Below are positions 1 through 61,763 of a stretch of DNA of 61,763 nt, piece after piece (within the stretch, counting starts at the first letter, position 1; each line of letters begins with the position of its first letter). The notes below the pieces were generated by a model, which saw nothing but the letters and a program-made list of their open reading frames with translations, did not search any database and had not been told where the DNA came from. Both the position numbers and the translations under genes were made by a program. This stretch comes from an uncultured Planctomycetales bacterium (GTDB lineage Bacteria > Omnitrophota > Gorgyraeia > Aquiviventales > Aquiviventaceae). The stretch lies in NCBI GenBank assembly GCA_964372775.1, contig CAYJRJ010000002.1, positions 1 through 61,763 on the forward strand, written 5' to 3'.

Positions 1-2
1 AC

Positions 3-290
3 GAGATCGTCTTTGCGCCCGAAGCCGTCCGAGACGTGCGGAACTTGCGGGCGCACGTGCGATCGATAGTGCGGGACGGGATCGAAACATCCTTGCGTCA
101 CGCGCCGACAACAGTGAGCAAGAGCCGCATCAAGCGCCTGCGAGGGCTCGCCCGCCCGCAGTTCCGCTTGCGCCTGGGAGAGGTTCGGGTCTACTACGAT
201 GTCAGAGAATCGAGCGTCGAGGTTCTGGCCGTGGTGCCGAAGTCCGAAGCCGCTGCGTGGCTGATGAGACGGGAGGGAAGATCAGCATGA
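3..290 (+). CDS. RelE/ParE-family type II toxin (5' end cut by window edge)
   Basis: The frame is open from the window edge. The core IKRLRGLARPQFRLRLGEVRVYYDV...VEVLAVVPKSEA fits the RelE/ParE pattern (K-L-x-G, yRlRvGdyRviY, v-vl-v). Stop TGA 288-290 overlaps the next ATG. Confidence 0.75.
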   Translation, partial: EIVFAPEAVRDVRNLRAHVRSIVRDGIETSLRHAPTTVSKSRIKRLRGLARPQFRLRLGEVRVYYDVRESSVEVLAVVPKSEAAAWLMRREGRSA

Positions 291-535
291 AACGGATCGC
301 GCTGTCTGACGTCAAGGACGACCTGTCAAAGTATCTGCACGTGGCGGAGCACGAGGAGATTGTGATTACGCGGCACGGCAAGCCCGCCGGGATCCTCATC
401 GGCTTCACGTCAGAGGATGACTGGTTTGAGTATCGGCTGGAGCATGATCCCCGCTTCGTGCGGCGCATCGAAGCCGCGAGGAAGAGCCTGCAGAAAGGAC
501 AGGGCGTCCGATTCGAGGATGTTGACTGGTCGTAG
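287..535 (+). CDS. Phd/YefM-family antitoxin
   Basis: MKRIALSDVKDDLSKYLHVAEHEEIVITRHGKPAGILIGF is a typical Phd/YefM N-terminus. ATG 287 forms an ATGA overlap with the toxin stop. Confidence 0.8.
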   Translation: MKRIALSDVKDDLSKYLHVAEHEEIVITRHGKPAGILIGFTSEDDWFEYRLEHDPRFVRRIEAARKSLQKGQGVRFEDVDWS

Positions 536-639
536 GGAACCCCTGGAGACGCATAACCCGTCCCCCTCGGTACCCGGTCCCTCAAGCACATTCGATGCCA
601 GGTCGAGACGATCACCCGGAAGCTCCTGCGCGGGACACC

Positions 640-969
640 ATGAAGGATTGGACGGCGCTTCGAGAGCGGTATCAACAAGACGCCCCAGCAGTCCAGTTGG
701 GGGGCCTTGCGTCCCATCTGGGCCGGATCGCGTGGTGTGCGCAGCGACAGGGCCGGAACCAGGCCTTACCCCTGTTTCGGGAGAGCAAGTACTTCACTGA
801 ATGGGCCGCTCCAGCATGCACGCTGGAGCAGCAAGCCGTCCTCGCCGAGGTGCAGTTTCAGCTCGCCTGGTGGGAACGGGGGTGGGGAACGCGCGTCGCA
901 CCAGGGGGCATTGCCGAGCAAGCCCAGCAGTGGTCGCTTCGGGTATTGAAGTTCGCCGGTCTCAGGTAG
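640..969 (+). CDS. hypothetical protein (110 aa, Trp-rich, no recognised family)
   Basis: ORF with ATG at 640. Its stop is 3 nt before the sdhB-like ATG, suggesting co-translation. No motif recognised. Confidence 0.4.
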   Translation: MKDWTALRERYQQDAPAVQLGGLASHLGRIAWCAQRQGRNQALPLFRESKYFTEWAAPACTLEQQAVLAEVQFQLAWWERGWGTRVAPGGIAEQAQQWSLRVLKFAGLR

Positions 970-972
970 GCT

Positions 973-1731
973 ATGAACCTTACGCTAAAAGTATGGCGGC
1001 AGAAGAACGCGAGCGATCCAGGGCGCTTCGAGACATACGAGGCCAAGGAGATCAGCCCGGACCTCTCGTTCCTCGAGATGCTCGACCTCGTGAACGATGA
1101 CCTCCAGCGGCGCGGGATCGAGCCCATCGCGTTCGATCATGACTGCCGCGAGGGGATCTGCGGTGCGTGCTCGATGATGATCAACGGCTTCCCGCACGGA
1201 CCGGAGCCCGCGGTCGCGACCTGCCAACTCTTCATGCGCCACTTCAAAGATGGCGACACGATTATCATCGAGCCGTGGCGGGCGCAGGCGTTTCCGGTCA
1301 TCAAGGATCTCGTGGTGGATCGTAGTGCGTTCGACCGGATTCTGCAGGCCGGCGGCTACGTCTCGGTGGACACCGGTGAGGCACCAGAGGCCAACTCCAT
1401 CCCAGTGCCCAAGGCTGACGCCGAGACGGCGATGGATGCGGCCGCGTGTATCGGCTGCGGCGCGTGCGTCGCCGCGTGTCCCAACGCGTCGGCGATGCTC
1501 TTCGTCGCGGCAAAAGTCTCGCATCTCGCCAAACTGCCGCAAGGCAAGCCTGAGCGCGCCGAGCGCGCGCGACGGATGGTTGAAGCGATGGACAAGGAAG
1601 GCTTCGGCAACTGCACCAACCACTATGAGTGCATGGCTGCGTGTCCGAAGGAGATCCATGTGACGTTCATCGCGCTCATGAACCGTGAATACCTGAAAGC
1701 CTCCCTCCGGAATCCAAAATCCAAAATCTAA
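973..1731 (+). CDS. sdhB: succinate dehydrogenase / fumarate reductase iron-sulfur subunit
   Basis: Three Cys clusters are present: CREGICGAC (2Fe-2S), [12 protein letters not shown] (4Fe-4S) and [12 protein letters not shown] (3Fe-4S). Length is 252 aa. Confidence 0.9.
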
Positions 1732-2292
1732 AACGGCTTTCCTAACGCCGCCCTCGCCCTCGCCTACCTCTTCATCCGTTTCACTCGTTGACCTGGCCGG
1801 GTCCCCGCACAACCCGCTCGCTCCGGCGCGGGCTCTCCCTCGGCGCAGCTCCCGAGGCCCGCGGCCGAGGGACTAGCGCTCGGGATCCCTCAGCCAGAGA
1901 TCCCGAGGCCTCTGGCCGAGGGACGGGCGCCCGGCTGCGGCGCCCCAGCCAGGCAACTCCTCGCCCCGGTCGGGGGCTCGTCGGACAACCTGGCCGTGCT
2001 CGAGAGCGAGGGCGCCTCGCCGTGCTGAGCCCGTGCATGCGCTTCGCCAGGTTGTGCGGGGACCCAGTGAGCACCTCGAACCTCCATGGCGGCGGGTGGC
2101 AGGACATTCGCAGAGCCGCACCTGAAAATTGCGAGCGGGCACGGATCCCCCGCCAACGGCGGGGGAGAGCGAGCAATTTTGAGAGCGCAGCGCGCCACGC
2201 CGGGGCGCGCCAGCGATGCGGCGGGCGAATGTCCTGCCAGGCCCAGCCGCCATGCTCCAGGGCTGTTGGTGGTCCGGCTGCAAGTTGATTCG

Positions 2293-2322
2293 TTGACAAG
2301 GTGTCCAGCGTCTCGGTATGCT
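2293..2322 (+). promoter_or_regulatory. putative sigma70-type promoter (TTGACA-18-TATGCT)
   Basis: TTGACA lies at 2293-2298 and TATGCT at 2317-2322, upstream of the 2475 gene. The -10 overlaps the left arm of the 2320-2460 palindrome. Confidence 0.35.
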
Positions 2323-2460
2323 AGTGCCGTTCCAACTATCTCCGCCGAAGATTTCCCGTACGGGCCAGCCCCGTTCCAACGTGTTGGAACGGGGCCAGCA
2401 GGAACGGAACGGCTTCACGAATCGAACCGGAGCATTTCATCAAGTTGGAACGGCACTAGC
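2320..2460. repeat. 141-nt element with perfect 18-bp terminal inverted repeats and a central 13+2+13 palindrome
   Basis: gctagtgccgttccaact (2320-2337) is the exact reverse complement of agttggaacggcactagc (2443-2460). The central palindrome is gccccgttccaac-gt-gttggaacggggc (2368-2395). The half-site GTTGGAACGG recurs 4-5 times. Confidence 0.8.
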
Positions 2461-2474
2461 ACGGGAATAAACTG

Positions 2475-3359
2475 ATGGCTTCATCGACGACTCGGGTTGG
2501 ATTTCTCGGTCTGGGCATCATGGGCAGCGCGATGGCGACGAACCTCGCGAGGGCCGGATTCCCGCTCCTCGTCTGGAACCGGACGCCGGCCAAGGCGGAA
2601 CCACTCCTCAAAGTCGGCGCTAAGGCCGGCAAGAGTCCGGCCCATGTCGCGGCAGAGGCCGACATCGTCATTACCATGGTGTCTCAACCGAAGGATGTGG
2701 AGGAAGTTGTCCTGGGACCGAGTGGGGCGTTGGAGGGTATCAAGTCCGGCTCGGTGCTGATCGACATGAGCACCGTCTCTCCGGCGACCTCACGCAAACT
2801 CGCGGGTGCGGTGACGACCAAACAGGTCGAATTTCTCGACGCGCCCGTCGTCGGATCGAAAGGGCCGGCCACCGAAGGCGCGCTCGTGATCCTCGTTGGA
2901 GGGTTGCCGACGACGCTGGAACGCTGCCGGCCGATCCTGACGGCGATGGGCAAGACCATCATTCACGCCGGTGGCGTCGGGATGGGCTCGGCGCTGAAGC
3001 TGGCGACAAACCTGATGCTAGCACACTTGGCCGCGGGATTTTCCGAGGGGTTGCTTCTCGTGCAGCGCGCCGGCATCGATCCCAAGCGCTACCTAGAAGT
3101 GCTCGAAGCGAGCACCTTTCGCTCGCCGTGGTTTCAGACCAAAGGTGTGGGCATGATCAAACGCGATTTCTCAACCCACTTTGCGCTCAAGCACATGCGC
3201 AAGGACTTGCGACTCGTGAACGAGTTGAGCCAAGAACTCAGCCTGTCGTTGCCCATTACCATCGCGATCGAACAGCTCTTTGCTCAGTCCGAGGCCGCAG
3301 GCAAGAGCGAGCTCGATTACTCCGCCATTCTCGCCCAGCTCGAACCGCAGCCCGTCTGA
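2475..3359 (+). CDS. NAD(P)-dependent beta-hydroxyacid dehydrogenase family oxidoreductase (3-hydroxyisobutyrate / glyoxylate-succinic semialdehyde reductase-like)
   Basis: N-terminal Rossmann motif VGFLGLGIMGSAMATNL. Also DAPVVGSKGPA, and a length of 294 aa typical of the family. Confidence 0.85.
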   Translation: MASSTTRVGFLGLGIMGSAMATNLARAGFPLLVWNRTPAKAEPLLKVGAKAGKSPAHVAAEADIVITMVSQPKDVEEVVLGPSGALEGIKSGSVLIDMSTVSPATSRKLAGAVTTKQVEFLDAPVVGSKGPATEGALVILVGGLPTTLERCRPILTAMGKTIIHAGGVGMGSALKLATNLMLAHLAAGFSEGLLLVQRAGIDPKRYLEVLEASTFRSPWFQTKGVGMIKRDFSTHFALKHMRKDLRLVNELSQELSLSLPITIAIEQLFAQSEAAGKSELDYSAILAQLEPQPV

Positions 3360-6127
3360 TGGCCCGCCGCGACACGCATCAGGAAAAACTCGCGCCGCTG
3401 CGCCGCGATGTCCACTTTGTCGGTGAGCTGCTCGGGCAGGTCCTCATCCAGCAGGAAGGCCGAGCCTTTTTCGACATCGAAGAGCGGATCCGTAAGCTCG
3501 CCATCCGCGCGCGCCGGGCAGGCGCTGGCCGCGGCGATGCCCAGCTGCGTCGGCTCTTGGCGCACCTGCCGCTGGCCACCGCAGAGAAGATCATCCGCGC
3601 CTTCTCGGTCTACTTCCAGCTCGTCAACCTCGCTGAGGAAACGCACCGGTTGCGCCGCAAACGCCACTACGAGACGCTGCCCGGCTTCCATCCCCAACGC
3701 GGCTCCATCGAAGACGTGGTCCACCGCCTGGCCCAGGCGCGCATCTCCTATGAGACGCTGGCGAAACGCACGGCTGACGTGTCGATTACGCTCGTGCTAA
3801 CTGCGCATCCGACCCAAGCGCTCCCCCCGACGGTGCTGATGAAGCACCGGGCGATCTGGGAGCTGCTCATGAAGCGCCAGCTCCTCAATCCGTCCCCCAA
3901 GGAAGAGCAGGCGATCACCCGCGAGCTGCTCGAGCAGATCATGAGCCTGTGGCAGACGGATGAGCTGCGCACAAGCCGCCCCACCATCCAGGATGAAGTT
4001 GAGCAAGGGCTCTACTATCTGTCGACCGTGCTCTACGACGCGCTCGCTGAGGTCGTCATGGCGTTTCGCACCGACGTGGAGCGAGTCTATGGCCGGACCT
4101 TGCCCCTGCATCCTCTGGTGCGCGGCGGCAGCTGGATCGGCGGCGACAAGGACGGCAATCCCAATGTCACCCATGAGTCGCTGCGCTGGGCGCTGTTGCG
4201 CTACCGGCAGGCGATTCTAGAGAACTATCTCGGCTCGCTGGACCGGCTGCACGAGCATTTGACCCACTCGGATCAGCTCTGCCGCATGCTGCCCGCGTTC
4301 ATGCGCTCGCTCGCGAATGACCGGCGCAGCTTCCCGGCGCTGGTGGAATCGCTGGACCAGCGGTTCCCGCATCAGCCGTACCGGCAGAAGCTGGCACTCA
4401 TGAGCCACCGGCTGCGCCAGCTCCTGCGCTATCCGGCGGAAGGGGAAGGCGGCTACTCCAGTGTGGAGGAGTTCCTCCATGATGTGCAGCTGCTCCAGCG
4501 CAGCCTGCTGGCCCATCGCGCCGAGCCGATCGCCAACCATGACGTGGCGAAGCTGTGCCTGCAGATCTCGCTGTTCGGGTTCGCCTTCGCTCGGCTCGAC
4601 GTGCGCGACCATAGTCAACGCCACGTGGCGGCATTTGCTGAACTGGTCCGGCTCCATGAGCTTTCGCCGCAGGACCCGATGGCGATACCTCAGGCCCAGC
4701 GGCGCGAGCTCCTCGACCAGTTGCTCAGCCAGCCGCGCTACATCGAGCTGCTCAAGGGATGCTCGCCCGACACCCGGGAGGTGGTGCGCACCTTTCAGGT
4801 GATGGCGCAGCATCTCGATGACGTGGACCCGGAGGCGATCGACGGCTACATCATCAGCATGACGCGCAGTGCTAGCGATGTGCTGACCGTCCTGTGGTTT
4901 TTCCAGCAGGCGGACCTGTTCCGCCGCACGACTCGAGGCTGGTGGAGTGGGGCGAACATCATCCCGCTGTTCGAGGGGATCGAGGATCTGCGCAACGCCC
5001 CCGGCATCATGGAGGAGCTCTACCGGCACCCCGTCTATCAGCAGTACCTGCGCGCCCGTGAAGGCCGGCAGCAGATTCAGCTCGGCTACTCCGATTCCAA
5101 CAAGGACGGAGGATTTTTTACCGCGAACTGGGAGCTGTATCAGGCGCAGCGCCGACTGCATGCGGTGGCCAAGCGGCATCGCGTTGATCTCCAGCTGTTC
5201 CACGGCCGCGGCGGGGCCATCGGCCGCGGCGGAGGGCCGCTGCATCAAGCCATCCTGGCGCAGCCGCGCGGCACCCTCGAGGGTCGCATCAAAATCACCG
5301 AGCAGGGTGAGGTGATTGCCGCGAAATACTCCACGCCCATGCTGGCATTGCGCAACCTGGAGCTGGTGCTCTCGGCGGTGCTCGAGGCATCACTCATCGC
5401 CCCGAAGCTGCCGGCGCACCTTGCGGCATGGGAAGAGGCGATGGAGGAGCTCTCGCGCTTAGCCTACCAGCGATACCGGCAGGCCGTGTACGAGGACGAA
5501 TCGTTCATCCGCTATTTCGAGCAGGCGACGCCGATCGATGCCATCAGCGAATTTCGGATCGGCTCGCGGCCGGCGCGCCGCAGCGCCTCCCGACGCATCG
5601 AGGATTTGCGGGCGATTCCGTGGGTCTTCAGCTGGGTGCAGAGCCGGCAACTGTTGCCGAGCTGGTTTCCGTTCGGCTTGGCCGTGGAGCAATTCACCCG
5701 ATCGCACTCGGGAGGGCTCGACGCGCTGCGGCAGATGTACGCGGGCTTTCCGTGGTTTCACGTGATGGTCGAGTTCATTCAGATGAGCATGGGAATGGCG
5801 GATCTGCGCATCGCGCGGCAGTACGCGTCGCTGGTAAGGCCATCGGCGCTGGGCCGGCGGATCTTCGGTCTGCTGGAAGAAGAGTTCCATCGCTCGCGCC
5901 GAGCGGTCATGGCGATTACGCAGCAGCGAGAGCTGTTGGACTCCAACTATGTCCTCCAGAACGCCATCCGGCTGCGCAATCCTTATGTGGATCCCATCAG
6001 CCTGCTGCAGGTGCGGTTCTTGCAGGAGCGGCGGCAGGCAAGGGGATCGCAAGAGCGTAAACGGCTCGAGCGGCCCCTGGCGCTGACCATCAACGGCATC
6101 GCCGCCGGCATGCGACATACTGGATGA
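3359..6127 (+). CDS. ppc: phosphoenolpyruvate carboxylase
   Basis: VLTAHPTQ, GRGGAIGRGGGP and the C-terminal INGIAAGMRHTG signatures are present. ATG 3359 overlaps the upstream stop (TGATG). The longer ORF-track start at 3128 overlaps the previous gene. Confidence 0.93.
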   Translation: MARRDTHQEKLAPLRRDVHFVGELLGQVLIQQEGRAFFDIEERIRKLAIRARRAGAGRGDAQLRRLLAHLPLATAEKIIRAFSVYFQLVNLAEETHRLRRKRHYETLPGFHPQRGSIEDVVHRLAQARISYETLAKRTADVSITLVLTAHPTQALPPTVLMKHRAIWELLMKRQLLNPSPKEEQAITRELLEQIMSLWQTDELRTSRPTIQDEVEQGLYYLSTVLYDALAEVVMAFRTDVERVYGRTLPLHPLVRGGSWIGGDKDGNPNVTHESLRWALLRYRQAILENYLGSLDRLHEHLTHSDQLCRMLPAFMRSLANDRRSFPALVESLDQRFPHQPYRQKLALMSHRLRQLLRYPAEGEGGYSSVEEFLHDVQLLQRSLLAHRAEPIANHDVAKLCLQISLFGFAFARLDVRDHSQRHVAAFAELVRLHELSPQDPMAIPQAQRRELLDQLLSQPRYIELLKGCSPDTREVVRTFQVMAQHLDDVDPEAIDGYIISMTRSASDVLTVLWFFQQADLFRRTTRGWWSGANIIPLFEGIEDLRNAPGIMEELYRHPVYQQYLRAREGRQQIQLGYSDSNKDGGFFTANWELYQAQRRLHAVAKRHRVDLQLFHGRGGAIGRGGGPLHQAILAQPRGTLEGRIKITEQGEVIAAKYSTPMLALRNLELVLSAVLEASLIAPKLPAHLAAWEEAMEELSRLAYQRYRQAVYEDESFIRYFEQATPIDAISEFRIGSRPARRSASRRIEDLRAIPWVFSWVQSRQLLPSWFPFGLAVEQFTRSHSGGLDALRQMYAGFPWFHVMVEFIQMSMGMADLRIARQYASLVRPSALGRRIFGLLEEEFHRSRRAVMAITQQRELLDSNYVLQNAIRLRNPYVDPISLLQVRFLQERRQARGSQERKRLERPLALTINGIAAGMRHTG

Positions 6128-6140
6128 CGAGCAACGGAGC

Positions 6141-6192
6141 GTAACGCGTAAGGCGTAACGCGTAACGTTACGCGTTTCACGTTACGCGTTAC
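6141..6192. repeat. hairpin built from tandem heptamers (GTAACGC / GTTACGC), probable terminator after ppc
   Basis: gtaacgc gtaaggc gtaacgc gtaac | gttacgc gtttcac gttacgc gttac. The arms are near-complementary. Confidence 0.8.
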
Positions 6193-6202
6193 ACGAGCGC
6201 AT

Positions 6203-6835
6203 ATGGGTACTCTGCTCATCTCGGCGGCGTCGGTGGCGTTCTTCCACGCGCTGGCCCCGGATCACTGGGTGCCGTTCGTCGCGCTGGCCAAGAGCTCGCG
6301 CTGGAGCATGGCGAAGCTCGGATGGGTCGCGCTGCTCGCAGGAATCGGCCACGTGGTCTCCTCGCTCCTGCTGGGTCTGATCGGGTTATGGGCGGGTCTG
6401 ATGATCCACCATGTCAAGGGCGCGGAGGCGTGGCGGGGCCGCGTGGGCATCTGGCTGCTCATCGGCTTTGGCGTCGCGTACGCGCTCTGGGGACTCAAGC
6501 ACGCACAGCATCACCATCCCCACGTCTCGGTTGAAGAGGCCGTGAAGGTCTATGCCGTGCGCCGCATGTGGATGCTCTTCGCGATCATGGTGTTCGGCCC
6601 GTGCGAGCCGCTCATCCCGCTGATGTTCGTGGCGTCGGAGCAGGGGATGACGACGGTGTGGACGATGAGCGCGCTCTTCTCAGTTGTGACCGTGGCGATG
6701 GTTGTGGGGCAGAGCTGTCTGAGCTACGCCGGCGTGCGCCTGATCAATACCCCGTGGATGGAGCGCTACGCCCACGCGCTTGCGGGTCTCGTGATCGTGC
6801 TGACAGCAATCTTCGTGTTGGTGAGTGGCGTGTAA
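6203..6835 (+). CDS. RcnA/NicO-like metal (Ni/Co) transporter membrane protein
   Basis: HALAPDHW motif in TM1, His-rich loop HAQHHHPH and a second-half FGPCEPLIP motif. About 6 predicted TM helices. The family call is tentative. Confidence 0.5.
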   Translation: MGTLLISAASVAFFHALAPDHWVPFVALAKSSRWSMAKLGWVALLAGIGHVVSSLLLGLIGLWAGLMIHHVKGAEAWRGRVGIWLLIGFGVAYALWGLKHAQHHHPHVSVEEAVKVYAVRRMWMLFAIMVFGPCEPLIPLMFVASEQGMTTVWTMSALFSVVTVAMVVGQSCLSYAGVRLINTPWMERYAHALAGLVIVLTAIFVLVSGV

Positions 6836-6845
6836 CTCCGTAAAA

Positions 6846-6884
6846 CATCATCCCCGCTCCGGCATCGCCGAAGCGGGGATGATG
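6846..6884. terminator. bidirectional stem-loop between convergent genes
   Basis: catcatccccgc (6846-6857) pairs with gcggggatgatg (6873-6884) in a perfect 12-bp stem. Confidence 0.6.
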
Positions 6885-6905
6885 AAGAAGTCGAGAAGGT
6901 TGGGC

Positions 6906-7268
6906 TTAGCCGCTGAGCAGCTGCGTGCCGCCTTCAGGCAACGGCACGTCGATTTGGGGCAGGGGGAATGTCACGGTGTGGAGCGCCCCGCCGATCGTAT
7001 TGCACAGCGCATCCTTCACGCCGGCGCCAACCCCAACGAAGAAGTTACCACCCGCATCCATCGCTTCCTTTGGTTCAATGAAGAGGTCTGTCCAACCAAG
7101 CAAGAGGTTCTTCAATCCGTACCCCAGCTTGGCCTTGGCTTGATTGCCCCAGCCCGTCTCTTCGGCCCATGCGCTCGCCGCATGCCCAATCGTTGGAGCA
7201 GCCAGCACGCCAACCACGACCAGCACCGCAAGGCTGGCAACCAATCCCATTCGTCGTCCCATGTCCAC
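6906..7268 (-). CDS. small secreted protein resembling the exosortase-associated TIGR04073 family
   Basis: Signal peptide, then KLGYGLKNLLLGWTDLFIEPK and HTVTFPLP. These match the remembered KLGRGxxNxxxGWxEIP ... TFPxP pattern of TIGR04073. Confidence 0.6.
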   Translation of the reverse strand: MDMGRRMGLVASLAVLVVVGVLAAPTIGHAASAWAEETGWGNQAKAKLGYGLKNLLLGWTDLFIEPKEAMDAGGNFFVGVGAGVKDALCNTIGGALHTVTFPLPQIDVPLPEGGTQLLSG

Positions 7269-7389
7269 CTCCTATGTTGGAGGCAAGTGTAGCGACTCTG
7301 GCCGTGTCTGTCAAGTTTCTTTTTATTCTTTAAGCGTTCTTCATTGATTGTATTGACTTTTGAGCCGACTTTCCCGTAAAGTAACTGCC

Positions 7390-8580
7390 ATGCGAGCGAA
7401 CCGAACACTGATTGTCACGACCTGGTTAAGTCTTCTGGGCATGGGGGTGTGTGCCTACCTCGTCTATCTCCATATCGGCCTGATGCGGGGGGAGCTGCTG
7501 GGGGGTATCGTGTGCGGCTCCGGCGTCTTTGACTGCCATGCGGTGACGGCCGGCGCCTGGGGTTCGTTTCTGGGGATGCCGCTCGCCCTCTGGGGTCTGC
7601 TGGGTTACGTGACCGTCTTCTCGCTGTCATTGTTGGGGTTACAATCGACTGAATGGACGAACGACGTCTTGCCGGTCCTGTGTGTCGTCACCTTGGGTGT
7701 GGTCCTGCTCGATGCAGCGCTGTTTGCGATCATGGCGTTTGTCATCCGGTTCTTCTGCATCCTGTGCCTGACGACCTATTGTATCAATCTCGTGCTCCTA
7801 CTGCTCGTGTGGCGCGGGCTGGGCCGTCCAGCGCCCCAGGCGCTGCAAGCCATCGGTTCCTCACTCGCAAAGCTGCTGCCGTCCCGCCAGCGGCCGGCGA
7901 CGTCACTGTTTTGGGGCATCCTGCTGGTGGGTGCTTTCGGCACGTTCGGGGTCCATGCGGCCACCATGTTTGTCAGCCGGGGTGCGCCGGGCACCGTGCG
8001 CAAGCAGATCGGAGAGTTTGTCACCAAGCAGCAGCGGGTGCGTGTGGACACGGCGGGTGATCCCTCGCTCGGACCTGCCAATGCGAAGTTTGAAGTGGTC
8101 GAGTTCAGCGACTTTTTCTGCCCCGCTTGCCAGCGGGCTTCGAAGATGAACCACATCATGCTGGCCAGCCACCGCGGCGATGTCCGCTTCGTGTTCAAGA
8201 ACTATCCGTTGGATTCCAGCTGCAACCCCAACGTGTCCCGGATCGTGCATCCGGGTGCTTGCCGGATGGCGGCGGCGGCCGAGTGCGCCCATCTGCAAGG
8301 TGCGTTCTGGCCGTTCCACGATCTCGTGTTTGAGCACGGACACGACTACAAGGTCACCCGTCTGAACGAGGACGCGCGGCAGCTTGGAATTGATGTGGCC
8401 GCCTTCGAGAGGTGTCTCACGTCTGGAGAGGGGTCGGAGGCGGTCAAGCGGGATATCGCCGAGGCCGGCAAGGCCAGCGTCAGCAGCACGCCGACCTATG
8501 TAATCAACGGGCTGCCGATGGCCGGGCAGCTGCAGCCCTCGGTGTTTGAAGAGGTGCTGGACGTGCTGCGCAATGACTAA
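7390..8580 (+). CDS. VKOR-domain / DsbA-like thioredoxin-fold fusion thiol:disulfide oxidoreductase
   Basis: The N-terminal polytopic VKOR-like part carries CGSGVFDC and CILC. The C-terminal thioredoxin fold carries FFCPAC. The start is uncertain (TTG 7360 or ATG 7390). Confidence 0.8.
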   Translation: MRANRTLIVTTWLSLLGMGVCAYLVYLHIGLMRGELLGGIVCGSGVFDCHAVTAGAWGSFLGMPLALWGLLGYVTVFSLSLLGLQSTEWTNDVLPVLCVVTLGVVLLDAALFAIMAFVIRFFCILCLTTYCINLVLLLLVWRGLGRPAPQALQAIGSSLAKLLPSRQRPATSLFWGILLVGAFGTFGVHAATMFVSRGAPGTVRKQIGEFVTKQQRVRVDTAGDPSLGPANAKFEVVEFSDFFCPACQRASKMNHIMLASHRGDVRFVFKNYPLDSSCNPNVSRIVHPGACRMAAAAECAHLQGAFWPFHDLVFEHGHDYKVTRLNEDARQLGIDVAAFERCLTSGEGSEAVKRDIAEAGKASVSSTPTYVINGLPMAGQLQPSVFEEVLDVLRND

Positions 8581-9085
8581 GACGTCTGTGGCCGCGGGAG
8601 CTCGCGCTCCGGAATTCGCCCTCCAGACGACTGAGGGGACGTCGGCCAAGCTCTCCGAGTTCCGCGGCAAGAAGGTCGTGCTGTACTTCTATCCCAAGGA
8701 TGACACCCCGGGTTGCACCAAGGAAGCCTGCAGCTTTCAGGCCCACGGGACCGCGCTGCGCGGTGCGGGAGCAGTGGTGCTGGGGGTCAGCCGCGACAGC
8801 GTCGCCTCGCATCAGCGGTTTGCGGATAAGTACCATCTGGCGTTTCCGCTGCTCAGCGACCCGGACGCGTCGGTCTGTAAGGCCTACGGAGTCTACAAGC
8901 AAAAGTCGCTCTACGGCCGGACGTACTGGGGCATCGAGCGAACCACGTTTCTCATCGATGAGCAGGGCCGCATCACCCACATCTTCCCGAAGGTCAAGGT
9001 GGATGGCCACACCGAAGAAGTCCTCGCGGCGATCAAAGGCGCGTCCAGCTCTCCGGCGTCGGCGTTCCCTCGACTCGGGCCGTAG
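8573..9085 (+). CDS. bcp: thioredoxin-dependent peroxiredoxin Bcp/PrxQ
   Basis: FRGKKVVLYFYPKDDTPGCTKEAC active-site motif. ATG 8573 overlaps the end of the VKOR gene. Confidence 0.9.
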   Translation: MTKTSVAAGARAPEFALQTTEGTSAKLSEFRGKKVVLYFYPKDDTPGCTKEACSFQAHGTALRGAGAVVLGVSRDSVASHQRFADKYHLAFPLLSDPDASVCKAYGVYKQKSLYGRTYWGIERTTFLIDEQGRITHIFPKVKVDGHTEEVLAAIKGASSSPASAFPRLGP

Positions 9086-9098
9086 GCCCTCGCTCGGG

Positions 9099-9506
9099 AT
9101 GTCGCCCCGCCGTAGCGGGGCTCCACTCGCCACCACTAAGGCGCCAGCCCCTATCACAGACCCTCGCCTCAACGAGGGCATCGAGCTGTTCAACCACCAC
9201 CAGTACTTTGCGTGCCACGAGGTGCTGGAGCAGGTCTGGCTCAAGACCGAGGGTCGGGCCAAGGATTTCTATAAGGGATTAATCCAGGCGGCGGTGGCGT
9301 GCTATCACTGGTCGAAGGGCAATCCCGCCGGTGCGATGAGTTTGTACCGCTCGTCGAAGCGCTACCTGGATCGCTACCGTCCGGCATTTCTCGGAGTCGA
9401 TGTGGAGCAGTTCCTCACGCGATACATCGAGCTGTTCGGCTGGCTGCGGCGCCACCGGAACCGCTATGATCCGAGGCTCATTCCGCCGATTCGGTACACG
9501 GGGTAG
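9099..9506 (+). CDS. DUF309 domain protein
   Basis: GIELFNHHQYFACHEVLEQVW...KGLIQAAVACYH is the DUF309 signature. The longer ORF-track start lies out of frame over bcp. Confidence 0.75.
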   Translation: MSPRRSGAPLATTKAPAPITDPRLNEGIELFNHHQYFACHEVLEQVWLKTEGRAKDFYKGLIQAAVACYHWSKGNPAGAMSLYRSSKRYLDRYRPAFLGVDVEQFLTRYIELFGWLRRHRNRYDPRLIPPIRYTG

Positions 9507-9510
9507 TCTA

Positions 9511-9608
9511 TCGGGACAGTCCCATTTTTCGCTACGAGATGCGGTACGAATCGGGACAGTCCCCTTTTTCGCCACGAAGCCGATGATGCGAAAAAGGGGA
9601 CAGTCCCG
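9511..9608. repeat. three copies of the GGGACAGTCCC(C)TTTTT palindromic repeat (two direct, one inverted)
   Basis: tcgggacagtcccattttt (9511), tcgggacagtcccctttttcg (9551) and the inverted cgaaaaaggggacagtcccg (9589-9608). Confidence 0.85.
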
Positions 9609-9632
9609 TACTTCTACGATACAATATTCACC

Positions 9633-10199
9633 ATGAGAACGGCCGTGCAAGAACGACGCACATCCCCCCGCGGGGCGTGTCCCTCGCGCCTCGATATCAA
9701 CGTCCTGCAGCCGCGCATGGCCACACCACCCCGCAGCGTGAACTGGAGCGAAGGCGGTTTGTGCTTGCGCCTTGAGGATGTGCTGGAGGTCCGTTCCTTG
9801 GTTCGGTTCCAGCTGAGTTCGGACGCTCGATCCGTCATGTGCACCGGTCGTGTCGCGTGGGTCATCCAGCGCCTGGATCTGCGCGACAACCCGCCGTTTC
9901 TGTTTGACGTCGGTATCGAATTCGTCGATATCCCTGCGACGTTGCGCCAGTGGCTGATCCAGCGCGGCGTGAGTTCAACCAAGGTGCCAAACGTTTCGGT
10001 GAGAACCCGCCTGCTTGAACCCACGGCCCTGCACGGGCGCACCTACGTTCCCAATGTGGTCCGCGAAACGAATCAGGCCCTGCGCTGGCATCTCATCGTC
10101 TCCGTGGAGAGCGCTCCGTGCTTTAGCGGCCGCTACGCATCCGAGCGTGACGCACTGGCGGCCTGGGCCACGTTCAAGCGTCAACGGGCCCGCCGTTAA
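9633..10199 (+). CDS. PilZ domain protein
   Basis: The RRxxxR motif (QERRTSPR) and D/NxSxxG motif (NWSEGG) are present. Confidence 0.75.
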   Translation: MRTAVQERRTSPRGACPSRLDINVLQPRMATPPRSVNWSEGGLCLRLEDVLEVRSLVRFQLSSDARSVMCTGRVAWVIQRLDLRDNPPFLFDVGIEFVDIPATLRQWLIQRGVSSTKVPNVSVRTRLLEPTALHGRTYVPNVVRETNQALRWHLIVSVESAPCFSGRYASERDALAAWATFKRQRARR

Positions 10200-10203
10200 A
10201 CAT

Positions 10204-10289
10204 GATTACGCCGATTGTAACAAGCGATTCCGCCGATTTGCGCGTCACGAGCTCATCGGCGAAATCGGCCTTTAATAATCGGCGTAATC
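10204..10289. repeat. nested hairpin with repeated GCCGATT motif upstream of the ACT gene
   Basis: gattacgccgatt (10204-10216) is the exact reverse complement of aatcggcgtaatc (10277-10289). An inner gccgattt/aaatcggc pair is also present. Confidence 0.7.
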
Positions 10290-10296
10290 AATCCGC

Positions 10297-10689
10297 ATGA
10301 TTAAGATTGAAACACAGCTCGCCATTTTCCTTGACAACCGCCCCGGCATGCTCTCGAGGACCTGCCAGGCGCTGGCGAAGGCGAACATCAACATCCTGGC
10401 CCTCTCCATCGTCGACACCGTGGATCACGCCGTGGTGCGCATGGTGGTCGACAAGACGAAAGAGGCCGAGCAGGTGCTTGTCAAGATGCATGCGATGGTG
10501 CAAGGCCGCGAAGTGATCTTCATGGATGTGCCCAATCAAGTGGCGGCGATCGCCACGATCTCCGAGCGGCTGGCCGAAGCCGGGATCAACATCGAGTACG
10601 CGTACTGCACCGCCTCCACCTCTCAGGGCGTTGGGGCGCTCGTCCTGCGCACCAACGATTTGGAAGCAACGATCAACGCCCTCAGCTAA
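10297..10689 (+). CDS. tandem ACT-domain (amino-acid-binding) protein
   Basis: Two ACT-like beta-alpha-beta-beta-alpha-beta units are present (LAIFLDNRPGMLSRTCQALAKANINI... and VPNQVAAIATISERLAEAGINI...). Confidence 0.75.
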   Translation: MIKIETQLAIFLDNRPGMLSRTCQALAKANINILALSIVDTVDHAVVRMVVDKTKEAEQVLVKMHAMVQGREVIFMDVPNQVAAIATISERLAEAGINIEYAYCTASTSQGVGALVLRTNDLEATINALS

Positions 10690-10700
10690 TCGTATACGTA

Positions 10701-10758
10701 CGGGACTGTCCCCTTTTTTGCTTCCTAGCCTCCACTTGTAAAAAAGGGGACTGTCCCG
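10701..10758. repeat. GGGACTGTCCCC-T6 hairpin (same family as 9511, 11823, 35581)
   Basis: cgggactgtcccctttttt ... aaaaaaggggactgtcccg. Confidence 0.85.
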
Positions 10759-10788
10759 ATTCGTAGAGGAAAGCAGTCCGTCTCGTAG

Positions 10789-11817
10789 ATGAAAGCCGTG
10801 ATCTTCCGTCAGCATGGCGGTCCCGATGTCCTCGAATACGCCGACGTTGCCGATCCCTCCATCGGGCCGGGAGAGATCCTCGTGCGCGTCAAGGCGTGCG
10901 CGCTCAACCATCTCGACCTGTGGATTCGTCAAGGTATTCCCGCCTATCACATCACACTGCCCCATATCTCCGGATGCGATGTGGCAGGTGTCGTGGAGCT
11001 CGTGGGGCCTGGGGTGCCGCAGATGAAGGCAGGAGATCGTGTCGTCCTCGCTCCGGGCCTTAGTTGCAGTCGGTGTGTATGGTGCCTGGCCGGACACGAC
11101 AACCTCTGTGTGTCCTATCGAATCCGCGGCGCCGGCACCGACGGCGGCTACGCCGAGCTCATCACTACGAGGGCCACCGATGTCCTCTCGATTCCTTCCA
11201 ATCTTTCTTTTGAAGAGGCGGCGGCGTTTCCTCTCGTGTTTCTCACCGCCTGGCATATGCTGGTTACACGGGCCAAGCTCCAAGCCGGAGAGACCGTGCT
11301 CGTGCAGGGGGCCGGCAGCGGAGTCGGCCATGCCGCCGTGCAAATCGCCAAGCACCTCGAGGCCACGGTCTACGCCACCGTCGGCTCAGACGCGAAGGTT
11401 GCCAAGGCCATGGCGCTGGGCGCCGATGAGGTGATCAACTACCAGCGCGAAGATGTGCTCACGCGGGTGAAGGTGCTGACGAACGAACGAGGCGTGGATG
11501 TCGTGTTTGAGCACATTGGCCAGCAGACCTGGGAGGGCAGCGTACGCGCGTTGGCGAAAAACGGCCGCCTGGTGACCTGCGGAGCCACGACAGGCCCCAG
11601 CGTGCCGTTGGATCTGCGCTACGTCTTTTCGCGGCAGCTGACCATTCTTGGGGCCCTCATGGGGACGCAAGCTGAGCTGCGCACCGTCGCACAGCTGGTG
11701 TTCAAGCGTACGCTCCTGCCGGTGGTCGATACCGTGTTCCCGCTGCGCGAGGCCCGCGCGGCGCAGGAGCGCATGCTCAATCGAGACGTGTTCGGCAAGC
11801 TCGTTCTTTCTCCCTAA
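10789..11817 (+). CDS. zinc-type alcohol dehydrogenase / quinone oxidoreductase (MDR superfamily)
   Basis: The GroES-like N-terminus carries CALNHLD. Structural-Zn Cys residues CSRCVWC and the Rossmann motif VQGAGSGVG are present. Confidence 0.85.
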   Translation: MKAVIFRQHGGPDVLEYADVADPSIGPGEILVRVKACALNHLDLWIRQGIPAYHITLPHISGCDVAGVVELVGPGVPQMKAGDRVVLAPGLSCSRCVWCLAGHDNLCVSYRIRGAGTDGGYAELITTRATDVLSIPSNLSFEEAAAFPLVFLTAWHMLVTRAKLQAGETVLVQGAGSGVGHAAVQIAKHLEATVYATVGSDAKVAKAMALGADEVINYQREDVLTRVKVLTNERGVDVVFEHIGQQTWEGSVRALAKNGRLVTCGATTGPSVPLDLRYVFSRQLTILGALMGTQAELRTVAQLVFKRTLLPVVDTVFPLREARAAQERMLNRDVFGKLVLSP

Positions 11818-11822
11818 ACGTA

Positions 11823-11868
11823 CGGGACAGTCCCTCCGCCACAGTTCTTTGGCGGAGGGACTGTCCCG
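11823..11868. repeat. perfect 18-bp GGGACAGTCCC-family hairpin, probable terminator
   Basis: cgggacagtccctccgcc (11823-11840) is the exact reverse complement of ggcggagggactgtcccg (11851-11868). Confidence 0.85.
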
Positions 11869-11882
11869 AATAAGATGGAGGC

Positions 11883-12509
11883 ATGATGGCGTTTCGACTC
11901 ATTCCTAAGGAGATGTCGTTCTTCGATCTGTTTGAGCAGCTCGCGGACATCTTAGTGCGCGCCGCCGGGGTGCTGGTCGAGGCGACCGAGCATGCCGAGA
12001 CGCTCCCGGAGAGCGCGAAACGGCTGGAGCGGCTCGAACATGACGGCGACCAGGTGACGCATCAGCTCATGAAACGGCTCAACCAGACCTTCATCACCCC
12101 GATCGACCGCGAGGACATCCACGAGCTCTCAACTGCCTTGGACGACATTCTGGATCTCATTGAGGCGACGACCGAGCGCTTCATCCTCTACAAGATGACG
12201 TCCATGTTCAACGCCGCGCCGAAGCTCGCCCAGGTGATTCAGCAGCAGGTGGCGGAGATTCACCGCCTCATGCCGAAGCTGCGCCATTTGCGCCGTGAGC
12301 AGATCATGGAGCACTGTGTGGAGATCAACCGGCTGGAGAACGTGGGAGACCGGCTCCTGCGCGACGCGATGGGCGCGCTCTTCGACGGCTCGGTCGATCC
12401 GTTGGCGGTGCTCAAGTGGCGGGACATCTACACGCTGCTGGAGTCGGCGACGGATAAGTGCGAGGATGTCGCGAACGTGATCGAAGGCATCATCCTGAAG
12501 AACGCCTGA
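11883..12509 (+). CDS. DUF47 / PhoU-like phosphate transport regulator (Pit accessory protein)
   Basis: FFDLFEQ...HDGDQVTHQL...PIDREDIHEL is typical of the TIGR00153/DUF47 family. It lies immediately upstream of pit. Confidence 0.8.
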   Translation: MMAFRLIPKEMSFFDLFEQLADILVRAAGVLVEATEHAETLPESAKRLERLEHDGDQVTHQLMKRLNQTFITPIDREDIHELSTALDDILDLIEATTERFILYKMTSMFNAAPKLAQVIQQQVAEIHRLMPKLRHLRREQIMEHCVEINRLENVGDRLLRDAMGALFDGSVDPLAVLKWRDIYTLLESATDKCEDVANVIEGIILKNA

Positions 12510-12526
12510 CCGAGACGCGCCCGCGC

Positions 12527-13519
12527 ATGACGATTTCCCTCTCGCTGTTGCTGGTTTTGGCGCTGGTGTTGGCGGCCGAGTTTGTCAACGGGTGGAACGA
12601 TGCGACCAATGCGATCGCCACAGTTGTCTCCACCCGCGTGCTCTCCCCTGCGCGAGCGATTCTCATGGCCGTGGTGTTCAACATCCTCGGGGCGATGTCC
12701 GGCACGGCGGTCGCGGCCACGATCGGCAAGGGAATCATCAGCCCCGATGTCGTCAGCTTGACGACGATTGCCGCTGCGCTCATTGCGATTGTCCTCTGGG
12801 GTGGGACGGCGTCATGCTGGGGGATGCCCATCAGCATTACCCATGCGCTGTTGGGAGGGCTCGCGGGTGCCGGTATCGCCACGGCCGGGCTGCAAGTCCT
12901 CCAATCGGCCGGCTGGCGTAAGGTCCTGACCGGCCTTGCGTTTTCGACCTTCTTGGGCTTCTTCGGAGGCCTTGCGCTGATGGTGGTGATCTACCGGTTG
13001 TTCGCCCGCGTGCCGCCGGGGGCCATCCGGCGACTCTTCGGCAAGCTCCAGATCCTCTCCGCCGCGTTCATGGCCTTTAGTCACGGTTCCAATGACGGGC
13101 AAAAGTTCATCGGGGTGTTCTCATTGGTGTTGCTCCTGGGCGGCGTCCACGAGACGTTCCATGTGCCGGTGTGGGTGATGTTCGTGTGCGCGGTGACCAT
13201 GGGGTTGGGCACGTCCATTGGCGGCAAGTCGATCATCAAGACGATGGGGATGCGCATTACCAAGTTGGAGCCGGTGCACGGGTTTGCCGCGGAGACGGCG
13301 GCGGCGACCACCATCGAGATCGCTTCGCGGATGGGGATCCCTCTGAGCACCACCCATACCATCGCCACGGCCATCATGGGGGTGGGGGCGACCAGGCGGT
13401 TTTCCGCGGTGCGCTGGGGGGTGACCCGCGATATCGTCATGGCCTGGCTCCTCACGTTTCCCGCCTGCGGCCTCATCGCCTGGCTGGTGACGAAGCTTGT
13501 CCTGCTGGTGGCTACGTAG
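12527..13519 (+). CDS. pitA: inorganic phosphate transporter, PiT family
   Basis: The duplicated PiT signatures GWNDATNAIAT and GSNDGQK are present in a polytopic membrane protein. Confidence 0.9.
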   Translation: MTISLSLLLVLALVLAAEFVNGWNDATNAIATVVSTRVLSPARAILMAVVFNILGAMSGTAVAATIGKGIISPDVVSLTTIAAALIAIVLWGGTASCWGMPISITHALLGGLAGAGIATAGLQVLQSAGWRKVLTGLAFSTFLGFFGGLALMVVIYRLFARVPPGAIRRLFGKLQILSAAFMAFSHGSNDGQKFIGVFSLVLLLGGVHETFHVPVWVMFVCAVTMGLGTSIGGKSIIKTMGMRITKLEPVHGFAAETAAATTIEIASRMGIPLSTTHTIATAIMGVGATRRFSAVRWGVTRDIVMAWLLTFPACGLIAWLVTKLVLLVAT

Positions 13520-13627
13520 GATCCCCCTTGTTGGGGGGTTCCACGGTCAGGTATACTTCCTAATAGATGGATCTTTCTGAGCCCTCAGGAGGAACGCCTC
13601 TGGGGGCTTATGTCTTGTGGAGGGTGC

Positions 13628-14956
13628 ATGAACCAGCGGGGCATGGTGTACGTCGTCTCATTGGGCGTGGCGTTCATGTTGACCGTCATCGGCGCGTCCC
13701 TGCTGGTGCGCAGCGTTTCAGAACAGAGCCTGAGCCAACGATCCCGCGATCAAAGCGCCGCCCTCCATTTCGCCGAAGCGGGCGTCGACCAGGCCGCACG
13801 CAACCTTCGAACGCCGACGGATCCAGACGACGATACGACCGACAGTGACAATGCAGCGAAGATGGCCACTCGCCTGCCCGGTGGCCGATTTACGCTGGAC
13901 CCCACCTCGGCGCTTGGCAACAACCGCTATCAAGTGGTCAGTCATGGCACGAGCGATGATGATCCGAGCTATCCACGGGACATCGAAGCGACCTTTCAGC
14001 TGAAGCCCAAATCGATTTTTGATGGCCCGCTCTTTGGCGATGAGGGGGTCACCATCGGAGGTAGCGCGATCACCGACAGCTACAATTCGTGCCCCGGCGG
14101 CGTTTACAACGCAGACGGTTCATGTGCGGCTCCCAAAGGCTACAACGCCTGTTTGGCCACGAATGCTCAAACTGGTGTGTGCACCCAGTACAACAAGAAC
14201 CATAACGGCGATATCGGCACTAATGCGACAACGACGGGCGGCCTGACTGTCAGTGGGAGTATTTTCATTGATGGGCAGGTGGCAGTCGGTCCCGATGTGG
14301 TCAATCCGATCTCGGTCATTAGCTCAAACTGCAGCCCGCAGCCAAGCTGTATTCAGGCGTATATTACCGGTGGCACCTCACCTCCTAGCGATGATCAAGA
14401 CGTGTTTTCACAAGATGTGCCGCTCCCCCTGCCTGCGGTGACGCTCCCCGGCGGGCTGACCTCTTGTACGAACCAGACGATTACCGGAGGCAATACCCTG
14501 ACGCTTTCTCCCACCGGCGGTCCATTGGGCAACGGGACCTACTGTTTCAACAACCTGACCGTGCAGGGCAATGCCACCCTCACCGCGACCGATTCGGTGA
14601 CCGTGTACCTGACCGGAAAATTGACTGCTCGAGGGGACTCCGTCGTGGGTGTCACCAACAATCCCTCCGCGATGTCGTTCCTGATGACCTCCGGTGCGGA
14701 GGCGACGCTGGAGCAAGGGACCATCACCGGCCACACGACGTTCTACGGCTCTCTGTTTGGTCCGGATGCGACGATCGACATCAGTGGCAACGCGGACGTC
14801 TATGGCTCCATCGTCGCCGAGCAAATCAACGTGACTGGTAGCGCCTCTGTGCACTACGACGAGTCACTGGCCGACTGCGATCTCCACCCCGAGCATCCCG
14901 GCTGCTCGTACTCCCAGCACTTCACCACCTCCCTGGTGTCGTGGCGCGAGCTCTAA
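13628..14956 (+). CDS. PilX-N-terminal-domain protein with Thr/Gly/Ser-rich beta-helix-like C-terminal region
   Basis: MNQRGMVYVVSLGVAFMLTVIGASLL...EQSL fits the PilX_N pattern. GGAGGG lies 3 nt before ATG 13628. The C-terminal part has repetitive GNATLTA / GSASVHYD strands. Confidence 0.6.
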   Translation: MNQRGMVYVVSLGVAFMLTVIGASLLVRSVSEQSLSQRSRDQSAALHFAEAGVDQAARNLRTPTDPDDDTTDSDNAAKMATRLPGGRFTLDPTSALGNNRYQVVSHGTSDDDPSYPRDIEATFQLKPKSIFDGPLFGDEGVTIGGSAITDSYNSCPGGVYNADGSCAAPKGYNACLATNAQTGVCTQYNKNHNGDIGTNATTTGGLTVSGSIFIDGQVAVGPDVVNPISVISSNCSPQPSCIQAYITGGTSPPSDDQDVFSQDVPLPLPAVTLPGGLTSCTNQTITGGNTLTLSPTGGPLGNGTYCFNNLTVQGNATLTATDSVTVYLTGKLTARGDSVVGVTNNPSAMSFLMTSGAEATLEQGTITGHTTFYGSLFGPDATIDISGNADVYGSIVAEQINVTGSASVHYDESLADCDLHPEHPGCSYSQHFTTSLVSWREL

Positions 14957-14962
14957 TCGCCA

Positions 14963-15065
14963 CCACAGATCGCACAGATAAAGCACCCCCACAGATGACA
15001 CAGATAACACGGTCTATCTGTGCGATCTGTGGATCAGTTCATCTGTGCTATCTGATCTGTGTTAC
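14963..15065. repeat. CACAGAT-motif hairpin cluster after the PilX-like gene
   Basis: ccacagatcgcacagata (14963-14980) is the exact reverse complement of tatctgtgcgatctgtgg (15015-15032). Further CACAGAT/ATCTGTG copies flank it. Confidence 0.8.
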
Positions 15066-15071
15066 GAAATC

Positions 15072-15100
15072 TTGACAGAATTTGTAGGATATCATAGACT
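15072..15100 (+). promoter_or_regulatory. putative promoter TTGACA-17-TAGACT with GGATAT-N8-ATATCC inverted repeat
   Basis: The hexamers were read directly. The palindrome overlaps the -10 upstream of the Rrf2 gene and may be an autoregulatory operator. Confidence 0.3.
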
Positions 15101-15112
15101 ATATCCCTGCAC

Positions 15113-15610
15113 ATGAAACTGTCGACGAGATCCACCTATGGGTTACGCGCGTTGGTCGAGTTGGCCTTGGCAGGCGGACGCACACCGGTCTCAGCCGCGC
15201 TCATCGCCAAGCGCCAGGATTTGTCCGTGGCCTACCTGGAGCAGCTCCTGCATCGGTTGAAGAAGCAGGGAGTGGTGGGCAGCGTGCGAGGCCCGCGCGG
15301 AGGGTATGTCCTCGCCAAGGATCCGAGCCGCATCACGATGTCGGAGGTGGTGCAGGTGCTCGACGGGGCCAACGGCATGTCAAGTCACGTCAAGGTTCGC
15401 AATGGCGCGCGGCGCGCGTCGTCACACGGCAGTGTGTCATCGGCACGAGATCCGCACCGCCGCGCCCAGCGGATCGCGCAGGTGGTGTGGCAGTGTGTCC
15501 ACGAACGGCTCGCGCAGTCCTTGAGCGAGGTGACGCTGCAGGATCTCTGCGATGCGGTACGCGCGGAAACCGGGGACCCGCTGGACCACCGGTATGTCTT
15601 CCATATTTGA
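15113..15610 (+). CDS. Rrf2-family transcriptional regulator
   Basis: MKLSTRSTYGLRALVELA...LSVAYLEQLLHRLKKQGVVGSVRGPRGGYVL is a canonical Rrf2 winged helix-turn-helix. Confidence 0.9.
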   Translation: MKLSTRSTYGLRALVELALAGGRTPVSAALIAKRQDLSVAYLEQLLHRLKKQGVVGSVRGPRGGYVLAKDPSRITMSEVVQVLDGANGMSSHVKVRNGARRASSHGSVSSARDPHRRAQRIAQVVWQCVHERLAQSLSEVTLQDLCDAVRAETGDPLDHRYVFHI

Positions 15611-15758
15611 CACCACAGAGGCACAGAATGGACACAGAAGCACAGAGATAGTGCGGAGTTGGGAGTGCGGAGTTCGGAATAAAGCACTGATTCCGCACTT
15701 CGCACTCCGCATTCCGCATTCCTCTGATGTCTCTGTGGATTTCTGTGGTTCTGTGGTG
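15611..15758. repeat. nested repeat: CGGAATG/CGGAGTT-family hairpin (15651-15722) inside the loop of a CACAGA-family hairpin
   Basis: The outer arms are caccacagaggcacagaatggacacagaagcacagag and ctctgtggatttctgtggttctgtggtg. The inner arms are gtgcggagttgggagtgcggagttcggaat and attccgcacttcgcactccgcattccgcat. Confidence 0.85.
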
Positions 15759-15762
15759 TCGC

Positions 15763-16314
15763 ATGACGAAGGGTGAATTACGCAGTCATTTTCTACAGGT
15801 GTTGAAGCGACAAAGGGAGGACGAACGACGTCGGAAGAGTGAGGCGATTCGGCGCAAGGTCTTTCGCCTGACGGCGTTTCGGCGGGCGCACACGGTGTGC
15901 TGTTACGTGGCCCTGCCGTATGAAGTGCAGACGTGGATGATGATTGAGGAGATGCTAGCTCGAGGAAAGCGTGTCGTGGTGCCGGTGATGCAGCCGCGAT
16001 TGAGGCGGCTGCGTCTGTCGGAGGTGCGCGATCCGGGCGCGGAGCTCATCCGCGGACGGTTCGGCGTGCCACAACCGCGTCCCCGCGCGCTGCGGCCTGT
16101 GCCGCTGCGCGAGGTGGATCTGGTGCTCGTGCCGGGACTCGCCTTTGACCGGCGCGGCCACCGGCTCGGCCACGGCCTTGGGTATTTTGACCGCTTTCTC
16201 AGTCGCTTGCCGAACGCCGCCCACACCGTGGGACTGGCATTTCGGTTTCAGCTCCTCGATCGTCTGCCCACCGCTGCCCACGATCACGCCGTCCGCGCGG
16301 TCCTGACCGCCTAA
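15763..16314 (+). CDS. 5-formyltetrahydrofolate cyclo-ligase
   Basis: RRKSEAIRRKV..., the LVLVPGLAFDRRGHRLGHGLGYFDRFL signature and a size of about 183 aa. Confidence 0.85.
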   Translation: MTKGELRSHFLQVLKRQREDERRRKSEAIRRKVFRLTAFRRAHTVCCYVALPYEVQTWMMIEEMLARGKRVVVPVMQPRLRRLRLSEVRDPGAELIRGRFGVPQPRPRALRPVPLREVDLVLVPGLAFDRRGHRLGHGLGYFDRFLSRLPNAAHTVGLAFRFQLLDRLPTAAHDHAVRAVLTA

Positions 16315-16351
16315 CGCCCGCTCTGCTCTTCATTACAGAGTGAGGTGAGCC

Positions 16352-17908
16352 ATGATGGCAGTCATTGTCGGTCTTCTTGTCGTTGTGGTCATCGCGTTTG
16401 GCGCGGGGTATGCGCTTCGGGTACTCCTCAGCCGCAAGGCGCTGACCGGCGCCGAAGCCAAAGCGAAGCAGCTCGTCGAGGAGGCGACGCGCAAGGCCGA
16501 AGACACGGCCAAACGCGCGCAGTTGGAAGCGAAAGAGCAACTCCATACGCTGCGGCAGGAGTTCGAGGAGAAAACCAAAGACCGCCGCAACGAGATCTCC
16601 CAATCGGAGAAGCGGCTGCACCAGCGGGAGGAGCTACTTGACCGCAAGCTGGATTCCCTCGACAAGAAGGAAAAAGAGCTTTCGGAGCGCGATCGGCAGT
16701 TCGGGCAGCGGGAGCAAACGCTGAAAGCGAAGGATGAGCAATTGGTCCAGCTCATCGCCCAGGAGAAGGAGCAGCTTAAGACCATCGCCGGTCTTGGCAC
16801 CGAACAGGCCAAGGAGCTACTGATCTCACGGCTGGGAGAGGAGTGCCGGGCGGATGCGGGCCGGGTCATCAAGCAGGTGGAGGAAGACACCAAGCGCGAC
16901 GCGCAGATGCTCTCGAAACGCATCCTCATCGAGACGATGCAACGCTGCGCGGTCGAGTTCACCGTCGAATCCACCACGTCGGTCCTCCAGCTGCCCAACG
17001 AGGACATGAAGGGTCGCATCATCGGCCGCGAAGGACGCAACATCAAGGCGTTTGAGCTAGCGACGGGCGTCGATCTGATCGTGGATGACACGCCGGACGT
17101 CGTGACGCTCTCATCGTTCGACGCGATCCGGCGGGAAATCGCGCGCCAGTCGCTCGAGCGGCTGATGTCAGATGGCCGCATCCACCCGGCGCGCATCGAG
17201 GAGGTCGTCGAGAAGGTGAAAAAGGAGTTCAACCAGCACGTCATCCAGGAAGGCGAGAAGACGGTCAACGAGCTCGGGGCGCACGGCGTGCACCATGAGC
17301 TGATCAAGCTGGTCGGGCGGCTTCGGTACCGCACGAGCTACGGCCAGAACGTCCTGCTGCACCTGAAGGAGACCGGGTACTTGTGCGGGATGATCGCGGC
17401 GGAGCTCGGGCTGGACCAGCGCCTGGCGCGTCGCTGCGGCCTGTTGCATGATGTGGGCAAGGCGGTCAGCCATGAGGTGGAGGGGCCGCACGCGATTCTA
17501 GGAGCGGAGCTGGCCAAGAAGTACGGCGAAACGCCCGAGGTGGTGCACGCGATCGAGGCGCACCATGAGGACGTGCAGCCCAACTCGCTGATGGCCGTGC
17601 TGACCATCATCGCGGATTCCATCAGCGGCTCGCGTCCCGGGGCCCGCGGCGACACGCTGGAGAACTACGTGAAGCGGCTGCAAGCGCTGGAGGCGATCTG
17701 CGACTCGTTCACCGGCGTCGAGAAGGCGTATGCGATCCAGGCGGGCCGCGAGGTGCGCGTCATCGTCCAGCCGGAGCGCGTGACCGACCTGGAAGCCATC
17801 GCGCTCTCCCGGGAGATCAAGCGGAAAGTGGAAGGCTCGATCGAGTTTCCCGGCCAGATTAAAATCACCGTCATTCGTGAAACCCGTTCGATAGAGTATG
17901 CCCGTTAA
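16352..17908 (+). CDS. rny: ribonuclease Y
   Basis: N-terminal TM helix and coiled coil, KH motif GRIIGREGRNI, and HD domain LLHDVGK. Confidence 0.95.
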   Translation: MMAVIVGLLVVVVIAFGAGYALRVLLSRKALTGAEAKAKQLVEEATRKAEDTAKRAQLEAKEQLHTLRQEFEEKTKDRRNEISQSEKRLHQREELLDRKLDSLDKKEKELSERDRQFGQREQTLKAKDEQLVQLIAQEKEQLKTIAGLGTEQAKELLISRLGEECRADAGRVIKQVEEDTKRDAQMLSKRILIETMQRCAVEFTVESTTSVLQLPNEDMKGRIIGREGRNIKAFELATGVDLIVDDTPDVVTLSSFDAIRREIARQSLERLMSDGRIHPARIEEVVEKVKKEFNQHVIQEGEKTVNELGAHGVHHELIKLVGRLRYRTSYGQNVLLHLKETGYLCGMIAAELGLDQRLARRCGLLHDVGKAVSHEVEGPHAILGAELAKKYGETPEVVHAIEAHHEDVQPNSLMAVLTIIADSISGSRPGARGDTLENYVKRLQALEAICDSFTGVEKAYAIQAGREVRVIVQPERVTDLEAIALSREIKRKVEGSIEFPGQIKITVIRETRSIEYAR

Positions 17909-17911
17909 CCG

Positions 17912-17976
17912 GTTGGCGCGTTCCCGCGTCCCCGCGTTCCCGCGTTTTCAACGCGCCAACGCGCCAACGCGCGAAC
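17912..17976. repeat. hairpin with 8-nt periodic arms (GTTCCCGC / AACGCGCC)
   Basis: gttggcgc gttcccgc gtccccgc gttcccgc gtt ttc aacgcgcc aacgcgcc aacgcgcg aac. Confidence 0.8.
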
Positions 17977-17983
17977 ACCACGC

Positions 17984-18790
17984 ATGAAGGTTTTACTCAT
18001 CGGGGACATCATCGGCCGCCCCGGCCGGGCCATCGTCGAGCGCGAGGTGATCACTTTGCGCGAGCAGCAGCAGATTGACTTGGTGATCGCAAACTGTGAA
18101 AATGCTGCAGGTGGGGCGGGCATCACCCCGCCGATCGCTGATCAGCTGTTTCGCGCCGGCGTGGACGCGCTGACCTCCGGCAACCACGTCTGGCGCAAGC
18201 GCGAAGCGTACGACCTCCTGAAACTCGATCCCCGGGTCATCCGTCCAGCAAACTATCCCAACGGGGCGCCGGGGACCGGCTCGACGATCGTCACGACGCT
18301 CTCCGGAAAAAAAGTCGGCGTGCTCAATCTCATGGGGCGCGTGTTCATGGAGCCGCTCGACTGTCCGTTCCGCGCGGCCGAGCGGGAGTTGGCACGTCTG
18401 CAGTTGGTGACGCCGATCATCATTGTGGACATGCATGCGGAAGCCACGAGCGAGAAAGTGGCGATGGGCTGGTTTCTGGATGGCAAAGTCTCCTGCGTCT
18501 TCGGCACGCACACGCATATCCCGACAGCCGATGAGCGGATTCTGCCCAAGGGGACGGCGTTCATCACCGATGTCGGCATGACCGGGCCGTACGATTCGGT
18601 CATCGGGCGACGAGTGGATCAGATTCTCGAGCGCTTTCTCTCGAACATGCCGGTTCGCTCGGAAGTGGCCGAAGAGAATGTCCAGCTTCGGGGCTTGGTC
18701 GTCGATGTGGATGAGGCGACCGGCAAGGCGCGTGCCGTGGAGCGGCTGACGAAAACCATGAAAGGGGCGGTTCGTGGGACAGGTGACTGA
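17984..18790 (+). CDS. ymdB: YmdB-family metallophosphoesterase (2',3'-cyclic-nucleotide phosphodiesterase)
   Basis: MKVLLIGDIIGRPGR...NCENAAGG...GNH, and the conserved rny-ymdB adjacency. Confidence 0.9.
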   Translation: MKVLLIGDIIGRPGRAIVEREVITLREQQQIDLVIANCENAAGGAGITPPIADQLFRAGVDALTSGNHVWRKREAYDLLKLDPRVIRPANYPNGAPGTGSTIVTTLSGKKVGVLNLMGRVFMEPLDCPFRAAERELARLQLVTPIIIVDMHAEATSEKVAMGWFLDGKVSCVFGTHTHIPTADERILPKGTAFITDVGMTGPYDSVIGRRVDQILERFLSNMPVRSEVAEENVQLRGLVVDVDEATGKARAVERLTKTMKGAVRGTGD

Positions 18791-20045
18791 GGTCGGGCAC
18801 CCACCAGCCATCACCCCAAAGGCGCTGACCGTCGCGCAGGTCGTTTCGCGCATCCGCGCAGCGATCGAGGGCGGCTTTCCCTCGCCGATCTGGGTGGAGG
18901 GAGAGCTGACCAACTGCAGCTTTCCATCGTCGGGCCACATCTATTTTGACCTGAAGGATGAGCGGACCACTGACCGGCGCGGTCAGCCGCTGGTGCTGCC
19001 CTGCGCGTTTTTCCGCAACGCGAACGTGCATCTTAAGTTCAAGCTCGCCAACGGGCTTAAGGTCCTGTGCTTCGGCCAGATCACGACCTACGAGGCGCGG
19101 GGCCAGTATCAGCTGCAGGTGCTGCGCGTCGAGCCCAAGGGCATCGGCGCGCTGCAGCTGGCGTTTGAGCAGCTCAAGAAACGGTTGGCGGCCGAGGGGT
19201 TGTTTGACGAGGCCCGCAAGCGCGCGATTCCCAGGCTGCCGGATCGCGTCGGGTTGATCACTTCGCCGACAGGATCCGTGGTGCACGACATGGTGGCGCG
19301 CCTGCGAGGCCGTATCCACGTCATCATCCTGCCCGTGAGGGTGCAAGGAGACGGAGCCTCCGAGGAGATCGCCGAGGCGATCCGTGTGGCGAATGCCCGA
19401 CGGCTGGCGGATGTGCTGATCGTCGGGCGCGGCGGCGGCAGCCTGGAGGAGCTCTGGGCGTTCAATGAAGAGCGCGTCGCCCGCGCCATCGCCTCCTCGC
19501 GGATCCCGGTGATCTCGGCGGTCGGGCATGAAGATCACTGGACCATTGCGGATTACGTCGCTGATCTACGGGCGTCCACTCCGACGCACGCGGCACAGCT
19601 GCTGGCCCAAGAGCAGCAGCAGCTGTTGGAGCAAGCCCAGGAGCTCACGCAGCGGCTTGTGGACACCATGCAGCTGTTGCTCGACGGACACACGGACTCC
19701 GTGGCGCATCTGACCGAGCAGCTGCGATTGCTGCATCCGGCGCACCAGCTGCGCGAGTATCTCCAGCGCGCCACACAGGCGCAGGCGCAATTGGCGAAGG
19801 CGATGGACTATGCGCTTGAACGTGAAGAGAAGTTCGTCGGAGCGCTCGTAGGACGCCTGCAGGCGCTCAGCCCTCTGGCGGTGTTGGCGCGGGGCTACAG
19901 CATCACTCGGCTGCTGCCGCAGCGGCGTGTGGTGATGAGCGCCGAGCGGCTTCAAATCGGGGATGCGCTGGAGACGCTCCTGGCCCGCGGGCGCGTGACC
20001 AGCGCCATCACGCAGGTCGCGGCCGATGCGCAGGAGCCCTCCTGA
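18774..20045 (+). CDS. xseA: exodeoxyribonuclease VII large subunit
   Basis: The OB-fold N-terminus carries VWVEGELSN-like IWVEGELTNCS. GRGGGSLEELWAFN is also present. Start is GTG, overlapping ymdB. Confidence 0.9.
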   Translation: MGQVTEVGHPPAITPKALTVAQVVSRIRAAIEGGFPSPIWVEGELTNCSFPSSGHIYFDLKDERTTDRRGQPLVLPCAFFRNANVHLKFKLANGLKVLCFGQITTYEARGQYQLQVLRVEPKGIGALQLAFEQLKKRLAAEGLFDEARKRAIPRLPDRVGLITSPTGSVVHDMVARLRGRIHVIILPVRVQGDGASEEIAEAIRVANARRLADVLIVGRGGGSLEELWAFNEERVARAIASSRIPVISAVGHEDHWTIADYVADLRASTPTHAAQLLAQEQQQLLEQAQELTQRLVDTMQLLLDGHTDSVAHLTEQLRLLHPAHQLREYLQRATQAQAQLAKAMDYALEREEKFVGALVGRLQALSPLAVLARGYSITRLLPQRRVVMSAERLQIGDALETLLARGRVTSAITQVAADAQEPS

Positions 20046-20317
20046 TGGCCCAGGCCCATGAGCTCAAATATGAGGAAGCGCTCAAGCGGCTGGAGAAGCT
20101 GGTGGGTGAGTTGGACCGTTCGGAGCTGGATTTGGAGACCCGCCTCAAAAAGTTTGAGGAGGGCACCAGGCTGGCGCGGCTGCTGGTGAAAAAGCTTGAG
20201 CAGGCCAAGAAGAAAGTGGAGCTTCTGGTCAAAACCAACGTGGGCGACGTGGAGCTGGCACCCTTTGATGACGGTACACCTGAAGACACCGCTTCACCCG
20301 AAGACGAAACATCTTGA
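20045..20317 (+). CDS. xseB: exodeoxyribonuclease VII small subunit
   Basis: YEEALKRLEKLVGELD...LE..L..FEEG pattern. Its ATG overlaps the xseA stop. Confidence 0.9.
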   Translation: MAQAHELKYEEALKRLEKLVGELDRSELDLETRLKKFEEGTRLARLLVKKLEQAKKKVELLVKTNVGDVELAPFDDGTPEDTASPEDETS

Positions 20318-21113
20318 TCGCCTGACCGCGCTCGTCCAGCAGACGCTCGAGCGATGGCTGCCGAAGTCCTCGGAGCGTCCGCCGGTCGTCCATGAGGCGA
20401 TGCGCTACAGCGTGCTCGCCGGCGGCAAGCGGTTTCGGCCGCTGTTGTGCCTGGGCGGCTGCGAGGCGGCCGGTGCCCCGGCGCGCCAAGCACTCGGGGT
20501 GGCGTGCGCCGTGGAGCTCATCCACACGTACTCGCTGGTGCACGACGATCTGCCCGCGATGGACAACGCGGATGAGCGACGGGGCCAGCCCGCCTGCCAC
20601 CGAAAGTTCGGCGAGGGCAACGCCATCTTGGTCGGCGATGCGCTGCTGACGCTGGCGTTCGAGTGGCTCAGCCGAAACGGCACCACTCACGCGCCGGCCA
20701 TCATCCAGACGATCACACGCGCCTGCGGTACCATGGGATTGATCGGCGGCCAAGTGCTGGACCTGCAGATGATCAGCCAGCCGCGCAGTTCAACGGAGCA
20801 GGCCTTGGTCGATGTCGCGCAGCGCAAGACCGCCGCACTCATCACTGCCAGCGTCGTGGCGGGGGCGCTGGCCGGCGGCGGGGACGCGAAGCAAGTTCGG
20901 CTCGCCAGCCAGTACGGACAGAAGGTCGGCCTGGCGTTTCAGCTGATCGATGACGTGCATGATCAGGACGGCCTGGCGCAAGCGATGGGTATCGATGCGG
21001 CGCGCACGCGCGCCCAGCGTTTGCTGACCAGTGCGATCGACGGCCTGCGTCCGTTCGGCCGACGGGGCGATACGCTGCGGCAGCTGGCGGCCTGGCTGGG
21101 AACGACGGTATGA
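20268..21113 (+). CDS. ispA: farnesyl diphosphate synthase (polyprenyl synthetase family)
   Basis: GGKRFRP is present, with the first DDxxD in LVHDDLPAMDNADERRG and the second in QLIDDVHD. The start is uncertain, because ATG 20268 overlaps xseB by 50 nt. Confidence 0.85.
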   Translation: MTVHLKTPLHPKTKHLDRLTALVQQTLERWLPKSSERPPVVHEAMRYSVLAGGKRFRPLLCLGGCEAAGAPARQALGVACAVELIHTYSLVHDDLPAMDNADERRGQPACHRKFGEGNAILVGDALLTLAFEWLSRNGTTHAPAIIQTITRACGTMGLIGGQVLDLQMISQPRSSTEQALVDVAQRKTAALITASVVAGALAGGGDAKQVRLASQYGQKVGLAFQLIDDVHDQDGLAQAMGIDAARTRAQRLLTSAIDGLRPFGRRGDTLRQLAAWLGTTV

Positions 21114-23158
21114 AATTCCTCAAGGCGATCGAGCGTCCCGCCGACATCAAGCCACTCACCATCTCCCAGCTGGGCCTGCTCTCCCAGGAGATCCGAGAAG
21201 AGATCTTGCAGACCATTTCGCGGTTGGGCGGCCATTTGGCCTCCAGTCTCGGGGCGGTTGAGCTGTGCCTGGCACTCCACTACGTGTTTGACGCGCCCGA
21301 TGACCAGCTCATCTGGGACATGGGCTACCAGGCGTTCGCCCACAAGCTGATCACTGGGCGGCGCGACCGGTTCCGCACGCTCAAGCAGCTCGGCGGGCTC
21401 TCGGGATTCAGCAATAAAGAGGAAAGCCCCTACGACCTGTTTTCCACCGGTCACGGCGGCACCGCGCTCTCGACCGCGCTGGGCCTGGCCATGGCGCGCG
21501 ACCGAGGCGGCACCATCCACGCTGCCGAGGGAGTGTCGCGGACCGCTGGGTCCGCGACCGAGCAGGTCGACGGCTCCCGCCACGTGGTGGCGATTATCGG
21601 CGATGCCAGCCTCGGCGAAGGGATGGCGCTTGAGGCGCTCAACCACATCGGTCACATCAAGCCGAACCTGCTCGTCATCCTTAACGACAACCGGATGTCG
21701 ATCTCGCAGCCGGTGGGCGGGTTGAGCCGCTACCTCAACCGGATCATCACCAACCCGACGTACAACCGCCTGCGCGTCGACTTGACGCAGCTGATCAAGC
21801 GCCTGCCGCACGGCTCGGCGCTGGTGCGGCTCGGGCGCAAAGTCGAAGAGTCGGTCAAAGGGTTTCTGGTGCCCGGGCTGGTGTTTGAGGAGCTGGGCTT
21901 TCGCTACGTCGGACCGATCGACGGCCATGATCTGCGGGAGCTCATCACGACGTTGAAGAACGTCAAGCGGATGGAGGGGCCGATTCTCCTGCACGTCTCG
22001 ACCATCAAAGGCAAGGGGTACCGTCCGGCCGAGCAGGACCCGGAGCAATTCCACAAGATCGAGCCGTTCGACTTGGCTACCGGCCAGCTGAAGGCTGAAG
22101 GCTCAAGGCTGAAGGCGCAACCTCGTCGGAGGTCGGAGGTCGGAGGCTTGCCTCCACCCTCCACCCTCCACCCTCCAACGACGTACACGGAGGCCTTCAG
22201 CGACGAGCTCATCCGGTTGGCCGAGACGAACCGGCGCCTCATCGCCATCACCGCGGCGATGCCGGAAGGCACCGGCGTGAGCGAGTTCGCGAAACGATTC
22301 CCGCAGCGCTGCATCGACGTGGGCATGGCCGAGCAGCACGCGCTCGGTCTGGCGGCGGGCTTAGCGCGCGGCGGTTCCCGGCCCATCGTGGCGGTCTATT
22401 CGACCTTTCTCCAGCGGGCGTATGATCAGATCATGCATGAGATGTGCCTCCAGGCGCTGCCCGTCACACTGGCCATTGACCGCGCCAGCCTGGTGGGCGA
22501 GGACGGGCCGACCCACCACGGCGTCTTTGATATCGCCTACCTGCGCGTGTTGCCGAATCTTCTCGTGGCGTCGCCGAAAGATCCGGAGGAGCTGCGCGCC
22601 ATGTTGCGCTGGGCGCTCGAGCAGGATCGGCCCGTGGCCATTCGGTATGCCCGCGGCGGAATTATCTGCGGCGAACCCCTCGGCCGCTCCACGCAAATCA
22701 TCACAGGCAAGTCAGAGACGCTGCGGCCGGGCAAGGACCTGGCCCTGGTGGCCCTGGGCAGCATGGTGTACCCTGCGCTGGAGGTGGCCCAGCAACTCGC
22801 CCGCGCCGGCATTGACGCGATGGTGGTCAACGCCCGGTTCGTCAAACCGATCGACGAGGTCATGATCCGGCAGGTGGCCACACAGGTGCGGCGGATCGTG
22901 ACGCTGGAGGAGGCGCAGATCTCCGGCGGATTCGGCAGCGCAGTCTCCGAGGCGATTGATGCGCTGGGGCTGCCGGAGGTGCCGCTGCTGCGCCTCGGCC
23001 TGCCTGACGCCTTCGTTGAGCACGGCAAGCGCAGCGAGCTGTTGCAGCGTTGTCAGCTTGATCCTGAGAGCCTCACCAAACGCATCAGCCAATGGCATCA
23101 CCAACCGACGAAAGCCCCCGTTGACGAACTTCGACTCGTCACTGAATCCTCCACGTAG
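21110..23158 (+). CDS. dxs: 1-deoxy-D-xylulose-5-phosphate synthase (with two lineage-specific inserts)
   Basis: GGHLASSLG and the TPP motif GDASLGEGMALEALN are present, in the xseAB-ispA-dxs synteny. At 682 aa it is about 40-60 aa longer than typical DXS. Confidence 0.93.
   Translation: MKFLKAIERPADIKPLTISQLGLLSQEIREEILQTISRLGGHLASSLGAVELCLALHYVFDAPDDQLIWDMGYQAFAHKLITGRRDRFRTLKQLGGLSGFSNKEESPYDLFSTGHGGTALSTALGLAMARDRGGTIHAAEGVSRTAGSATEQVDGSRHVVAIIGDASLGEGMALEALNHIGHIKPNLLVILNDNRMSISQPVGGLSRYLNRIITNPTYNRLRVDLTQLIKRLPHGSALVRLGRKVEESVKGFLVPGLVFEELGFRYVGPIDGHDLRELITTLKNVKRMEGPILLHVSTIKGKGYRPAEQDPEQFHKIEPFDLATGQLKAEGSRLKAQPRRRSEVGGLPPPSTLHPPTTYTEAFSDELIRLAETNRRLIAITAAMPEGTGVSEFAKRFPQRCIDVGMAEQHALGLAAGLARGGSRPIVAVYSTFLQRAYDQIMHEMCLQALPVTLAIDRASLVGEDGPTHHGVFDIAYLRVLPNLLVASPKDPEELRAMLRWALEQDRPVAIRYARGGIICGEPLGRSTQIITGKSETLRPGKDLALVALGSMVYPALEVAQQLARAGIDAMVVNARFVKPIDEVMIRQVATQVRRIVTLEEAQISGGFGSAVSEAIDALGLPEVPLLRLGLPDAFVEHGKRSELLQRCQLDPESLTKRISQWHHQPTKAPVDELRLVTESST
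22087..22176. repeat. heptamer-periodic repeat/hairpin inside the dxs coding frame
   Basis: gctgaag gctgaag gctcaag gctgaag, then ggaggtc ggaggtc ggagg cttg cctccac cctccac cctccac cctcc. It is translated as QLKAEGSRLKAQPRRRSEVGGLPPPSTLHPP. Confidence 0.85.
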
Positions 23159-23239
23159 TTCCATGTTCCATGTTCCATGTTCCAAGTGTCACATGGGTCC
23201 GGTGCCTCAACTTCGAACTTCGAACTTGGAACCTGGAAC
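23158..23239. repeat. heptamer-periodic hairpin (GTTCCAT x4 / ACTTCGA-ACTTGGA)
   Basis: The 5' arm is at 23158-23187 and starts in the dxs stop codon. The 3' arm is at 23210-23239 and ends 9 nt before the gltX ATG. Confidence 0.8.
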
Positions 23240-23248
23240 GCACTATTG

Positions 23249-24547
23249 ATGAGCGTCCGCGTTCGGTTTGCTCCCAGCCCCACCGGCAAGCTCCACGTCG
23301 GCTCGGCGCGGACAGCGCTCTTCAACTGGTTTTTCGCCAGGCACCACCACGGCACGTTCATCCTGCGCATCGAGGACACGGATCAGAAGCGCTCCAATGC
23401 CGTCTTCCTCGACGATATTTTTGCGAGCCTGAAGTTTCTGGGGATTGAGGCCGACGAGGGTCCTCTCTACCAGAGCCAGCGGCTGCCGCTCTACCAGGAG
23501 CACGCCCAGAAACTGCTCACGACGGGCAAGGCGGTGCAGCAGGAGGGCGCAGTGGTGTTTCACGTGCCGCCCCAACAGGTCACCTGCGAGGATCTGCTGC
23601 GCGGGCCGATCACCGTCGACACGACACTGTTTGAGCAGCTCGTACTCATGAAATCCGACGGACTGCCGGCGTACAACTTTGCCTGCGTGGTGGATGATGC
23701 GCTCATGCAGATCTCCCATGTGATCCGGGGGGATGATCACATCGCCAATACACCCAAGCAGGTCGTGCTCTACCAGGCGCTCGGGTTCTCGCTGCCGGTC
23801 TTCGCGCACATTCCGCTGATCGTCGGGGCCGACCGCGCCAGGTTGTCCAAGCGTTTCGGCGCCACCTCGGTCGATGAGTACCGCCAGGTCGGCTATCTGC
23901 CGGAGGCGTTCGTGAACTATCTCGCGCTGCTGGGCTGGGCGCCCGGCGGCAACCGGGAGCTCGCCTCGCCGCAGGAGATCATCGAGCTCTTTGACCTCAC
24001 CAGAGTGCGCAAGGCCGCCGCACAATTTGACCAGCGCAAGCTCGACTGGCTCAACAGCCAGTATCTGAAGCAGACGCCTGTGCCGAAGCTGGCCCAGCTG
24101 CTCGCGCCGCGCCTCATCGAAAAAGGGCTGCTCACTCCGACGTACGACAAAGCGTGGCTCGAACGGATCGCAGCACTCGTGCAGGATCGCCTGAGGGTGC
24201 TCGAGGATATCGAAGAGGAGCACAGTTTTTTCTTTCAAGAGATGCCGGAATATCAGCCGGAGGCGGTCACCACCTTCGTGCGTCAGGACGGTGTGCCCAA
24301 GCGTCTGTTGGAGCTGCGCGACCGCCTGAGCCGGTTACCGTCCTTTGAGACCAGCGCCGTGGAGCAGGCCACGCGCGGCATGATTGCCGAATGTGGCCTT
24401 GAGTCGAAGCAGCTCATCCACCCGGTGCGCGTGGCGCTGACCGGCCGCTCCGTCAGCCCGCCGCTGTTTGAGGTGATGTCCATTCTGGGGAAGGCGCGGG
24501 TCTTGGAACGGCTAACGTACGCAGCAACAGCGCTGGCAAGGCCATGA
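23249..24547 (+). CDS. gltX: glutamate--tRNA ligase
   Basis: RVRFAPSPTGKLHVGSARTALFNW (HIGH region) and the KMSKS-like RLSKR are present. Confidence 0.92.
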   Translation: MSVRVRFAPSPTGKLHVGSARTALFNWFFARHHHGTFILRIEDTDQKRSNAVFLDDIFASLKFLGIEADEGPLYQSQRLPLYQEHAQKLLTTGKAVQQEGAVVFHVPPQQVTCEDLLRGPITVDTTLFEQLVLMKSDGLPAYNFACVVDDALMQISHVIRGDDHIANTPKQVVLYQALGFSLPVFAHIPLIVGADRARLSKRFGATSVDEYRQVGYLPEAFVNYLALLGWAPGGNRELASPQEIIELFDLTRVRKAAAQFDQRKLDWLNSQYLKQTPVPKLAQLLAPRLIEKGLLTPTYDKAWLERIAALVQDRLRVLEDIEEEHSFFFQEMPEYQPEAVTTFVRQDGVPKRLLELRDRLSRLPSFETSAVEQATRGMIAECGLESKQLIHPVRVALTGRSVSPPLFEVMSILGKARVLERLTYAATALARP

Positions 24548-24548
24548 T

Positions 24549-24646
24549 GGAAGCTAGAAGTTGGAAGTTAGAAGCTGGAAAAAACGGAGCCCTTCACTGG
24601 GTCTTTCTTGGTTTCCAACTTCTAATTTCCAGCTTCCAACTTCCAG
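24549..24646. repeat. heptamer-periodic hairpin (GGAAGYT/AGAAGYT family)
   Basis: ggaagct agaagtt ggaagtt agaagct ggaa ... ttccaac ttctaat ttccagc ttccaac ttccag. Confidence 0.85.
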
Positions 24647-24653
24647 ATTAACG

Positions 24654-25001
24654 ATGCAGGAGCGACGACACCACATCCGAATGGAGACGCCGGTCCTCAT
24701 TGAGTTTCCGAACCCCGGGACCATGACGACCGAGCGCAGCTACTCGCAGGATCTCAGCGAGTCCGGGCTGCGGTTTCCCTCGGCGGTGAGGCTTCAAGTC
24801 GGACAAGAGCTCCCCGTGACCCTGGCGCTGCCGTATCAGGAGCCGCCGCTGCACACCACCGGCGAGGTCCAGTGGGTTCGGGAGATTTCACGCCTCGGCG
24901 CGCCGCAGTATGAGGTCGGAGTGCGTTTTCGGTGGGTCGAGGATCCGGACCAACAGCGCCTGGCGCGCTACCTCTCCAGCCTGTTTCCTCGCCGCGTATG
25001 A
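24654..25001 (+). CDS. PilZ domain protein
   Basis: QERRHHIR (RRxxxR) and DLSESG (DxSxxG) are present. Length is 115 aa. Confidence 0.8.
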   Translation: MQERRHHIRMETPVLIEFPNPGTMTTERSYSQDLSESGLRFPSAVRLQVGQELPVTLALPYQEPPLHTTGEVQWVREISRLGAPQYEVGVRFRWVEDPDQQRLARYLSSLFPRRV

Positions 25002-25005
25002 TATC

Positions 25006-25113
25006 ATCCCACCCCCAGTGGCATGGCCGGCGGCCAGTCGCTGGCCCAGGGTAGGGGGGAGCATCAAGCCAGCGACTGCGTCGCCTTCGGCGACGCGCCA
25101 CAGGGGGTGGGAT
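25006..25113. repeat. 108-nt element with ATCCCACCCCC...GGGGGTGGGAT terminal inverted repeats
   Basis: atcccacccccagtgg pairs with ccacagggggtgggat with 1 mismatch. Internal stems are gccagtcgctg/cagcgactggc-like and gcgtcgcc-ttc-ggcgacgc. Confidence 0.8.
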
Positions 25114-25114
25114 A

Positions 25115-25262
25115 ATCCCACGTGCTGCGCCGCCCCGCCTGCGGCGGGGCTGAATGCCGAGGATATGTGCTATGATGTTCAAACAACTCTGGAGCCCAGC
25201 ATGCATCACGGCGGCTGTGCGTATTGACTCAAGCAGCCGCCGTGGGGCGCAGGGGGTGGGAT
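25115..25262. repeat. 148-nt TIR element (same family and length as 51160-51307)
   Basis: It shares with 51160-51307 the terminal ATCCCAC (the next 5 nt of this copy differ), the 31-nt block tgcgccgccccgcctgcggcggggcYgaatgc, tcacggcggctg, and the 3' gccgccgtgKggcgcagggggtgggat. It ends 20 nt before tRNA-Gln. Confidence 0.85.
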
Positions 25263-25282
25263 AATCCGCGAGCATCATCCAG

Positions 25283-25356
25283 TGCCCCGTAGTGTAACGG
25301 TAGCACACGAGACTCTGGATCTCGGCGTCTTGGTTCGAATCCAAGCGGGGCAGCCA
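25283..25356 (+). tRNA. tRNA-Gln (anticodon CUG)
   Basis: Folded by hand. The acceptor stem is tgccccg/cggggca, the D stem gtgt/gcac and the anticodon stem cgaga/tctcg with loop cuCUGga. The T arm is cttgg-ttcgaat-ccaag, followed by an encoded GCCA tail. Confidence 0.9.
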
Positions 25357-25372
25357 ATTCCACATACCACGC

Positions 25373-26650
25373 ATGGAACAAGTTCCCGACATCACGTTTG
25401 AATCATTCAAGCTGCATCCGGATCTGCTCCGGGGCATTCGGGCGATCGGGTTCGTCCGCCCGACGCCGATCCAGGCGCAGGCGATTCCGCTCGTCATGGC
25501 TGGCCGCGATATGATCGGCTGCGCGCAGACCGGCACCGGCAAGACCGCGGCGTTCGTGCTGCCCATTCTCCACCGGCTGCTGAAGCAATCGGCATCGCCC
25601 CGCTTTCGCGTGCTGATCGTAGCACCCACCCGTGAGCTCGCACTCCAATCCATGGAGCACCTGAAAGCGCTCTCACGCTTCGTCCCCTTGAAGGGCGCGG
25701 CGATCTTCGGAGGCGTGCCGATGGAGTCGCAGATCGCAGCACTCGCTCATGGCGTGGACATCATTTCGGCGACGCCGGGCCGGCTGCTCGACCACACCTA
25801 CTCCGGCCGCATTGATTTTGGGAACATCGAGGTGGTCGTCCTCGATGAGGCGGACCGCATGCTCGACATGGGCTTTCTGCCCGATGTGAAGCGCATCCTC
25901 AGTTTCCTGCCTATGAGGCGCCAAAACCTGTTGTTCTCGGCCACGATGCCGCCGGCGATTCTCGAGCTGACCAAGGAGTTTCTGATCAATCCGGCGATGA
26001 TCCAGATCGGCCAGCGCCAGTTGCCTGCCGAGGGCGTGCGCCAGGCGCTCTATCCCGTCTCGCGCAACCGAAAGATTGATCTGCTCGCAGAATTGCTGCG
26101 CCAGGAAGGCACCGAGTCGGTGCTGGTGTTCACCCGCACGAAGCACTTTGCCGACCGCCTGACCGACACGCTGCGCGAGCGGGGATTCAAAGTGTCCGTC
26201 CTGCACGGCGACCGCAGCCAGAGCCAGCGGCTGCGAGCGCTCGACCATTTCCGCAAGGGGCGCAGCCAGGTCATGGTGGCCACCGACGTGGCGGCGCGCG
26301 GCATCGACATCGAAGACATCAGCCACGTGATCAACTTCGACGTGCCCAACACCCCGGAAGACTACATTCACCGGATCGGCCGCACGGCGCGCGCTGAGGC
26401 CACCGGGGACGCCTTCACGCTCGTCGATCCCTCGGAGGAGCCGCAGATCGAGGCCATCGAGAAGATGCTCTCGCGCACGCTGCCGCGCGTGACGCTGCCG
26501 GGTTTCCAGGTGCCTGATCGGTTGTCGCACCCCCCGCGCCACCCGCACCATCCACCGCGGCATCAGCCTCCCCAGCACGGCCCGCAGAAGCACCGCAGGC
26601 GCGAGGGATCCCATTCGGCGCATCACGGTCATCACAGGAGGAGACCATGA
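25373..26650 (+). CDS. DEAD-box ATP-dependent RNA helicase (RhlE-like) with His/Pro/Arg-rich tail
   Basis: A Q-motif region, AQTGTGKT, DEAD (VLDEADRM), SAT and HRIGRTAR are present. Confidence 0.92.
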   Translation: MEQVPDITFESFKLHPDLLRGIRAIGFVRPTPIQAQAIPLVMAGRDMIGCAQTGTGKTAAFVLPILHRLLKQSASPRFRVLIVAPTRELALQSMEHLKALSRFVPLKGAAIFGGVPMESQIAALAHGVDIISATPGRLLDHTYSGRIDFGNIEVVVLDEADRMLDMGFLPDVKRILSFLPMRRQNLLFSATMPPAILELTKEFLINPAMIQIGQRQLPAEGVRQALYPVSRNRKIDLLAELLRQEGTESVLVFTRTKHFADRLTDTLRERGFKVSVLHGDRSQSQRLRALDHFRKGRSQVMVATDVAARGIDIEDISHVINFDVPNTPEDYIHRIGRTARAEATGDAFTLVDPSEEPQIEAIEKMLSRTLPRVTLPGFQVPDRLSHPPRHPHHPPRHQPPQHGPQKHRRREGSHSAHHGHHRRRP

Positions 26651-28308
26651 CATACGCGTGGCTCGCGGTGTGGAGCGTGCTTGGCCTGGCGGTCAGTGCG
26701 GATGCGGCGGAATCCCGGCGTGTGGAATCCCGGATTGGCGCGGTGACGGTGTTTCCCGATCGCGCCGGCATCACGCGCACTACCTCGCTCAATCTCTCGG
26801 CAGGGTCCCAGACGATCGAGTTCGCGCCGCTGCCCAGCCACGTGGAGCCAGCCTCAGTGACGGCCAAGGGCAGTGGTAAGGCCGAGGTCACACTCTACGG
26901 CGTCCGCCTGGTCACAAAACAGCTTGAAACCGCCCAGGATCCGAAGGTCAAGTCAATCGAAGAGGCGATTCGCAACGTCGGGCGCCGCCAGCAGCAGCTG
27001 CGCGACGTCAAGCAGGTGCTGGAGAAAGAGCGCAAGTACTTGGCTTCCATCCAGGCGGCGTCGAGCGAGCAGATCGGCAAGGATCTGATCACCAAGTCCC
27101 CGAGCGCGGAGGATGCCGAGAAGCTGCTCGCGTTTCTCGATGGCGCGCTCCTGAAGAATTTCGAGCGGGATCAGGAGGCCGATGAGAAGCTCGAGGAGCT
27201 GACTCGAGAGCTCGACCGGCTGCAGCGCGAGCTCGCCCAGCTCACCCAGGGGCGCTACAAGCAAGAGACGGCCATCCTCGTGGACTTGGATGTGACGGAC
27301 GACGGGAGTTTTGAGTTGGAGGTCTCCTACCGTGTGCCAGGTGCGACGTGGTCGCCGGCCTATGAAGCGCGCGCGACCACCGGCGTCGAGGCGGTGGATT
27401 TGTCCACCTCTGCGCTGGTGCGCCAGCAGACCGGTGAGGATTGGGGCGGCGTGCAGTTGACGCTCTCAACCGCCAAACCTGCGGTTGCCGGCTCGATGCC
27501 GGAGCTGGAGCCGTGGTTCTTGCGGCCATGGGAGCCGGTCTATCGCGGCGCTGAGCTAGACAAACTTGAGATGCCAGCTACCAAGGGATCACGGCTGAAG
27601 GCTTACAGTACCGTCGGGGACGCGGCGGCTCCTCCTGCACAGGAGAGAGAGCTGCAAGAAGGATTCGCAACCGTGGACACGCAGGGCCCAGCCGTGACGT
27701 TCCGGCTGCCGCGCGCCGCCTCGATTCCATCGGACTGGCAGCCGCACAAGGTGCCGATTGCTTCGCAGCAGTTTGCGGCGAGCGTGGCTTATGAGGCGAC
27801 GCCGAAATCGATGCCCTACGCGTTTCTGCGCGCCAAGGTCACCAACGTCACCGACTCGATGTACCTCGCCGGGCCGGTGTCCGTGTTCCTGGACGGCGCG
27901 TTCATCGCGACCGCCTCGCTCAAGCAGATCGCGCCGAAGGAGGAGTTCGATCTCTACCTTGGCGTTGACGAGCGCGTCAAGGTGGAGCGCAAGCAGCTCA
28001 AGGCGCACGAGGAGGTCAGCTTGCTGCCGGGCCTGCGGGGCAAGACCAAGTCCACCGACTATGAGTTCCTCACGACCATCGAAAACTTTACCGGCCGCAA
28101 GATCAGTGTGACCGTGTTCGATCAGCTGCCGGTGTCCGAACGTGAGGAGATCGTGGTCGAAGCCATTCGTCAGCTGCCCCGCGAGGTGGAAAAGGACAAG
28201 GAAAAGCCCGGCGTCTTTCGCTGGGCGCTCGACTTAGGCCCCAATCAGAGACAAGAATTGACGTTGGCGTATCGCATTCGGCATCCGGTGGACCTGCAGG
28301 TGCAGTAA
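26647..28308 (+). CDS. DUF4140/DUF4139 (MuiA-like) secreted protein
   Basis: Signal peptide, then VTVFPDRAGITR, a long central coiled coil, and a C-terminal DUF4139-like region. ATGA overlap with the helicase stop. Confidence 0.65.
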   Translation: MTYAWLAVWSVLGLAVSADAAESRRVESRIGAVTVFPDRAGITRTTSLNLSAGSQTIEFAPLPSHVEPASVTAKGSGKAEVTLYGVRLVTKQLETAQDPKVKSIEEAIRNVGRRQQQLRDVKQVLEKERKYLASIQAASSEQIGKDLITKSPSAEDAEKLLAFLDGALLKNFERDQEADEKLEELTRELDRLQRELAQLTQGRYKQETAILVDLDVTDDGSFELEVSYRVPGATWSPAYEARATTGVEAVDLSTSALVRQQTGEDWGGVQLTLSTAKPAVAGSMPELEPWFLRPWEPVYRGAELDKLEMPATKGSRLKAYSTVGDAAAPPAQERELQEGFATVDTQGPAVTFRLPRAASIPSDWQPHKVPIASQQFAASVAYEATPKSMPYAFLRAKVTNVTDSMYLAGPVSVFLDGAFIATASLKQIAPKEEFDLYLGVDERVKVERKQLKAHEEVSLLPGLRGKTKSTDYEFLTTIENFTGRKISVTVFDQLPVSEREEIVVEAIRQLPREVEKDKEKPGVFRWALDLGPNQRQELTLAYRIRHPVDLQVQ

Positions 28309-28334
28309 CACGAGTCAACTTTAGGGAGTGTGCC

Positions 28335-28745
28335 ATGGCGCAGCAGCAGCGGGGTGATGCGGCGTTGGCGTGGTTGAGGATCCTCATGGGGGTGAGTATC
28401 GCCACCCATGGGTACCAGAAGATCTTTGGCGGGGGCATCGAAGGATTTGCGCAGGGCGTCGCGCAGATGGGCTTTCCACTACCGGTGGTGTTTGCCTGGG
28501 CCGCCGCCCTATCGGAGTTCGCAGGCGGGTTGTGCGTTGCGGCGGGCTTCGGCACGCGGGTGGCCGCCTTCTTCGTCTTCTGCACGATGTCGGTGGCGCT
28601 CTTTATTGCCCACGCGAAGGATCCGTTTCGCACCAAGGAACTGGCGTACCTCTACTGGACGATTGCCAGCACGCTCATCCTCTTAGGCGGCGGCCGCTTC
28701 AGCGTCGACGCGCTCTTGGACAAGGGACGGTCCTCCCAAAAGTGA
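28335..28745 (+). CDS. DoxX family membrane protein
   Basis: LRILMGVSIATHGYQKIFGG and 4 TM helices are typical of DoxX. Confidence 0.8.
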   Translation: MAQQQRGDAALAWLRILMGVSIATHGYQKIFGGGIEGFAQGVAQMGFPLPVVFAWAAALSEFAGGLCVAAGFGTRVAAFFVFCTMSVALFIAHAKDPFRTKELAYLYWTIASTLILLGGGRFSVDALLDKGRSSQK

Positions 28746-28799
28746 GTGGAAAACCGCCGAGGCTCGTGTCATCATGGAGGCAATCACAGGAGGTGTGGG

Positions 28800-29042
28800 A
28801 TGACCGGAGGCAAAGGCTGTGCGATCTGCAACGTCGCGGGCGGGCTCGTGATTATCGGGGCGCTCAACTGGGGTGCGATCGGCATGTTCAACGTGGATCT
28901 GGTGGCGCAGCTGTTCGGCGGGCCGTCCGCCGGAGGCGCGCGGGCTCTCTACGCGCTCGTGGGTGTGGCCGGCGTGCTCAAGTTGCTCTCCTGCTTTAAA
29001 CTCTGCCCCTGCCAGAAGCAGGGCTGTGAGACGAAGAAATAA
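28800..29042 (+). CDS. DUF378 small membrane protein
   Basis: LVIIGALNWGAIGMFNVDLVAQLFG is the DUF378 signature. Confidence 0.75.
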   Translation: MTGGKGCAICNVAGGLVIIGALNWGAIGMFNVDLVAQLFGGPSAGGARALYALVGVAGVLKLLSCFKLCPCQKQGCETKK

Positions 29043-29131
29043 CATCGCCGTCATCCCGCCACATATTTCAGCCGGCTGAGGGCGAAGTCCTCAAGCTCGG
29101 ACCTCCCGCGGCCGGCGACATCGTCCTCAAG

Positions 29132-29878
29132 GTGGACCCACGCAAGGCCGGGTCCGCGTTTGCGGTAGGCACGCAGACGCTGCTGCCCGGCGCCGAAGTC
29201 CCCTCGCACCGCCATCTCTATCAGGACGAGGTGCTGTTTATCCATAAAGGGCAGGGCCGGGCAACGGTGGAGGGGCGCGGCCTGACGGTGGTGCCCGGCG
29301 TCATGGTGTACGTGCCCCGACAGGTGTGGCACAGTCTGCGCAACAACGGCACTGGCGTGCTCCACTTCACCTGGACGGTGGCACCCCCTGGCATCGAGGA
29401 GTTTTTCCGCGAGCTCTCAAAACTGGGCGCATCTCCTGGCGCCGACGCGCTTCAAGCGCTTGGACAACGCTATGGGGTAGAGTTTGGCAAGGGGGAAGCG
29501 TCCGCGGTCGCCCCGGCGGCCGCCGGAATCGCTGCGTCGAGCCCCAAAACCGGTCACGGCCGCCGCAGGCGGCATCGGCGCGGCCGTGGAGTTCGCGCCG
29601 GACAGCCGGCACCAGCGCCAGCAGCACCACCGCCGGCCTCTTCGTCTGCGCCGTCGGTACGTCCCGCGCCGTCTGCACAGGCTGCCAAACCACAACGCAG
29701 CCGCGACCAGGGTCAGCCGCGGCGGGGCCGCGGCCGGCGGGTCAAGGAAGTGTATATGGGCGGGCGTTGGGTGCCGGTGAGCGGGGAAGGTCCGGTCATC
29801 GCGCCTGGCCGGGAGCGGCCGAAGCGCGGTCGCGGGGATGAGGGCACGCCCTCCGGTCCCCTGAGCGTTCCGCTGTAG
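29132..29878 (+). CDS. cupin-domain protein with long Arg/Pro/Ala-rich C-terminal tail
   Basis: The cupin motifs PGAEVPSHRHLYQDEVLFIHKGQG and VYVPRQVWHSLRN are present. The GTG start comes from the ORF track, but cupin-like sequence continues upstream to the stop at 29039-29041 without an ATG, GTG or TTG. Confidence 0.65.
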   Translation: MDPRKAGSAFAVGTQTLLPGAEVPSHRHLYQDEVLFIHKGQGRATVEGRGLTVVPGVMVYVPRQVWHSLRNNGTGVLHFTWTVAPPGIEEFFRELSKLGASPGADALQALGQRYGVEFGKGEASAVAPAAAGIAASSPKTGHGRRRRHRRGRGVRAGQPAPAPAAPPPASSSAPSVRPAPSAQAAKPQRSRDQGQPRRGRGRRVKEVYMGGRWVPVSGEGPVIAPGRERPKRGRGDEGTPSGPLSVPL

Positions 29879-29901
29879 CGTCGGTGTCACGCCTTGGCAG
29901 T

Positions 29902-30267
29902 ATGGTCTTAGCATGCTGGATCGGGCTGGCCATCTGGATCAGCGACCAGTGGGCCTGGCTGGTGCCCGCACTCATCGGTGTGATCCTCGGGTTGTCGCTT
30001 GAGCGCGCGAGACGGTCGCAGCGACGCCAGCCGCGCGGGTTCCCGCCCAGTGAGCTCGGCCCGCTATTGATCCTGTCGAGTTTCGCGTATCTGTATGTCG
30101 TCTTCTTGATTTTTGTCATGGGGAGGGAGTCCCGATCGGTCCTCGGGTTAGTGCTCGGCATCCTGTGCTTGACACTGGCGCTGGGACTCATGATCATCAG
30201 GTGGTGGAAAGGGACCGTTCCTGCTTGGGTGTCCCGCGTGTGGGAAGCGCTGCTCAAGGAGTGGTGA
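29902..30267 (+). CDS. hypothetical 4-TM membrane protein
   Basis: The ORF has hydrophobic segments. The start is either ATG 29902 or GTG 29884. No family recognised. Confidence 0.45.
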   Translation: MVLACWIGLAIWISDQWAWLVPALIGVILGLSLERARRSQRRQPRGFPPSELGPLLILSSFAYLYVVFLIFVMGRESRSVLGLVLGILCLTLALGLMIIRWWKGTVPAWVSRVWEALLKEW

Positions 30268-30270
30268 TCG

Positions 30271-30378
30271 ATGGCTGAAGTGCGCAGCATCCTGATTGCG
30301 CTCGTGGCGCTGATCGTCGGGCTCCTGGTCATCGGCTGGGCCTACGGAGATTTCCGCCAGCCCAAGCGTCCCGCCTGA
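30271..30378 (+). CDS. possible 35-aa single-TM peptide
   Basis: The ORF encodes MAEVRSILIALVALIVGLLVIGWAYGDFRQPKRPA and starts 4 nt after the previous stop. It is below the ORF-track size cutoff. Confidence 0.3.
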   Translation: MAEVRSILIALVALIVGLLVIGWAYGDFRQPKRPA

Positions 30379-30403
30379 CCTCGCGCGCATCATTACGCTT
30401 GCG

Positions 30404-31603
30404 ATGGGCCGACAGCACTTCCGCATTATTCCCCTCCTGCTCTCAGTGCTTCTCACCCTCGCGCTGCTCGAGCTGGGGCTGCGGGTGTTCTGGGTCAAGC
30501 ACCTGGTGCTCGGTGCCGGCATTGAACATCCGCACTTTCATCACCGCCTGAAACCGTCCCAAGACCATCATTACTTTTCCGACGAGTTCGACGTGACCAT
30601 CCGCACGAACCGCTATGGGCTGCGCGGCTCGGACCCGGTCCTTCCGAAGCCGCCCGGCGTCGTCCGCATCCTCATGCTGGGCGATTCGTTTACCTTTGGA
30701 TTTCCTGTGAAAGATGAGGAGACGTTCTCGGCACTCATTGAGCAGGGTCTGCGGGCACGCGGCTACCCAGTGGAAGTGGTGAACGGTGGGGTTTCTGGAT
30801 ATTCACCGACGCTCCACTACATCTCGCTCCGGGATGAGTTCCTGACCTTTGAACCGGATCTCGTCATCCTCTGGTACGATCTCGGCGATCTGCAGGAGGA
30901 CCACTGGTTTCAGAAAAACCTGCTCTACGATGCGCAGGGACGCATTGTACGTTGCGACCCGCGCTTCGTGAACGGCCGGTTCTCCTGGCTTGAGTGGGGC
31001 AGGACTCACAGCGCCCTGGCGAAGTACCTGCAGAACAAGCTGTTCAATACGGTGAGAAAGATTCGGACGTTGGGACTCGTGGAGTATGTCAAGACGAAGC
31101 TGCGCGGCGAGCGATCGAAGGTGGCGATCGCGCGCCTCAAAGCCGCCCAACACGCCAAGGACTTGGGAGAGCACGACCGATTTCTCCTCGTCAGGGAGTC
31201 CTCGACGCCGGAGCGCGTCGCGCCGTATTGGGCGCTCAGCGCGCGCTACCTTCACATGATCCACGCACTGCTGGAGGAGCGAGGCATTCCTTTCGTCATC
31301 GGCATCTATCCCTACGGGATGCTGGTTGGCCCTAATCAGTGGGCCCAGGGCAGGACGTTCTGGGGATTTGAGCGAGGCAAGGTCTATGACGCACCGGCGG
31401 CGATCGCGCTGTTCGAACAATTTTCATCGCAGGAGCGGGTTCCGCTCATCAACACCTTTGCGAGCTTCCGCAACGCCGCCTCAGAAAAGCTGTTCTACGA
31501 TGGGGACGGCCACATGACGCCCGCCGGCCATCGAACGCTTGCCACCCACGCACTGCAAGATCGGCGCCTGCTTGAGCTAGTAAAACGAGCGAGCTCTCGT
31601 TGA
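30404..31603 (+). CDS. SGNH/GDSL-family hydrolase (membrane-anchored)
   Basis: N-terminal TM helix, block I MLGDSFTFG, block III VNGGVSGYS and block V DGDGHMTPAGH. Confidence 0.75.
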   Translation: MGRQHFRIIPLLLSVLLTLALLELGLRVFWVKHLVLGAGIEHPHFHHRLKPSQDHHYFSDEFDVTIRTNRYGLRGSDPVLPKPPGVVRILMLGDSFTFGFPVKDEETFSALIEQGLRARGYPVEVVNGGVSGYSPTLHYISLRDEFLTFEPDLVILWYDLGDLQEDHWFQKNLLYDAQGRIVRCDPRFVNGRFSWLEWGRTHSALAKYLQNKLFNTVRKIRTLGLVEYVKTKLRGERSKVAIARLKAAQHAKDLGEHDRFLLVRESSTPERVAPYWALSARYLHMIHALLEERGIPFVIGIYPYGMLVGPNQWAQGRTFWGFERGKVYDAPAAIALFEQFSSQERVPLINTFASFRNAASEKLFYDGDGHMTPAGHRTLATHALQDRRLLELVKRASSR

Positions 31604-31615
31604 GGTGACGACCAC

Positions 31616-32332
31616 ATGAAAAAAGCTCTGGCTCGTAAGCTACGTTTTCTGCTGGTGTATCCCTTGTTCATCTGGCTGTTGATTGCGGGCTACACGACCG
31701 AGCGGCACCTGCATCTTGGTATCGGGCTGGTGGTCCTTGGAGAGCTGCTGCGCCTCTGGGCTGACGGCTACGTGGGTCACGTCAAAGTCAACTGGACGCA
31801 GAAATGGCGCGGCGATCAAAAGATCGGCGCGCTCGTCACCGCCGGTCCGTATGCCTTCGTCCGGCATCCGCTCTATTTGGGGACGTTTCTCATCGGGTCG
31901 GGCTTCTGTCTCATCGCCGGTCACCTGGGGGTGAGCTTGGCGGCGTTGGGGTTCTTCCTCATCGTATACCGCCGCAAAATGGCTCAAGAGGAGATTCTGC
32001 TGCGTGACGAGGTGGGCACCCCCTTCATGGTGTACCAGGCCGCGGTTCCCCGCTGGCTACCGACCGGGGTGCGCTACCCCAACCGCCAGGGGCGGTGGAG
32101 CTGGGAAGGTGTGCGCGCCAGCAAGGAGTGGAAGACGCTCATCTGGGTCGTGGTAGTGATCATCACCCTGTACCTCCGGGAGGAGATTGTGCAGGAGCAT
32201 GAGTTCTTTCCGCCAGGCGAGTGGGTGAAGCACGTCCTCTTGCTGATCATCGCTCTTTTCCTTATCCTGACCGATGGCATGCTCGAGCTCATCTCTCGTC
32301 GCAAACGCGTTCATGCGCCATCCACATCATAG
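31616..32332 (+). CDS. isoprenylcysteine carboxyl methyltransferase (ICMT/PEMT) family membrane protein
   Basis: LVTAGPYAFVRHPLYLG...E..L is the family signature. The protein is polytopic. Confidence 0.75.
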   Translation: MKKALARKLRFLLVYPLFIWLLIAGYTTERHLHLGIGLVVLGELLRLWADGYVGHVKVNWTQKWRGDQKIGALVTAGPYAFVRHPLYLGTFLIGSGFCLIAGHLGVSLAALGFFLIVYRRKMAQEEILLRDEVGTPFMVYQAAVPRWLPTGVRYPNRQGRWSWEGVRASKEWKTLIWVVVVIITLYLREEIVQEHEFFPPGEWVKHVLLLIIALFLILTDGMLELISRRKRVHAPSTS

Positions 32333-32426
32333 GATGAAGTGCCTGCCCGCGTTGTTGCGGATTGGGACGTTGATTGGCGGGAATTCGCAGTCAGGGGATA
32401 CGATACTAAATTCCTGAGAGTTCAGC

Positions 32427-33383
32427 ATGATGTCCCCAACACCTATGGACACACGCACGCCCGTCCGGCAGATCAAGAAGGTGTGGAAGAGCATCCCGAC
32501 GATGGAGGGAGCCGGGGTGCGCCTCAAGCGCGTGTTTGGCTTCCACGAAGTGCCACAGCTGGACCCGTTTTTGCTGCTCGACTGCTTCCATTCCGACAAC
32601 CGCGACGACTACATGAAGGGCTTCCCATGGCACCCGCATCGCGGGATTGAGACCATCACCTACGTCCTTGACGGTGATGTGGAGCATCAGGACAGCCTGG
32701 GCAACCGCGGGGTCATCCGCCCTGGCGATGTGCAATGGATGACGGCGGGCAGCGGCATTATCCACCAGGAGATGCCGCAGGGCAGTCCGAAAGGCCGAAT
32801 GTGGGGGTTCCAGTTGTGGGCGAATCTGCCCAGGGCTGACAAGATGATGGACCCCCGTTACCGGGAGGTGACGTCCAAGCAAATTCCAGCGGTCAAGACG
32901 GCTGAGGGAGCGACGGTGCGGATCATCTGCGGACGGCTCGGGGAGGTGGAGGGGCCGGTGCGGGAAATTGTGACCGACCCGGAATATCTTGACGTATCGC
33001 TGCCGGCCGGTACATCATTCACGCACTCGGTGAAGCCCGGGTACACCGTCTTTGCCTATGTCGTGGAAGGCGAGGCGCACTTCGACCCTGGGCGCAACCC
33101 TTTCGACCGCGAGGCCATCGGCCAGAGCTACTTTGATATGCAGGCGTCGTGCCTCTGCGCGGAGGGCGACATCGCCCTGTATGAAACCGCCGGCGATACC
33201 GTGCTCGTGACGACCGAGAAGCAGCCGGTTCGCTTTCTGCTGATCTCCGGCAAGCCGCTGAAGGAGCCGGTCGCCTGGTACGGCCCGATCGTCATGAACA
33301 CCAAAGAGGAGCTCAAGACCGCCTTTCAGGAGTTTGAAGCCGGGACGTTCATCAAGCAGGCAAGGCCCGCTCATGCCGCGTGA
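32427..33383 (+). CDS. pirin family protein
   Basis: FPWHPHRGIETITYVLDGDVEHQDSLGN and MTAGSGIIHQE are pirin N-domain motifs. Confidence 0.9.
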   Translation: MMSPTPMDTRTPVRQIKKVWKSIPTMEGAGVRLKRVFGFHEVPQLDPFLLLDCFHSDNRDDYMKGFPWHPHRGIETITYVLDGDVEHQDSLGNRGVIRPGDVQWMTAGSGIIHQEMPQGSPKGRMWGFQLWANLPRADKMMDPRYREVTSKQIPAVKTAEGATVRIICGRLGEVEGPVREIVTDPEYLDVSLPAGTSFTHSVKPGYTVFAYVVEGEAHFDPGRNPFDREAIGQSYFDMQASCLCAEGDIALYETAGDTVLVTTEKQPVRFLLISGKPLKEPVAWYGPIVMNTKEELKTAFQEFEAGTFIKQARPAHAA

Positions 33384-33627
33384 TCCGGTCATCCTGTGGG
33401 TCGTCGTGGGTCTGAAGGCCACCGCAGCCGCTACGTTCCTCTTCGGCGTGTGGAGTGGCCTGCGCCCCGGCCAGTCGATTGCGCTGTATCAAGCGATCAT
33501 GCGGGCGTTCAATTGGCGGGTCGAGCCGATCGACCGGCCGCGGGAGCTGCTGACGACGCGCTGGCTCGGCGCGCTGCTGGCTGTGTGCAGCATCCTGATC
33601 ATGCTGCTGCTGCGGGACAAGAAGTAG
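33373..33627 (+). CDS. small 2-TM membrane protein, unknown function
   Basis: ATG 33373 overlaps the end of the pirin gene. Two hydrophobic helices are present. Confidence 0.4.
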   Translation: MPRDPVILWVVVGLKATAAATFLFGVWSGLRPGQSIALYQAIMRAFNWRVEPIDRPRELLTTRWLGALLAVCSILIMLLLRDKK

Positions 33628-33629
33628 TA

Positions 33630-34256
33630 ATGGAGCTGATCCGGCTGCTGATCAGCGCGCCCCAGCTCTTTCTCCTGTTGGCGGTGCCGCTGTTGTATTC
33701 CGTCATCGCGCATGAAGTGGCGCATGGCTTCTGCGCGAGGGCCTTCGGCGATCAGACCGCCCAGCGCGCCGGGCGGTTGACCCTCAACCCCCTGCCCCAT
33801 CTGGACCCGGTAGGCTTGCTCATGCTGTTGTTCGTGGGGTTCGGCTGGGCCAGGCCGGTGCCGGTGAGCTATGGGAGCCTGCGGCCGTTGCGTGCGGGCA
33901 TTTTCTGCGTAGCACTAGCCGGCTGCGCAACGAACATCCTCCTCGCCGGGCTGGCACTCCTGGCGCTGCAGGCACACGTGGTCAGCCCGGAATCGATGCC
34001 GGCCACCGTGCTCCTGATTGTGGCGCGGATCAATCTCATCCTCGGGGCGTTCAACCTGATTCCGATCCCGCCGCTGGACGGCTCGCGAATTCTCCTGAGC
34101 CTACTGCCTCCGGAAGGTCAGCGGGCCCTGCTGAGGCTTGAGCGTTACGGGTTCATGATGCTGATTCTGCTGCTGGTCAGCGGCCTGTTGGACCCAGTGA
34201 TCCGGGGGATGGAGCAGGCCGTCCTCTGGCTCGTCGGCCTCTTGTTGGCCATATGA
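33630..34256 (+). CDS. site-2 protease family (M50) membrane metallopeptidase
   Basis: HEVAHG (HExxH), LNPLPHLDP and NLIPIPPLDGSRIL are present. Confidence 0.85.
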   Translation: MELIRLLISAPQLFLLLAVPLLYSVIAHEVAHGFCARAFGDQTAQRAGRLTLNPLPHLDPVGLLMLLFVGFGWARPVPVSYGSLRPLRAGIFCVALAGCATNILLAGLALLALQAHVVSPESMPATVLLIVARINLILGAFNLIPIPPLDGSRILLSLLPPEGQRALLRLERYGFMMLILLLVSGLLDPVIRGMEQAVLWLVGLLLAI

Positions 34257-34354
34257 AGAGATCCGATTTTGTCGAGTATGTGGTGCAGGACGCGCTGTCA
34301 GAGCTTCACGGCGTTCGAGCCCGGGCGATGTTTGGCGGCTGGGGAAAAGGGTGA
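34253..34354 (+). pseudogene. truncated TfoX-N-terminal-domain fragment (33 codons)
   Basis: MKRSDFVEYVVQDALSELHGVRARAMFGGWGKG* carries the TfoX_N RxMFGGxG motif, then stops where full-length proteins continue. ATGA overlap with the M50 stop. Confidence 0.5.
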
Positions 34355-34438
34355 GGGATTTGAATTCAAGAGCCTACAATGCTGTAGGCTACCGAAGTGA
34401 AGAAAGGTGCCAACCATCGAAGGGCAGGCATTTCCTAG

Positions 34439-34756
34439 ATGAAGAAGCGTCTCGCGGTCATTACGTATGGCTGTTCCCTCGTCGGAGATCTCAGCCCTCG
34501 GCTTCGATCGAATGAAGAGCTACTCTAAGCTAAGTGTGGAAGGGTATTCTGGCTGCCACCTCGTCGGAGGTCTCCGCCTTGGGCGTCGACTCCTCCTCGG
34601 TATCAACCGTAGGTCTGGAGTGAGGATGGTCGCCAGATGAGCAAAACCATCTTTCTCCAGACCTACGGGTGTTCCCTCGTCGGAGATCTCGGGCTTCGCC
34701 CTCGACTCCTCCTCGGGATCACCCATAAGTTTGCGGTGGGGATGGTCCTAAGATGA
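34439..34756 (+). promoter_or_regulatory. miaB leader: three short ORFs (A 34439-34528, B 34512-34640, C 34637-34756) with hairpins enclosing each SD/ATG
   Basis: The last two units have a 116-nt period. ORF C repeats the MiaB N-terminus MSKTIFLQTYGC. B/C and C/miaB are joined by ATGA. Perfect stems lie at 34607-34620/34655-34668 and 34722-34734/34773-34785. Confidence 0.7.
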
Positions 34757-36300
34757 GCAAAACCATATTTCTGCAAACTTATGGGTGTCAAATGAACTCC
34801 CGGGATTCGGAGGAAGTGCTTGGGATGCTGACGGCGCAGGGCTACGAGATTGCTGAGCAGCCTGAGGCAGCCGACGTCATCCTCCTCAATACCTGCTCGG
34901 TGAGGCAGCATGCCGAGGAGCGGGCGTTCGGCAAGATGGGAGAGCTCTCCGAGCTGAAGAAGGAGAAGCCCGACCTCGTGCTGGGCATCATTGGGTGTAT
35001 GGCGAAACTGCAGCAAGAAGATATCTTTCGACGTCTGCCCCGGGTTGATCTAGTGGCCGGTCCTGCCGAATTGTACGATTTGCCGTATCTGTTAGCGGAG
35101 ATACAAGAGAAGCGCCAAAAAACAGACTTGGCTGAGGGTTATGGGTTGGGGGTTGGGGGCAAGAATGGTCTGCCCACAACCCCGAACCCCCAACCCCGAA
35201 CCAGGGTGGTCGCGGTGAGACGGCAGTACCGGCCACTTGAGAAGAAGCCGGTTGGCGATTACCGTACGCCTGGCGTCAACGCGTTCGTCACCATCATGGA
35301 AGGGTGCGACAAGGCGTGCACGTACTGCATCGTGCCCAAGACGCGCGGGCAGGAGATCTCGCGCCCCGCCGAGGAGATTCTTGAAGAGCTCAACCGCCTC
35401 GTTGAGGCTGGCTACCAGGACATCACGCTGCTGGGTCAAAACGTCAACTCCTACGGCAAGCGGTTTCCGGATGGCTCAGGCTACAAGGGTCCGCTTGGCC
35501 GACTGCGTCTCTTAGAGGAAGAGCCTGACTCGCTGCTCGATTTTCCGGCGCTCTTACGGCGCATCGACGCTTCGCTACGAAATGGGGACAGTCCCCTTTT
35601 TCCGAAGGGAAAAAGGGGACTGTCCCCATTACGGGTGCGGTTTACGACGAGCCATCCGTTTGACGCCAACGAGCGGCTGTTTGAGGCGATGCGCGACTGC
35701 GACTCGGTCTGCGAGTGGCTGCATTTGCCGGTGCAGTCCGGCTCCAACCGCATCCTGCGGGCGATGCGCCGGGGCTACACCGTCGAGGCTTACTTGAACA
35801 AGCTCGAGCAGCTGCGCCGCTGCGTGCCGGAGATCAGTCTCTCGACGGACATCATTGTCGGCTTCCCAGGAGAGACCGACGAAGACTTCCAGGCGACGGT
35901 GCGGCTGCTCGAGGAAGTCCGCTACGACATCGCCTACATCTTTAAGTACTCGCCACGGCCGGGGACGGATGCGGCCGCGCGCGAGGATGATGTGCCCCAA
36001 GAGGTGAAAGAAGAGCGCAACCAAATACTCCTCGCGCTGCACGAACAGATCCTGCGCGAGCTGCTGGCCGCGTTCGTCGGCCGCGAGGTCGAGCTCCTCA
36101 TCGAAGGGCCTGGCAAGATGCCCGGCCAATGGTTCGGCCGCACCCGCGGCAACTACGGCGTCATTGTGGAAAGCGACAGCCCGATCATCGGAGCGCGGCT
36201 GGATGTGACCATTGCCCGCGCCGGCTCGCGTACGCTGTTCGGCGCTCTACCCGCAGGTGAAATTTTTGTTGGACAGGGTTCACCTGTTGCGCGACAATAA
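34753..36300 (+). CDS. miaB: tRNA-i6A37 methylthiotransferase MiaB (with two in-frame palindrome-encoded inserts)
   Basis: TYGCQMN, the radical-SAM motif CDKACTYCIVP and a TRAM-like C-terminus are present, with miaA downstream. At 515 aa it is longer than the usual ~440-450 aa. Confidence 0.9.
   Translation: MSKTIFLQTYGCQMNSRDSEEVLGMLTAQGYEIAEQPEAADVILLNTCSVRQHAEERAFGKMGELSELKKEKPDLVLGIIGCMAKLQQEDIFRRLPRVDLVAGPAELYDLPYLLAEIQEKRQKTDLAEGYGLGVGGKNGLPTTPNPQPRTRVVAVRRQYRPLEKKPVGDYRTPGVNAFVTIMEGCDKACTYCIVPKTRGQEISRPAEEILEELNRLVEAGYQDITLLGQNVNSYGKRFPDGSGYKGPLGRLRLLEEEPDSLLDFPALLRRIDASLRNGDSPLFPKGKRGLSPLRVRFTTSHPFDANERLFEAMRDCDSVCEWLHLPVQSGSNRILRAMRRGYTVEAYLNKLEQLRRCVPEISLSTDIIVGFPGETDEDFQATVRLLEEVRYDIAYIFKYSPRPGTDAAAREDDVPQEVKEERNQILLALHEQILRELLAAFVGREVELLIEGPGKMPGQWFGRTRGNYGVIVESDSPIIGARLDVTIARAGSRTLFGALPAGEIFVGQGSPVARQ
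35136..35202. repeat. heptamer-periodic hairpin (GGGTTGG / CCCCRAA) inside the miaB frame
   Basis: gggttat gggttgg gggttgg ggg c aagaatggtct gcccacaa ccccgaa cccccaa ccccgaa cc. It encodes GYGLGVGGKNGLPTTPNPQPRT. Confidence 0.8.
35581..35630. repeat. perfect 23-bp GGGACAGTCCCC-family palindrome inside the miaB frame
   Basis: aatggggacagtcccctttttcc-gaag-ggaaaaaggggactgtccccatt. It encodes NGDSPLFPKGKRGLSPL between RRIDAS and RVRFTTSHP. Confidence 0.9.
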
Positions 36301-36353
36301 CAGTTACGCAAGCGAACGACCCGGGTACAGGACATACCGACAGGGGAGTTTGT

Positions 36354-37292
36354 ATGCAGCGTGTGATCGCACTGGTGGGGCCCACGGCGGTCGGCAAGAC
36401 CGCGGTGGCGGTGGAACTCGCGCACACACTGGGCGCGGAGATCGTCTCCTGCGACTCGATGCAGGTCTACCGCCACACCGCTATTCTCACCCAAGCTCCC
36501 ACGCACGCGCAGCGTGCGCAAGTCCAACACCATCTCATCGATTGCATTGAGCCCACCCAATCGTTCAGCGCCGGCGAATACCGCCGCTCGACCCTGCCGA
36601 TTATCGATCAGATCCTTGAGCGCGGCAAGCGCGTGCTGGTCGTCGGCGGGACCGGGCTGTATCTCAAGGCGATCACCGAGGGGCTCTGCGACGCGCCGCC
36701 GGCCGATATGCGGGTGCGAGAGCAGCTCTGGACCGAGTGCCATGGCGTTGGCAGCACGACGCTCTACAACCGCCTCCAGGGCATCGACTCCGTCGCGGCC
36801 TCCCGCATCCACCCGAATGACGCGCGCCGCATCGTGCGAGCGCTTGAAGTCTACGCGCTGACCGGCAAGCCGATCTCCAGCTGGTGGCGCACCGCCAGCC
36901 TTGAGCTGCTGCAGGGCCAGGTGACCGTCATCGGCCTGAACCGGGACCGCGATGAGCTCTACCGGCGGATCGATGAGCGCGTCCTCGACATGGTGTACGA
37001 GCAGGGGGTCATCAACGAAGTGCGGCATCTGCTGGGCTGGCCCCTCTCGAGGACGGTGCGGCAGGTGCACGGGCTGGCCGATCTTGAGCAGTACCTCACC
37101 GGCCGGCTCACGCTGACGCAAACCATGGAAGTGTGGCAGCAGCGCGTGCGCAACTACGCCAAGCGCCAGCTGATCTGGTTCCGTCAAACGCCGAATATTC
37201 AGTGGGTGGATGTGCCGTCCGAAGAGCATCCCTGGGAAACCGCGGCCAGGGTCCTGGAGCGTTTCCGCAGCCATCAGACCCAGTTGGTCTAG
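36354..37292 (+). CDS. miaA: tRNA dimethylallyltransferase
   Basis: P-loop GPTAVGKT, SCDSMQVYR and HHLID are present. Length is 312 aa. Confidence 0.93.
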   Translation: MQRVIALVGPTAVGKTAVAVELAHTLGAEIVSCDSMQVYRHTAILTQAPTHAQRAQVQHHLIDCIEPTQSFSAGEYRRSTLPIIDQILERGKRVLVVGGTGLYLKAITEGLCDAPPADMRVREQLWTECHGVGSTTLYNRLQGIDSVAASRIHPNDARRIVRALEVYALTGKPISSWWRTASLELLQGQVTVIGLNRDRDELYRRIDERVLDMVYEQGVINEVRHLLGWPLSRTVRQVHGLADLEQYLTGRLTLTQTMEVWQQRVRNYAKRQLIWFRQTPNIQWVDVPSEEHPWETAARVLERFRSHQTQLV

Positions 37293-37348
37293 CTGTCCCC
37301 GCTCGGTTTCTCCGCTGCTCCTGCCTGTGTTGTCCGGTATTCGTCGTG

Positions 37349-38617
37349 ATGCCTGCTGAGCGCGCGCTCTTGATCACCGTCCAACTCGATCCGCGATTCT
37401 CCAAGGGCCGAGCGCTCTGGTCGCTCGATGACGAGGCGCAGGAGCTGCGTGAGCTTGCGGTTTCCTCCGGCTGCCGCATCGTGGGAGAGGTGGCAGCTAG
37501 GCGCCACCGGCCGATGCCCGGCACCTACCTGGGAAGCGGCAAGCTCGAGGAGATTGCCGCATCGGCGCAGGAGCTGCAGCCCCACGTGGTCGTCTTCAAT
37601 GACGAGCTCTCCCCGGCCCAGCAGCGCAATATCGAAGACGCGGTGCAGGTCAAAACCATCGATCGCACCCAGCTTATTCTGGATATCTTCGCCCAGCGCG
37701 CCCGCTCGCAGGAGGGCAAGATCCAGGTCGAGTTAGCCCAGCTGCGCTATCTGCTGCCGCGCCTGGTCGGCAAGGGGATCATGCTCTCGCGCCTTGGTGG
37801 CGGCATCGGCACGCGCGGCCCCGGCGAGCAAAAACTGGAGGTGGACCGTCGGCGTATCCGCGCGCGCATCACCCGGCTGACACATGAGCTCGAGAAACTG
37901 GGCCGCCGGCGGGGCGCCGCACGCGCACAGCGCCGGGAGGCCGGCGTGCCTGTCGTGGCGTTGGTCGGCTACACGAACGCCGGCAAGACCACGCTGCTCA
38001 ACCGGCTGACCGGAGCTGCGGCCACCGCGCAGAACCAGCTCTTCACGACCCTCGATCCGCTGGCGCGCCGGCTGCGCTTGCCCGCAGGGGAAACAGTCGT
38101 CCTGACCGATACCGTGGGATTTCTCCATCATCTGCCTCACCACCTGATTGAAGCGTTCAAGGCCACGCTTGAGGAAACGCGCGACGCGGATCTGTTGCTG
38201 CACGTGCTAGATGCCAGCCACCCCTTGGTCTCGGAGCATGCGGCGGCGGTCGAAGAGGTCTTGGCGGGACTCCAGATGAAGGATAAGTCGACGATGACGG
38301 TCCTCAACAAATGCGACCGGATTGCTGATGCGCAACGGGTGGCGGCGCTTGAACTTGCCTATCAGCCGTCTGCCGCCACTTCGGCAACAACAGGGCAGGG
38401 GCTTGAGGCGCTGCTCTCACTCATTGAGCATCAACTTGGGCTCTTGCTCGTGGAGCCGGCCTCCCTGCGCATTCCCGCGGAGCGCTCCGATCTGGTGGCC
38501 CTGATCTACCGCTCAGGGCAGGTGGTGCGCCGCCAAGAGCTGGATGGGTCGGTGGAGCTGTTAGCCCGCATTCCCGGCACACTCAAAGCTTTGCTGTCGG
38601 CCTATCTTCTCTCTTGA
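37349..38617 (+). CDS. hflX: GTPase HflX
   Basis: An HflX N-domain, GYTNAGKTTLLN, DTVGF and NKCD are present. Confidence 0.92.
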   Translation: MPAERALLITVQLDPRFSKGRALWSLDDEAQELRELAVSSGCRIVGEVAARRHRPMPGTYLGSGKLEEIAASAQELQPHVVVFNDELSPAQQRNIEDAVQVKTIDRTQLILDIFAQRARSQEGKIQVELAQLRYLLPRLVGKGIMLSRLGGGIGTRGPGEQKLEVDRRRIRARITRLTHELEKLGRRRGAARAQRREAGVPVVALVGYTNAGKTTLLNRLTGAAATAQNQLFTTLDPLARRLRLPAGETVVLTDTVGFLHHLPHHLIEAFKATLEETRDADLLLHVLDASHPLVSEHAAAVEEVLAGLQMKDKSTMTVLNKCDRIADAQRVAALELAYQPSAATSATTGQGLEALLSLIEHQLGLLLVEPASLRIPAERSDLVALIYRSGQVVRRQELDGSVELLARIPGTLKALLSAYLLS

Positions 38618-38642
38618 CAGGAGAGTTCCATTCGGATATATT
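38614..38642 (+). promoter_or_regulatory. sigma70-type promoter TTGACA-17-TATATT for the hrcA operon
   Basis: Both hexamers were read directly. The -35 overlaps the hflX stop. Confidence 0.6.
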
Positions 38643-38646
38643 TGAG

Positions 38647-38673
38647 TTAGCACTCATAAGTTGTGAGTGCTAA
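38647..38673 (+). promoter_or_regulatory. CIRCE operator (HrcA binding site)
   Basis: TTAGCACTC-ataagttgt-GAGTGCTAA is a perfect match to the CIRCE consensus TTAGCACTC-N9-GAGTGCTAA. Confidence 0.95.
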
Positions 38674-38686
38674 ATAGTAGAGGAAT

Positions 38687-39739
38687 ATGAGCGTAACTGA
38701 CTTTGATACAAGGAGAAACAAGATCCTCGAGATCATCATCGAGGCCCATGTGGAGACCGCGGCTCCCGTGGGTTCTGAGCTGGTGGCCAAGAAATTCCGC
38801 CTGAGCCTGAGCCCGGCGACCATCCGCAACGTGATGGTGGAGCTGGAGGAGATCGGCTACCTCGAGCAGCCCCACACCTCGGCGGGCCGGGTGCCGACCG
38901 ATCGGGGCTACCGCTATTTTGTGGATGCGGTGATGGATATCCGCCACCTCTCACCCGAAGAGCTGCGCCGGATGGAAGCGCTGCTGAATCAGCAGGAGCA
39001 GGACGTGGAACAACTGCTCGAGCGGGCCGGCTCCATCCTTTCGGAGCTAACACAGCAGGCTGCGTTTTCAGTGGTGCCCACCGTGAAACAGAGCACGGTC
39101 AGGCAGATTGAACTGGTGCCGCTGGGCGTGCGCAAGCTGCTGTGCGTGATGATCACCAATGAGGAGATCATCGCCTCGCACGTGGTGGAGATTGAAGGGA
39201 CCATGACCCGTGATGAGGCGGCCGCGCTCGCGCGATTCATCAACACCGAGCTCGTCGGCCTGCCCTTCAGCGATCTGCTGGATTCGCTTGAGCGGAGGAT
39301 GCTGGCCCAGACGGATTCGTTTTATCACCTAATCAAACGGTCGCTCGATATTCTCGAGCATGCGCTTTCGACCGAGCCGGAGGAACGGCTGTTTCTGGAT
39401 GGCGCTAGCTATGTGGTGTCGCAGCCGGAGTTTAGCCGCGACCCGCGCAAGGCCTACGAGTTGGTGAAGGGGCTGGATGCGGAAGGGCTCTTGCTGGAGC
39501 GGGTACGTCAGGACATCGCCGCCGACGGTGTTCGGGTGCGCATCGGCCGTGAGGTGGGTGTGCCCGGGCTGGATGAGTGCAGTTACCTGACCGCGCCGTT
39601 CACCATGGGGCAAGAGGTGATCGGCGGGATCGGGGTGATCGGCCCGAAGCGCCTGGACTATCCCCGGACACGCGCGCTCGTTGAAGGCATGGGCCGCTGC
39701 GTGAGCAAACTGCTGGGCCGCTGGAGCGGGACTCCATGA
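38687..39739 (+). CDS. hrcA: heat-inducible transcription repressor HrcA
   Basis: R..IL..II..Y..T..PVGS..L... S.ATIRN.M..LE..G pattern (RRNKILEIIIEAHVETAAPVGSELVAKKFRLSLSPATIRNVMVELEEIGYL). Confidence 0.93.
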   Translation: MSVTDFDTRRNKILEIIIEAHVETAAPVGSELVAKKFRLSLSPATIRNVMVELEEIGYLEQPHTSAGRVPTDRGYRYFVDAVMDIRHLSPEELRRMEALLNQQEQDVEQLLERAGSILSELTQQAAFSVVPTVKQSTVRQIELVPLGVRKLLCVMITNEEIIASHVVEIEGTMTRDEAAALARFINTELVGLPFSDLLDSLERRMLAQTDSFYHLIKRSLDILEHALSTEPEERLFLDGASYVVSQPEFSRDPRKAYELVKGLDAEGLLLERVRQDIAADGVRVRIGREVGVPGLDECSYLTAPFTMGQEVIGGIGVIGPKRLDYPRTRALVEGMGRCVSKLLGRWSGTP

Positions 39740-40311
39740 GCGACAAGCGGCACCACGAGCCTGTCGTGGCGCACGATGAGCTCGAGCGGCTTCGGCAGGA
39801 AGCCGCCACGGCCAAGGATCAGTACCTGCGGACATTAGCCGAGTTTGAGAATGCGAAAAAGCGGCTTCATCGCGAGAAGGAAGAGTTTTCGAAGTACGCG
39901 GCGGAGTCGCTGGTGCGGGAGCTGCTGCCGATTATGGACAGCTTGGACCAGGCACTCGTGGCCGTCGATCCCTCGACTCGCCCCGCCATGGCGGGGCTCG
40001 CTCGGGACTCCGCCCCTGCGGGGCTTCGTAAACAGCCGGACATGGAGGCGATCCTCAAAGGCATCCAGCTCATTCACCGACAGCTCTTGAAGCTGCTCGA
40101 GAAAGAGGGCGTCCAGCGAATTCCGACGGTGGGTGAGGCGTTTGATCCGCACCGGCACGAAGCCGTCGCGCAAGTGGAGCCCAGTGATGGGCAAGCGGAC
40201 AACACCATTGCGGAAGAAGTGCACGTCGGCTACACCATGCACGGGAAGGTGATTCGGCCGGCGATCGTGAAAGTGGCGAAACGAGGTCAGAAGTTGGAAA
40301 CTGGAAGCTAG
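39736..40311 (+). CDS. grpE: nucleotide exchange factor GrpE
   Basis: LR..AEFENAKKR..RE and GY..HGKVIRPA.V.V are present. Its ATG overlaps the hrcA stop. Confidence 0.92.
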   Translation: MSDKRHHEPVVAHDELERLRQEAATAKDQYLRTLAEFENAKKRLHREKEEFSKYAAESLVRELLPIMDSLDQALVAVDPSTRPAMAGLARDSAPAGLRKQPDMEAILKGIQLIHRQLLKLLEKEGVQRIPTVGEAFDPHRHEAVAQVEPSDGQADNTIAEEVHVGYTMHGKVIRPAIVKVAKRGQKLETGS

Positions 40312-40368
40312 AAGTTGGAACTGCGGTTGCTTTTTCTAACTTCCAGCATCCAATGTCCAACATCCAAC
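40289..40368. repeat. heptamer-periodic hairpin (AGAAGTT/GGAAGCT family, same as 24549) overlapping the grpE 3' end
   Basis: agaagtt ggaaact ggaagct agaagtt ggaa ... ttctaac ttccagc atccaat gtccaac atccaac. The 5' arm encodes the last residues of GrpE (QKLETGS*). Confidence 0.85.
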
Positions 40369-40402
40369 ACGAACGGCTGTAAGTAACGAGGAGGTTCTTG
40401 CA

Positions 40403-42280
40403 ATGGCTAAGGTCATTGGGATCGATCTCGGAACGTCCAACTCAGCCTGTGCGGTGATGGAGCAGGGGCGGCCGGCGATCATCCCGTCAGCGGAAGGGAC
40501 AAGCGTCGGCGGCAAGGCGTTTCCGTCCTACGTGGCGTTCACGAAGGACGGGCAGCTCTTGATCGGTGAGCCGGCCCGTCGGCAAGCGGCCACCAATCCG
40601 GAAGGGACGGTGCAGGCGGCCAAGCGGAAGATGGGCACCGACCATGTCTATCGGATCAGCGGCAAGGAGTACACGCCGCAGCAGATCTCGGCGTTCATCC
40701 TGCAGAAGGTCAAGCGGGATGCCGAAGCTCACCTGGGTGAGCCGGTCAAAGAGGTGGTCATCACCGTGCCCGCGTATTTCAACGACAACCAGCGCCAGGC
40801 CACGAAAGATGCGGGGGCCATCGCTGGCTTGGAGGTGCTGCGCATCATCAATGAGCCCACCGCCGCGTGTCTGGCCTACGGGCTCGACAAGGCGGGCAAA
40901 GAGCAGAAGATCCTCGTATTTGATCTGGGTGGCGGCACGCTTGATGTGACCATCATGGACATGGCGCAGGGGGTCTTTGAGGTGAAGTCCACCAGCGGCG
41001 ATACGCAGCTGGGCGGCACCGACATGGATCTGGCGTTGGTGGACTACATCGCCGGTGAGTTCAGGAAGGAAACCGGCATTGACGTGCGCCAGGACAAGAT
41101 GGCGGCCCAGCGCATCCGCGAAGCGGTGGAGAAGGCGAAGATCGAGCTCTCCAACGTGCTGGAGACGGATCTGAACCTGCCGTTTATCACTGCGGATGCC
41201 TCTGGCCCCAAGCACCTGACGACGAAGTTGACCCGCGCGACGCTGGAACGGTTGATCGAGCCGATCATCGGCCGCTGCCGCGCTCCGGTGGAGCGCGCGC
41301 TCTCGGATGCCAAGCTGCGTCCGTCGGACATTGACCGGATCATCCTGGTGGGCGGGCCGACCCGCATGCCCATCGTCCAGAAGTTCGTGGAAGAGGCGGT
41401 CGGCAAGAAGGTGGAGCGCGGCGTGGATCCGATGGAATGTGTCGCCATGGGTGCCGCCATCCAAGCCGGCATCATCAAGGGGGATGTGAAAGACATCCTG
41501 CTCTTGGATGTCACACCGCTCTCCCTGGGGATCGAGACCATGGGCGGCATCTTCACCAAGCTCATCGAGCGCAACACGACGATTCCGACGAAAAAGAGCA
41601 ACGTCTTTTCCACGGCGGCCGACAACCAGCCGGCCGTGACGGTGAGCGTCTCTCAGGGCGAGCGGCCCATGGCGGCGGACAACACGCGCCTGGGCCAGTT
41701 TAACCTCGAGGGCATCCCGCCAGCACCCCGCGGCGTGCCGCAGATCGAGGTGACGTTCGACATCGACGCCAACGGCATCGTGCACGTCTCGGCGAAGGAC
41801 CTGGGAACCGGCAAGGAGCAGTCGATCAAGATCAGCGCGCCGCAGAAGCTCGCGAAGGATGAGATCGAGAAGATGGTCAAGCAGGCCGAGCAGTTCGCCG
41901 ACGACGACAAGAAGCGCCGCGAGCTGGCCGAGGCCAAGAATCAGGCGGACCAGCTCGTCTACTCGACGGAGAAGAGCCTCAAGGATCTCGGCGACAAAGT
42001 GAGCCAGTCCGACCGGCTCGCCATCGAGCAGGCCGCGCGCGATCTCAAGGACGCCATCAAGTCGGACGACGCCGAGAAGATCACGCGAGGCACCGACGCG
42101 CTGACGCAAGCGTCGCACAAGCTGGCGGAAGAGGTGTACAAGAAAGCCCAGGCGCAGGGGGCGGGGGGCAAGGGGCGTGGGGCGGGGGAAACCGCCCAAG
42201 AAGAACCGGCAGAGAAGGGCCGCGGGAAGGACGACAAGGTCGTCGACGCCGAGTTCAAAGTGCAGGACGACAAAAAGTGA
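40403..42280 (+). CDS. dnaK: molecular chaperone DnaK (Hsp70)
   Basis: [19 protein letters not shown] and the remaining Hsp70 signatures are present. Confidence 0.97.
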
Positions 42281-42367
42281 GCGTTAGCCTGTTAGCGCGT
42301 TTGCGAGTTAGCGTGTTGCCGAGGAACCTCAACCCGCAAACGCGATAACGCGCCAACGCGCAAACGC
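42281..42367. repeat. 8-nt periodic hairpin (GCGTTAGC / GCGCAAAC type)
   Basis: gcgttagc ctgttagc gcgtttgc gagttagc gtgttgcc ... cgcaaac gcgataac gcgccaac gcgcaaac gc. Confidence 0.8.
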
Positions 42368-42371
42368 TGTC

Positions 42372-43502
42372 ATGCCGACGACGAAACGTGACTATTACGA
42401 GATCCTCGGGGTGCCCAAGGGCGCCTCGGTCGAGGAGATCAAGAAGGCGTACCGCACGCTCGCGCTGAAGCACCATCCGGACCGCGTGGGCGCCGACAAG
42501 AAGAAGGACGCCGAGGAGCAGTTCAAAGAGATCTCCGAGGCCTACGCGGTGCTCTCCGATTCCCAGAAGCGCTCGGTGTACGACCAGTACGGCCACTCCG
42601 GCTTCGACCAACGCTACTCGACGGAAGACATCTTCCGCGGCGCCGATTTCTCCAGCATCTTCGAGGACCTCGGCTTTGGCGGCTCGATCTTTGAGAGCCT
42701 CTTCGGCGGGGGCGATCTGTTCGGCGGCGGGGGTCGGCGGAGTACTCGTGGCTCCGATCTGGAGTTCGAGCTGCCGCTCACGTTTGAGGAAGCCGCCAAG
42801 GGCATCACCAGGACCGTGACTGTGCCGCGGCGAGAGACCTGTCCCGATTGTCGGGGTGGGGGGGGTGAGCGGTCGACCTGCTCTGCCTGTGAGGGTAGAG
42901 GCCAGATCCGCCAGACCGCCGGCTTCATGGTCATCGCGCGCACGTGCAGCCGCTGCGGCGGGGCGGGCAGCACGGTGAAGAAAGCCTGCGCGCATTGCCG
43001 GGGCGAGGGTCGTATCCGCGTAGAGCGCAAGATTCAGGTCAAGGTGCCCGGCGGGATCGAGTCCGGCATGCGCTTGCGGCTGGCCGGCGAGGGCGAGGCC
43101 GGCAGCCGTGGACGCGGTGATCTCTACGTCCACGTCATCGTGAGCGAGCACCAGGTGTTCCATCGTGAAGGGCCGCATTTGATGGTGGAGTATCCCATCA
43201 GCCTTGCGCAGGCAGCGCTAGGAGCCGATGTGGACGTGCCCACGCTCAACGGCCGCGTGTCGATGAAAGTGCCCGCCGGCACCCAAAGCGGCACGGTGTT
43301 TCGGGTGCGCGGCAAGGGGCTCCCTGACGTGCACGACGGGCGCACCGGCGACCTGCTCGTTCGGGTGGCCGTGGAAACGCCCACGCATCTCAGCGCCACC
43401 CAGCGGCGGGCCGTCGAGGAGCTTGGGAAAGCGTTAGGGGACGATGTGTATCCGTCCCGTCAATCATTTCTTTCGAAAGTGAAGGACCTTCTGAGACGAT
43501 GA
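42372..43502 (+). CDS. dnaJ: molecular chaperone DnaJ
   Basis: J domain with HPD (KHHPDR), a G/F-rich linker and four CxxCxGxG zinc-finger repeats. Confidence 0.96.
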
Positions 43503-43506
43503 GCAG

Positions 43507-43539
43507 AATGCGGAGTTCGGAATGCGGAGTTCGGAATGC
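43507..43539. repeat. single arm of the CGGAATG/CGGAGTT heptamer family
   Basis: aatgcgg agttcgg aatgcgg agttcgg aatgc. No complementary arm follows. Confidence 0.75.
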
Positions 43540-43564
43540 TACGATGCTCTTCAGCGCTTGAACG

Positions 43565-43855
43565 ATGCCGACGTACGAATACCAGTGTCAGAAGTGCAAA
43601 AAACGCCACGAGGCGTTTCAGTCCATCACCGCGCGGTCGCTGACCAAATGCCCCACGTGCGGCGGCCGGCTCAAGCGGGGGCTTGGCAGCGGCTCAGGCT
43701 TTCTGTTTAAGGGCGGCGGCTTCTACATCACCGACTATCGGAGCAAAAAGTATCTCGACGCCAAGAAGAAAGATCAACCGAGTGCCTCCAAACCCTCCTC
43801 CGCATCATCCGGCAGCGGGGGAACCTCAAGCTCCTCCGGCAGCGCTGCGAATTAG
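43565..43855 (+). CDS. FmdB-family zinc-ribbon protein
   Basis: MPTYEYQCQKCKKRHE...KCPTCGG is the TIGR02605-type CxxC...CxxC ribbon. Confidence 0.85.
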   Translation: MPTYEYQCQKCKKRHEAFQSITARSLTKCPTCGGRLKRGLGSGSGFLFKGGGFYITDYRSKKYLDAKKKDQPSASKPSSASSGSGGTSSSSGSAAN

Positions 43856-43892
43856 CTCACGCTCGTCGTTCCCGCGTCGCTGGTGGACCCTC

Positions 43893-44222
43893 GTGGGCGC
43901 CTACGCCGCGCTGGTGCTGGCACTCTCGGTGCTCCCCGGCGATGTGGGGCCCAAGATCCCTCACCTTGACAAGGTGCTGCATCTTTGCGAGTATGCTCTC
44001 TTCGCGTGGTTGTTGACCCGGGCCATCCGCGCTACCGCAAGCCCCCCGCACGCGAGCTCCTACGTCCTTTGGGCCTGGCTGTATGCCACGAGCTACGGGT
44101 TATTGATGGAGGTCATTCAGCGTCTGGTGCCGTGGCGCTCGGCTGACCTGATGGACGCCGTCATGAATACGCTGGGAGCGGCGCTCGGCGCGAGAATCGG
44201 CAGAAAAGGGCGAAGACGATGA
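43893..44222 (+). CDS. VanZ-like membrane protein
   Basis: DKVLHLCEYALFAWLL and SADLMDAVMNTLGAALG are VanZ-like. The start is uncertain. GTG 43893 was chosen to avoid overlap with the FmdB gene. Confidence 0.6.
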   Translation: MGAYAALVLALSVLPGDVGPKIPHLDKVLHLCEYALFAWLLTRAIRATASPPHASSYVLWAWLYATSYGLLMEVIQRLVPWRSADLMDAVMNTLGAALGARIGRKGRRR

Positions 44223-44345
44223 AGCACCAAATTCCAAATCCCAAATTCCAAATAAATTCCAAGCGCCAAGCACCAAACGCACGGTGTTTGAAATTTGGAA
44301 CTTGGTGCTTGTTTGGTGCTTTGGATTTGGTGCTTGGAATTTGAA
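44222..44345. repeat. long heptamer-periodic hairpin (TTCCAAA/CACCAAG family), 'empty' copy
   Basis: aagcacc aaattcc aaatccc aaattcc aaataaattcc aagcgcc aagcacc aaacgc -acgg- tgtttga aatttgg aacttgg tgcttgt ttggtgc tttggat ttggtgc ttggaat ttgaa. Confidence 0.85.
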
Positions 44346-44361
44346 CGTAGAGTATCTCAAC

Positions 44362-45003
44362 ATGTCAAAGAGATGGCAGCTGCTGGTCACGGAATTTACG
44401 CATCATCTGCCCTATACGATCGTCGGATCGCTCATCGCGATGGCGGCGGTCTGGTGGTATGGCACACAGCAATTGAGCCGCGGTGATTCGGCGGTGTTGT
44501 TCGAGCAGTCCCGCTCCGCCTTTCACCTGTTTCACCCCCTGCACATCTGCCTGAGCGCGATTGCGACCACCTCGCTCTTCTGGCGCCATGAGCGCCACGT
44601 TGTGCGCGGCATCGTCGTCGGAGCGCTGGGCACGATCATCCCGTGCGGGCTGAGCGATTACGTCTTCCCCTATATCGGGGGGCTGCTCATGGGCCAACCG
44701 ATGGATCTGCATGTCTGCATCGTGGATCATCCGCAGCTCTTCTTTCCGTTCCTGGCGCTCGGCATCATCGGCGGTTTCTGGGCCGAGGAGCGGCTGACCG
44801 GCAGCCACCTGTTCTCCCACGGCGCGCACGTGTTCGTCAGTAGCGCGGCGTCGCTGTTGTATCTCATCTCTTTCGGGTTTACGAGTTGGATGTCGGATGT
44901 GCGGCTGGTGTTTCCGGCGTTTCTGATCATCGTGCTCGCCGTGTGGATCCCCTGCTGTGTCAGCGACATCGTCGTCCCGACGGCGGCCGCGCACTCCCAT
45001 TGA
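44362..45003 (+). CDS. polytopic membrane protein with conserved His/Cys positions, family not recognised
   Basis: About 6 hydrophobic helices. HHLPYT, HPLHICLS, CGLSD, HVCIVDHP and CCVSD hint at metal binding. Confidence 0.5.
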   Translation: MSKRWQLLVTEFTHHLPYTIVGSLIAMAAVWWYGTQQLSRGDSAVLFEQSRSAFHLFHPLHICLSAIATTSLFWRHERHVVRGIVVGALGTIIPCGLSDYVFPYIGGLLMGQPMDLHVCIVDHPQLFFPFLALGIIGGFWAEERLTGSHLFSHGAHVFVSSAASLLYLISFGFTSWMSDVRLVFPAFLIIVLAVWIPCCVSDIVVPTAAAHSH

Positions 45004-46226
45004 TGGTCGCCATCGCGCCCTTTGCGGCGCTGCGGTATGACGCGCAGCGGATCCCCAACCTCAGTGACGTGCTCTCGCCCCCCTACGACGTGATCGGCGC
45101 GCAGGAACAGGAGCGGCTCTACGAGGCGTCTCCCTACAACGTGGTGCGGCTGATCCTGGGCAAGCAGTACTCGAACGATACCCCTCAGGAACACTGGTAC
45201 CGCCGCGCGCAGCGCGACTTCCAGGCGTGGTGTGATAACCGCATCCTCGCCCGCGACCCCTCGCCCGCCCTCTACCTGATCGAGCAGGCTTTCGATGATC
45301 ATGGCCAGGCCCGCTCGCGCCTCGGGTTCCTCGCGGCGTTGCAGCTTGACGAAGCGGTCATGCGGGTGGTGCTGCGCCATGAGGCGACGCTGGTTGCTCC
45401 CAAGGAAGACCGTACGCGGTTGCTCGAGGCCATCCCGGCGAACCTCGAGCCGATCTTTTGCGTCTACCCGGACGCCGGCCGCAACATCCAGCATGTGCTG
45501 GAAGACTACCGCTCGCGTGTGCGTCCTGCGGTCTCGGCCGTGTTTCAGGGCGGCCCGCTTCGACTCTGGCCGATCACCGAAGCCGGCACCATTGACGCCA
45601 TCGCCAAGCGGTTGGCCCCATCAACCGTGCTGATCGCCGACGGCCACCACCGGTTTGAGGTGGCCTGCGCCAATCGATCCAAGCACGGCACCCTGATGAC
45701 CTATTTCGTCTCGATGGAGGATCCCGCCCTGCTGCTGCAGCCGATCCACCGCGTCATTGCAGGGCAAGTCCCGATGGATCCGCAAACCCTGCGCACCCTG
45801 TGCCGCTTGGAACCCGCGTCCAGTCTGGAGGACGTGCTGGGGTGGCTCGAGCGCGACACCGGCCAGGGGCGTTTCGGCTACTACGACGGGGCTGCGCTCT
45901 ACCGGGTGGTTGTGCAGGAGACGGCGCTGGCCCGGTGGCTGATGACCCCTTCGGTGCCGCAGCCGTTAGCGGCCTTGGACGTCTCCATTCTGCACGGGCT
46001 CCTCTGCCCGCAGGCGGGTCTCAACGCAACCGAAGTCCGCTACACGGCGGATCCTATCCGGGCGATGGATGAGGTGAAGGGCGGCCAGGGCCGCGCGGCC
46101 TGGCTGCTGCGGGCGATCCCGTTGACCCAAGTCTACGCGCTGGCGGCTCAAGGGCTGCGACTGCCGCCTAAGTCCACCTACTTTTATCCCAAGGTCCCCT
46201 CCGGGCTGGCGATCAATCTCTTTTGA
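45003..46226 (+). CDS. DUF1015 family protein
   Basis: The N-terminal signature I.PF.ALRY...........PPYDVI is present (VAIAPFAALRYDAQRIPNLSDVLSPPYDVI), followed by ADGHHR. Confidence 0.8.
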   Translation: MVAIAPFAALRYDAQRIPNLSDVLSPPYDVIGAQEQERLYEASPYNVVRLILGKQYSNDTPQEHWYRRAQRDFQAWCDNRILARDPSPALYLIEQAFDDHGQARSRLGFLAALQLDEAVMRVVLRHEATLVAPKEDRTRLLEAIPANLEPIFCVYPDAGRNIQHVLEDYRSRVRPAVSAVFQGGPLRLWPITEAGTIDAIAKRLAPSTVLIADGHHRFEVACANRSKHGTLMTYFVSMEDPALLLQPIHRVIAGQVPMDPQTLRTLCRLEPASSLEDVLGWLERDTGQGRFGYYDGAALYRVVVQETALARWLMTPSVPQPLAALDVSILHGLLCPQAGLNATEVRYTADPIRAMDEVKGGQGRAAWLLRAIPLTQVYALAAQGLRLPPKSTYFYPKVPSGLAINLF

Positions 46227-46264
46227 CGATCTGCCTTAGCCTGTGTTAGCATAATTGTCTCCCA

Positions 46265-47155
46265 ATGAAGCTCTTCCATCGGCATCCATCCACGACGGCG
46301 CGCAAGTCCAAGCGGGAAATCCCGGCTGGGCTGTGGACGAAGTGCGAGTCGTGCGGCCAGCTCCTCTATAACAAGGCGCTCGAGGAGAACCTGCGCGTCT
46401 GCCCCAAGTGCGACTTCCATTTTCCCCTCACCGCGCCCCAGCGCATCGCCCTGACGCTCGATGAAGACACCTTCGAAGAGTGGGATGCGGACCTCTCCTC
46501 GGTGGACCCGTTGCAGTTTGGCGTCCCGCGGCCCTACGCCGAGAAAATCCGCGAGGAGCAGCGCGCCTGCGGCCTGACGGATGCCTGCATCACCGGCCGG
46601 GGGATGCTCCAGGGTCATCCGGTGGTGATCGGGGTCACCGATTCCCGGTTCATGATGGGCTCCATGGGTTCGGTGGTGGGTGAGAAGCTCACCCGGGCCA
46701 TCGAGCGCGCCGTCGAGCTGCACCTGCCGCTGATCATCATCTCCGGCTCAGGCGGCGGGGCCAGAATGCAAGAAGGGGTCTTAAGCCTCATGCAGATGGC
46801 GAAGACCTCTGCGGCGCTCAAGCGCCTGGATGTGCAGGGCGGCCTGTTCATCTCAGTGCTCACGCATCCGACGATGGCGGGGGTGCTGGCGAGCTTCGCC
46901 ACGCTGGGCGATCTGATCATCGCCGAGCCTAAGGCGTTGATCGGCTTCACGGGTCCTCGCGTCATCGAGCAGACCATCCGCCAGAAGCTGCCTGAAGGCT
47001 TTCAGCGATCCGAGTTTCTGCTGGACCACGGTCTCATCGACCTGATCGTGCTCCGGCGTGAGATGAAGGCGACCCTCGCGCGGCTCCTGGAGCTGTGTGC
47101 GAGGGGTGCGACCCTCAGGTCCGACCGCCTGGCGCTCCAATCTTGGGGCTCGTGA
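46265..47155 (+). CDS. accD: acetyl-CoA carboxylase carboxyltransferase beta subunit
   Basis: Zn ribbon CESCGQ...CPKCDFH, followed by a carboxyltransferase domain (GSMGSVVGEK). Confidence 0.93.
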   Translation: MKLFHRHPSTTARKSKREIPAGLWTKCESCGQLLYNKALEENLRVCPKCDFHFPLTAPQRIALTLDEDTFEEWDADLSSVDPLQFGVPRPYAEKIREEQRACGLTDACITGRGMLQGHPVVIGVTDSRFMMGSMGSVVGEKLTRAIERAVELHLPLIIISGSGGGARMQEGVLSLMQMAKTSAALKRLDVQGGLFISVLTHPTMAGVLASFATLGDLIIAEPKALIGFTGPRVIEQTIRQKLPEGFQRSEFLLDHGLIDLIVLRREMKATLARLLELCARGATLRSDRLALQSWGS

Positions 47156-47168
47156 CCCTTCCAACCGC

Positions 47169-48272
47169 ATGGCACAGGTCAGTCTGCGCAACGTCACGAA
47201 GGTCTACGACGGCGGTGTCGTTGCAGTCAAGGAAGCCAACCTCAACGTCGAGAGCCGTGAGTTTTTGGTCATCGTCGGCCCCTCCGGCTGCGGCAAATCG
47301 ACGCTGTTGCGCATGATCGCCGGTCTCGAAGAGGCCAGCGACGGCCAGATCTGGATCGGCGGCAAGCTGGTGAATAACGTCCCTCCGAAAGACCGTGACA
47401 TCGCGATGGTGTTCCAGAACTACGCGCTCTATCCCCACATGAGCGTGTTTGACAACATGGCCTTCGGGTTGCGCCTGCGGGGCTACGGCAAGCGGGAGAT
47501 CGAGCAGCGCGTCAAGGAGGCCGCCGGCATCCTCGGCATCGAGCCGCTCGTCGGCCGCAAGCCGAAGGAGCTCTCGGGCGGCGAGCGCCAGCGGGTCGCG
47601 GTGGGCCGCGCCATCGTGCGCAAGCCGCTGGTCTTTCTCTTCGATGAGCCGCTCTCCAACCTCGATGCCAAGATGCGCGTGCAGATGCGCACCGAAATCC
47701 GTAAGCTGCACTTGAAGCTGCAGACGACGATGGTCTACGTGACGCACGATCAGACCGAAGCGATGACGATGGGCGACCGTATCGTCGTCATGAACAAAGC
47801 CGTGGTCCAGCAGGCCGCCGACCCGCTGACGATCTACGAGCATCCGGCCAACCGCTTCGTCGCCAGCTTCATCGGCTCGCCGCCCATGAACTTCATCAAG
47901 GGCCGGATTATGCGCGTGGGGGAAGGGCTCTACTTCACGGAAGGCACGCTCCGGCTGCGGGTCGTCGATGAGATGGCCGCGCGGGTCTCTCCGTATGAAG
48001 GCAAACCGGTGGTCTTCGGCATTCGCCCCGAAGATCTCTACGACAAACTCTTCATCACCGATGCGCCCGGCGACTGCATCGTCACCTCCACCGTTGAGCT
48101 GGTCGAGCCGCTCGGGGCGGAGGTGTATCTCCACCTGAAGGCGGGGCCGCACGCGGTGATCGCGCGTGTGGGTCCGCACGACCGGCCCGAGGTGAACCAG
48201 GACATCGACCTCGTCTTCGACATGGGCAAGGCCCACTTCTTCGACAACGATTCCGAGACCGCGATCGCGTGA
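47169..48272 (+). CDS. carbohydrate-type ABC transporter ATP-binding protein (MalK/UgpC/MsmX-like)
   Basis: Walker A GPSGCGKST, LSGGERQRVA, Walker B FLFDEPLSNLD and a C-terminal TOBE-like domain are present. No permease or binding protein is adjacent. Confidence 0.9.
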   Translation: MAQVSLRNVTKVYDGGVVAVKEANLNVESREFLVIVGPSGCGKSTLLRMIAGLEEASDGQIWIGGKLVNNVPPKDRDIAMVFQNYALYPHMSVFDNMAFGLRLRGYGKREIEQRVKEAAGILGIEPLVGRKPKELSGGERQRVAVGRAIVRKPLVFLFDEPLSNLDAKMRVQMRTEIRKLHLKLQTTMVYVTHDQTEAMTMGDRIVVMNKAVVQQAADPLTIYEHPANRFVASFIGSPPMNFIKGRIMRVGEGLYFTEGTLRLRVVDEMAARVSPYEGKPVVFGIRPEDLYDKLFITDAPGDCIVTSTVELVEPLGAEVYLHLKAGPHAVIARVGPHDRPEVNQDIDLVFDMGKAHFFDNDSETAIA

Positions 48273-49735
48273 TGCCCCCCACCCCGCCGCCCCATCGCTT
48301 CATCCGGTTGACGGTTGCCCTGGGCAGCGTCGGACTGTGCGCGCTGCTGGTCGCCTCCGTGTCGCGGCCGGCGCAGTTGCCGGTCGGTGTGTCCCATACC
48401 CTCAGCGTGCTGGTGATCACGTTGGTCGTCTACGCGTGGGGACTCTTCTCTACCGCCGGCAGCGTGTTCCTGGGTGTCGTCGCGCTGCTCTGTCAGGGCT
48501 GGGCGTGGGCCGCTAGCGGCACGTCCGCGCTGGGCATCGACATCGCAGCACTCCTGGCACTCTTGGCCATCGCCGCCAGCCATCAGCGACGGCAGCTGCG
48601 GCGGCTGCGCCGCATGCAGCAGTTGCTGGATGATGTGGAGGAGGAGCAAACGGTCAAGCATCAGGCCATCACGGTCGCGCAGCAGACCCGCGGCGCCCTG
48701 CAGAAGAAACTGGCCCGCTACACTCAGCTGCAGGCGATCGCCGATGAGCTGAGCAGCCTCACCGATCTGACGGCTATCACCCAGCTGGCGGTGGAGCGGG
48801 CGTTTTCACTGATCGGCAAGTCCGATGTGTGTCTCTTATTCCTCATCGATCAGGAGCGCCAGGAGCTCTCCCTCTTCGCCTCCAAGAAGCGCGAACCGGT
48901 CGCGACCATCCGGGCCAAGCACGGGGATCAATTCGACCGCTACGTGCTGCGGACCCACCGGCCGCTGCTGGTCAACGACGTCCGGAGGGATTTTCGTTTC
49001 ACCGTGCCGATGTCGTCGGAGCGCACGGTCACTTCGGTGATCGCCTGTCCCGTCTTCATCGGCCAGACCCCCGAAGGGGTGCTGCGGCTTGACAGCGCGC
49101 AGGCTGGCGCCTACACACAGGACGACCTGCGCTTCCTCGACATTCTCTTGGATTTGGTCTCCACGGCGGTGACCAACGCCCGCCTGTTCGCGCAGACGCA
49201 GCAACTGGCGATGACCGACGGCCTGACCGGCCTGACGCTGCGCCGGCCGTTTCTCGAGCAGCTCACCCGAGAGGTCGCGCGCGCCGGCCGCAGCCGCGAG
49301 CCGGTGTCGGTGGTCATGCTCGACGTCGACCATTTCAAGGCCTATAACGACACCTTCGGGCATTCGGCAGGAGATCTCGTGCTCAAGTCCGTCGCCGAGA
49401 TGCTGCGCGAAGCCGCACCCCCCGGTGCGGTGATGGCCCGCTACGGAGGAGAAGAGTTTGCCGTGCTGCTACCGCGAATCGCACGCCCGCAAGCGGGTGA
49501 GATCGCGGAGCGCATCCGGCATCTGGTGGAGCGCGGTACCCAGGGCGGCAGCCATCCGATGGGGCGGGTCTCGGACGCCGCCGGGCCGGAGGCGCAGGGG
49601 GGTGCGGTGACCGCGTCGCTGGGGGTGGCCACATTCCCTGACGATGCGCAGGCGGACATGGAGCTGCTGCGCATTGCGGATGAGCGGCTCTACGCGGCGA
49701 AGCACGCCGGGCGCAACCTGGTGATGTCTGTGTAA
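48269..49735 (+). CDS. membrane-anchored GAF-GGDEF diguanylate cyclase
   Basis: N-terminal TM helices, a central GAF-like region, and GGDEF with an intact RYGGEEF site. Confidence 0.85.
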   Translation: MMPPTPPPHRFIRLTVALGSVGLCALLVASVSRPAQLPVGVSHTLSVLVITLVVYAWGLFSTAGSVFLGVVALLCQGWAWAASGTSALGIDIAALLALLAIAASHQRRQLRRLRRMQQLLDDVEEEQTVKHQAITVAQQTRGALQKKLARYTQLQAIADELSSLTDLTAITQLAVERAFSLIGKSDVCLLFLIDQERQELSLFASKKREPVATIRAKHGDQFDRYVLRTHRPLLVNDVRRDFRFTVPMSSERTVTSVIACPVFIGQTPEGVLRLDSAQAGAYTQDDLRFLDILLDLVSTAVTNARLFAQTQQLAMTDGLTGLTLRRPFLEQLTREVARAGRSREPVSVVMLDVDHFKAYNDTFGHSAGDLVLKSVAEMLREAAPPGAVMARYGGEEFAVLLPRIARPQAGEIAERIRHLVERGTQGGSHPMGRVSDAAGPEAQGGAVTASLGVATFPDDAQADMELLRIADERLYAAKHAGRNLVMSV

Positions 49736-49746
49736 CAGCACCATGA

Positions 49747-49820
49747 GAATTCGGAGTTCGGAATTCGGAATGCGGAATACCCGGATGGCCATTCAGCATT
49801 CCGCACTCCGCATTCCGCAC
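49747..49820. repeat. heptamer-periodic hairpin (CGGAATK/CGGAGTT family)
   Basis: gaattcgg agttcgg aattcgg aatgcgg aat ... attcagc attccgc actccgc attccgc ac. Confidence 0.85.
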
Positions 49821-49837
49821 TGCAGGCAGTCATTGGT

Positions 49838-51133
49838 ATGTTAGTGGTCATCGGATGTTGGGTGCTGGCGATGTGCGCGGGGCTGTTGTGGTCCCGCTGG
49901 TGGACCGGCGTGTGCACGGCCATCGCCGCTGCTGCGTTTGTCGCACTCCAAGGCTCGAGCCTGGCGCACTGGAGCGGCTGGGCCACATTGGCCAGCATGC
50001 TGCTGGGCCCCTGGCTGCTGGCCGCGCAGCAGGAGCGCCATGAGCAATTCCTGAAGGGCCTCCATGTCGAGGAGGCGAAGCGCATGACCCGCCTCTCGGA
50101 GTCCACGCGCTCCCTCCTGGCGCTGCAGCAGTCGCTCCAGGATCTCGAGGCCCAGATCGCGTCGATCACCGATGTGTACCACGTGACCAAGGCGACGGCC
50201 AAGGCGCTACGTCTCTCGGAGCTCTTCAGCGGATCGCTCGATATCGCCCCGCGGTTTCTCGACGCCAGAGGCTTGCGGCTCATTGATCTCTCCCAGGAGG
50301 CGCCGCACGCCTTCCGCGCGTCGAAGGCCGCCGATGGGCGCATGGTGGCCGCCCAGGAAGAGCCGGTGCTCAACGAGGTGGAGCACTCGGTCGTGGAGCA
50401 GCTGCGCTCCGCCGCGAGCCGGCCCTCGAATGGCGCGGCGCACATGCTCTCCTGCGCCGTCGAAGGGCTCTCGCACGTGGCGTGGGCGCCGCTGTGGCGC
50501 GAGCAGCAACCGATCGGGGTGCTGGTGGCGGACGAGCTGCCCGAGGGGCAGTTGAAGATGCTGGCCATGATCGCCAATCAGCTCTCGCTGCAGCTCTCCC
50601 GCATCCGGTTGTATGAGAAGGTGGAAGCACTTGCGGTGACGGATGCGCTCACCGGACTCTCCGTACGCCGGCACTTCATGGAGCGGGCCGAGGAGGAGCT
50701 CAAGCGGTCGCAGCGCCATGAGCTGCCATGCACGATGCTCATGGTGGATCTGGACCGCTTTAAGGAGAAGAACGATACCTACGGGCACCTTGTGGGCGAT
50801 GTCGTGCTGAGGGATGTGGCGCGCTTGCTCAAACGGAATCTGCGCGACATCGACCTGATCGCGCGCTTCGGCGGGGAAGAGATCATCATGCTGCTGATTG
50901 AGACTGGTTTGGAGCAGGCGATTCCCATCGCCCAGCGGTTCAAGCAGCTCGTCGAAGTCCACCCGATCCGCGCGTACGACGAGCTGCTGATGCAAACCGT
51001 GAGCATCGGCCTGGCGGGTTTCCCGGATGACGGCGGGACACTGCACGCACTCATCGAGCGCGCCGACAAGGCGCTCTATGCGGCCAAACGCGCGGGGCGC
51101 AATCAAGTTGTGCGATGGACGACGGCATGTTAG
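49838..51133 (+). CDS. membrane-anchored sensor GGDEF diguanylate cyclase
   Basis: N-terminal TM helices, a coiled-coil/GAF-like middle region, and GGDEF with RFGGEEI. Confidence 0.85.
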   Translation: MLVVIGCWVLAMCAGLLWSRWWTGVCTAIAAAAFVALQGSSLAHWSGWATLASMLLGPWLLAAQQERHEQFLKGLHVEEAKRMTRLSESTRSLLALQQSLQDLEAQIASITDVYHVTKATAKALRLSELFSGSLDIAPRFLDARGLRLIDLSQEAPHAFRASKAADGRMVAAQEEPVLNEVEHSVVEQLRSAASRPSNGAAHMLSCAVEGLSHVAWAPLWREQQPIGVLVADELPEGQLKMLAMIANQLSLQLSRIRLYEKVEALAVTDALTGLSVRRHFMERAEEELKRSQRHELPCTMLMVDLDRFKEKNDTYGHLVGDVVLRDVARLLKRNLRDIDLIARFGGEEIIMLLIETGLEQAIPIAQRFKQLVEVHPIRAYDELLMQTVSIGLAGFPDDGGTLHALIERADKALYAAKRAGRNQVVRWTTAC

Positions 51134-51159
51134 GCTGGAATGGTTGAGGTGACGCGATG

Positions 51160-51307
51160 ATCCCACCCCCTGCGCCGCCCCGCCTGCGGCGGGGCCGAAT
51201 GCACGAGAGGCAAGCGAGCCCTTTAGGAATGACGAGTACGGCCGCATTCGTCACGGCGGCTGCGTGTGATCACCTCATCTGCCGCCGTGTGGCGCAGGGG
51301 GTGGGAT
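51160..51307. repeat. 148-nt TIR element (same family as 25115-25262) overlapping the tal start codon
   Basis: atcccaccccctgcgcc pairs perfectly with ggcgcagggggtgggat over 17 bp. Internal hairpins are gccccgcc-tgc-ggcggggc and cacggcggc...gccgccgtg. The tal ATG (51306) lies in the right end of the 3' TIR (its A and T are the last two element bases). Confidence 0.85.
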
Positions 51308-51980
51308 GAAACTCTTTTTGGACTCGGCGAATCTCAAGGAAATCCGCGAGGCGGTGAGTTGGGGAGCCATAGATGGGGTGACGACCAATCCGAGTCTCGT
51401 GGCGAAGGAGCAGCAAGACTTTTTCGACCTGCTCAAAGAAATCTGTGAGACGGTCAACGGCCCCGTCAGTATGGAAACGACCTCGCGCGATGCGCAGGTC
51501 ATGATCGAGGAGGGGCGGGTGTTCGCTAAGCTGCACCCGAACATCGTCGTCAAATGCCCGCTCACGAAGGATGGACTCAAGGCGACCCGCCAGCTGGCGC
51601 AGGAAAAGATCCGCGTCAACGTGACCCTCTGTTTCTCCGCCAGCCAGGCGCTGCTGGCCGCCAAGGCGGGCGCCTATTTCGTCTCGCCCTTTGTGGGCCG
51701 CCTCGATGACATCAGCGCCGACGGCATGGGGCTCATCCGCGACATCAAGACGATCTACGCCAACTATCGGTTTTCGACGCAGATTTTGGTCGCCAGCGTG
51801 CGCCATCCGATGCACGTGGTCGAGGCCGCGCGCATCGGCGCCGACATTGCGACGATGCCCTTTAGCGTCCTCGAGGCGCTCGTCAAGCACCCCCTGACGG
51901 ACAGCGGCCTTGAACGGTTCCTCAAAGATTGGGAACAGCTGCCGTCGCAGGTCGTTTCCGCCGCAACGAGTCGACGGTAA
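51306..51980 (+). CDS. tal: transaldolase / fructose-6-phosphate aldolase (short, type 3B)
   Basis: [13 protein letters not shown]....[11 protein letters not shown] and the Schiff-base Lys region VVKCPLT are present. Length is 224 aa. Confidence 0.92.
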
Positions 51981-51992
51981 CACGGTGGTGGT

Positions 51993-54923
51993 GTGAAGCG
52001 GACGTTCCCGGCCCTCGTCGTGAGCGGTGTGTTGCTCGGGCTGCTTCTGCACGCCGAGGCCGCCGTCATTCCCCACGGTCAGCCCGATCTCCAGCGCCAC
52101 TGGCAAGACGTGAAATCCTCCCTCAAGCAGGGCGCGTATCTCGACGCGCTGCAGACCCTCGAAGTGCTCCTGACGATCACACCCGATGATCCCTGGGCGC
52201 AGCTCTACCGAACCCTCTGCGAGACCCGCCTGCGGACGCCCTCGCCGTTTACGCAGCTCTCACCGGCGCAGCTGGCTGCACTCCATGAACAGCTGCGCCA
52301 GGAAGAGGGGGCGCAGCGTCGCACGACCGCTCAGAATGCTGCGTTGGAGCGCGCCATCCGTCAGGAGCAGGTGCGGTGGGATCGCGAGCTGAAGACACTC
52401 CAGCGGCAGGTGAAAGCCGAGACGATCGAGCAGACCCAGCGCGCGCAAGCACAGGAGCGCCTCTTGGCGCGCGAAGAGGCGGTGCGCCGCGTGTCAGCCG
52501 ACCAGCCGGAGCCCTCCGCAGAGGGTCCGTCGGCTCCGCCGGGCGAGACCATGCCGCCGCGCGTTCCTCCGACGACGCCGTCGACTCCTGGGCTTGAGCG
52601 GTCCGTTGAGCTGGCACCCGTGACGGTGTCGACCGCGACACCTGAAAAGGCTGTCCCCACCCCGAGCCTAGTCGGTCGTCCGAAGCCTCCGCCGGGGGCG
52701 GTGCAGATCGACGCCCAGCAGATGCGTGTCTCGCCGGAGCGCGCGCTGGCCATCGCCGAGGGCAACGTCGAGATCGTGTTTGAAAACGCCATCTTGACCT
52801 GCGATCACGTGACGCTGTTCACCGACACCAAAGATGTGTACGCCGAAGGCCACGTCCGCCTGGAGGAAGGCACCCAGGTCTTCCGCGGCGAGATGGTCCA
52901 CTACAACTTTGAGACCAAGAAGGGGCGCTTTCTCCAGGGCACCGTCTCCTCGCCCCCGTGGCATGAGCATGGCCGCTCCGTCGAGCACATCGCCGAGGGG
53001 GTGTATCAGGTGACGCCGGGCTATGTGACCTCCTGCGACCAGGAGCCGCCGCACTTTAAGTTCTACGGCCGCCGCGCGATGGTGTTTGCCGACGACAAGC
53101 TGGCGCGCGCGCGCAACGTCGCCCTCATCGTGGAGCGGCTGCCGTTTCTCTATTTGCCCTATCTGTCGTTTGCCGACCGGCACATGCCGTTTTACATCAT
53201 CCCCGGCAAAAAGAAGCCGTGGGAGCAGTTTGCGCTGATGGGCTACCGGTACGAATTACCGGTCGAGGGCAACCATAAAGGGACGGTGAAACTGGACTGG
53301 CGCCGCGCGTTTGGATGGGGCGTCGGAATGGATCATCAATTTGACTCAGCGCAACTGGGCAAGGGCCTGTTGAAACTCTATTACAATGAGGAACAGAACC
53401 GCCGGGAACCTCGCTCCGCGCTGCCCAAGGGCGCCGACGTCAACCGGTACCGCGCGCTGTGGCGCCATCGCTGGCAGCCGCTAGAGGACACGACGATGAT
53501 TACCGACCTGCAAAAGTACAGCGACGTGAACTTCCGTCGGGAGCTACTGTTCCGAGAGGAGTTCGATACGGACGATCAGTTTGAGGGTTTCGTTTCTTCG
53601 GTGACGAATACTCCTGATTATACGCTGAGCGCGTTGGCCAAGAAGCGGCTCAACCGATTCCAGTCTGTCAGCGATGCGTTGCCCCAGGTGACCCTCAATG
53701 TGCGCGAGCAGCGTATCGGCGAGACGATGACATTCTCTCAGACGACGTTTGATATCGGGAACTTCCAGACGAAGAACGCACACTCCGATAACGATGCCGA
53801 TGTCGTCCGGGTCGATTGGTTCCAGCAGCTCAGCTACGCGCTCAACCTCTTTCGGCCGATCTTGGTGACCCCCAGAGCCGGAGTCCGCCAAACCTATTAC
53901 ACCAAAGACATCCAGGGTGGGAGCGAACGGCCCAATGGCAATCGCGATGTTCTCAGCGGACAGTTCTCCATGGGGGCGGATGCCAGCCTCAAGCTGTTTC
54001 GCATCTTTCCGATCGTCTCAAACGTCCTCGGCATGGATCTTCACTGGCTGCGGCATGTGCTCACCCCGACGGTCGCCTACAGCTATGTCCATCAGCCCAC
54101 GGTGCCCAACAGCCTGCTCAACTTCGCGGCCGCCAGCGGCGCCACGAACCAGCTGTCGTTCGGCATCGAGAACAAGCTGCAGACAAGGCGTTCGGAAGGC
54201 GGGGCGGGGAAGCTCCGCAACGTGGATCTGGCGCGTTTCCTGCTGTCGATCCCCTACACATTTCAGGGGAACGGGAATAAGCAGGGCGGGCGCATTGGTG
54301 ATTGGTCTTTTGATCTGGAGCTCTATCCGTGGCCATGGATGCGTCTGGAGACCGATTGGGTCACCCCCAGTCATTTCGTCAAGGGCACGCGGGATGATCG
54401 CATTCAAACGTGGAATGTTGATCTCGTGTTGGTGGGGGGCAAGGGAGAACTCAATGCTGAACAGGCGTCCGATATCCAAGCTCCCTCTCGTGAGGCGTTT
54501 ATTCCCGGACCGCGCGGCGCGCTGGTCGCTCTGCTGAAGCCCCAAGGGCAGTGGTATCTGGGGCTCGGCCAACGGTACTCCCAGAATGCGAAAACGGAGA
54601 GCGTGGTCCAATTCGACTGGCGGCTGACGCAAAAATGGGAGATCGGCACGTTTCATCGATTTACCTGGAAAGAAGTGTCAGGTACGTCCAAACGTTTTAA
54701 CAATATTCGCGAGTACCAGTACGTCCTCCGGCGGGATCTGCATGATTGGATCGCCGAGCTCGTGTACCGGGTCGACCGTGAGTTCGGCGAGGAGCTCTTC
54801 CTCACGTTGACCCTTAAGGCGTATCCCAATCTTCCCGTGGAGGTCGGAGAGTCCTACCACCAGCCGAAGATCGGCTCCCAGAGCAGTCCGTTTTCTCCCA
54901 TTCGCGTCGGCACGACACCCTGA
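51993..54923 (+). CDS. lptD: LPS-assembly protein LptD with extended N-terminal coiled-coil / Pro-rich region
   Basis: Signal peptide, an OstA-like segment (AEGNVEIVFENAILTCDHVTLFTDTKDVYAEGHVRLEEG...) and a large C-terminal beta-barrel region. Start is GTG. Confidence 0.8.
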   Translation: MKRTFPALVVSGVLLGLLLHAEAAVIPHGQPDLQRHWQDVKSSLKQGAYLDALQTLEVLLTITPDDPWAQLYRTLCETRLRTPSPFTQLSPAQLAALHEQLRQEEGAQRRTTAQNAALERAIRQEQVRWDRELKTLQRQVKAETIEQTQRAQAQERLLAREEAVRRVSADQPEPSAEGPSAPPGETMPPRVPPTTPSTPGLERSVELAPVTVSTATPEKAVPTPSLVGRPKPPPGAVQIDAQQMRVSPERALAIAEGNVEIVFENAILTCDHVTLFTDTKDVYAEGHVRLEEGTQVFRGEMVHYNFETKKGRFLQGTVSSPPWHEHGRSVEHIAEGVYQVTPGYVTSCDQEPPHFKFYGRRAMVFADDKLARARNVALIVERLPFLYLPYLSFADRHMPFYIIPGKKKPWEQFALMGYRYELPVEGNHKGTVKLDWRRAFGWGVGMDHQFDSAQLGKGLLKLYYNEEQNRREPRSALPKGADVNRYRALWRHRWQPLEDTTMITDLQKYSDVNFRRELLFREEFDTDDQFEGFVSSVTNTPDYTLSALAKKRLNRFQSVSDALPQVTLNVREQRIGETMTFSQTTFDIGNFQTKNAHSDNDADVVRVDWFQQLSYALNLFRPILVTPRAGVRQTYYTKDIQGGSERPNGNRDVLSGQFSMGADASLKLFRIFPIVSNVLGMDLHWLRHVLTPTVAYSYVHQPTVPNSLLNFAAASGATNQLSFGIENKLQTRRSEGGAGKLRNVDLARFLLSIPYTFQGNGNKQGGRIGDWSFDLELYPWPWMRLETDWVTPSHFVKGTRDDRIQTWNVDLVLVGGKGELNAEQASDIQAPSREAFIPGPRGALVALLKPQGQWYLGLGQRYSQNAKTESVVQFDWRLTQKWEIGTFHRFTWKEVSGTSKRFNNIREYQYVLRRDLHDWIAELVYRVDREFGEELFLTLTLKAYPNLPVEVGESYHQPKIGSQSSPFSPIRVGTTP

Positions 54924-54935
54924 GCCGGTCAGGAC

Positions 54936-54964
54936 TTGCGAGGGCCGGCGAATATCCCTATAAT
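54936..54964 (+). promoter_or_regulatory. sigma70-type promoter TTGCGA-17-TATAAT upstream of ugd
   Basis: The hexamers were read directly. It is preceded by the stem gccgg...ccggc after lptD. Confidence 0.5.
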
Positions 54965-55016
54965 AAGGTCTCTTTTCCCACCGAACGTCTTGCCATCTCA
55001 AGGGATGTGAGGAGTC

Positions 55017-56327
55017 ATGGATATTAGTGTCGTCGGCGCGGGCCATGTCGGGTTGGTGACCGGCGCGTGCTTTGCGGACTTGGGCCACCAGGTCGTCGTG
55101 GTGGACAACGACGCCAAGCGGATTACCAACCTCAAGCGCGCCGTCATGCCGTACTACGAGCCGGGGCTGGAGGAGCTGGTCGAGCGCGGCGTCAAAGAGC
55201 GCCGGCTCTCCTTCACCACGTCGCTCAAGGAAGGGGTCGACAAATCCACCATCATCTTTATCGCGGTGGGCACCCCGCAAAAGGCGACCGGCGAGGCCGA
55301 GCTGGCGTACGTGGAGAGCGTCGCGCGCTCCATCGCCGAGCATCTGCCCGGCTACCGGCTGATCGTCGAGAAATCGACCGTGCCTGTGCAGACCGGCCTG
55401 TGGATCGAGCACACCATCAAGACCTACCTGAAGAACAAGCATCCCTTTGACGTGGCATCCAACCCCGAGTTTTTGCGCGAAGGCACCGCGATTCAGGATT
55501 TCATGAAACCGGACCGCGTGGTGCTCGGCGTGCAGTCCAAGCGGGCCGGCGATCTGCTCAAAACGCTCTACAAGCCGCTGGGGGCACCCATCGTCCTGAC
55601 CGACATCGCCAGCGCTGAGCTCATCAAGCACGCCTCCAACTCGTTTCTCTCGATGAAGATCTCCTTCATCAACGCCGTCGCACAGATCTGCGAGCGCTGC
55701 GGCGCGGACGTCGAGCAGGTGGCCGAGGGCATGGGGTTGGATCCCCGGATCGGCCGCTCGTTCTTGAACGCCGGCGTCGGATATGGGGGCTACTGCTTTC
55801 CCAAAGACCTCGATGCGTTCATCCATATCGCGGAGCAGTTAGGCTACGACTACGAGCTACTCAAGGCGGTGCGCAGCATCAACGAGCACCAGAAGCGCAG
55901 CTTCGTGGAGAAAGTCCGCAAGGCGTTGTGGGTGGTGAAAGGTAAGACCATCGGGGTGCTTGGGCTCTCCTTCAAACCCAATACCGACGATATGCGTTTC
56001 GCCCCTGCGCTCGATATCATCGAATATCTGCAGGGAGAGGGTGCCACGATCAAGGCGTTCGATCCCCAGGCGATGAAGGAAGCCGAGCACCTGCTGCCCA
56101 AGGTGAAGATGTGCAAGGACCCCTACGAGGTGGCCCGCGGCGCCGATTGTCTGGCGGTCTTGACGGAGTGGAACGAGTTCAAGGAGCTGGACTTCAAGCG
56201 GATCAAAAAGCTCATGCGCCAGCCGCTAATCGTGGATGGACGCAACGTCTACGACCCGAAGCGCGTGCGCGCGCTCGGCTTTCGCTATCTCAGCATGGGG
56301 CGCCAGCGCACCGAAGAGAGGACGTGA
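55017..56327 (+). CDS. ugd: UDP-glucose 6-dehydrogenase
   Basis: VVGAGHVGLVTG, the catalytic GGYCFPKD and a length of 436 aa. Confidence 0.92.
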   Translation: MDISVVGAGHVGLVTGACFADLGHQVVVVDNDAKRITNLKRAVMPYYEPGLEELVERGVKERRLSFTTSLKEGVDKSTIIFIAVGTPQKATGEAELAYVESVARSIAEHLPGYRLIVEKSTVPVQTGLWIEHTIKTYLKNKHPFDVASNPEFLREGTAIQDFMKPDRVVLGVQSKRAGDLLKTLYKPLGAPIVLTDIASAELIKHASNSFLSMKISFINAVAQICERCGADVEQVAEGMGLDPRIGRSFLNAGVGYGGYCFPKDLDAFIHIAEQLGYDYELLKAVRSINEHQKRSFVEKVRKALWVVKGKTIGVLGLSFKPNTDDMRFAPALDIIEYLQGEGATIKAFDPQAMKEAEHLLPKVKMCKDPYEVARGADCLAVLTEWNEFKELDFKRIKKLMRQPLIVDGRNVYDPKRVRALGFRYLSMGRQRTEERT

Positions 56328-56333
56328 GTCGCG

Positions 56334-57647
56334 ATGGGATCGCTGGGACAGCTCGCCAATCGGATTGAGCGTCGTCGGGCCAGCGTCGGGGTCATCGGGC
56401 TCGGCTACGTCGGGCTGCCGCTGGCGGTGGAATTTGCGCGCGAGGGCTTCCGGGTCACCGGTATCGATCTGGACCGCTCGCGCATCAAAGGGGTCAACCG
56501 CGCCCGCTCCTACATCGGCGATGTCTCCAGCGACGACCTGCGCACGATGCGCCAGGCGAAACGGCTCTCGGCCACCCGCTCCTTCGACGCGCTGGCCCGG
56601 CAGGATGCGATCATCATCTGCGTGCCCACCCCGCTGCGCAAGACCCGCGAGCCGGACATGTCCTACATCGTCTCGGCCACCAACGAGATCGCCAAGCGCG
56701 TGTGCCGCGGCCAGCTCATCGTGCTCGAAAGCACGACGTACCCCGGCACGACGGATGAAGTGATTCTGCCGGCGCTTGCGGCGCGCGGCCTGAAGGTGGG
56801 CCGCGACTTTTGCCTCGCGTTTTCACCGGAGCGCATCGACCCCGGCAATCCCACCTACACGACGCGCACGATTCCCAAAGTCATCGGCGGGGTCACGCCC
56901 CTGTGCACGCGGCTCGCCAACGCGCTCTACGGCAGCATCATCCACCGGACCGTGCCCGTCACCTCGACGAAAGCCGCCGAGATGGTCAAGCTGCTGGAAA
57001 ATACCTTCCGCGCGGTCAACATCGGCCTCGTCAACGAGATCGCCATCATCTGCAATCGGCTGGGCATCGACGTGTGGGAAGTGATCGATGCCGCGAAGAC
57101 CAAGCCCTTCGGCTTCATGCCGTTTTATCCGGGTCCTGGCATCGGAGGCCACTGTATTCCAAGCGACCCGGTGTACCTAGCGTGGAAGGTGCGCGTGCAC
57201 GGCTCTGAGGCGCGCTTCATCGAGCTGGCGACGCACATCAACGGGGCGATGCCCGAATACGTCGTCGAGAAGGTGGTGACGGCGCTCAACGAGCGACGCA
57301 AGTCGCTCAAGGGTTCCCGCGTGCTGCTGCTGGGGCTCGCGTACAAGAAGGACGTCAACGATCTGCGGGACTCGCCGGCGTTTGACGTGGCGCGGATTCT
57401 GCAAGAGCGCGGCGCGATCGTGGCGTATCATGACCCGCACGTGCCCAGCACGATGCTCAACGGGAGGCCGCAGCGCTCGGCGCCGCTGAGCCCCTCGACG
57501 CTGCGACGCTGCGCCTGCGTGGTGATCCTCACGAACCACTCGAAGGTGGACTACAGCTTGCTGCTGCGCCATGCCACGGTGATCGTCGATACGCGCAACC
57601 AGTACGGGTACCTCTCGCGGCCCTCGGCAAAGGTGGTGAAACTCTAA
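56334..57647 (+). CDS. UDP-N-acetyl-hexosamine 6-dehydrogenase (WbpA/WecC/TviB-like nucleotide-sugar dehydrogenase)
   Basis: GLGYVGLPLA, ERIDPGN and GGHCIPSDP are present. Exact substrate cannot be assigned from sequence alone. Confidence 0.85.
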   Translation: MGSLGQLANRIERRRASVGVIGLGYVGLPLAVEFAREGFRVTGIDLDRSRIKGVNRARSYIGDVSSDDLRTMRQAKRLSATRSFDALARQDAIIICVPTPLRKTREPDMSYIVSATNEIAKRVCRGQLIVLESTTYPGTTDEVILPALAARGLKVGRDFCLAFSPERIDPGNPTYTTRTIPKVIGGVTPLCTRLANALYGSIIHRTVPVTSTKAAEMVKLLENTFRAVNIGLVNEIAIICNRLGIDVWEVIDAAKTKPFGFMPFYPGPGIGGHCIPSDPVYLAWKVRVHGSEARFIELATHINGAMPEYVVEKVVTALNERRKSLKGSRVLLLGLAYKKDVNDLRDSPAFDVARILQERGAIVAYHDPHVPSTMLNGRPQRSAPLSPSTLRRCACVVILTNHSKVDYSLLLRHATVIVDTRNQYGYLSRPSAKVVKL

Positions 57648-58591
57648 TGGCACGCTACTTGGTGACAGGCGGGGCAGGGTTCATCGGCTCGCACGTCGTG
57701 GATCGGCTCGTCAGCGAAGGCCATCAGGTCCGCGTGCTCGACGATCTGTCCAGCGGCAAGCTCGAGAACCTCGCCGACGTGCGCTCCAAGGTCGAGTTCA
57801 TTCAAGCCGATCTGCGGGATCGCGCCGTTGTGACAAAAACCTGCGCAGGGATTGAGTGCATCATCCATGAAGCCGCCTGGCGTAGCGTGCCCAAGTCGAT
57901 GGCCGATCCGGTCGGCTACACCGACGTCAACGTCATGGGCACCGCCTACTTGCTCGATGCGGCGGTCCAAGCCAAGGTCAAGCGGATCGTAGCGATCTCC
58001 TCCAGCTCGGTCTACGGTGACACCGAGACCATGCCCCTGCGGGAAGACCAGCCCTGCCTGCCTATTTCGCCCTACGCAGCTTCTAAATTGCTCAATGAAG
58101 TCCAGTGCGGTCTCTACGCGCGCGCGTTCGGCCTGGAGACGGTGGCGGTGCGCTACTTCAACGTCTTCGGTCCCCGCCAGAGCCTCGAGAACCAGTACGC
58201 GGTCGTCGTGCCCAAGTTTATTGTCTGCCTCTTGCGCAAAGAGTCGCCGCCGGTCTATGGCGACGGCAAGCAGTCGCGCGACTTCACCTATGTCGACAAC
58301 GTGGTCGACGGCACCCTGCTGGCCGCGCGCGTGCCCGGGGTGAGCGGGGAGGTGTTCAACATTGCGCTCGGGGAAGAGCACACCGTGTTGGATTTGCTCA
58401 AAGAGATCAACGAGATCATGAAGTGCTCTGTCGCGCCGACATTCGAGCCGCCCCGCGCCGGCGACATGCGCCGCACGTTTGCCGACTCCTCCAAGGCCCA
58501 GCGCCTGCTCGGATGGAAGGGGAAGGTGAGTTTCTCCGAGGGCCTGCGCCGCACCGTCTCCTGGTTCCGTGAGCATCCTCCTAAGACGTAA
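57647..58591 (+). CDS. NAD-dependent nucleotide-sugar epimerase (SDR family, WbpP/TviC-like)
   Basis: GGAGFIGSH and catalytic YAASK are present. Its ATG overlaps the previous stop. Confidence 0.88.
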   Translation: MARYLVTGGAGFIGSHVVDRLVSEGHQVRVLDDLSSGKLENLADVRSKVEFIQADLRDRAVVTKTCAGIECIIHEAAWRSVPKSMADPVGYTDVNVMGTAYLLDAAVQAKVKRIVAISSSSVYGDTETMPLREDQPCLPISPYAASKLLNEVQCGLYARAFGLETVAVRYFNVFGPRQSLENQYAVVVPKFIVCLLRKESPPVYGDGKQSRDFTYVDNVVDGTLLAARVPGVSGEVFNIALGEEHTVLDLLKEINEIMKCSVAPTFEPPRAGDMRRTFADSSKAQRLLGWKGKVSFSEGLRRTVSWFREHPPKT

Positions 58592-58630
58592 ATTCCAAGC
58601 ACCAAGTTCCAAATTCCAAATAAGCACCAA
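58591..58630. repeat. left arm of TTCCAAA/CACCAAG-family inverted repeat flanking the four-helix-bundle gene
   Basis: aattcca agcacca agttcca aattcca aataagcaccaa. It runs into the ATG at 58630. Confidence 0.85.
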
Positions 58631-58995
58631 TGGCCAATATTCCAAACACAAGTCGTCGCTATGATCTTGAGGAGAGAACCCTTAGGTTCGCTCAAAACAC
58701 CATCAAACTATGCCAGTTATTACCTCAGCATGTCGTGAACCGTGAGCTTGTCAGTCAGCTTGTCCGAGCAAGCGGTTCGGTAGGCGCCAATTACCGAGAA
58801 GCAAACGAAGCTTTAAGCAAGAAAGACTTTGGACATCGCATCAAGATTGCGCGCAAGGAGGCGAAAGAGGCTTACTATTGGCTGCAGTTGCTGGAGGGAG
58901 CCAACCCGAGCACGAGCGACGAGACAACGAGGTTGCTTCAGGAGGCTCTTGAACTGAGAAAGATTTTGTCTACGATCGCTGATCGTGCTTCGTAG
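58630..58995 (+). CDS. four-helix-bundle protein of the '23S rRNA intervening sequence protein' family (TIGR02436-like)
   Basis: YDLEERTLRFA...I.L...LP........QL.RA..S...N..EA....SKKDF.....IA.KE..E..YWL.L pattern. It is visibly more AT-rich than its neighbours. Confidence 0.8.
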   Translation: MANIPNTSRRYDLEERTLRFAQNTIKLCQLLPQHVVNRELVSQLVRASGSVGANYREANEALSKKDFGHRIKIARKEAKEAYYWLQLLEGANPSTSDETTRLLQEALELRKILSTIADRAS

Positions 58996-59051
58996 TTTGG
59001 TGCTTGGTGCTTGGGGTTTATTTGGTGCTTGGGATTTGGTACTTGGGATTT
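58996..59051. repeat. right arm of the inverted repeat flanking the four-helix-bundle gene
   Basis: tttggtgcttggtgcttggggtttatttggtgcttgggatttggtacttgggattt. It is an imperfect complement of the left arm and of the 44222-44345 family. Confidence 0.85.
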
Positions 59052-59056
59052 AGCGA

Positions 59057-60178
59057 ATGCCGAACATCCCGCTGATTGATCTGCGCGCGCAATACCAATC
59101 CATCAAGAATGAAATCGACGCTGCCATCCAGCGCGTGCTCGATAGCGGCCAATTCGTTTTAGGTCCGGAAGTCGAAGCGCTCGAGCGGGAAATCGCCGCC
59201 TACTGCGGCACACAGCACGCGGTCGCCGTCGCCTCAGGCACGGACGCGCTCGAGCTCTCGCTGCGCGCCTGCGGGATCAAGCCAGGCGATGAGGTGCTCA
59301 CCACGGCCTACAGCTTTATCGCCACCGCCGAAGCCATCGTGGCGGTCGGCGCGCGGCCAGTCTTTGTCGACATTGAGCTAGCCACCTACAATCTTGATCC
59401 CGCGCAGCTCGAGGCCCGCATCACCCACAAGACTAAAGCCATCTTGCCCGTCCACCTCTACGGCCATCCCTGCGACCTGGACGCGGTGCTCAAGCTCGCC
59501 AAGACCCACAAACTCAAGGTGATCGAGGACTGCGCCCAGGCCATCGGCGCTCGCTATCGCGGCCGGCGCGTCGGCTCCTTCGGTGATGCGGCGGCGCTGA
59601 GCTTTTTTCCCAGCAAGAACCTCGGCGCCTACGGCGACGGCGGCATGGTCGTGACCAATGATCAGAAACTGGCGGAGCAGGTCAAACTCCTGCGCGTGCA
59701 CGGCAGCCGCCAGCGCTACCAGCATGAGGCGTTGGGCACTAACAGCCGGCTCGATGCGCTCCAGGCGGCCATCCTGCGCGTCAAGCTGCGCCATCTCGAC
59801 GCCTGGACGAAGACCCGCCGCGCCCATGCTAGCACCTACACCGAGCGGCTGACGCAGGCCAACATCCCCGGCCTCGTCCTGCCCCAGGAGCGCGAAGACT
59901 GCGAGCACGTCTATCACCTCTACTGCATCCGCGCCAAGCACCGCGACGAGCTTCAGCAGTCGCTGGCGAAGCAGGGCATCGCCACCCAGATCGCGTACCC
60001 CTCGCCGCTGCCCGTCCAACCCGCCCTCACCCCGTATCTCTCCGGCCGCCCTAGTTACCCCAACGCCGCCGCCGCCTCCCGCTCCATCCTCGCTCTCCCC
60101 CTGTACCCCGAATTGACTCCCGAGCTGATCGACACCATCACCCACGCCGTCGCTGACGCTCCAGCGATTCACGCGTGA
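59057..60178 (+). CDS. DegT/DnrJ/EryC1/StrS-family sugar aminotransferase (WbpE-like)
   Basis: GPEVEALEREIA, DALELSL and the PLP-Lys region SFFPSKNLGAYGDGG are present. Confidence 0.9.
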   Translation: MPNIPLIDLRAQYQSIKNEIDAAIQRVLDSGQFVLGPEVEALEREIAAYCGTQHAVAVASGTDALELSLRACGIKPGDEVLTTAYSFIATAEAIVAVGARPVFVDIELATYNLDPAQLEARITHKTKAILPVHLYGHPCDLDAVLKLAKTHKLKVIEDCAQAIGARYRGRRVGSFGDAAALSFFPSKNLGAYGDGGMVVTNDQKLAEQVKLLRVHGSRQRYQHEALGTNSRLDALQAAILRVKLRHLDAWTKTRRAHASTYTERLTQANIPGLVLPQEREDCEHVYHLYCIRAKHRDELQQSLAKQGIATQIAYPSPLPVQPALTPYLSGRPSYPNAAAASRSILALPLYPELTPELIDTITHAVADAPAIHA

Positions 60179-60196
60179 ATTTTTACTGACTCAATT

Positions 60197-60218
60197 TATA
60201 TTATAGATGATATAATAT
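60197..60218 (+). promoter_or_regulatory. AT-rich inverted repeat (atattata-N5-tataatat) containing a TATAAT box
   Basis: tatattata-gatga-tataatat(g). TATAAT at 60211-60216 abuts ATG 60217, so transcription may start near the second ATG (60226), giving a leaderless mRNA. Confidence 0.4.
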
Positions 60219-60711
60219 GAGTACTATGACTTTCGGGGCGCTTGCAATCCCGGTCCGGCTGCTGCGCAAGACCAGAGGGCTGAGCCAAGTTGAGTTAGCT
60301 GCCCGAGCAGGGATCACGCAAGCGGCGGTCTCCGAGATTGAGCGCGGGGGGCGTCTGCCGACCCTGCGCACGCTGGGCCGACTCAGCCAAGCACTCGACG
60401 TCGCCCCGGCTATGCTCCTGGAGTCCTCTGAGCGGTCCTCGCCGTCACGCGAGGCCACCGACCGCATTGCACGGGCGATCCTCCGAGGGCAGCGCGCGCT
60501 TCCGCCAGACGAGCAGCGCCTGGCGGACGCTGTGGGGTCCCTGGTGATTCAGAAACTCCGGGCGCACGCAGCGCCGGGTGTGCGACGGTACAGCAGGGGG
60601 CGCTGGGAAGCGCCGTGGCGGCCGATCTGGGTGCGCCGCACGTATGGTGAGCGCACGGTGTCCCAGTTGTTGCGTCGACTTGAAGTACTGCTCGCGATAG
60701 GCGCCTTCTGA
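60217..60711 (+). CDS. XRE-family helix-turn-helix transcriptional regulator
   Basis: LRKTRGLSQVELAARAGITQAAVSEIERGGRLPTLRTLGRLSQAL is a canonical HTH_XRE. The C-terminal ~90 aa are unassigned. Confidence 0.85.
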   Translation: MSTMTFGALAIPVRLLRKTRGLSQVELAARAGITQAAVSEIERGGRLPTLRTLGRLSQALDVAPAMLLESSERSSPSREATDRIARAILRGQRALPPDEQRLADAVGSLVIQKLRAHAAPGVRRYSRGRWEAPWRPIWVRRTYGERTVSQLLRRLEVLLAIGAF

Positions 60712-61310
60712 TGCAAGAGGAACAATTACGACATTTTTTCAAGGAACTTGGCGAGGCGTGGCCCCACAAGACCACGGTCCTGGTCACCGGGGGCGCCGCG
60801 GCGTTGCTCCTCGGGGGGGCGCGGCCGACTGACGACGTGGATTTCGAGGTCCAGTTTCATACGAGAGGCGCATCGTGGGAGGGTTTTGCGATTGCGGTAC
60901 AACGGGTGTCCGAGTCCACAACGATCGGCGCGCAGTACGCGGAGTCCATCGACCGCTGGACGCAGGTCACCCTGTTGGATTATCGATCGCATACTCAACG
61001 GATTGGCCGGTTCGGCGCCATTGAGGTGCGCCTGCTCGACCCGATCTACTGGAGCATCGGCAAGGTGTCCCGGTACGAAGACCGGGATATCCAGGATCTC
61101 ATCGCGGTGTTCCGGCGTCATCAGCCTGATCCGGCCGCGGTGGCTCGCCTATGGCACCGCGCGCTCCGGAAGAGTCCCAAGTCCACCCAATTGCGCCTGA
61201 CCCTGGAACAGGCGTTACATTTCTTCCGGACGCACGGCAAGCGCATTTGGGGTCCCACGTTCTTGCTCGCCACCGTCGAAGCCATTCTCACCTCTGCTGC
61301 GCGAAAGTAG
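60711..61310 (+). CDS. minimal nucleotidyltransferase-fold protein (Pol-beta superfamily; DUF6036/AbiEii-like)
   Basis: VLVTGGAAALLLGGARPTDDVDFEV fits the hG[GS]-x9-13-DhD NTase signature. Its ATG overlaps the XRE stop (TGATG). Confidence 0.55.
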   Translation: MQEEQLRHFFKELGEAWPHKTTVLVTGGAAALLLGGARPTDDVDFEVQFHTRGASWEGFAIAVQRVSESTTIGAQYAESIDRWTQVTLLDYRSHTQRIGRFGAIEVRLLDPIYWSIGKVSRYEDRDIQDLIAVFRRHQPDPAAVARLWHRALRKSPKSTQLRLTLEQALHFFRTHGKRIWGPTFLLATVEAILTSAARK

Positions 61311-61409
61311 GAGGGAACAGTAACCTGCCATTCGTCTCTTCCGCCGCGCCTTCACCTGCTGACGCTCGAAAAAAGGTAGACGTCCCCATTTCCGAGCGAC
61401 CGCAACAAT

Positions 61410-61436
61410 AAAGCCGCCCTTTGGCCGGGCGGCTTT
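61410..61436. terminator. bidirectional stem-loop terminator between convergent genes
   Basis: aaagccgccc-tttggcc-gggcggcttt forms a 10-bp stem. A T-run follows on the minus strand. Confidence 0.65.
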
Positions 61437-61456
61437 CATGTTGGCAAGCGGGCGAC

Positions 61457-61763
61457 TTAGTGCTTGATGGAGCGGCGGCGGGTTATCGAGCCAAGTCCGG
61501 CCCACCCGAGGCCAAGCAGCAGCCACGAGGAAGGCTCCGGCACCGCCGCGCCGTCCGGCTGCCGGAAGAGCAGCGTCAGGCGCGGCCCGCTGACGCCAGG
61601 ATCAGGCGAGTAGGGTGGGGAAACTTCGCCAGCGCTGAGGTAGGCGGTTTTGACATCCGCCTCGATTCGAAACTCCAGGTAGGACCAGCCGGCATCCAAG
61701 ATGTCTTGCGCATGAGCGGTCACCGGCAGTTCGAAGAAGCTCAGATTGTAGGGAAATTGCGTC
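61457..61763 (-). CDS. PEP-CTERM-anchored secreted protein (N-terminus beyond window)
   Basis: The C-terminus VPEPSSWLLLGLGWAGLGSITRRRS is a PEP-CTERM sorting signal (PEP, TM helix, basic tail). The frame is open to the window edge. Confidence 0.8.
   Translation of the reverse strand, partial: TQFPYNLSFFELPVTAHAQDILDAGWSYLEFRIEADVKTAYLSAGEVSPPYSPDPGVSGPRLTLLFRQPDGAAVPEPSSWLLLGLGWAGLGSITRRRSIKH

Follow-up and report, generated by a model that had tools for sequence, protein, structure and literature searches.

Within the window, the 61,763-nt contig stretch of an uncultured Omnitrophota bacterium analysed here, an earlier note had described gene-end hairpins whose arms are tandem 7- or 8-nt repeats. 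Re-analysis recovered all of the listed loci, several of which turned out to be of a different kind (Table 1). The elements at 22087–22177 and 35137–35202, listed there among elements nearly all at stop codons, are instead the two copies of the window that lie in frame inside protein linkers (dxs and miaB), and the supposed hairpin at 43506–43539 is a solo 5' arm with its partner missing. The locus at 58591/58996 does carry tandem heptamer arms, but these stand ~340 nt apart and enclose a 121-codon gene.

Table 1 Tandem-repeat hairpins, solo arrays and the gene-bearing element of the window.
Position	Strand	Feature	Support and context
1711–1733	+	Solo AATCCAA x3.3 heptamer array	TRF; fold gives no hairpin, no complementary arm; end of gene 973–1731
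6141–6192	+	GTAACGC/GTTACGC tandem-heptamer hairpin, zero loop	88% complementary; -32.6 kcal/mol; flanked by ppc (3359–6127) and gene 6203–6835
14963–15054	+	Octamer-type hairpin CACAGATN / ATCTGTGN	Tandem-repeat and inverted-repeat search, fold; flanked by genes 13628–14956 and 15113–15610; missed by the earlier note
15614–15757	+	Nested element, outer octamer arms and inner heptamer hairpin	Whole fold -99.5 kcal/mol; flanked by Rrf2-family gene and 5-FTHF cyclo-ligase gene
15614–15647; 15727–15757	+	Outer arms of nested element: CACAGARN; TCTGTGGN	
15650–15722	+	Inner hairpin of nested element: CGGARTK x4 / MAYTCCG x4	
17912–17976	+	Octamer hairpin GCGTTCCC / AACGCGCC	Immediately 3' of rny (16352–17908)
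22087–22177	+	GCTGAAG x4, GGAGGTC x3, loop, CCTCCAC x4	In-frame insert in dxs linker, inside the reading frame (21110–23158)
23158–23239	+	GTTCCAT x4 / AACTTCG-GGAAC hairpin	dxs-gltX gap
24548–24645	+	GGAAGYT/AGAAGYT hairpin	-49.6 kcal/mol; between gltX and PilZ gene
35137–35202	+	GGGTTGG / CCCCRAA hairpin	In frame within miaB (34753–36300); adds ~22 residues to the variable linker
40290–40369	+	GGAAGYT-type hairpin	Overlaps grpE end, upstream of dnaK
42278–42367	+	Octamer hairpin GCGTTAGC / AACGCGCN	dnaK-dnaJ gap; first unit holds the dnaK stop codon
43506–43539	+	Solo CGGARTK 5' arm	14-nt period, 100% match; no complementary arm nearby; after dnaJ
44222–44343	+	Long TTCCAAA/CACCAAG - TTGGTGC/TTTGGAA hairpin	3' of VanZ-like gene
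49747–49821	+	CGGARTK x4.5 / MAYTCCG x3.7 hairpin	Between genes 48269–49735 and 49838–51133
58590–58646	+	5' arm of gene-bearing element, TTCCAAR/CACCAAG heptamers	
58630–58995	+	PF05635 '23S rRNA intervening sequence protein' gene, 121 codons	Pfam E 5.3e-19
58985–59051	+	3' arm of gene-bearing element, TTGGTGC/TTGGGAT heptamers	Complementary to 58590–58646

Across the whole 1.335 Mb genome, TRF yielded 437 period-7 arrays of at least three copies versus 7 in an order-3 Markov control, and 55 period-8 arrays versus 8, confirming the claimed periodicity. A reverse-complement partner was present for 346 of 512 repeat blocks, mostly at most 40 nt away, resulting in 192 hairpins built from paired tandem arrays. 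Their arms comprise ~4–4.5 tandem units of 7, sometimes 8 nt, with 79% of arms spanning 24–38 nt and the lengths of paired arms being correlated. The units fall into ~70–90 different sequences, many of them singletons, in agreement with the proposed single architecture shared by many dispersed families, and the loops of gene-less copies are unrelated even within one family. The mean stem strength was ~-45 kcal/mol. Hairpins per 100 kb numbered 14.4 here and 12.9 among close relatives, whereas the remaining Omnitrophota reached 1.7 and other phyla 1.4; as a check for artefacts, we found the tandem-arm design again in many independent assemblies, finished genomes among them. Heptamer and octamer hairpins in intergenic gaps are thus confirmed as real and far above chance.

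The hairpins started a median of 11 nt after the stop codon. The short gap agrees with the earlier description of elements directly at stop codons, but the placement is not specific, as the following start lies at a median of 19 nt beyond the hairpin; with intergenic spacers of only ~45–50 nt, the closeness to stop codons follows from the compactness of the genome. Most copies lie between co-directional genes, five between divergent genes, and some within the operon of the essential genes grpE-dnaK-dnaJ. The occupied positions are transcribed but dispensable. Their polarity is fixed, the G-rich arm coming first along the direction of transcription: G exceeded C in the 5' arm of 122 gene-less copies here versus 25 of opposite bias, and in 63 versus 3 gene-bearing copies elsewhere. 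Rho-independent terminators or attenuators at gene ends would account for the strong stems shortly past stop codons, yet a T-rich tail accompanied only 4.6% of the hairpins, equal to the opposite strand and consistent with the scarcity of T-runs noted before. Copies between divergent genes, within the dnaK operon and inside dxs and miaB likewise deprive the terminator-like position of its presumed meaning, and a separate family of palindromes with T-runs (CGGGACAGTCCCC) offers available terminator candidates. We consider this function very improbable, and intrinsic terminators were rejected based on the rare T-rich tails and the in-frame copies.

The PF05635 gene at 58630–58995 occupies the loop of its element in the same direction as the host operon, the 3' arm ending 5 nt upstream of a DegT-family gene, and its product matches PDB 2RLD (E 1.7e-13), an Avd-like four-helix bundle. 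Each of the four PF05635 genes of the genome is flanked by complementary tandem-heptamer arrays, which belong to the CGGARTK, GCTSAAG/CCTCCAG and TTCCAAR families. The commonest gene-less hairpins are of these PF05635-arm families, with 37 copies for CGGARTK and 25 for GCTSAAG/CCTCCAG. As the four genes cover only 3–4 of the ~70 unit families, most families are without a resident gene. Neither a transposase nor a reverse transcriptase nor a RAYT gene was found in the genome.

The same package recurs elsewhere. Distant Omnitrophota loci retrieved by the CGGARTK pattern alone contained a PF05635 gene of 59–60% identity between CGGARTK and MAYTCCG arms, and across 301 Omnitrophota genomes CGGARTK arrays co-occurred with the PF05635 clade associated with them (odds ratio 42, p = 1.3e-6); one relative, G288, holds 25 such arrays with the cognate gene absent. 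Across phyla, inverted repeats flanked PF05635 genes at 33 of 78 loci versus 1 of 78 reversed controls, and in a second set at 45 of 77 versus 1 control. The arm period was 7 in 37 of these 45 arm-positive loci, as it was for the top-scoring arms among those listed in the 78-locus set, while about half of the sampled PF05635 genes in other genomes had no detectable arms. In Xanthomonas, GGGAATC arms surround the PF05635 orthologue XCC0516, which is located between accB and accC. Arm-unit and protein distances were correlated (Spearman 0.29, permutation p = 5e-4), to which shared host composition could contribute in part. At the level of sequence comparison, the arm units co-diverge with the protein, arm sequence following gene clade across phyla. 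Because every copy in the genome is wrapped in arms and the arm units co-diverge with it, the PF05635 protein is a concrete candidate for the reader of the periodic repeat. The earlier proposal that a common agent explains the families better than one transposing sequence is supported.

Comparison with close relatives, as the earlier note had suggested, revealed orthologous sites that were filled, empty or holding a different family, so that hairpins are gained, lost and replaced at identical gene junctions. The dxs-gltX site is empty in L003–L005 and the gltX-PilZ site (0–40 nt) in L002–L006, the latter carrying 8-mer families in L001 and L059, and the family of 44222–44343 occupies other sites in L004 and L093. 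After rny, all five compared relatives bear some hairpin, each of a different sequence, the ones in L001, L003 and L004 belonging to unit families other than that of the window. The dxs insert is old, being common to eight relatives, and compensatory changes keep its arms paired. Such observations could reflect host selection for intercistronic RNA elements that stabilise mRNA, insulate start regions or set expression ratios like E. coli REP/BIME, slippage doing no more than provide the repeats and the PF05635 gene being a passenger. The always-occupied rny junction and the maintained dxs pairing speak for this reading, as does the polarity, which tracks transcription direction and not GC skew (8 vs 2 and 9 vs 1 in discordant cases), together with the sparse use of Shine-Dalgarno sites in the genome. 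However, many orthologous junctions are empty (0–40 nt) in close relatives, an mRNA-end function would be senseless for the copies within dxs and miaB, and folding is as stable for the sense as for the antisense strand (-44.6 vs -45.7 kcal/mol; 346 vs 370 G.U pairs). Furthermore, the largest family, CGGARTK, lacks covariation at the variable positions of its paired arms, and the same families recur, together with the gene, in other genomes and phyla where the sites are not orthologous. We therefore judge host selection an unlikely, though not negligible, explanation.

Units are homogenised within each arm and, for the dxs insert, per lineage, in agreement with the slippage part of the mechanism suggested earlier, whereas the CGGARTK arms without covariation contradict ongoing hairpin templating within that family. 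A purely mutational origin, in which a replication or repair polymerase prone to 7-nt slippage expands repeats within pre-existing palindromes, would need neither mobility nor a dedicated protein and would fit this homogenisation, the numerous singleton families and the unit number reported to vary between Coxiella strains. Work cited in PMC4692102 reports an excess of heptamer SSRs in many bacteria and attributes it to the polymerase footprint. Against such a by-product stand the narrow, correlated arm lengths, the degenerate CGGARTK family, identical in different classes and phyla and always of the same polarity, and the tight, statistically strong link to one gene family. We regard it as decidedly unlikely.

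The closest parallel is found in ORF-bearing 23S rRNA intervening sequences (IVSs) of Coxiella burnetii and Leptospira (Warrier et al. 2016, PMC4990558; Ralph & McClelland 1993). The Coxiella IVS, an RNase III substrate with an S23p ORF, forms a 28-bp stem of tandem GACAGAT heptamers (PMC4990558). Shared features include the PF05635/S23p gene in the loop, terminal inverted repeats forming a ~28 bp stem of 3–4 tandem heptamers with strain-variable unit number, co-transcription with the host RNA and a sporadic distribution suggestive of horizontal transfer. In contrast, the copies described here lie in mRNA spacers and protein linkers instead of 23S helices 25 or 45, and nearly all are gene-less; a single small genome contains ~190 copies that fall into dozens of unit families. 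The GGGAATC repeats of Xanthomonas and GGGGAYT repeats of Nostoc (Rehm et al. 2015, PMC4692102) are likewise heptamers in tandem between genes, four units being the most frequent number, with 70–75 convergent inverted pairs per genome, located ~28 nt after the upstream ORF, chiefly between co-directional genes, and differing in length and sequence between related species; the same paper cites cyanobacterial tandem heptanucleotide repeats (STRR), three of them in Calothrix. These reports describe one G-rich family per genome and invoke G-quadruplexes, whereas most families here cannot form G4 and nevertheless have arms of four units. The 'four tandem heptanucleotide repeat' elements of Geobacter metallireducens, 49 copies between and inside genes with a second class drawn as inverted pairs (Aklujkar et al. 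2009, PMC2700814), were read as regulatory sites, without connection to hairpins, IVSs or PF05635. The papers searched gave no mention of a PF05635 link, nor of XCC0516 within GGGAATC arms. The class is thus undescribed only in part, as pieces are in print (PMC4692102, PMC2700814, PMC4990558 and the cyanobacterial repeats).

High-copy, dispersed intergenic palindromes within operons, some forming nested composites and giving rise to mRNA stem-loops, also recall REP/BIME and REPIN-RAYT systems. Mobilisation by RAYT, an IS200/IS605-like Y1 transposase, or an origin as MITEs of a DDE transposon is nevertheless scarcely credible. The assembly, which lacks 14% of the genome, gave no PF01797 match, while six control genomes gave one, supporting the earlier note in setting REP/RAYT aside because no Y1 transposase was found. 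Moreover, the arms are tandem repeats in dozens of unrelated families and not a conserved 35-nt palindrome, a REP head is lacking, loops are unrelated, and filled versus empty orthologous sites showed no clear target-site duplication. An analogy of architecture exists with the eukaryotic and far larger Foldback (FB) elements of Drosophila, whose inverted arms consist of short tandem repeats around a variable or absent centre, sometimes with ORFs.

Taken together, the hairpins probably represent copies of an IVS-type 'foldback' element, which would comprise two inverted arms around either a PF05635 gene (four copies) or a short unrelated loop. We infer that the gene with its arms is a selfish unit moving horizontally and that the ~190 gene-less, MITE-like copies derive from it, although transposition would hardly be expected to yield unrelated loops within one gene-less family. 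In the mRNA, every copy would form an imperfect ~30 bp stem, an intercistronic stem-loop rather than a terminator. Homologous rRNA intervening sequences appear to be cut out at such stems in bacteria containing RNase III; here the stems probably persist on the RNA, because Pfam six-frame searches detected no domain of this excising enzyme in the lineage, and tolerance of persisting stems may have permitted the expansion. The earlier interpretation is partly supported, the hairpins apparently being copies of a poorly known insert, akin to rRNA "intervening sequences", that lack its small four-helix-bundle gene.

The 61,763-nt contig belongs to a genome bin of 1.335 Mb in 64 contigs, about 86% complete, where it is contig C2; the closest relatives by GltX and DnaJ are high-GC groundwater MAGs of Candidatus Omnitrophota. 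Its genes lie nearly all on the plus strand and include ppc, rny, dxs, gltX, miaB, grpE-dnaK-dnaJ and lptD. The loci with arms of tandem 7- or 8-nt units that an earlier note had listed from the sequence were all recovered by TRF, an inverted-repeat finder and folding, and the hairpin architecture is enriched over chance throughout the genome. Arrays of period 7 with three or more copies numbered 437 versus 7 in an order-3 Markov control and period-8 arrays 55 versus 8, with counts at other periods close to the control. The arrays comprise 92 canonical heptamer units, few of them dominant (CGGAATG/CGGAGTG, GCTGAAG/GCTCAAG with CCTCCAG, AAAAGGC and CACATGT), and 346 of 512 repeat blocks have a reverse-complement partner, mostly 0–40 nt away. 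This amounts to 192 hairpins at a density of 14.4 per 100 kb, exhibiting a median arm of 31 nt (79% of the 384 arms span 24–38 nt, 3.5–5.5 units), correlated lengths of the two arms and a median loop of 14.5 nt. Over the same length, close relatives hold 12.9 hairpins, the remaining Omnitrophota 1.7 and genomes from other phyla 1.4; the far lower values outside the close relatives indicate a lineage-specific burst. On closer reading, one listed locus is a lone arm instead of a complete hairpin, and another is a real hairpin that does not stand alone but is nested in a second, octamer-armed one, the whole folding at -99.5 kcal/mol (Table).

The earlier note had placed nearly all hairpins directly at stop codons, in the position of a terminator. 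The closeness itself holds, with a median gap of 11 nt, but it is unspecific, as the next start codon is likewise near (median 19 nt), and reflects a compact genome whose spacers otherwise measure a few tens of bases; moreover, two of the listed loci lie in frame inside genes, dxs and miaB. The hairpins lack terminator features: a T-rich tail, defined as at least 8 T within 15 nt downstream, was found for 4.6% of 153 hairpins between co-directional genes versus 3.9% on the opposite strand. Copies are located within operons such as grpE-dnaK-dnaJ, inside open reading frames and, in five cases, between divergent genes, which together with the rare tails rules out intrinsic terminators. Selection acting on the sense-strand RNA was rejected as well, since neither folding energy nor G.U counts differ between strands; with sense and antisense folds equally stable, sense-strand G.U pairing bears no signature of selection. 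At the Rfam gathering thresholds the only match in the window was a tRNA, the hairpins belonging to no Rfam family. A role of the hairpins in masking or exposing Shine-Dalgarno sites was considered too, but the genome offers little to judge it by: Shine-Dalgarno-like motifs are scarce genome-wide, a 4-mer match preceding about 30% of genes, near chance. This scarcity resembles that of Bacteroidota and Cyanobacteria, two groups in which heptamer repeats likewise occur.

A locus listed earlier among the hairpins does possess two real arms, but these enclose a gene. The 121-codon reading frame between them matches PF05635 (S23p or 23S_rRNA_IVP, an Avd-like four-helix bundle) with an E-value of 5.3e-19; the nearest solved structure to its product is 2RLD, and solved homologues are ring-shaped homopentamers. 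The genome contains four PF05635 genes, one with an internal stop, and all four are flanked by complementary tandem-heptamer arrays and co-directional with their host operons, whereas the remaining approximately 190 hairpins contain no such gene. The arm families of the gene-bearing copies are those of the commonest gene-less hairpins (Table). PF05635 genes wedged within operons have been noted before, e.g. at cmr3/cmr2 (PMC3936711).

The arms are tightly associated with PF05635 across phyla, arms and protein diverging together. Two distant Omnitrophota loci, picked by their CGGARTK arrays alone, each hold a PF05635 gene of 59–60% identity between CGGARTK and MAYTCCG arms. Among 301 Omnitrophota genomes, CGGARTK arrays and the gene clade occurred together in 6, arrays only in 8, the gene only in 5 and neither in 282 (odds ratio 42, p = 1.3e-6). 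For a cross-phylum sample we gathered window-clade homologues with a narrowed PF05635 alignment, the wider one being too diverse; in this sample, which includes Verrucomicrobiota, Acidobacteriota, Chloroflexota, Bacteroidota, Nostoc and Planctomycetota, 33 of 78 loci showed flanking inverted repeats versus 1 of 78 reversed controls, the top-scoring arms having period 7. Likewise, in the clade of XCC0516, a protein crystallised as PDB 2GSC, flanking inverted repeats were present at 45 of 77 loci versus 1 control, 37 of the 45 with period 7, and its orthologue lies between accB and accC inside such arms in Xanthomonas vasicola and Pseudoxanthomonas (Table). Protein distance and arm-unit distance correlated positively (Spearman 0.29, permutation p = 5e-4).

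The polarity of the hairpins is fixed. When oriented by their flanking genes, 122 hairpins show G > C in the 5' arm and 25 show G < C, and the G-rich arm leads in all 37 CGGARTK copies. At gene-bearing loci of other genomes the arm upstream of the PF05635 gene has G > C in 63 of 66; a leading G-rich arm is thus the polarity common to gene-bearing elements elsewhere and gene-less hairpins here. In the small sample where gene direction is discordant with local GC skew or strand majority, polarity agrees with the gene in 8 versus 2 and 9 versus 1 cases, tying it to transcription and not to replication.

As gene order is conserved with about 25 relatives, the hairpins could be compared junction by junction; sites at which the simple periodicity detector missed imperfect repeats were read by eye. 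This comparison of syntenic loci, proposed in the earlier note, revealed turnover between relatives, with junctions filled, empty or bearing another family, as exemplified by those after rny and gltX (Table). The window's families recur at other junctions in relatives, e.g. TTCCAAA/CACCAAG in L004 and L093. Comparison of filled with empty sites at the gltX junction showed no more than a possible GATM overlap, one already dictated by the stop and start codons.

Within dxs, each of the eight close relatives has the insert at the same point of the linker, and a Dxs of 47% identity lacks it; judged by this sequence comparison it is old. It remains in frame in an essential gene with its pairing retained. 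The units within an arm evolve in concert, as evidenced by lineage-specific substitutions that recur in every one of an arm's four or five units, and the arms show compensatory changes between species, from A-T to T-A in L004, from A-T to G-C in L005 and L010, and from C-G to T-A in L006. The insert in the miaB linker differs from relative to relative (Table). Continuing templating of one arm by the other was considered for the CGGARTK family and rejected: the variable positions of its 37 copies show no covariation (A.C 32, G.T 23, A-T 17, G-C 14), non-Watson-Crick pairs exceeding Watson-Crick pairs by 55 to 31.

Mobility of the REP/RAYT type was rejected because no Y1 (IS200/IS605-like) transposase domain was found. 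The RAYT search (PF01797) suggested earlier gave 0 matches in this 86% complete genome, whereas 6 control genomes matched. In addition, each REP or REPIN family has one conserved palindrome and spacers conserved in recent copies, whereas the 37 CGGARTK copies have loops of 0–25 nt that bear no relation to one another. A retroelement origin was rejected since no RVT_1 (reverse transcriptase) domain was found in the genome. One family of AT-rich composite hairpins, (AAAAGGC/AAAAGTC)n, each about 100 nt long, resembles classical MITEs in that, unlike the other hairpin families, it keeps its internal order; it has a conserved centre, AAAATTACAAGGCAAAATTCAAAA, and 13 copies in this 63% GC genome.

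Further repeats and inserts were observed besides the heptamer and octamer hairpins (Table). A second, non-periodic dispersed palindrome, CGGGACAGTCCCC, with T and A runs on its flanks, looks from its sequence like a family of bidirectional intrinsic terminators. An inverted repeat adjoining a tRNA gene and strongly folding inserts in five relatives may represent structured RNA or another insert class.

Table. Location and content of the arms, junctions and further repeats (unprefixed positions, window; C, other contigs of the same genome; L, loci from other genomes)
Feature	Location	Content
PF05635 copy, window	ORF 58630-58995; arms 58590-58646 and 58985-59051 (58591/58996 in the earlier note)	5' arm TTCCAAR; 3' arm its complement
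PF05635 copy, contig C10		5' arm CGGARTK x4; 3' arm MAYTCCG x4
PF05635 copy, contig C51, first		5' arm GCTCAAG x4; 3' arm CTTSAGC
PF05635 copy, contig C51, second		5' arm GCTGAAG x4; 3' arm CCTCCAG x4
XCC0516 orthologue, Xanthomonas vasicola	L257:560-1400	GGGAATC/GATTCCC arms
XCC0516 orthologue, Pseudoxanthomonas	L258	GGGAATC/GATTCCC arms
Hairpin in dxs	22087	
Hairpin in miaB	35136	
Lone arm	43507	
Nested hairpins	15650	
Junction after rny	window	octamer hairpin (GCGTTCCC)
Junction after rny, relatives	L001; L003; L004; L010	CGGATTG heptamers; CAGAGGT heptamers; GGAAGCT heptamers; non-periodic hairpin
Junction after gltX	window	filled
Junction after gltX, relatives	L001, L059	filled, three different families in all
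Junction after gltX, relatives	L002-L006	empty (0-40 nt)
Insert in dxs-gltX spacer	L002:1976-2501	about 520 nt, long stems; 0-140 nt in other relatives
miaB linker	35100-35210	
miaB linker, relative	L096	solo CACCCAG/CACTAAG x4 array
miaB linker, relative	L104	GC-rich palindrome and GACAGAA repeats
miaB linker, relative	L097	AAAGTGCCAGGCACTTT palindromes, also present after rny in L010
CGGGACAGTCCCC palindrome	9552-9608; 10701-10758; 11823-11868; 35578-35633	last copy within open miaB frame
Inverted repeat	24990-25129	ATCCCACCCCC...GGGGGTGGGAT; adjoins tRNA 25283-25353
Inserts upstream of orthologue of 46265-47155	L095, L096, L098, L101, L106	200-250 nt, -105 to -152 kcal/mol; bounds GATCCCAC(G/C)CCCTG...CAGGGCGTGGGATGA; preceded by promoter-like TGTGTTACCATAA
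AAAAGGC/AAAAGTC family, example copies	C10:5291-5390; C17:13385-13484; C30:3538-3638	
Tandem duplication	34559-34788	116 nt, 2 copies, 80% identity; immediately upstream of miaB

Among known systems, the 23S rRNA intervening sequence (IVS) of Coxiella has a 28-bp terminal stem with 3–4 tandem GACAGAT units, variable in number between strains, and an S23p (PF05635) ORF; its stem is cut by RNase III, its mobility having been only hypothesised (PMC4990558). The elements described here resemble ORF-bearing 23S IVSs in the PF05635 gene inside the element and in the tandem-heptamer stem of about 28 bp, matched here by a median of 31 bp paired and a dominant period of 7. In contrast to IVSs, inserted at 23S helix 25 or 45, all copies here lie between or inside protein genes; the assembly contains no 23S rRNA gene, so that the organism may also possess a copy in its rRNA. 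PF05635 further shares homology with Avd, an accessory protein of DGRs (PMC10053308). For Xanthomonas and Nostoc (PMC4692102) and for Geobacter (PMC2700814), published work describes heptamer arrays without the gene, mostly of four units and situated both in spacers and within genes, and does not link them to PF05635. The GGGAATC pairs of Xanthomonas are similar in their mode of about four units, their intergenic position near the upstream ORF and their frequent arrangement as convergent inverted pairs, but contain G-quadruplex tracts, whereas most units here are devoid of GGG (CGGAATG, GCTSAAG, GTTCCAT, CACAGARN, TTCCAAA). GGGAATC, which forms the arms of the XCC0516 orthologue, had until now been investigated solely for its G-quadruplexes (PMC4692102). 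In the openly searchable literature we found no paper joining heptamer arrays, rRNA IVSs and PF05635.

Excision by RNase III, the rule for rRNA IVSs, is improbable for the hairpins here, as the domains of the enzyme (PF14622, PF00636) were undetected in this genome and in 15 other genomes of the family, several of them 92–96% complete; a search of 26 genomes, this one and 25 relatives, detected them in just 2. The stems would then persist in mRNAs, and without the enzyme long stems may no longer have been costly in transcripts and reading frames, permitting the expansion. Absence alone is insufficient, since other Omnitrophota without RNase III are hairpin-poor.

Taken together, the PF05635 gene with its arms would constitute a selfish, horizontally moving unit of the IVS type, and the gene-less hairpins would be its derivatives, tolerated as intercistronic or in-frame stem-loops. 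Much more tentatively, and with doubt on our side, the PF05635 pentamer might recognise its own arms with each protomer contacting one heptamer, its binding to the single-stranded G-rich arm driving copying or maintenance of the element; one heptamer per protomer would, if true, account for the limit of about 4–5 units per arm.

Four puzzles have stood open for 15 to 35 years: why cyanobacteria, Xanthomonas and Geobacter carry tandem heptamers, why simple repeats of 7 nt are in general excess among bacteria, where rRNA intervening sequences come from and what the large PF05635/Avd-like family does. This genome unites the pieces: arm families common to gene-bearing and gene-less copies, a fixed polarity, rapid turnover at junctions, an in-frame insert with pairing kept in an essential gene, and a host lineage apparently devoid of RNase III. 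For annotation, such stems should not be labelled terminators, and real proteins such as Dxs and MiaB are lengthened by them. If the proposed mechanism is true, a single widespread selfish element, guided by its protein, would have left the unexplained heptamer arrays found in Xanthomonas, Geobacter, cyanobacteria (STRR) and the present Omnitrophota lineage; it would also be the source of rRNA intervening sequences, and losing RNase III would have opened the way for its burst in this lineage.

Follow-up and report, generated by a model that had tools for sequence, protein, structure and literature searches.

The window analysed here, 61,763 nt from a single MAG contig of an uncultured Planctomycetales bacterium, contains miaB, the first gene of a miaB-miaA-hflX-hrcA-grpE-dnaK-dnaJ cluster. 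The gene is preceded by a tandem array, for which TRF gave a period of 116 nt with 2.0 copies and 80% matches at 34559-34788; a third, partial copy is located at 34463-34507. The unit consists of hairpin I (46 nt) and hairpin II (68 nt), the latter comprising an upstream arm, a loop with the SD and AUG, and codons 1-12. The region is organized as follows.

34360..34438, plus strand: oldest remnant, a decayed module tail and SD region before N-terminus A (alignment with L170, inverted repeat I3)
34439..34474, plus strand: fossil miaB 5' end A, MKKRLAVITYGC, last codon Cys (matches real N-termini P0018 and P0051)
34475..34511, plus strand: truncated module A, the 37 initial nt of hairpin I (direct repeat family D2; 0-mismatch pattern)
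34512..34556, plus strand: relic B, a degenerate 5'-end remnant (...TAAGCTAAGTGTGGAAGGGTATTCTGGCTGC) with GGNTGY at its end (relic also in L081 and L084)
34557..34602, plus strand: module B hairpin I (RNAalifold consensus columns 1-46; single-sequence fold)
34604..34671, plus strand: module B hairpin II with 5' arm, SD-like tract, ATG at 34637 and fossil codons 1-12 (N-terminus C)
34673..34718, plus strand: module C hairpin I, the copy nearest the gene (fold, covarying pairs, invariant loops)
34720..34787, plus strand: module C hairpin II (15 bp perfect, 17 bp including one G-U)
34753..36300, plus strand: miaB, 515 aa
34788..34789, plus strand: accretion junction TGT/CAA (Cys12/Gln13), end of the module homology and start of the gene body

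The copies begin exactly after the Cys-12 codon (TGY/CAR), the first base of the 46-nt palindrome of hairpin I directly following the Cys codon. The 5' arm of hairpin II is the reverse complement of miaB codons 7-12, which form the 3' arm. In module C the 5' arm lies at 34720-34736, the SD-like tract at about 34738-34746, the miaB ATG at 34753 and the 3' arm at 34771-34787. An earlier note on this DNA had described three mini-ORFs (A, B and C) that lead into miaB through start-burying hairpins; its observations were confirmed, and its interpretation is partly supported. ORF A (34439-34528) and ORF C (34637-34756) are in the ORF list as described; ORF B is present as well, but it is listed from 34467, and the proposed start at 34512 is an ATG inside it. 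The start MSKTIFLQTYGC is common to ORF C and MiaB, with five DNA differences, all synonymous (ATC/ATA, CTC/CTG, CAG/CAA, ACC/ACT, TAC/TAT), and the B/C and C/miaB junctions both read ATGA. The first stem (34607-34620 / 34655-34668) has 14 perfect pairs. The second, given as 13 bp, is real but longer, with 15 perfect pairs (34720-34734 / 34773-34787) or 17 including one G-U. The small upstream hairpin indeed covaries (cgcc/ggcg versus gggc/gccc), but it is only part of a larger structure, as nt 1-46 of every unit fold into a full second covarying hairpin. An assembly artefact, i.e. an expanded repeat, is hardly conceivable: the copies differ at 20% of their positions and are therefore not an identical repeat multiplied by the assembler, and independent assemblies and samples contain homologous arrays. 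The arrangement is the same in L166 and L167, which stem from two samples, and further arrays are found in L081, L170 and Phycisphaerae genomes.

The RNA folding z-scores of the hairpins range from -3.9 to -6.1, and none of 200 shuffles folds as well. The observed covariation score and percentage of pairing were reached in 0 of 500 shuffles, the number of doubly changed pairs in one of 500. Ten pairs covary across five sequences; hairpin I has four covarying pairs (11:36, 12:35, 19:29, 21:27), and its internal loops TCGTC and TCCTC are invariant. Across nine copies of hairpin II, five of the window type and four from Phycisphaerae, with six distinct arm pairs in two groups of related sequences, 152 of the 153 stem cells are paired and double changes affect 6 of 17 positions. 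The reported hairpins and their covariation are thus strengthened by other genomes. The module is probably structure-constrained, as its stems appear to change in a compensated manner only. The covariance model scored 145.6 bits for module C and 125 bits for module B (34557-34672), and it matched truncated module A weakly (34475-34552). The pairing required for an RNA switch, leftward from the 5' arm of hairpin II to the fossil N-terminus before it, is partial in the window, and L081 lacks it.

The claim that the start is buried holds for part of the region only: the AUG itself, in the apical loop, is predicted to be free of pairing (P unpaired 0.96), whereas codons 7-12 are predicted to be paired and the SD-like tract is weakly paired with codons 4-6. 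An RNA thermometer, one of the functions proposed earlier, was rejected, as the stems of hairpin II (-31.3 kcal/mol in module C, -41.4 kcal/mol in module B; 15-17 perfect pairs) are far too stable. The supposed richness in UNN codons did not stand up either; their share is 13-14% in ORFs A-C and 14% in miaB, hence there is no enrichment. A terminator was discarded in view of the missing T-run and terminator-like site. No plus-strand promoter within the units passed the scan, which returned only one minus-strand site inside codons 4-13. Rfam searches of window positions 34000-35200 and of L028 2750-3100 gave nothing near the gathering score, the best models being miRNAs and snoRNAs with 14-21 bits.

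As had been noted, the upstream ORFs copy the 5' end of miaB; A, B and C are displaced former 5' ends of the gene. The N-terminus of ORF A, MKKRLAVITYGC, is identical to the real MiaB N-termini of the homologues P0018 and P0051, and the same block is present in L170 (P0121). MiaB similarity at the N-terminus is uncorrelated with that of the rest of the protein (rho 0.02, 3160 pairs). A simple decayed duplication of the 5' end, the fallback of the earlier note, was dismissed: aligned with miaB, the 80 non-coding nt between the N-terminal copies give scores in the range of shuffled sequence (12-17, shuffle means about 14). In the oldest remnant, 34360-34401 is an imperfect palindrome (I3). From about 34400 to 34511, through N-terminus A and truncated module A, the identity with L170 (about 4955-5073) is estimated at roughly 85%, and the mean column identity over the entire two-sequence alignment is 77%. 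Relic B also precedes the module in L081 and L084; it might derive from the 3' end of a GIY-YIG gene that was lost, with which it has a short similarity only (TGTGG..AAGG, TTATCTTTAA). Protein searches with the read-through peptides returned P0121 and P0122 only, and searches with the antisense ORF had no protein matches. About a third of the retrieved MiaB homologues are annotated from Met-14 or later.

Our comparative analysis detected the module at the miaB start of three related MAGs and of four Phycisphaerae-type Planctomycetota species (covariance model matches of 25-33 bits), whose MiaB is 37-39% identical. The arms and ends of the module are nearly identical between these distant lineages. 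In Phycisphaerae the module is 90-99% identical, compared with 68-82% for the miaB CDS; the unit comprises 108 nt with the SD and AUG in a large loop, and a GIY-YIG nuclease gene lies beside it. The two-hairpin architecture is kept in both clades, whereas the interiors of hairpin I differ; in L028 and L060 the loop of this hairpin is C-UUCG-G. The five window-type copies all exhibit an ATGA or TAATG overlap, which is absent in the four Phycisphaerae copies, where no upstream ORF ends at the miaB start codon. The structure is conserved with compensated arms in some relatives, but the hairpin is present at only nine of the 154 miaB starts scanned and most relatives lack it. A metagenome scan with the MiaB alignment revealed at least two family members among the matches listed, and viral contigs contained no module copy, the four module patterns yielding nothing or chance matches. 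Within the 61-kb window, a covariance-model search with filters off found no copy outside 34475-34800.

It is conceivable, although we consider it rather improbable, that the hairpins represent a cis-regulatory mRNA leader. Hairpin II would block ribosome loading on miaB until ribosomes from the upstream ORF melt its 5' arm and re-initiate at the ATGA, or it would form only in read-through transcripts (IS10-type fold-back); the tandem copies would be by-products of slippage. Such a function would agree with the start codon, which is always apical in hairpin II of both clades despite wholly different loop sequences, and with the higher conservation of the module relative to the neighbouring CDS. 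One-sided changes in the main stem result in G-U pairs on the sense strand in all cases and never in A-C, the inner stem is G-U-rich, and the UUCG loops of L028 and L060 fit an RNA as well. In all five window-type copies an open frame runs from the preceding Cys codon to a stop at the ATGA or TAATG, but this is weak evidence, as the unit is nearly stop-free in all three frames. Moreover, the arrangement of upstream ORF and ATGA is absent in Phycisphaerae, the entering ORF has no good start or SD in L081 and L084, the minus strand folds equally well or better, and displaced copies remain intact. The missing hairpins in most relatives, including the current miaB start of L167, are difficult to reconcile with a leader, which also leaves the coincidence of the unit boundaries with the hairpin feet and the Cys codon unexplained. 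A translational relay may nevertheless operate in this particular genome.

The Cys-12 junction is common to all units, to the large serine recombinase (LSR) element of L164 and to Phycisphaerae. Units start directly after GGNTGY in the window (three), L081, L084 (two) and L170 (two), and so do the units of the Phycisphaerae loci, which harbor at most two each. The order in L164 is an LSR remnant with a displaced N-terminus (MPRLWLGSYGC), a complete LSR element and miaB, with both junctions after TGC. Its reconstructed attP has a flanking 9-bp inverted repeat (AAAGTTCTA/TAGAACTTT) about 16-19 nt from the junction and carries an inverted copy of the N-terminal codons across it, while in the module the inverted copy lies 47 nt from the junction, beyond hairpin I. 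An LSR gene also adjoins the junction in L165 and overlaps the start of miaB with its 3' end. The hairpin-bearing 5' end of L167 was displaced by a two-gene cassette that brought an 87-nt 5' end of its own, and the current miaB start there lacks a hairpin. In L182 a GIY-YIG gene and yajQ are located between a relic of N-terminus A and miaB, and a hairpin-I-type palindrome was inserted alone in L182/L183. The presence of LSR elements and gene cassettes with their own 5' ends at the TGY/CAR junction of relatives contradicts the idea of a leader that evolved in place. The units of the window follow the rule seen in L164: the crossover of the insertion is fixed, and the gene end that was displaced is found beyond it.

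Searches with the LSR proteins of L164 and L165 (tblastn) found no LSR in the window, L081, L084 or L170, and an LSR element with its own recombinase was thus rejected for the window. A GIY-YIG protein was not found there by tblastn either, and Pfam revealed no recombinase, transposase or integrase, including IntI, between 24.5 and 47 kb of the window. Hairpins were not found at LSR-associated or other miaB starts of relatives. The LSR elements lack them; the link between LSR and module is the common junction and not a common sequence. The hairpin-bearing 5' end is dispensable for miaB, since that of L167 was displaced by a hairpin-free start and only the nine starts mentioned above carry a hairpin. 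Module B in the window, L084_2 and L170_2 are still intact but no longer precede a functional start of miaB. Older copies that have decayed are L084-1, L170-1 and, in Phycisphaerae, the older hairpin II.

The same junction data could be read in terms of neutral scars, namely joined attL/attR ends of deleted integrative elements that were amplified by slippage and whose arms were matched by intramolecular template switching (quasi-palindrome correction) instead of selection. In the LSR attP of this locus, inverted N-terminal codons naturally span the junction; slippage is favored by direct GGNTGY repeats at a distance of 116 nt, and the older copies decay. We nonetheless regard this scenario as quite unlikely. 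Scars are expected to evolve faster than coding DNA, but the Phycisphaerae module is more conserved than the CDS; the stems covary while the internal loops stay invariant, and two clades with different hairpin I interiors have kept the two-hairpin architecture.

The best reading, to which we assign a probability of about one half, is that a structure-constrained module which replaces the 5' end and spreads horizontally has accumulated at an insertion hot spot. In this region, at least three generations of an approximately 116-nt "miaB 5'-end replacement module" are stacked. New DNA with its own start and codons 1-12 joined the gene inside the universally conserved TAYGGNTGY/CARATGAAY (YGC/QMN), and the resident 5' end was moved upstream and persists there as a dead mini-ORF, ORFs A, B and C being fossils of this kind. 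As it recurs in distant bacteria, the module resembles a transferable "replacement front end" more than a leader evolved in place. Near identity of its arms and ends at a MiaB identity of 37-39% suggests horizontal transfer, a mobility that we infer from the distribution of the module. The hairpins may help it to insert or duplicate at the site as a palindromic or single-strand DNA recombination substrate, and the enzyme would be provided in trans; candidates from the context are the large serine recombinase at the same junction in relatives and the product of the GIY-YIG gene beside the Phycisphaerae module. The mRNA would unavoidably pair codons 7-12, with the consequence that MiaB translation here probably needs unwinding by ribosomes from the fossil ORFs. 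The conservation and the sense-strand G-U pairs suit an RNA function equally. Enzyme-free slippage between the GGNTGY repeats could also give tandem copies. The data set comprises nine copies only, with six distinct arm pairs in two related groups. Tentatively, we propose a non-autonomous mobile element of a new kind, a two-hairpin "front-end cassette" of about 110 nt that homes to the most conserved miaB DNA (YGC/QMN) and crosses phyla. The gene would stay functional, as the element would provide SD, start and codons 1-12 as one arm of its own recombination hairpin; it would leave an ordered fossil record of gene starts, and a structure-specific GIY-YIG nuclease or a serine recombinase could act in trans.

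A close known parallel is provided by the dusA-specific genomic islands (DAI integrases) and other islands, which enter the 5' end of a gene and restore it, the copy on the inserted DNA replacing the 5' end and the original being left as a remnant (Farrugia et al. 2015, PMC4482086). One passage of the same paper cites a mobile element that targets the MiaB-like gene rimO. The module shares with DAI islands a tRNA-modification gene as target, the replaced 5' end and the remnant of the original. It differs from them in its size of only 116 nt, the lack of an integrase, the tandem stack and a 5' end that forms the arm of a covarying hairpin; furthermore, the recombinase of the relatives is a large serine recombinase and not a tyrosine integrase. 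LSR prophages and elements reside inside genes, e.g. SPbeta in spsM, skin in sigK and A118 in comK, but these classic cases split the target gene and supply no new start. Common features are the site-specific insertion in a CDS, the attP dyad at the crossover (L164) and the recombinase gene at the end of the element. In contrast, the window is devoid of an LSR, and in the module the inverted copy is separated from the junction by hairpin I and consists of 17 perfect bp.

REP/REPIN sequences, MITE-like palindromes (Correia, ERIC) and Rickettsia palindromic elements are small and non-coding, have compensated stems and are presumably mobilised in trans. The module resembles them in its hairpins with compensated stem changes, its transcription into mRNA hairpins and its presumed mobilisation in trans. 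Unlike these palindromes, it is tied to a single target gene, to which one arm contributes functional coding sequence with the start region; in the 61 kb of the genome searched it occupies a single locus (34475-34800), and an assignment to REP/REPIN or MITE by dispersal was rejected. Palindromic elements of the REP/MITE/Rickettsia type are present in this genome, even in frame inside miaB. Fold-back inhibition of the IS10/IS50 transposase mRNA and translational coupling in MS2 via start-occluding hairpins are comparable, as a hairpin formed by the start region of an ORF with sequence upstream of it makes translation depend on the origin of the transcript or ribosome. However, the module is located at a host housekeeping gene, is arranged in tandem and appears to travel between lineages. 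Integron attC arrays are likewise composed of hairpin recombination sites at unit boundaries, with the newest unit beside a fixed site in an ordered stack. They were ruled out as an identity by the hairpin foot (CACCC/GGGTG or CAACC/GGTTG, GTT not conserved) and the missing Pfam integrase at 24.5-47 kb; R''/R' (RYYYAAC/GTTRRRY) is not conserved either (GGGTGT, GGCTGT, GGCTGC), the units are without genes and no IntI was seen.

Whatever its role, the two-hairpin element is a structured and conserved motif without a match in Rfam 15 for the searched regions of the window and L028. If the hairpins gate translation, they would constitute a previously undescribed leader of a gene for a tRNA-modification enzyme, the first in the miaB-miaA-hflX-hrcA-grpE-dnaK-dnaJ cluster. 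If the module is mobile, it would show how, with minimal means, selfish DNA can settle in an important, highly conserved gene and leave it active. A housekeeping gene could then exchange its first codons horizontally, independent of the gene body, which bears on the annotation of start sites and on phylogenies of gene ends. The history of insertions would be naturally recorded in the fossil stack.

The layout described for 34439-34790 in the earlier note is borne out by the sequence. ORF A (34439-34528) and ORF C (34637-34756), mini-ORFs upstream of miaB, both appear in a mechanical ORF listing; ORF B exists as well, but its listed start is 34467 and the proposed 34512 is an internal ATG. ORF C and MiaB share the start MSKTIFLQTYGC, where all five DNA differences are synonymous, and both ORF junctions read ATGA. 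A tandem period of 116 nt extends over 34559-34788 with 80% matches (TRF), preceded by a third copy, only partial, at 34463-34507. The first stem (34607-20 / 34655-68) is a perfect 14 bp, and the second is also perfect but longer than claimed, with 15 bp at 34720-34 / 34773-87, or 17 bp counting one G-U. Predicted folding energies are 3.9-6.1 sd below those of shuffled sequence; the AUG itself, previously thought to be buried, is predicted to lie in the apical loop without a pairing partner. With mismatches at one position in five, the two copies cannot stem from the expansion of one repeat by the assembler, and we regard an assembly artefact as exceedingly improbable.

Five full copies of the unit, namely modules B (34557-34672) and C (34673-34788) of the window and those of the loci L081, L084 and L170 from other genomes, align gap-free across 116 nt, and RNAalifold folds this alignment into two adjacent hairpins:

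Hairpin I, columns 1-46: UCCC...GGGA, inner stems and a 4-bp tip
Hairpin II, columns 48-115: main stem pairs codons 7-12

Column 1 is the base directly after a Cys codon and column 116 the final base of the next one, thus the hairpin feet bound the repeat unit. Double-sided changes occur at ten predicted pairs of the five copies (RNAalifold), and a separate count found pairing in 95% of cells. None of 500 shuffles reached the observed covariation score or percentage paired, and control partners slid by 1-3 columns paired in just 36-49% of cells. The unpaired internal-loop bases TCGTC, TCCTC and TCGAC are invariant in the five copies, and the fold is about equally strong on either strand. Comparison with other genomes strengthens the covariation: across the nine copies found, which form only two sets of related sequences, pairing is kept in 152 of 153 main-stem cells, with double changes at six of the 17 main-stem positions.

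The MiaB homologues P0018 and P0051 begin with exactly the peptide MKKRLAVITYGC of ORF A, and L170 contains a block homologous to the SD region, N-terminus A (34439-34474) and the module's first 37 nt. No similarity to miaB is detectable in the 80 nt between N-terminal copies, so the fallback of a plain decayed tandem duplication of the miaB 5' end does not describe the array. Judged from these sequences, the mini-ORFs are displaced miaB starts. Among 80 homologues, how similar the first 11 residues are does not correlate with the similarity of the remaining protein (rho 0.02; star-like family tree, low power), which would fit an exchange of 5' ends. For about one third of the close homologues (P0001-P0120), including the window's P0001 (502 aa), the annotated protein begins at Met-14 (MNERD...) or later, and an in-frame start lies ~13 codons upstream in every locus whose DNA was inspected (window, L081, L082, L083, L169, L181, L182); the late annotation is a systematic start-site miscall at the miaB locus. 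A truncated 33-aa ORF (34253-34354), flanked by the M50 peptidase gene and the array, is TfoX_N-like by eye (...MFGGWG) and has no Pfam match.

A scan of 154 miaB starts located an arm complementary to codons 7-12 only in the window, L081, L084/L166/L167 and four Phycisphaerae-type loci. The module was not found in most relatives (L001-L004, L085, L168, L169, L181, L182), in the remaining window, in viral contigs (pattern scans) or in Rfam; L182/L183 show a lone insertion of a hairpin-I-type palindrome, and searches with read-through peptides added two further contigs only (P0121, P0122). The Phycisphaerae-type loci (L028, L037, L060, L064), found by a covariance model trained on these five copies (its E-values are rough), belong to four Planctomycetota species labelled Phycisphaerae/Phycisphaerales in three cases and Planctomycetaceae in one; the label of the window clade differs by source (Omnitrophica or Planctomycetales). 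MiaB of these four species shares 37-39% identity with that of the window. The order is GIY-YIG gene, GGCTGY, an older, partly decayed unit (most loci), a ...GGGTGC relic (all) and the two hairpins:

Phycisphaerae hairpin I, after the ...GGGTGC relic: TCCCGCAGTTTTGC-TTCG-GCAAAACT..GCGGGA
Phycisphaerae hairpin II, after hairpin I: GCAACCGT[gttt]AGGTTTGCAC ... ATGAGAATTTTT GTGCAAACCTACGGTTGY, then CAGATGAAC

Module identity among the four species is 90-99% versus 68-82% for the miaB CDS, and similarity between the two clades ends at the QMN codons. Neutral scars homogenised by template switching are contradicted by the conservation pattern and represent an unlikely explanation. The small GIY-YIG (COG2827-type) nuclease gene immediately precedes the module in each of the four species (L028 2503-2799, L037, L060, L064) and is 59% identical to the one near miaB in L182 (3046-3390), whereas MiaB of the two clades is <40% identical.

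The translational relay of the earlier note agrees with all five window-type copies, in which the frame that enters from the preceding Cys codon stays open up to an ATGA or TAATG; this is weak evidence, as each of the three unit frames has at most one stop. It is not conserved in Phycisphaerae, where the unit measures 108 nt, the start codon does not coincide with the end of any entering ORF, and SD and AUG lie within a 21-33-nt loop. Since the stem must open for MiaB to be made, the relay is reasonably seen as a plausible consequence of the structure in the window genome, but it would not be the conserved property. The proposed sensing of UNN codons lacks any enrichment (fraction 0.13-0.14 in ORFs A-C, 0.14 in miaB), and stems of -31 and -41 kcal/mol rule out an RNA thermometer. 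Neither a terminator-like nor a plus-strand promoter-like site was found in the array region; a sigma-70-like minus-strand site (TTGACA-18-TATGGT, 10/12, 34791..34762) lies within miaB codons 4-13, antisense into the array, with 0.5 such sites expected by chance. G-U pairs on the sense strand and an AUG that always keeps its place in the loop favor an mRNA gate, but this possibility is a tentative one, given that the hairpin is dispensable, displaced copies are intact and the unit boundaries coincide with the hairpin feet and the Cys codon.

The Cys12/Gln13 codon boundary is, on comparison of the loci, an insertion hot spot in relatives. A large serine recombinase (LSR) gene is located directly upstream of miaB in L082/L165 and L083/L164, its 3' end overlapping the element-supplied N-terminus.

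LSR elements at miaB codon 12/13: L164 3158-8051; L165 4218-5840
DUF5674 + 110-aa ORF cassette: L167 2220-3000 (= L084 3441-4220), after miaB codon 29; 87-nt 5'-end copy divergent

L164 harbors two tandem generations, a degraded LSR with displaced MPRLWLGSYGC followed by a complete element and miaB; both junctions lie directly after TGC, and a 9-bp inverted repeat surrounds the reconstructed attP. Cargo of the L164/L165 elements comprises PIN, MscL and a Phage_rep_O-like gene. The two-gene cassette of L167/L084, which brings its own miaB 5' end, displaced a hairpin-bearing one by a start without hairpin; toxin-antitoxin genes (RelE/MqsA-like, ParE) are found further upstream. An N-terminus-A relic of L182 is set apart from miaB by a GIY-YIG gene and yajQ. 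In L170, two modules plus the N-terminus MRKSIFLQTYGCQ end abruptly in a glycosyltransferase gene, and this fusion (5117-5164) resides in an LPS gene cluster with no miaB body attached. In L003, only 115 nt (1-115) separate the contig end from a miaB that nearly matches the window's DNA over its first 12 codons; these 115 nt bear CTGACCCTG repeats, and the assembly may have broken at a repeat.

The miaB CDS of the window holds two in-frame palindromes resembling the palindromic elements of Rickettsia, at 35137-35202 (66 nt) and 35578-35633 (56 nt), which encode ...GYGLGVGGKNGLPTTPNPQPRT... and ...NGDSPLFPKGKRGLSPL... at sites of length variation among family members. A REP/MITE-like family, CGGGACAGTCCCC-T5...A5-GGGGACTGTCCCG, occurs at 9552-9608, 10701-10758, 11823-11868 and 35578-35633 (8 matches versus 0.14 expected by chance); the related motif GGTGACAGTCACC adjoins modules in L084, L170 and L182. 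Further strong inverted repeats (18-34-nt arms) lie at 2319-2461, 6141-6192, 14963-15032 and 24548-24631.

No recombinase linked to the module was found in the window (Pfam on ORFs, 24.5-47 kb). Seven facts, i.e. the fixed junction, the displaced real N-termini, the foreign 80-nt spacer, two covarying unit-bounding hairpins, tandem accretion in two distant clades, conservation above coding DNA and a junction shared with recombinase-bearing elements, suggest that the module spreads horizontally, replaces the 5' end of miaB and requires its hairpins in order to insert or duplicate itself, a reading to which we assign a probability of about one half. It is compatible with the mRNA gate. The likeness to dusA, where an integrating island replaces the 5' end of the target gene, consists in this replacement by incoming DNA (PMC4482086). 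The incoming module would supply miaB with a new 5' end and push the resident start upstream, while the hairpins would act in the insertion or duplication of the module itself.

Follow-up and report, generated by a model that had tools for sequence, protein, structure and literature searches.

Hairpin Repeats Carried in Frame at Two Sites of miaB in an Omnitrophota Clade: Probable Tolerated, Translated Repeat DNA in Permissive Loops

The window analyzed here, a stretch of 61,763 nt from a member of the phylum Omnitrophota, contains an intact methylthiotransferase gene, miaB (34753–36300, forward strand; 515 codons plus stop), that bears two segments of palindromic DNA, both in frame and free of stop codons, as a preliminary description of this sequence had reported. 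Its product combines UPF0004 (residues 5–103), Radical_SAM (180–386) and TRAM (441–498) domains by Pfam with two cysteine triads, which is the architecture that defines MiaB, and none of the six cluster cysteines (Cys12, 48, 82, 185, 189, and 192) is missing. The product matches the structurally solved MiaB of B. uniformis (7MJV) at an E-value of 9e-98. A gene caller places the start at M14, giving a protein of 502 aa; we favor the start at 34753 because the conserved TYGCQMN motif supports it. The genes miaB, miaA and hflX lie closely spaced in the same direction, and no second miaB was found within the 61,763-nt window. Judged from its sequence, the gene looks functional.

The first of the two segments (site 1, S1) occupies a variable stretch of 93 nt (35119–35211, forward strand) flanked by the conserved motifs ...EKRQ and AV.R..RPL, in the linker joining the N-terminal domain to the radical-SAM domain. 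Within it lies a heptamer-periodic hairpin (35129–35203), recognized by its inverted repeats, its RNA fold and the period-7 array of its right arm. The left arm comprises about four GGGTTGG-type units and the right arm about four CCCCRAA units. In its full extent the inverted repeat pairs 35129–35161 with 35171–35203 (33-nt arms, 79% complementarity), and its best core pairs 35137–35159 with 35180–35202 (23 nt, 87%); the loop measures 9–20 nt overall, corresponding to 35160–35179 when the 23-nt arms are taken. As RNA, the hairpin has a folding energy of −48.9 kcal/mol (z −3.9). Its G-rich strand reads GGG-TTAT-GGG-TT-GGGGG-TT-GGGGG, with four G-tracts, and the units found in relatives (TCAGA, GCGTACA and others) are mostly not G-rich. 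The hairpin codes for G129–T150, and the peptide GYGLGVGGKNGLPTTPNPQPRT given in the preliminary description is the one we read; its placement between UPF0004 and the radical-SAM part also agrees with the domain calls and with the AF2 model, where residues 130–148 (pLDDT <50) form a predicted coil between helix 104–129 and strand 176–181. Logan contigs from four runs cross S1 and its flanks with 0 differences.

The second segment (site 2, S2) is a variable stretch of 63 nt (35569–35631, forward strand), encoding ASLR followed by NGDSPLFPKGKRGLSPL, that stands in for a six-codon loop of the RRTNAP type between a helix of the radical-SAM barrel and the RVRFTTSHP strand. The alignment and the AF2 model concur with its earlier placement directly ahead of this conserved block. 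It contains a perfect palindrome (35581–35630), ATGGGGACAGTCCCCTTTTTCC...GGAAAAAGGGGACTGTCCCCAT, with 23-bp arms and a 4-nt loop, GAAG, which continues imperfectly out to 35578–35633, has an RNA folding energy of −52.9 kcal/mol (z −10.4) and codes for N277–L293 (NGDSPLFPKGKRGLSPL). This peptide is almost identical whichever strand is read. In the AF2 model the segment forms a loop from helix 264–277 to strand 294–299, with pLDDT below 50 at residues 284–288, and TIM-barrel topology suggests that the loop should point away from the clusters. The palindrome includes a mini-hairpin, GGGGACAGTCCCC, followed by TTTTT (35584–35596, forward strand), and its mirror (35615–35627, reverse strand), both resembling intrinsic terminators by consensus match only; on either strand of S2 a scan with the terminator consensus picks out a 5-bp stem with a T5 run, which is not in itself evidence of function. 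A search of RNA runs found none that contains this locus. Logan contigs from three runs cross S2 and its flanks with 0 differences. An apparent 1-nt deletion at 35604, seen at 90% likeness, was gone at 96%, and the signal therefore stems from other copies of the repeat. The perfection of the palindrome would mean that it is either young or recently corrected.

The preliminary description had attributed the excess length of this MiaB to the two palindromes, which is correct in part. When compared with 80 MiaB orthologues from many other phyla, a distant outgroup (identity ≤45%) retrieved with the pattern LGQNVNSY, the S1 region measures 54 residues against a median of 25 and the S2 region 27 against a median of 12; the 80 orthologues carry neither segment, and no homologous peptide in unrelated lineages speaks for an ancestral origin. 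However, there is a third component that is not palindromic. Residues 243–260 (SGYKGPLGRLRLLEEEPDS; 35479–35532, forward strand) belong to a region of 22 residues here against a median of 3 in the outgroup, which is conserved in the clade (21 aa in nearly all members, 35–44 in a few) and predicted to be partly helical, with a helix at 246–256 in the AF2 model. B. uniformis MiaB is gapped at S1, at S2 and at residues 243–260. Set against both orthologues and structure, as had been suggested, the two palindromic inserts thus fall at gaps relative to 7MJV and in low-pLDDT loops of the model.

Repeats of these kinds abound elsewhere in the window. Strong hairpins number 19, as opposed to 1–3 in shuffled sequence; period-7 arrays number 13, as opposed to 0–3 at lags of 5, 6, 8, 9, or 10; and GGGGACAGTCCCC, with at most one mismatch, occurs 8 times where 0.14 would be expected. 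It had been claimed that both miaB palindromes recur in intergenic DNA of the window, and this is true of one of them. The family of the S2 palindrome, GGGACAGTCCCC, has three more copies: two of the form GGGACWGTCCCC-T5...A5-GGGGACWGTCCC, at 9552–9608 (−38.8 kcal/mol, upstream of a gene at 9633, with a half copy at ~9513–9525) and at 10701–10758 (between genes for an ACT-domain protein and a dehydrogenase), and one with GGGACAGTCCC arms and a different interior at 11821–11870 (−43.8 kcal/mol). The S1 sequence, in contrast, has no further copy in the 62-kb window, to which this census is limited; S1 resembles about 10 intergenic heptamer hairpins there in architecture only, as the unit sequences of the heptamer arrays differ among loci. 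Look-alikes of the S1 hairpin in the source metagenomes show a depth ratio that varies from run to run and are therefore probably the DNA of other organisms. In two runs from groundwater, the depth of TCAGA arrays is ~70–100 times that of single-copy DNA. The window's dxs gene also contains in-frame heptamer arrays, within a domain linker, and the phenomenon is therefore not special to miaB. At 58594–59050, inverted heptamer arms enclose a PF05635 gene. A scan of genome contigs with GGGACWGTCCCCTTTTT returned 120 matches from many phyla against ~140 expected by chance in 596 Gb. The GGGACWGTCCCCTTTTT motif resembles a bidirectional terminator.

Relatives of the gene, retrieved with a degenerate DNA pattern specific to the clade, place these observations in an evolutionary context. 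Among 120 homologues, indels of at least 3 aa are confined to four internal sites, and among ~100 related Omnitrophota genes S1, S2 and two rarer sites are the sole internal places of variable length. The best explanation is that S1 and S2 are two of four places in this clade's MiaB that tolerate extra residues. Hairpin DNA is found at all four, in the form of four-unit heptamer arrays, array hairpins, GGGGWCAGWCCCC pairs and MITE-like elements in both orientations. The baseline among relatives is 9 nt at S1 (encoding RVM), where 77 distinct DNA states were recorded, and 18 nt at S2, with 58 distinct states. The insert-free alleles for which a search of close relatives had been proposed do exist: of 67 such relatives, S1 is filled in 55 and insert-free in 12, and S2 is filled in 35 and insert-free in 32. 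On the gene tree of these 67 rows the state changed between filled and empty at least 9 times at S1 and at least 16 times at S2, and a single clade of S2-empty alleles is rejected (AU test, p 6e-6). One sister pair consists of a gene filled at both sites (L084) and one empty at both (L089). No target-site duplication appears at S2 in filled/empty pairs; instead, the 18-nt loop has been replaced, and the ancestral six-codon loop did not simply receive an insertion, as had been supposed. A MITE is defined by terminal inverted repeats, a target-site duplication and descent from an IS; the S2 element, with inverted ends but no duplication, accordingly falls outside that definition.

The contents of the two sites are diverse. 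Inserts at S1 in relatives are mainly four-unit arrays, with four perfect units in L097, L131, and L137. Pairs of GGGGACAGTCCCC occupy S2 in the DNA of at least six relatives, and pairs of GGGGTCAGACCCC fill S2 of L084 as well as S1 of L142 and L106. One MITE-like element is stop-free in both orientations (L169 vs. L148, L099 vs. L098), and L085, L081, L103, and L140 have composite or nested inserts. Further copies of the elements that relatives carry at S1 and S2 lie at other places on the same contigs, the S2 mini-palindromes being rare in the flanks outside miaB. Peptides encoded at any one site diverge widely, reading frames differ as well (GDSP vs. GQSP), and no conserved insert peptide was found among the relatives. 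Near-identical strains carry identical inserts. The runs examined gave no sign of polymorphism between filled and empty states, though contigs can reveal presence but not absence.

What is conserved is the reading frame. It is kept at S1 in 90 of 92 informative relatives, with inserts of 0–156 nt, and at S2 in all 68 of 68 (18–306 nt). The consequence of losing a unit can be seen in L151, which matches L176 along 900 nt without a mismatch except that one 7-nt unit is gone, and whose frame is broken. The array of L143 measures 32 nt, one 7-nt unit short of 39, and L171 has an unrelated frameshift, so that miaB is also broken away from the arrays. Logan contigs, which hide rare variants, show no mixture of unit numbers within samples around L176. 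Of ~38 contigs that terminate inside miaB, 15 terminate within an insert.

The arms of the hairpins change together. Hairpins of 93 nt in L086, L094, L118, and L297 are orthologues of the S1 hairpin, with equal length, prefix and loop and with altered arms. In this 93-nt class (n = 5), 11 of 33 pairs are altered on both sides, compared with at most 4 in slid controls. In a 45-nt class at S2 (n = 9), 96% of cells are paired and 5 of 12 pairs are altered on both sides, a number matched by 0 of 500 shuffles and compared with at most 1 in slid controls. Both sets are small, and the repeats that make up one arm cannot be treated as independent. Since both arms change together, the hairpin persists as the peptide drifts. 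Mismatches within stems (12 G·U, 31 A·C, 54 other) do not favor G·U on the sense strand, and these counts show no sign of selection at the mRNA level through tolerance of sense-strand G·U. Recent transfer of S1 alleles with their flanks was considered and set aside, flank identity being barely above background. The orthology of S1 in four relatives, like the GGGGACAGTCCCC pairs in at least six, contradicts the idea that these are private, recent insertions of this genome, and a plain picture of inserted selfish elements fails as well, for it does not predict that pairing is retained through two-sided changes.

Several known systems offer points of comparison. The Rickettsia palindromic elements (RPEs) are palindromic repeats of ~100–150 bp found in frame inside housekeeping genes; their families also occur between genes, and copies within genes are read through and sited where the fold permits (Ogata et al., 2000, 2002, summarized in PMC10969869). 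The miaB segments resemble RPEs in being in-frame, stop-free palindromic repeats that fit the fold (predicted loops, gaps relative to 7MJV), the S2 family also has intergenic copies in the window, and the RPE precedent raised in the preliminary description is sound as an analogy of read-through in a permissive loop. However, the elements here are shorter (50 and ~75 nt) and lack a peptide conserved across the family; they comprise two unrelated classes, one defined by heptamer architecture rather than by sequence; and, in a host from Omnitrophota, the same two sites are filled throughout the clade by hairpins whose arms co-evolve in place. The STRR-type repeats of Nostoc and the GGGAATC repeats of Xanthomonas are four-unit heptamers in inverted pairs that are depleted in coding sequence (Rehm et al., 2015; PMC4692102); the GGACCGG repeats of Geobacter metallireducens are described within and between genes (Aklujkar et al., 2009; PMC2700814). 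Our arrays share with these a 7-nt unit that is preferentially repeated four times, inverted pairs that converge and can form stem-loops, and a position mostly between genes of the same direction. The published repeats and the S1 left arm also have in common G-rich units with a total of four G-tracts, and occasional in-gene copies are common to Geobacter and to miaB and dxs here. Nevertheless, the published repeats have one dominant unit per genome and are mainly non-coding, whereas here units vary by locus and the miaB and dxs copies are coding; the available parts of those reports contain no equivalent of the orthologous in-place series or the frameshift allele. REP/REPIN sequences and MITEs are similar in being short, dispersed junction palindromes with inverted pairing, a terminator-like shape and hairpins targeted by further insertions, and differ in that here a copy sits in frame inside an ORF and has no target-site duplication. 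The PF05635 ("23S rRNA intervening-sequence protein") cassette of the window shares inverted heptamer arms with the miaB hairpin, which instead has a 9–20-nt loop and no gene inside. A literature search found no paper on palindromic repeats in Omnitrophota.

At these positions related genomes have different hairpins or no hairpin, and we therefore regard this as a Rickettsia-like case rather than a new feature of the protein. We think it likely that the segments are repeat DNA that MiaB tolerates in permissive loops, that is translated and maintains itself, and that behaves in the manner of RPEs. S1 would represent the pairing of a four-unit heptamer array with its inverted copy, a class usually intergenic in this genome, and S2 a family of paired GGGGWCAGWCCCC mini-palindromes with its three intergenic copies also in the window. 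Conservation of the frame suggests that the inserts are translated; they would be transcribed and read as disordered Gly/Pro-rich loops that leave the enzyme unharmed, presumably without a function of their own. Most would be long-standing residents, inherited and evolving in place, occasionally replaced, nested into or lost. Their persistence may be owed to arm-to-arm correction through template switching at replication, a process known from quasipalindromes, to a ratchet in which a needed gene allows only exact in-frame excision, or to resident hairpins that draw in further hairpin elements. The price would be that slippage by a single 7-nt unit destroys the frame.

High occupancy and two-arm changes could equally reflect selection for structure, and the hairpins may instead be cis-acting structures (a pause, a terminator, an RNase III site or protein-binding DNA) that tune miaB and miaA-hflX, with the peptide as a by-product. 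Such a role is possible, though we consider it unlikely. A perfect duplex of 23 bp is long enough to serve as an RNase III substrate, and the S2 palindrome provides one; the RNA folds are very stable, a terminator-like mini-hairpin with T5 lies on either strand, the same sites are highly occupied throughout the clade, pairing is preserved as the peptide drifts, and the three genes are close and co-directional. Against this, 12 of 67 relatives have no insert at S1 and 32 of the same 67 have none at S2, and the structures found at one site are unrelated in type and size, ranging from stems of 13 bp to elements of 300 nt that lie in either orientation. The same repeat classes also occupy ordinary intergenic junctions and the dxs linker, stem mismatches show none of the sense-strand G·U preference, and in quasipalindromes template switching alone can yield two-sided changes without selection (PMC7202029). 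It is a more speculative extension, to which we would give a small chance, that a dedicated process or selection writes and keeps hairpins at transcribed junctions, including domain linkers, making miaB dual-coding, with tuned expression of miaB-miaA-hflX or 7-nt switching of ms2i6A modification as the outcome; the four-helix-bundle PF05635 proteins, encoded within hairpins that have similar arms, might then service the heptamers. If that were true, nucleic-acid structure, and not the peptide, would be the conserved trait of the miaB segments.

Recent independent insertion by an active, site-seeking mobile system (a MITE, a REPIN, an RPE-like element or a heptamer system linked to PF05635) would account for the perfect S2 palindrome, whose ends, TACGAAT...GGGACWGTCCCC-T5, are common to the three intergenic copies, and for the MITE-like elements present at S2 in both orientations and also at S1. 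The shared GGGGTCAGACCCC pairs of S2 (L084) and S1 (L142, L106), the composite inserts and the PF05635 gene within heptamer arms in the same window fit this account as well. We nonetheless find it doubtful, given that neither a target-site duplication nor a transposase was seen, and given an S1 hairpin that is imperfect (79–87%) and orthologous to those of relatives, identical inserts in near-identical strains and no sign of filled/empty polymorphism in contigs that reveal presence only. Phase variation, in which gain or loss of one 7-nt unit toggles miaB and with it the ms2i6A modification of tRNA, finds its examples in L151, one unit short of L176 and frameshifted, in the array of L143 and in the perfect four-unit arrays of several relatives. 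We judge it improbable: out-of-frame alleles are just 2 of 92, the arrays are short and mostly imperfect (the window's own included), unit numbers are not mixed within a sample as far as contigs that hide rare variants can show, and L171 demonstrates that miaB breaks elsewhere too. Palindromic and repetitive DNA can lead assemblers astray, and contigs from many relatives are interrupted at these positions; even so, an assembly artefact, or an ordinary ancestral MiaB peptide that is not repeat DNA, is scarcely credible. Error-free contigs from three or four separate runs span the inserts and their flanks, and the segments are absent both from the 80 orthologues of other phyla and from the insert-free alleles within the clade, so that this reading is refuted.

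If the segments are indeed tolerated, translated repeat DNA, the ~100 orthologous genes constitute a rare comparative series on the fate of hairpin repeats in a needed gene: confined to a few permissive loops, with pairing kept, peptides drifting, hairpins swapped and breakage by occasional slippage. The picture of "selfish DNA in genes" drawn from Rickettsia would thereby be widened to take in Omnitrophota as well as the heptamer repeats, which are poorly understood. There is also a warning for the annotation of such genomes, in that length differences or "novel loops" of conserved enzymes may be repeat DNA, and assemblies break there. Finally, the series provides a system for asking whether hairpins within genes are neutral, correct themselves or have a regulatory role.

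The miaB gene (34753-36300, plus strand) is an open reading frame whose 515-aa product carries UPF0004, radical-SAM and TRAM domains, matches the solved MiaB of B. uniformis (7MJV; E 9e-98) and has all six cluster cysteines (C12, C48, C82 and C185, C189, C192). Within it lie two palindromes, confirmed at the exact positions assigned to them in the preliminary description. At site 1 (S1), arms at 35129-35161 and 35171-35203 are 79% complementary (87% in the core, 35137-35159 and 35180-35202), with approximately four GGGTTGG-type units facing their complements; as RNA, the hairpin is predicted to fold at -48.9 kcal/mol (z -3.9). At site 2 (S2), the palindrome at 35581-35630 is perfect, with 23-bp arms around a GAAG loop (-52.9 kcal/mol, z -10.4), and either half consists of a 5-bp mini-hairpin followed by T5, which a consensus scan classes as terminator-like on both strands. 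The two strands of this palindrome (35577-35633) encode near-identical peptides, NGDSPLFPKGKRGLSP and NGDSPLFPFGKRGLSP (89% identity in tblastn). Contigs of four separate sequencing runs span S1 and its flanks without a single difference, as do those of three runs for S2, and an assembly artefact is thereby excluded for both.

When the protein is aligned with 7MJV, three segments fall in gaps (residues 121-174, 243-260 and 277-290), and these three regions hold 54, 22 and 27 residues against medians of 25, 3 and 12 in 80 orthologues from many phyla. On these alignments, S1 and S2 are extras relative to the MiaB of other phyla. The preliminary description had attributed all of the excess length to the two palindromes; both do contribute, but it missed the middle segment (35479-35532, plus strand), which is clade-conserved, non-palindromic and partly helical in the model. 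In the AlphaFold2 model (mean pLDDT 71.7), residues 130-148 and 284-288 are coil with pLDDT <50. S1 is placed after the N-terminal domain's last helix (104-129) and before the first radical-SAM strand (176-181), and S2 occupies an alpha-to-beta loop from helix 264-277 to strand 294-299 that, by TIM-barrel topology, would face away from the active-site end. Upstream, the miaB leader and first 12 codons are tandemly duplicated (34560-34790), each copy forming a hairpin around the ribosome-binding site and start codon (17/19 and 16/18 pairs) with compensating differences between the copies.

The nearest proteins, 439-579 aa long, are MiaB of Omnitrophota. Among 120 homologues, indels of at least 3 aa are confined to four internal sites, which follow residues 126 (S1), 255-259 (S3), 276 (S2) and 472 (S4), and hairpin-forming DNA is present at all four. 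Approximately 100 relatives were compared at the DNA level. S1 has a 9-nt baseline (RVM) and occurs in 77 distinct DNA states, most commonly 39-nt heptamer arrays of four units or 81- or 93-nt hairpins of the array-loop-inverted-array type, with varied units, alongside GGGGTCAGACCCC pairs and MITE-like elements. S2 has a baseline of 18 nt (RRTNAP-type) and two classes of insert, namely paired GGGGWCAGWCCCC-type mini-palindromes (GGGGACAGTCCCC, GGGGTCAGACCCC, GGGATCAGATCCC, GGTGTCAGGCACC) and elements of 110-300 nt, of which two families are found in both orientations (loci L169 vs. L148 and L099 vs. L098). Hairpin DNA at S3 was seen in L083, L095, L136 and L169, and at S4, in a loop of the TRAM domain, in L097, L118, L160 and L175 (e.g., CCTGCCCGCCCC...GGGGCAGGCGGGG). 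The reading frame stays intact and free of stops in 68/68 informative S2 alleles and in 90/92 S1 alleles; this argues that the S1 and S2 hairpins would be translated with miaB.

L151 matches L176 with no mismatch over 900 nt, yet has lost one GGTCAGA unit and with it the frame, and the 32-nt array of L143, one unit below the usual 39 nt, is likewise out of frame. Loss of a unit is a cost to miaB. Mixed unit numbers within one sample are not visible in contig data, and we regard a role of the arrays in phase variation as very improbable. Away from the repeat sites, miaB of L171 (locus positions 10535-11576) carries a frame-breaking deletion just past the CxxxCxxC motif, reflecting either pseudogenization or misassembly. 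Four called MiaB proteins (P0002, P0013, P0021 and P0059) are 50-80 residues longer at the C-terminus (...RRPDGGGEVRRRGGAG...GDRLLRLDAGLP...), and the extension resembles the beginning of miaA in a different reading frame, as if the miaB stop had been lost or shifted.

On a tree of 67 genes, built with the insert columns left out, changes between filled and empty states number at least 9 at S1 and at least 16 at S2, and a single clade of S2-empty alleles is rejected (p 6e-6). The insert-free alleles that the preliminary description had proposed looking for thus exist at both sites. Inserts are identical among near-identical strains, and the sister genes L084 and L089 are unlike at both S1 and S2. 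Filled S2 alleles are replacements, since all start with ASLR, ASIR or ASTR and lack the RRTNAP codons; no target duplication was seen between filled and empty S2 alleles. For S1 alleles, the identity of the flanks does not point to recent transfer.

Once in place, the hairpins appear to change on both arms together. The window's 93-nt S1 hairpin can be aligned gap-free with those of L086, L094, L118 and L297, all of them having a common prefix, length and loop (AAGAATGGTCTG, AACAACGGTCTG, AAAAGCAGTCAA, AAGAGCGACCAG), while their arm units vary (GTTGGGG/CCCCAAC, GWTCAGG/CCCCGAA, GCTCKAG/CCTYSAG); in this small set of five sequences, 11/33 pairs in the common register show two-sided changes, and no more than 4 do so when the partner is slid. 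The 81-nt TCAGA class fits the same frame and has the TCAG core in common. The 45-nt S2 class, also small (nine sequences alike in position, length and flanks), is 96% paired and shows two-sided changes in 5/12 pairs, reached by 0/500 shuffles and at most 1 in slid controls, and a reading as two mini-hairpins is about equally supported. Its peptide shifts along with the hairpin (GQTPVGVRP, DQIPGGIRS, CQAPDGARH). Such hairpins might have a selected structural or regulatory role, which we consider unlikely. Stem mismatches (12 sense-strand G·U, 31 A·C, 54 others) show no G·U excess, an argument against the mRNA fold being under simple selection. Template switching during replication is known to perfect imperfect inverted repeats at quasipalindromes (PMC7202029) and would explain the two-sided changes more economically.

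Comparable repeats pervade the window, which contains 19 strong hairpins (1-3 in shuffles) and 13 period-7 arrays (0-3 at lags 5, 6, 8, 9, and 10), almost all between co-directional genes; the unit of the heptamer hairpins changes at almost every locus (GCGTAAC, CACAGAT, GGAGTGC, GTTCCAT, TGGAAGT, CGGAATT and others). Both miaB palindromes had been said to recur in intergenic DNA; this stands for S2, whose GGGACWGTCCCC family has three more copies, all intergenic (9552-9608, 10701-10758 and 11821-11870) and sharing its outer TACGAAT motif, but not for S1, whose sequence is found only once in the window. In dxs (21110-23158), in-frame four-unit arrays at 22083-22122 and 22146-22187 (GCTGAAG and CCTCCAC units) lengthen the domain I-II linker by approximately 22 residues compared with E. 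coli DXS (2O1S); residues 135-154 form another extra segment, of approximately 20 aa. Also observed were a G-rich period-7 array (42157-42189) near the 3' end of a 625-codon gene (40403-42280) and a PF05635 (“23S rRNA intervening-sequence protein”) gene (58630-58995, E 5e-19) flanked by inverted CCAAGCA/CCAAATT-type arrays (58594-59050) with arms built like those of S1. A hairpin without a gene at 44225-44337 has units like those arms.

Beyond the window, the miaB element is repeated elsewhere on its own contig in L081, L113, L100/L126/L135 and L168, and in two groundwater runs TCAGA-type arrays, set in many different flanks, are covered approximately 70-100 times as deeply as single-copy sequence; S2 mini-palindromes are rare in the flanks of relatives. 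Some 38 contigs end inside miaB, 15 of them in an S1 or S2 insert, which is what assembly breaks at repeats would produce. GGGTTxGGGG/CCCCGAACCCC hairpins resembling S1, with other flanks, occur in sequencing runs X1-X3 and probably belong to other organisms, since their depth relative to the window's contig differs between runs. Directly upstream of miaB, contigs of L297, L299, P0016 and P0004 carry a serine recombinase, a PIN/PrlF toxin-antitoxin pair or a GIY-YIG gene, which suggests that mobile DNA integrates at the miaB 5' end.

The interpretation first offered, an in-frame colonization like that by Rickettsia palindromic elements, is partly supported. Those elements are a functional precedent (PMC10969869) and the miaB elements resemble them in working, but differ in size and in conserved peptide and are therefore not members. 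Four-unit heptamer arrays with inverted pairs are described from Xanthomonas and Nostoc (PMC4692102), and four-unit arrays “within genes” from Geobacter metallireducens (PMC2700814). S1 fits this architecture, down to the four G-tracts of its left arm, whereas most relatives' S1 units are not G-rich. We think it likely that S1 and S2 are tolerated, translated hairpin repeats in permissive loops, mostly old and self-keeping, at clade-wide hot spots. The value of the case lies in its comparative series of relatives rather than in a new principle.
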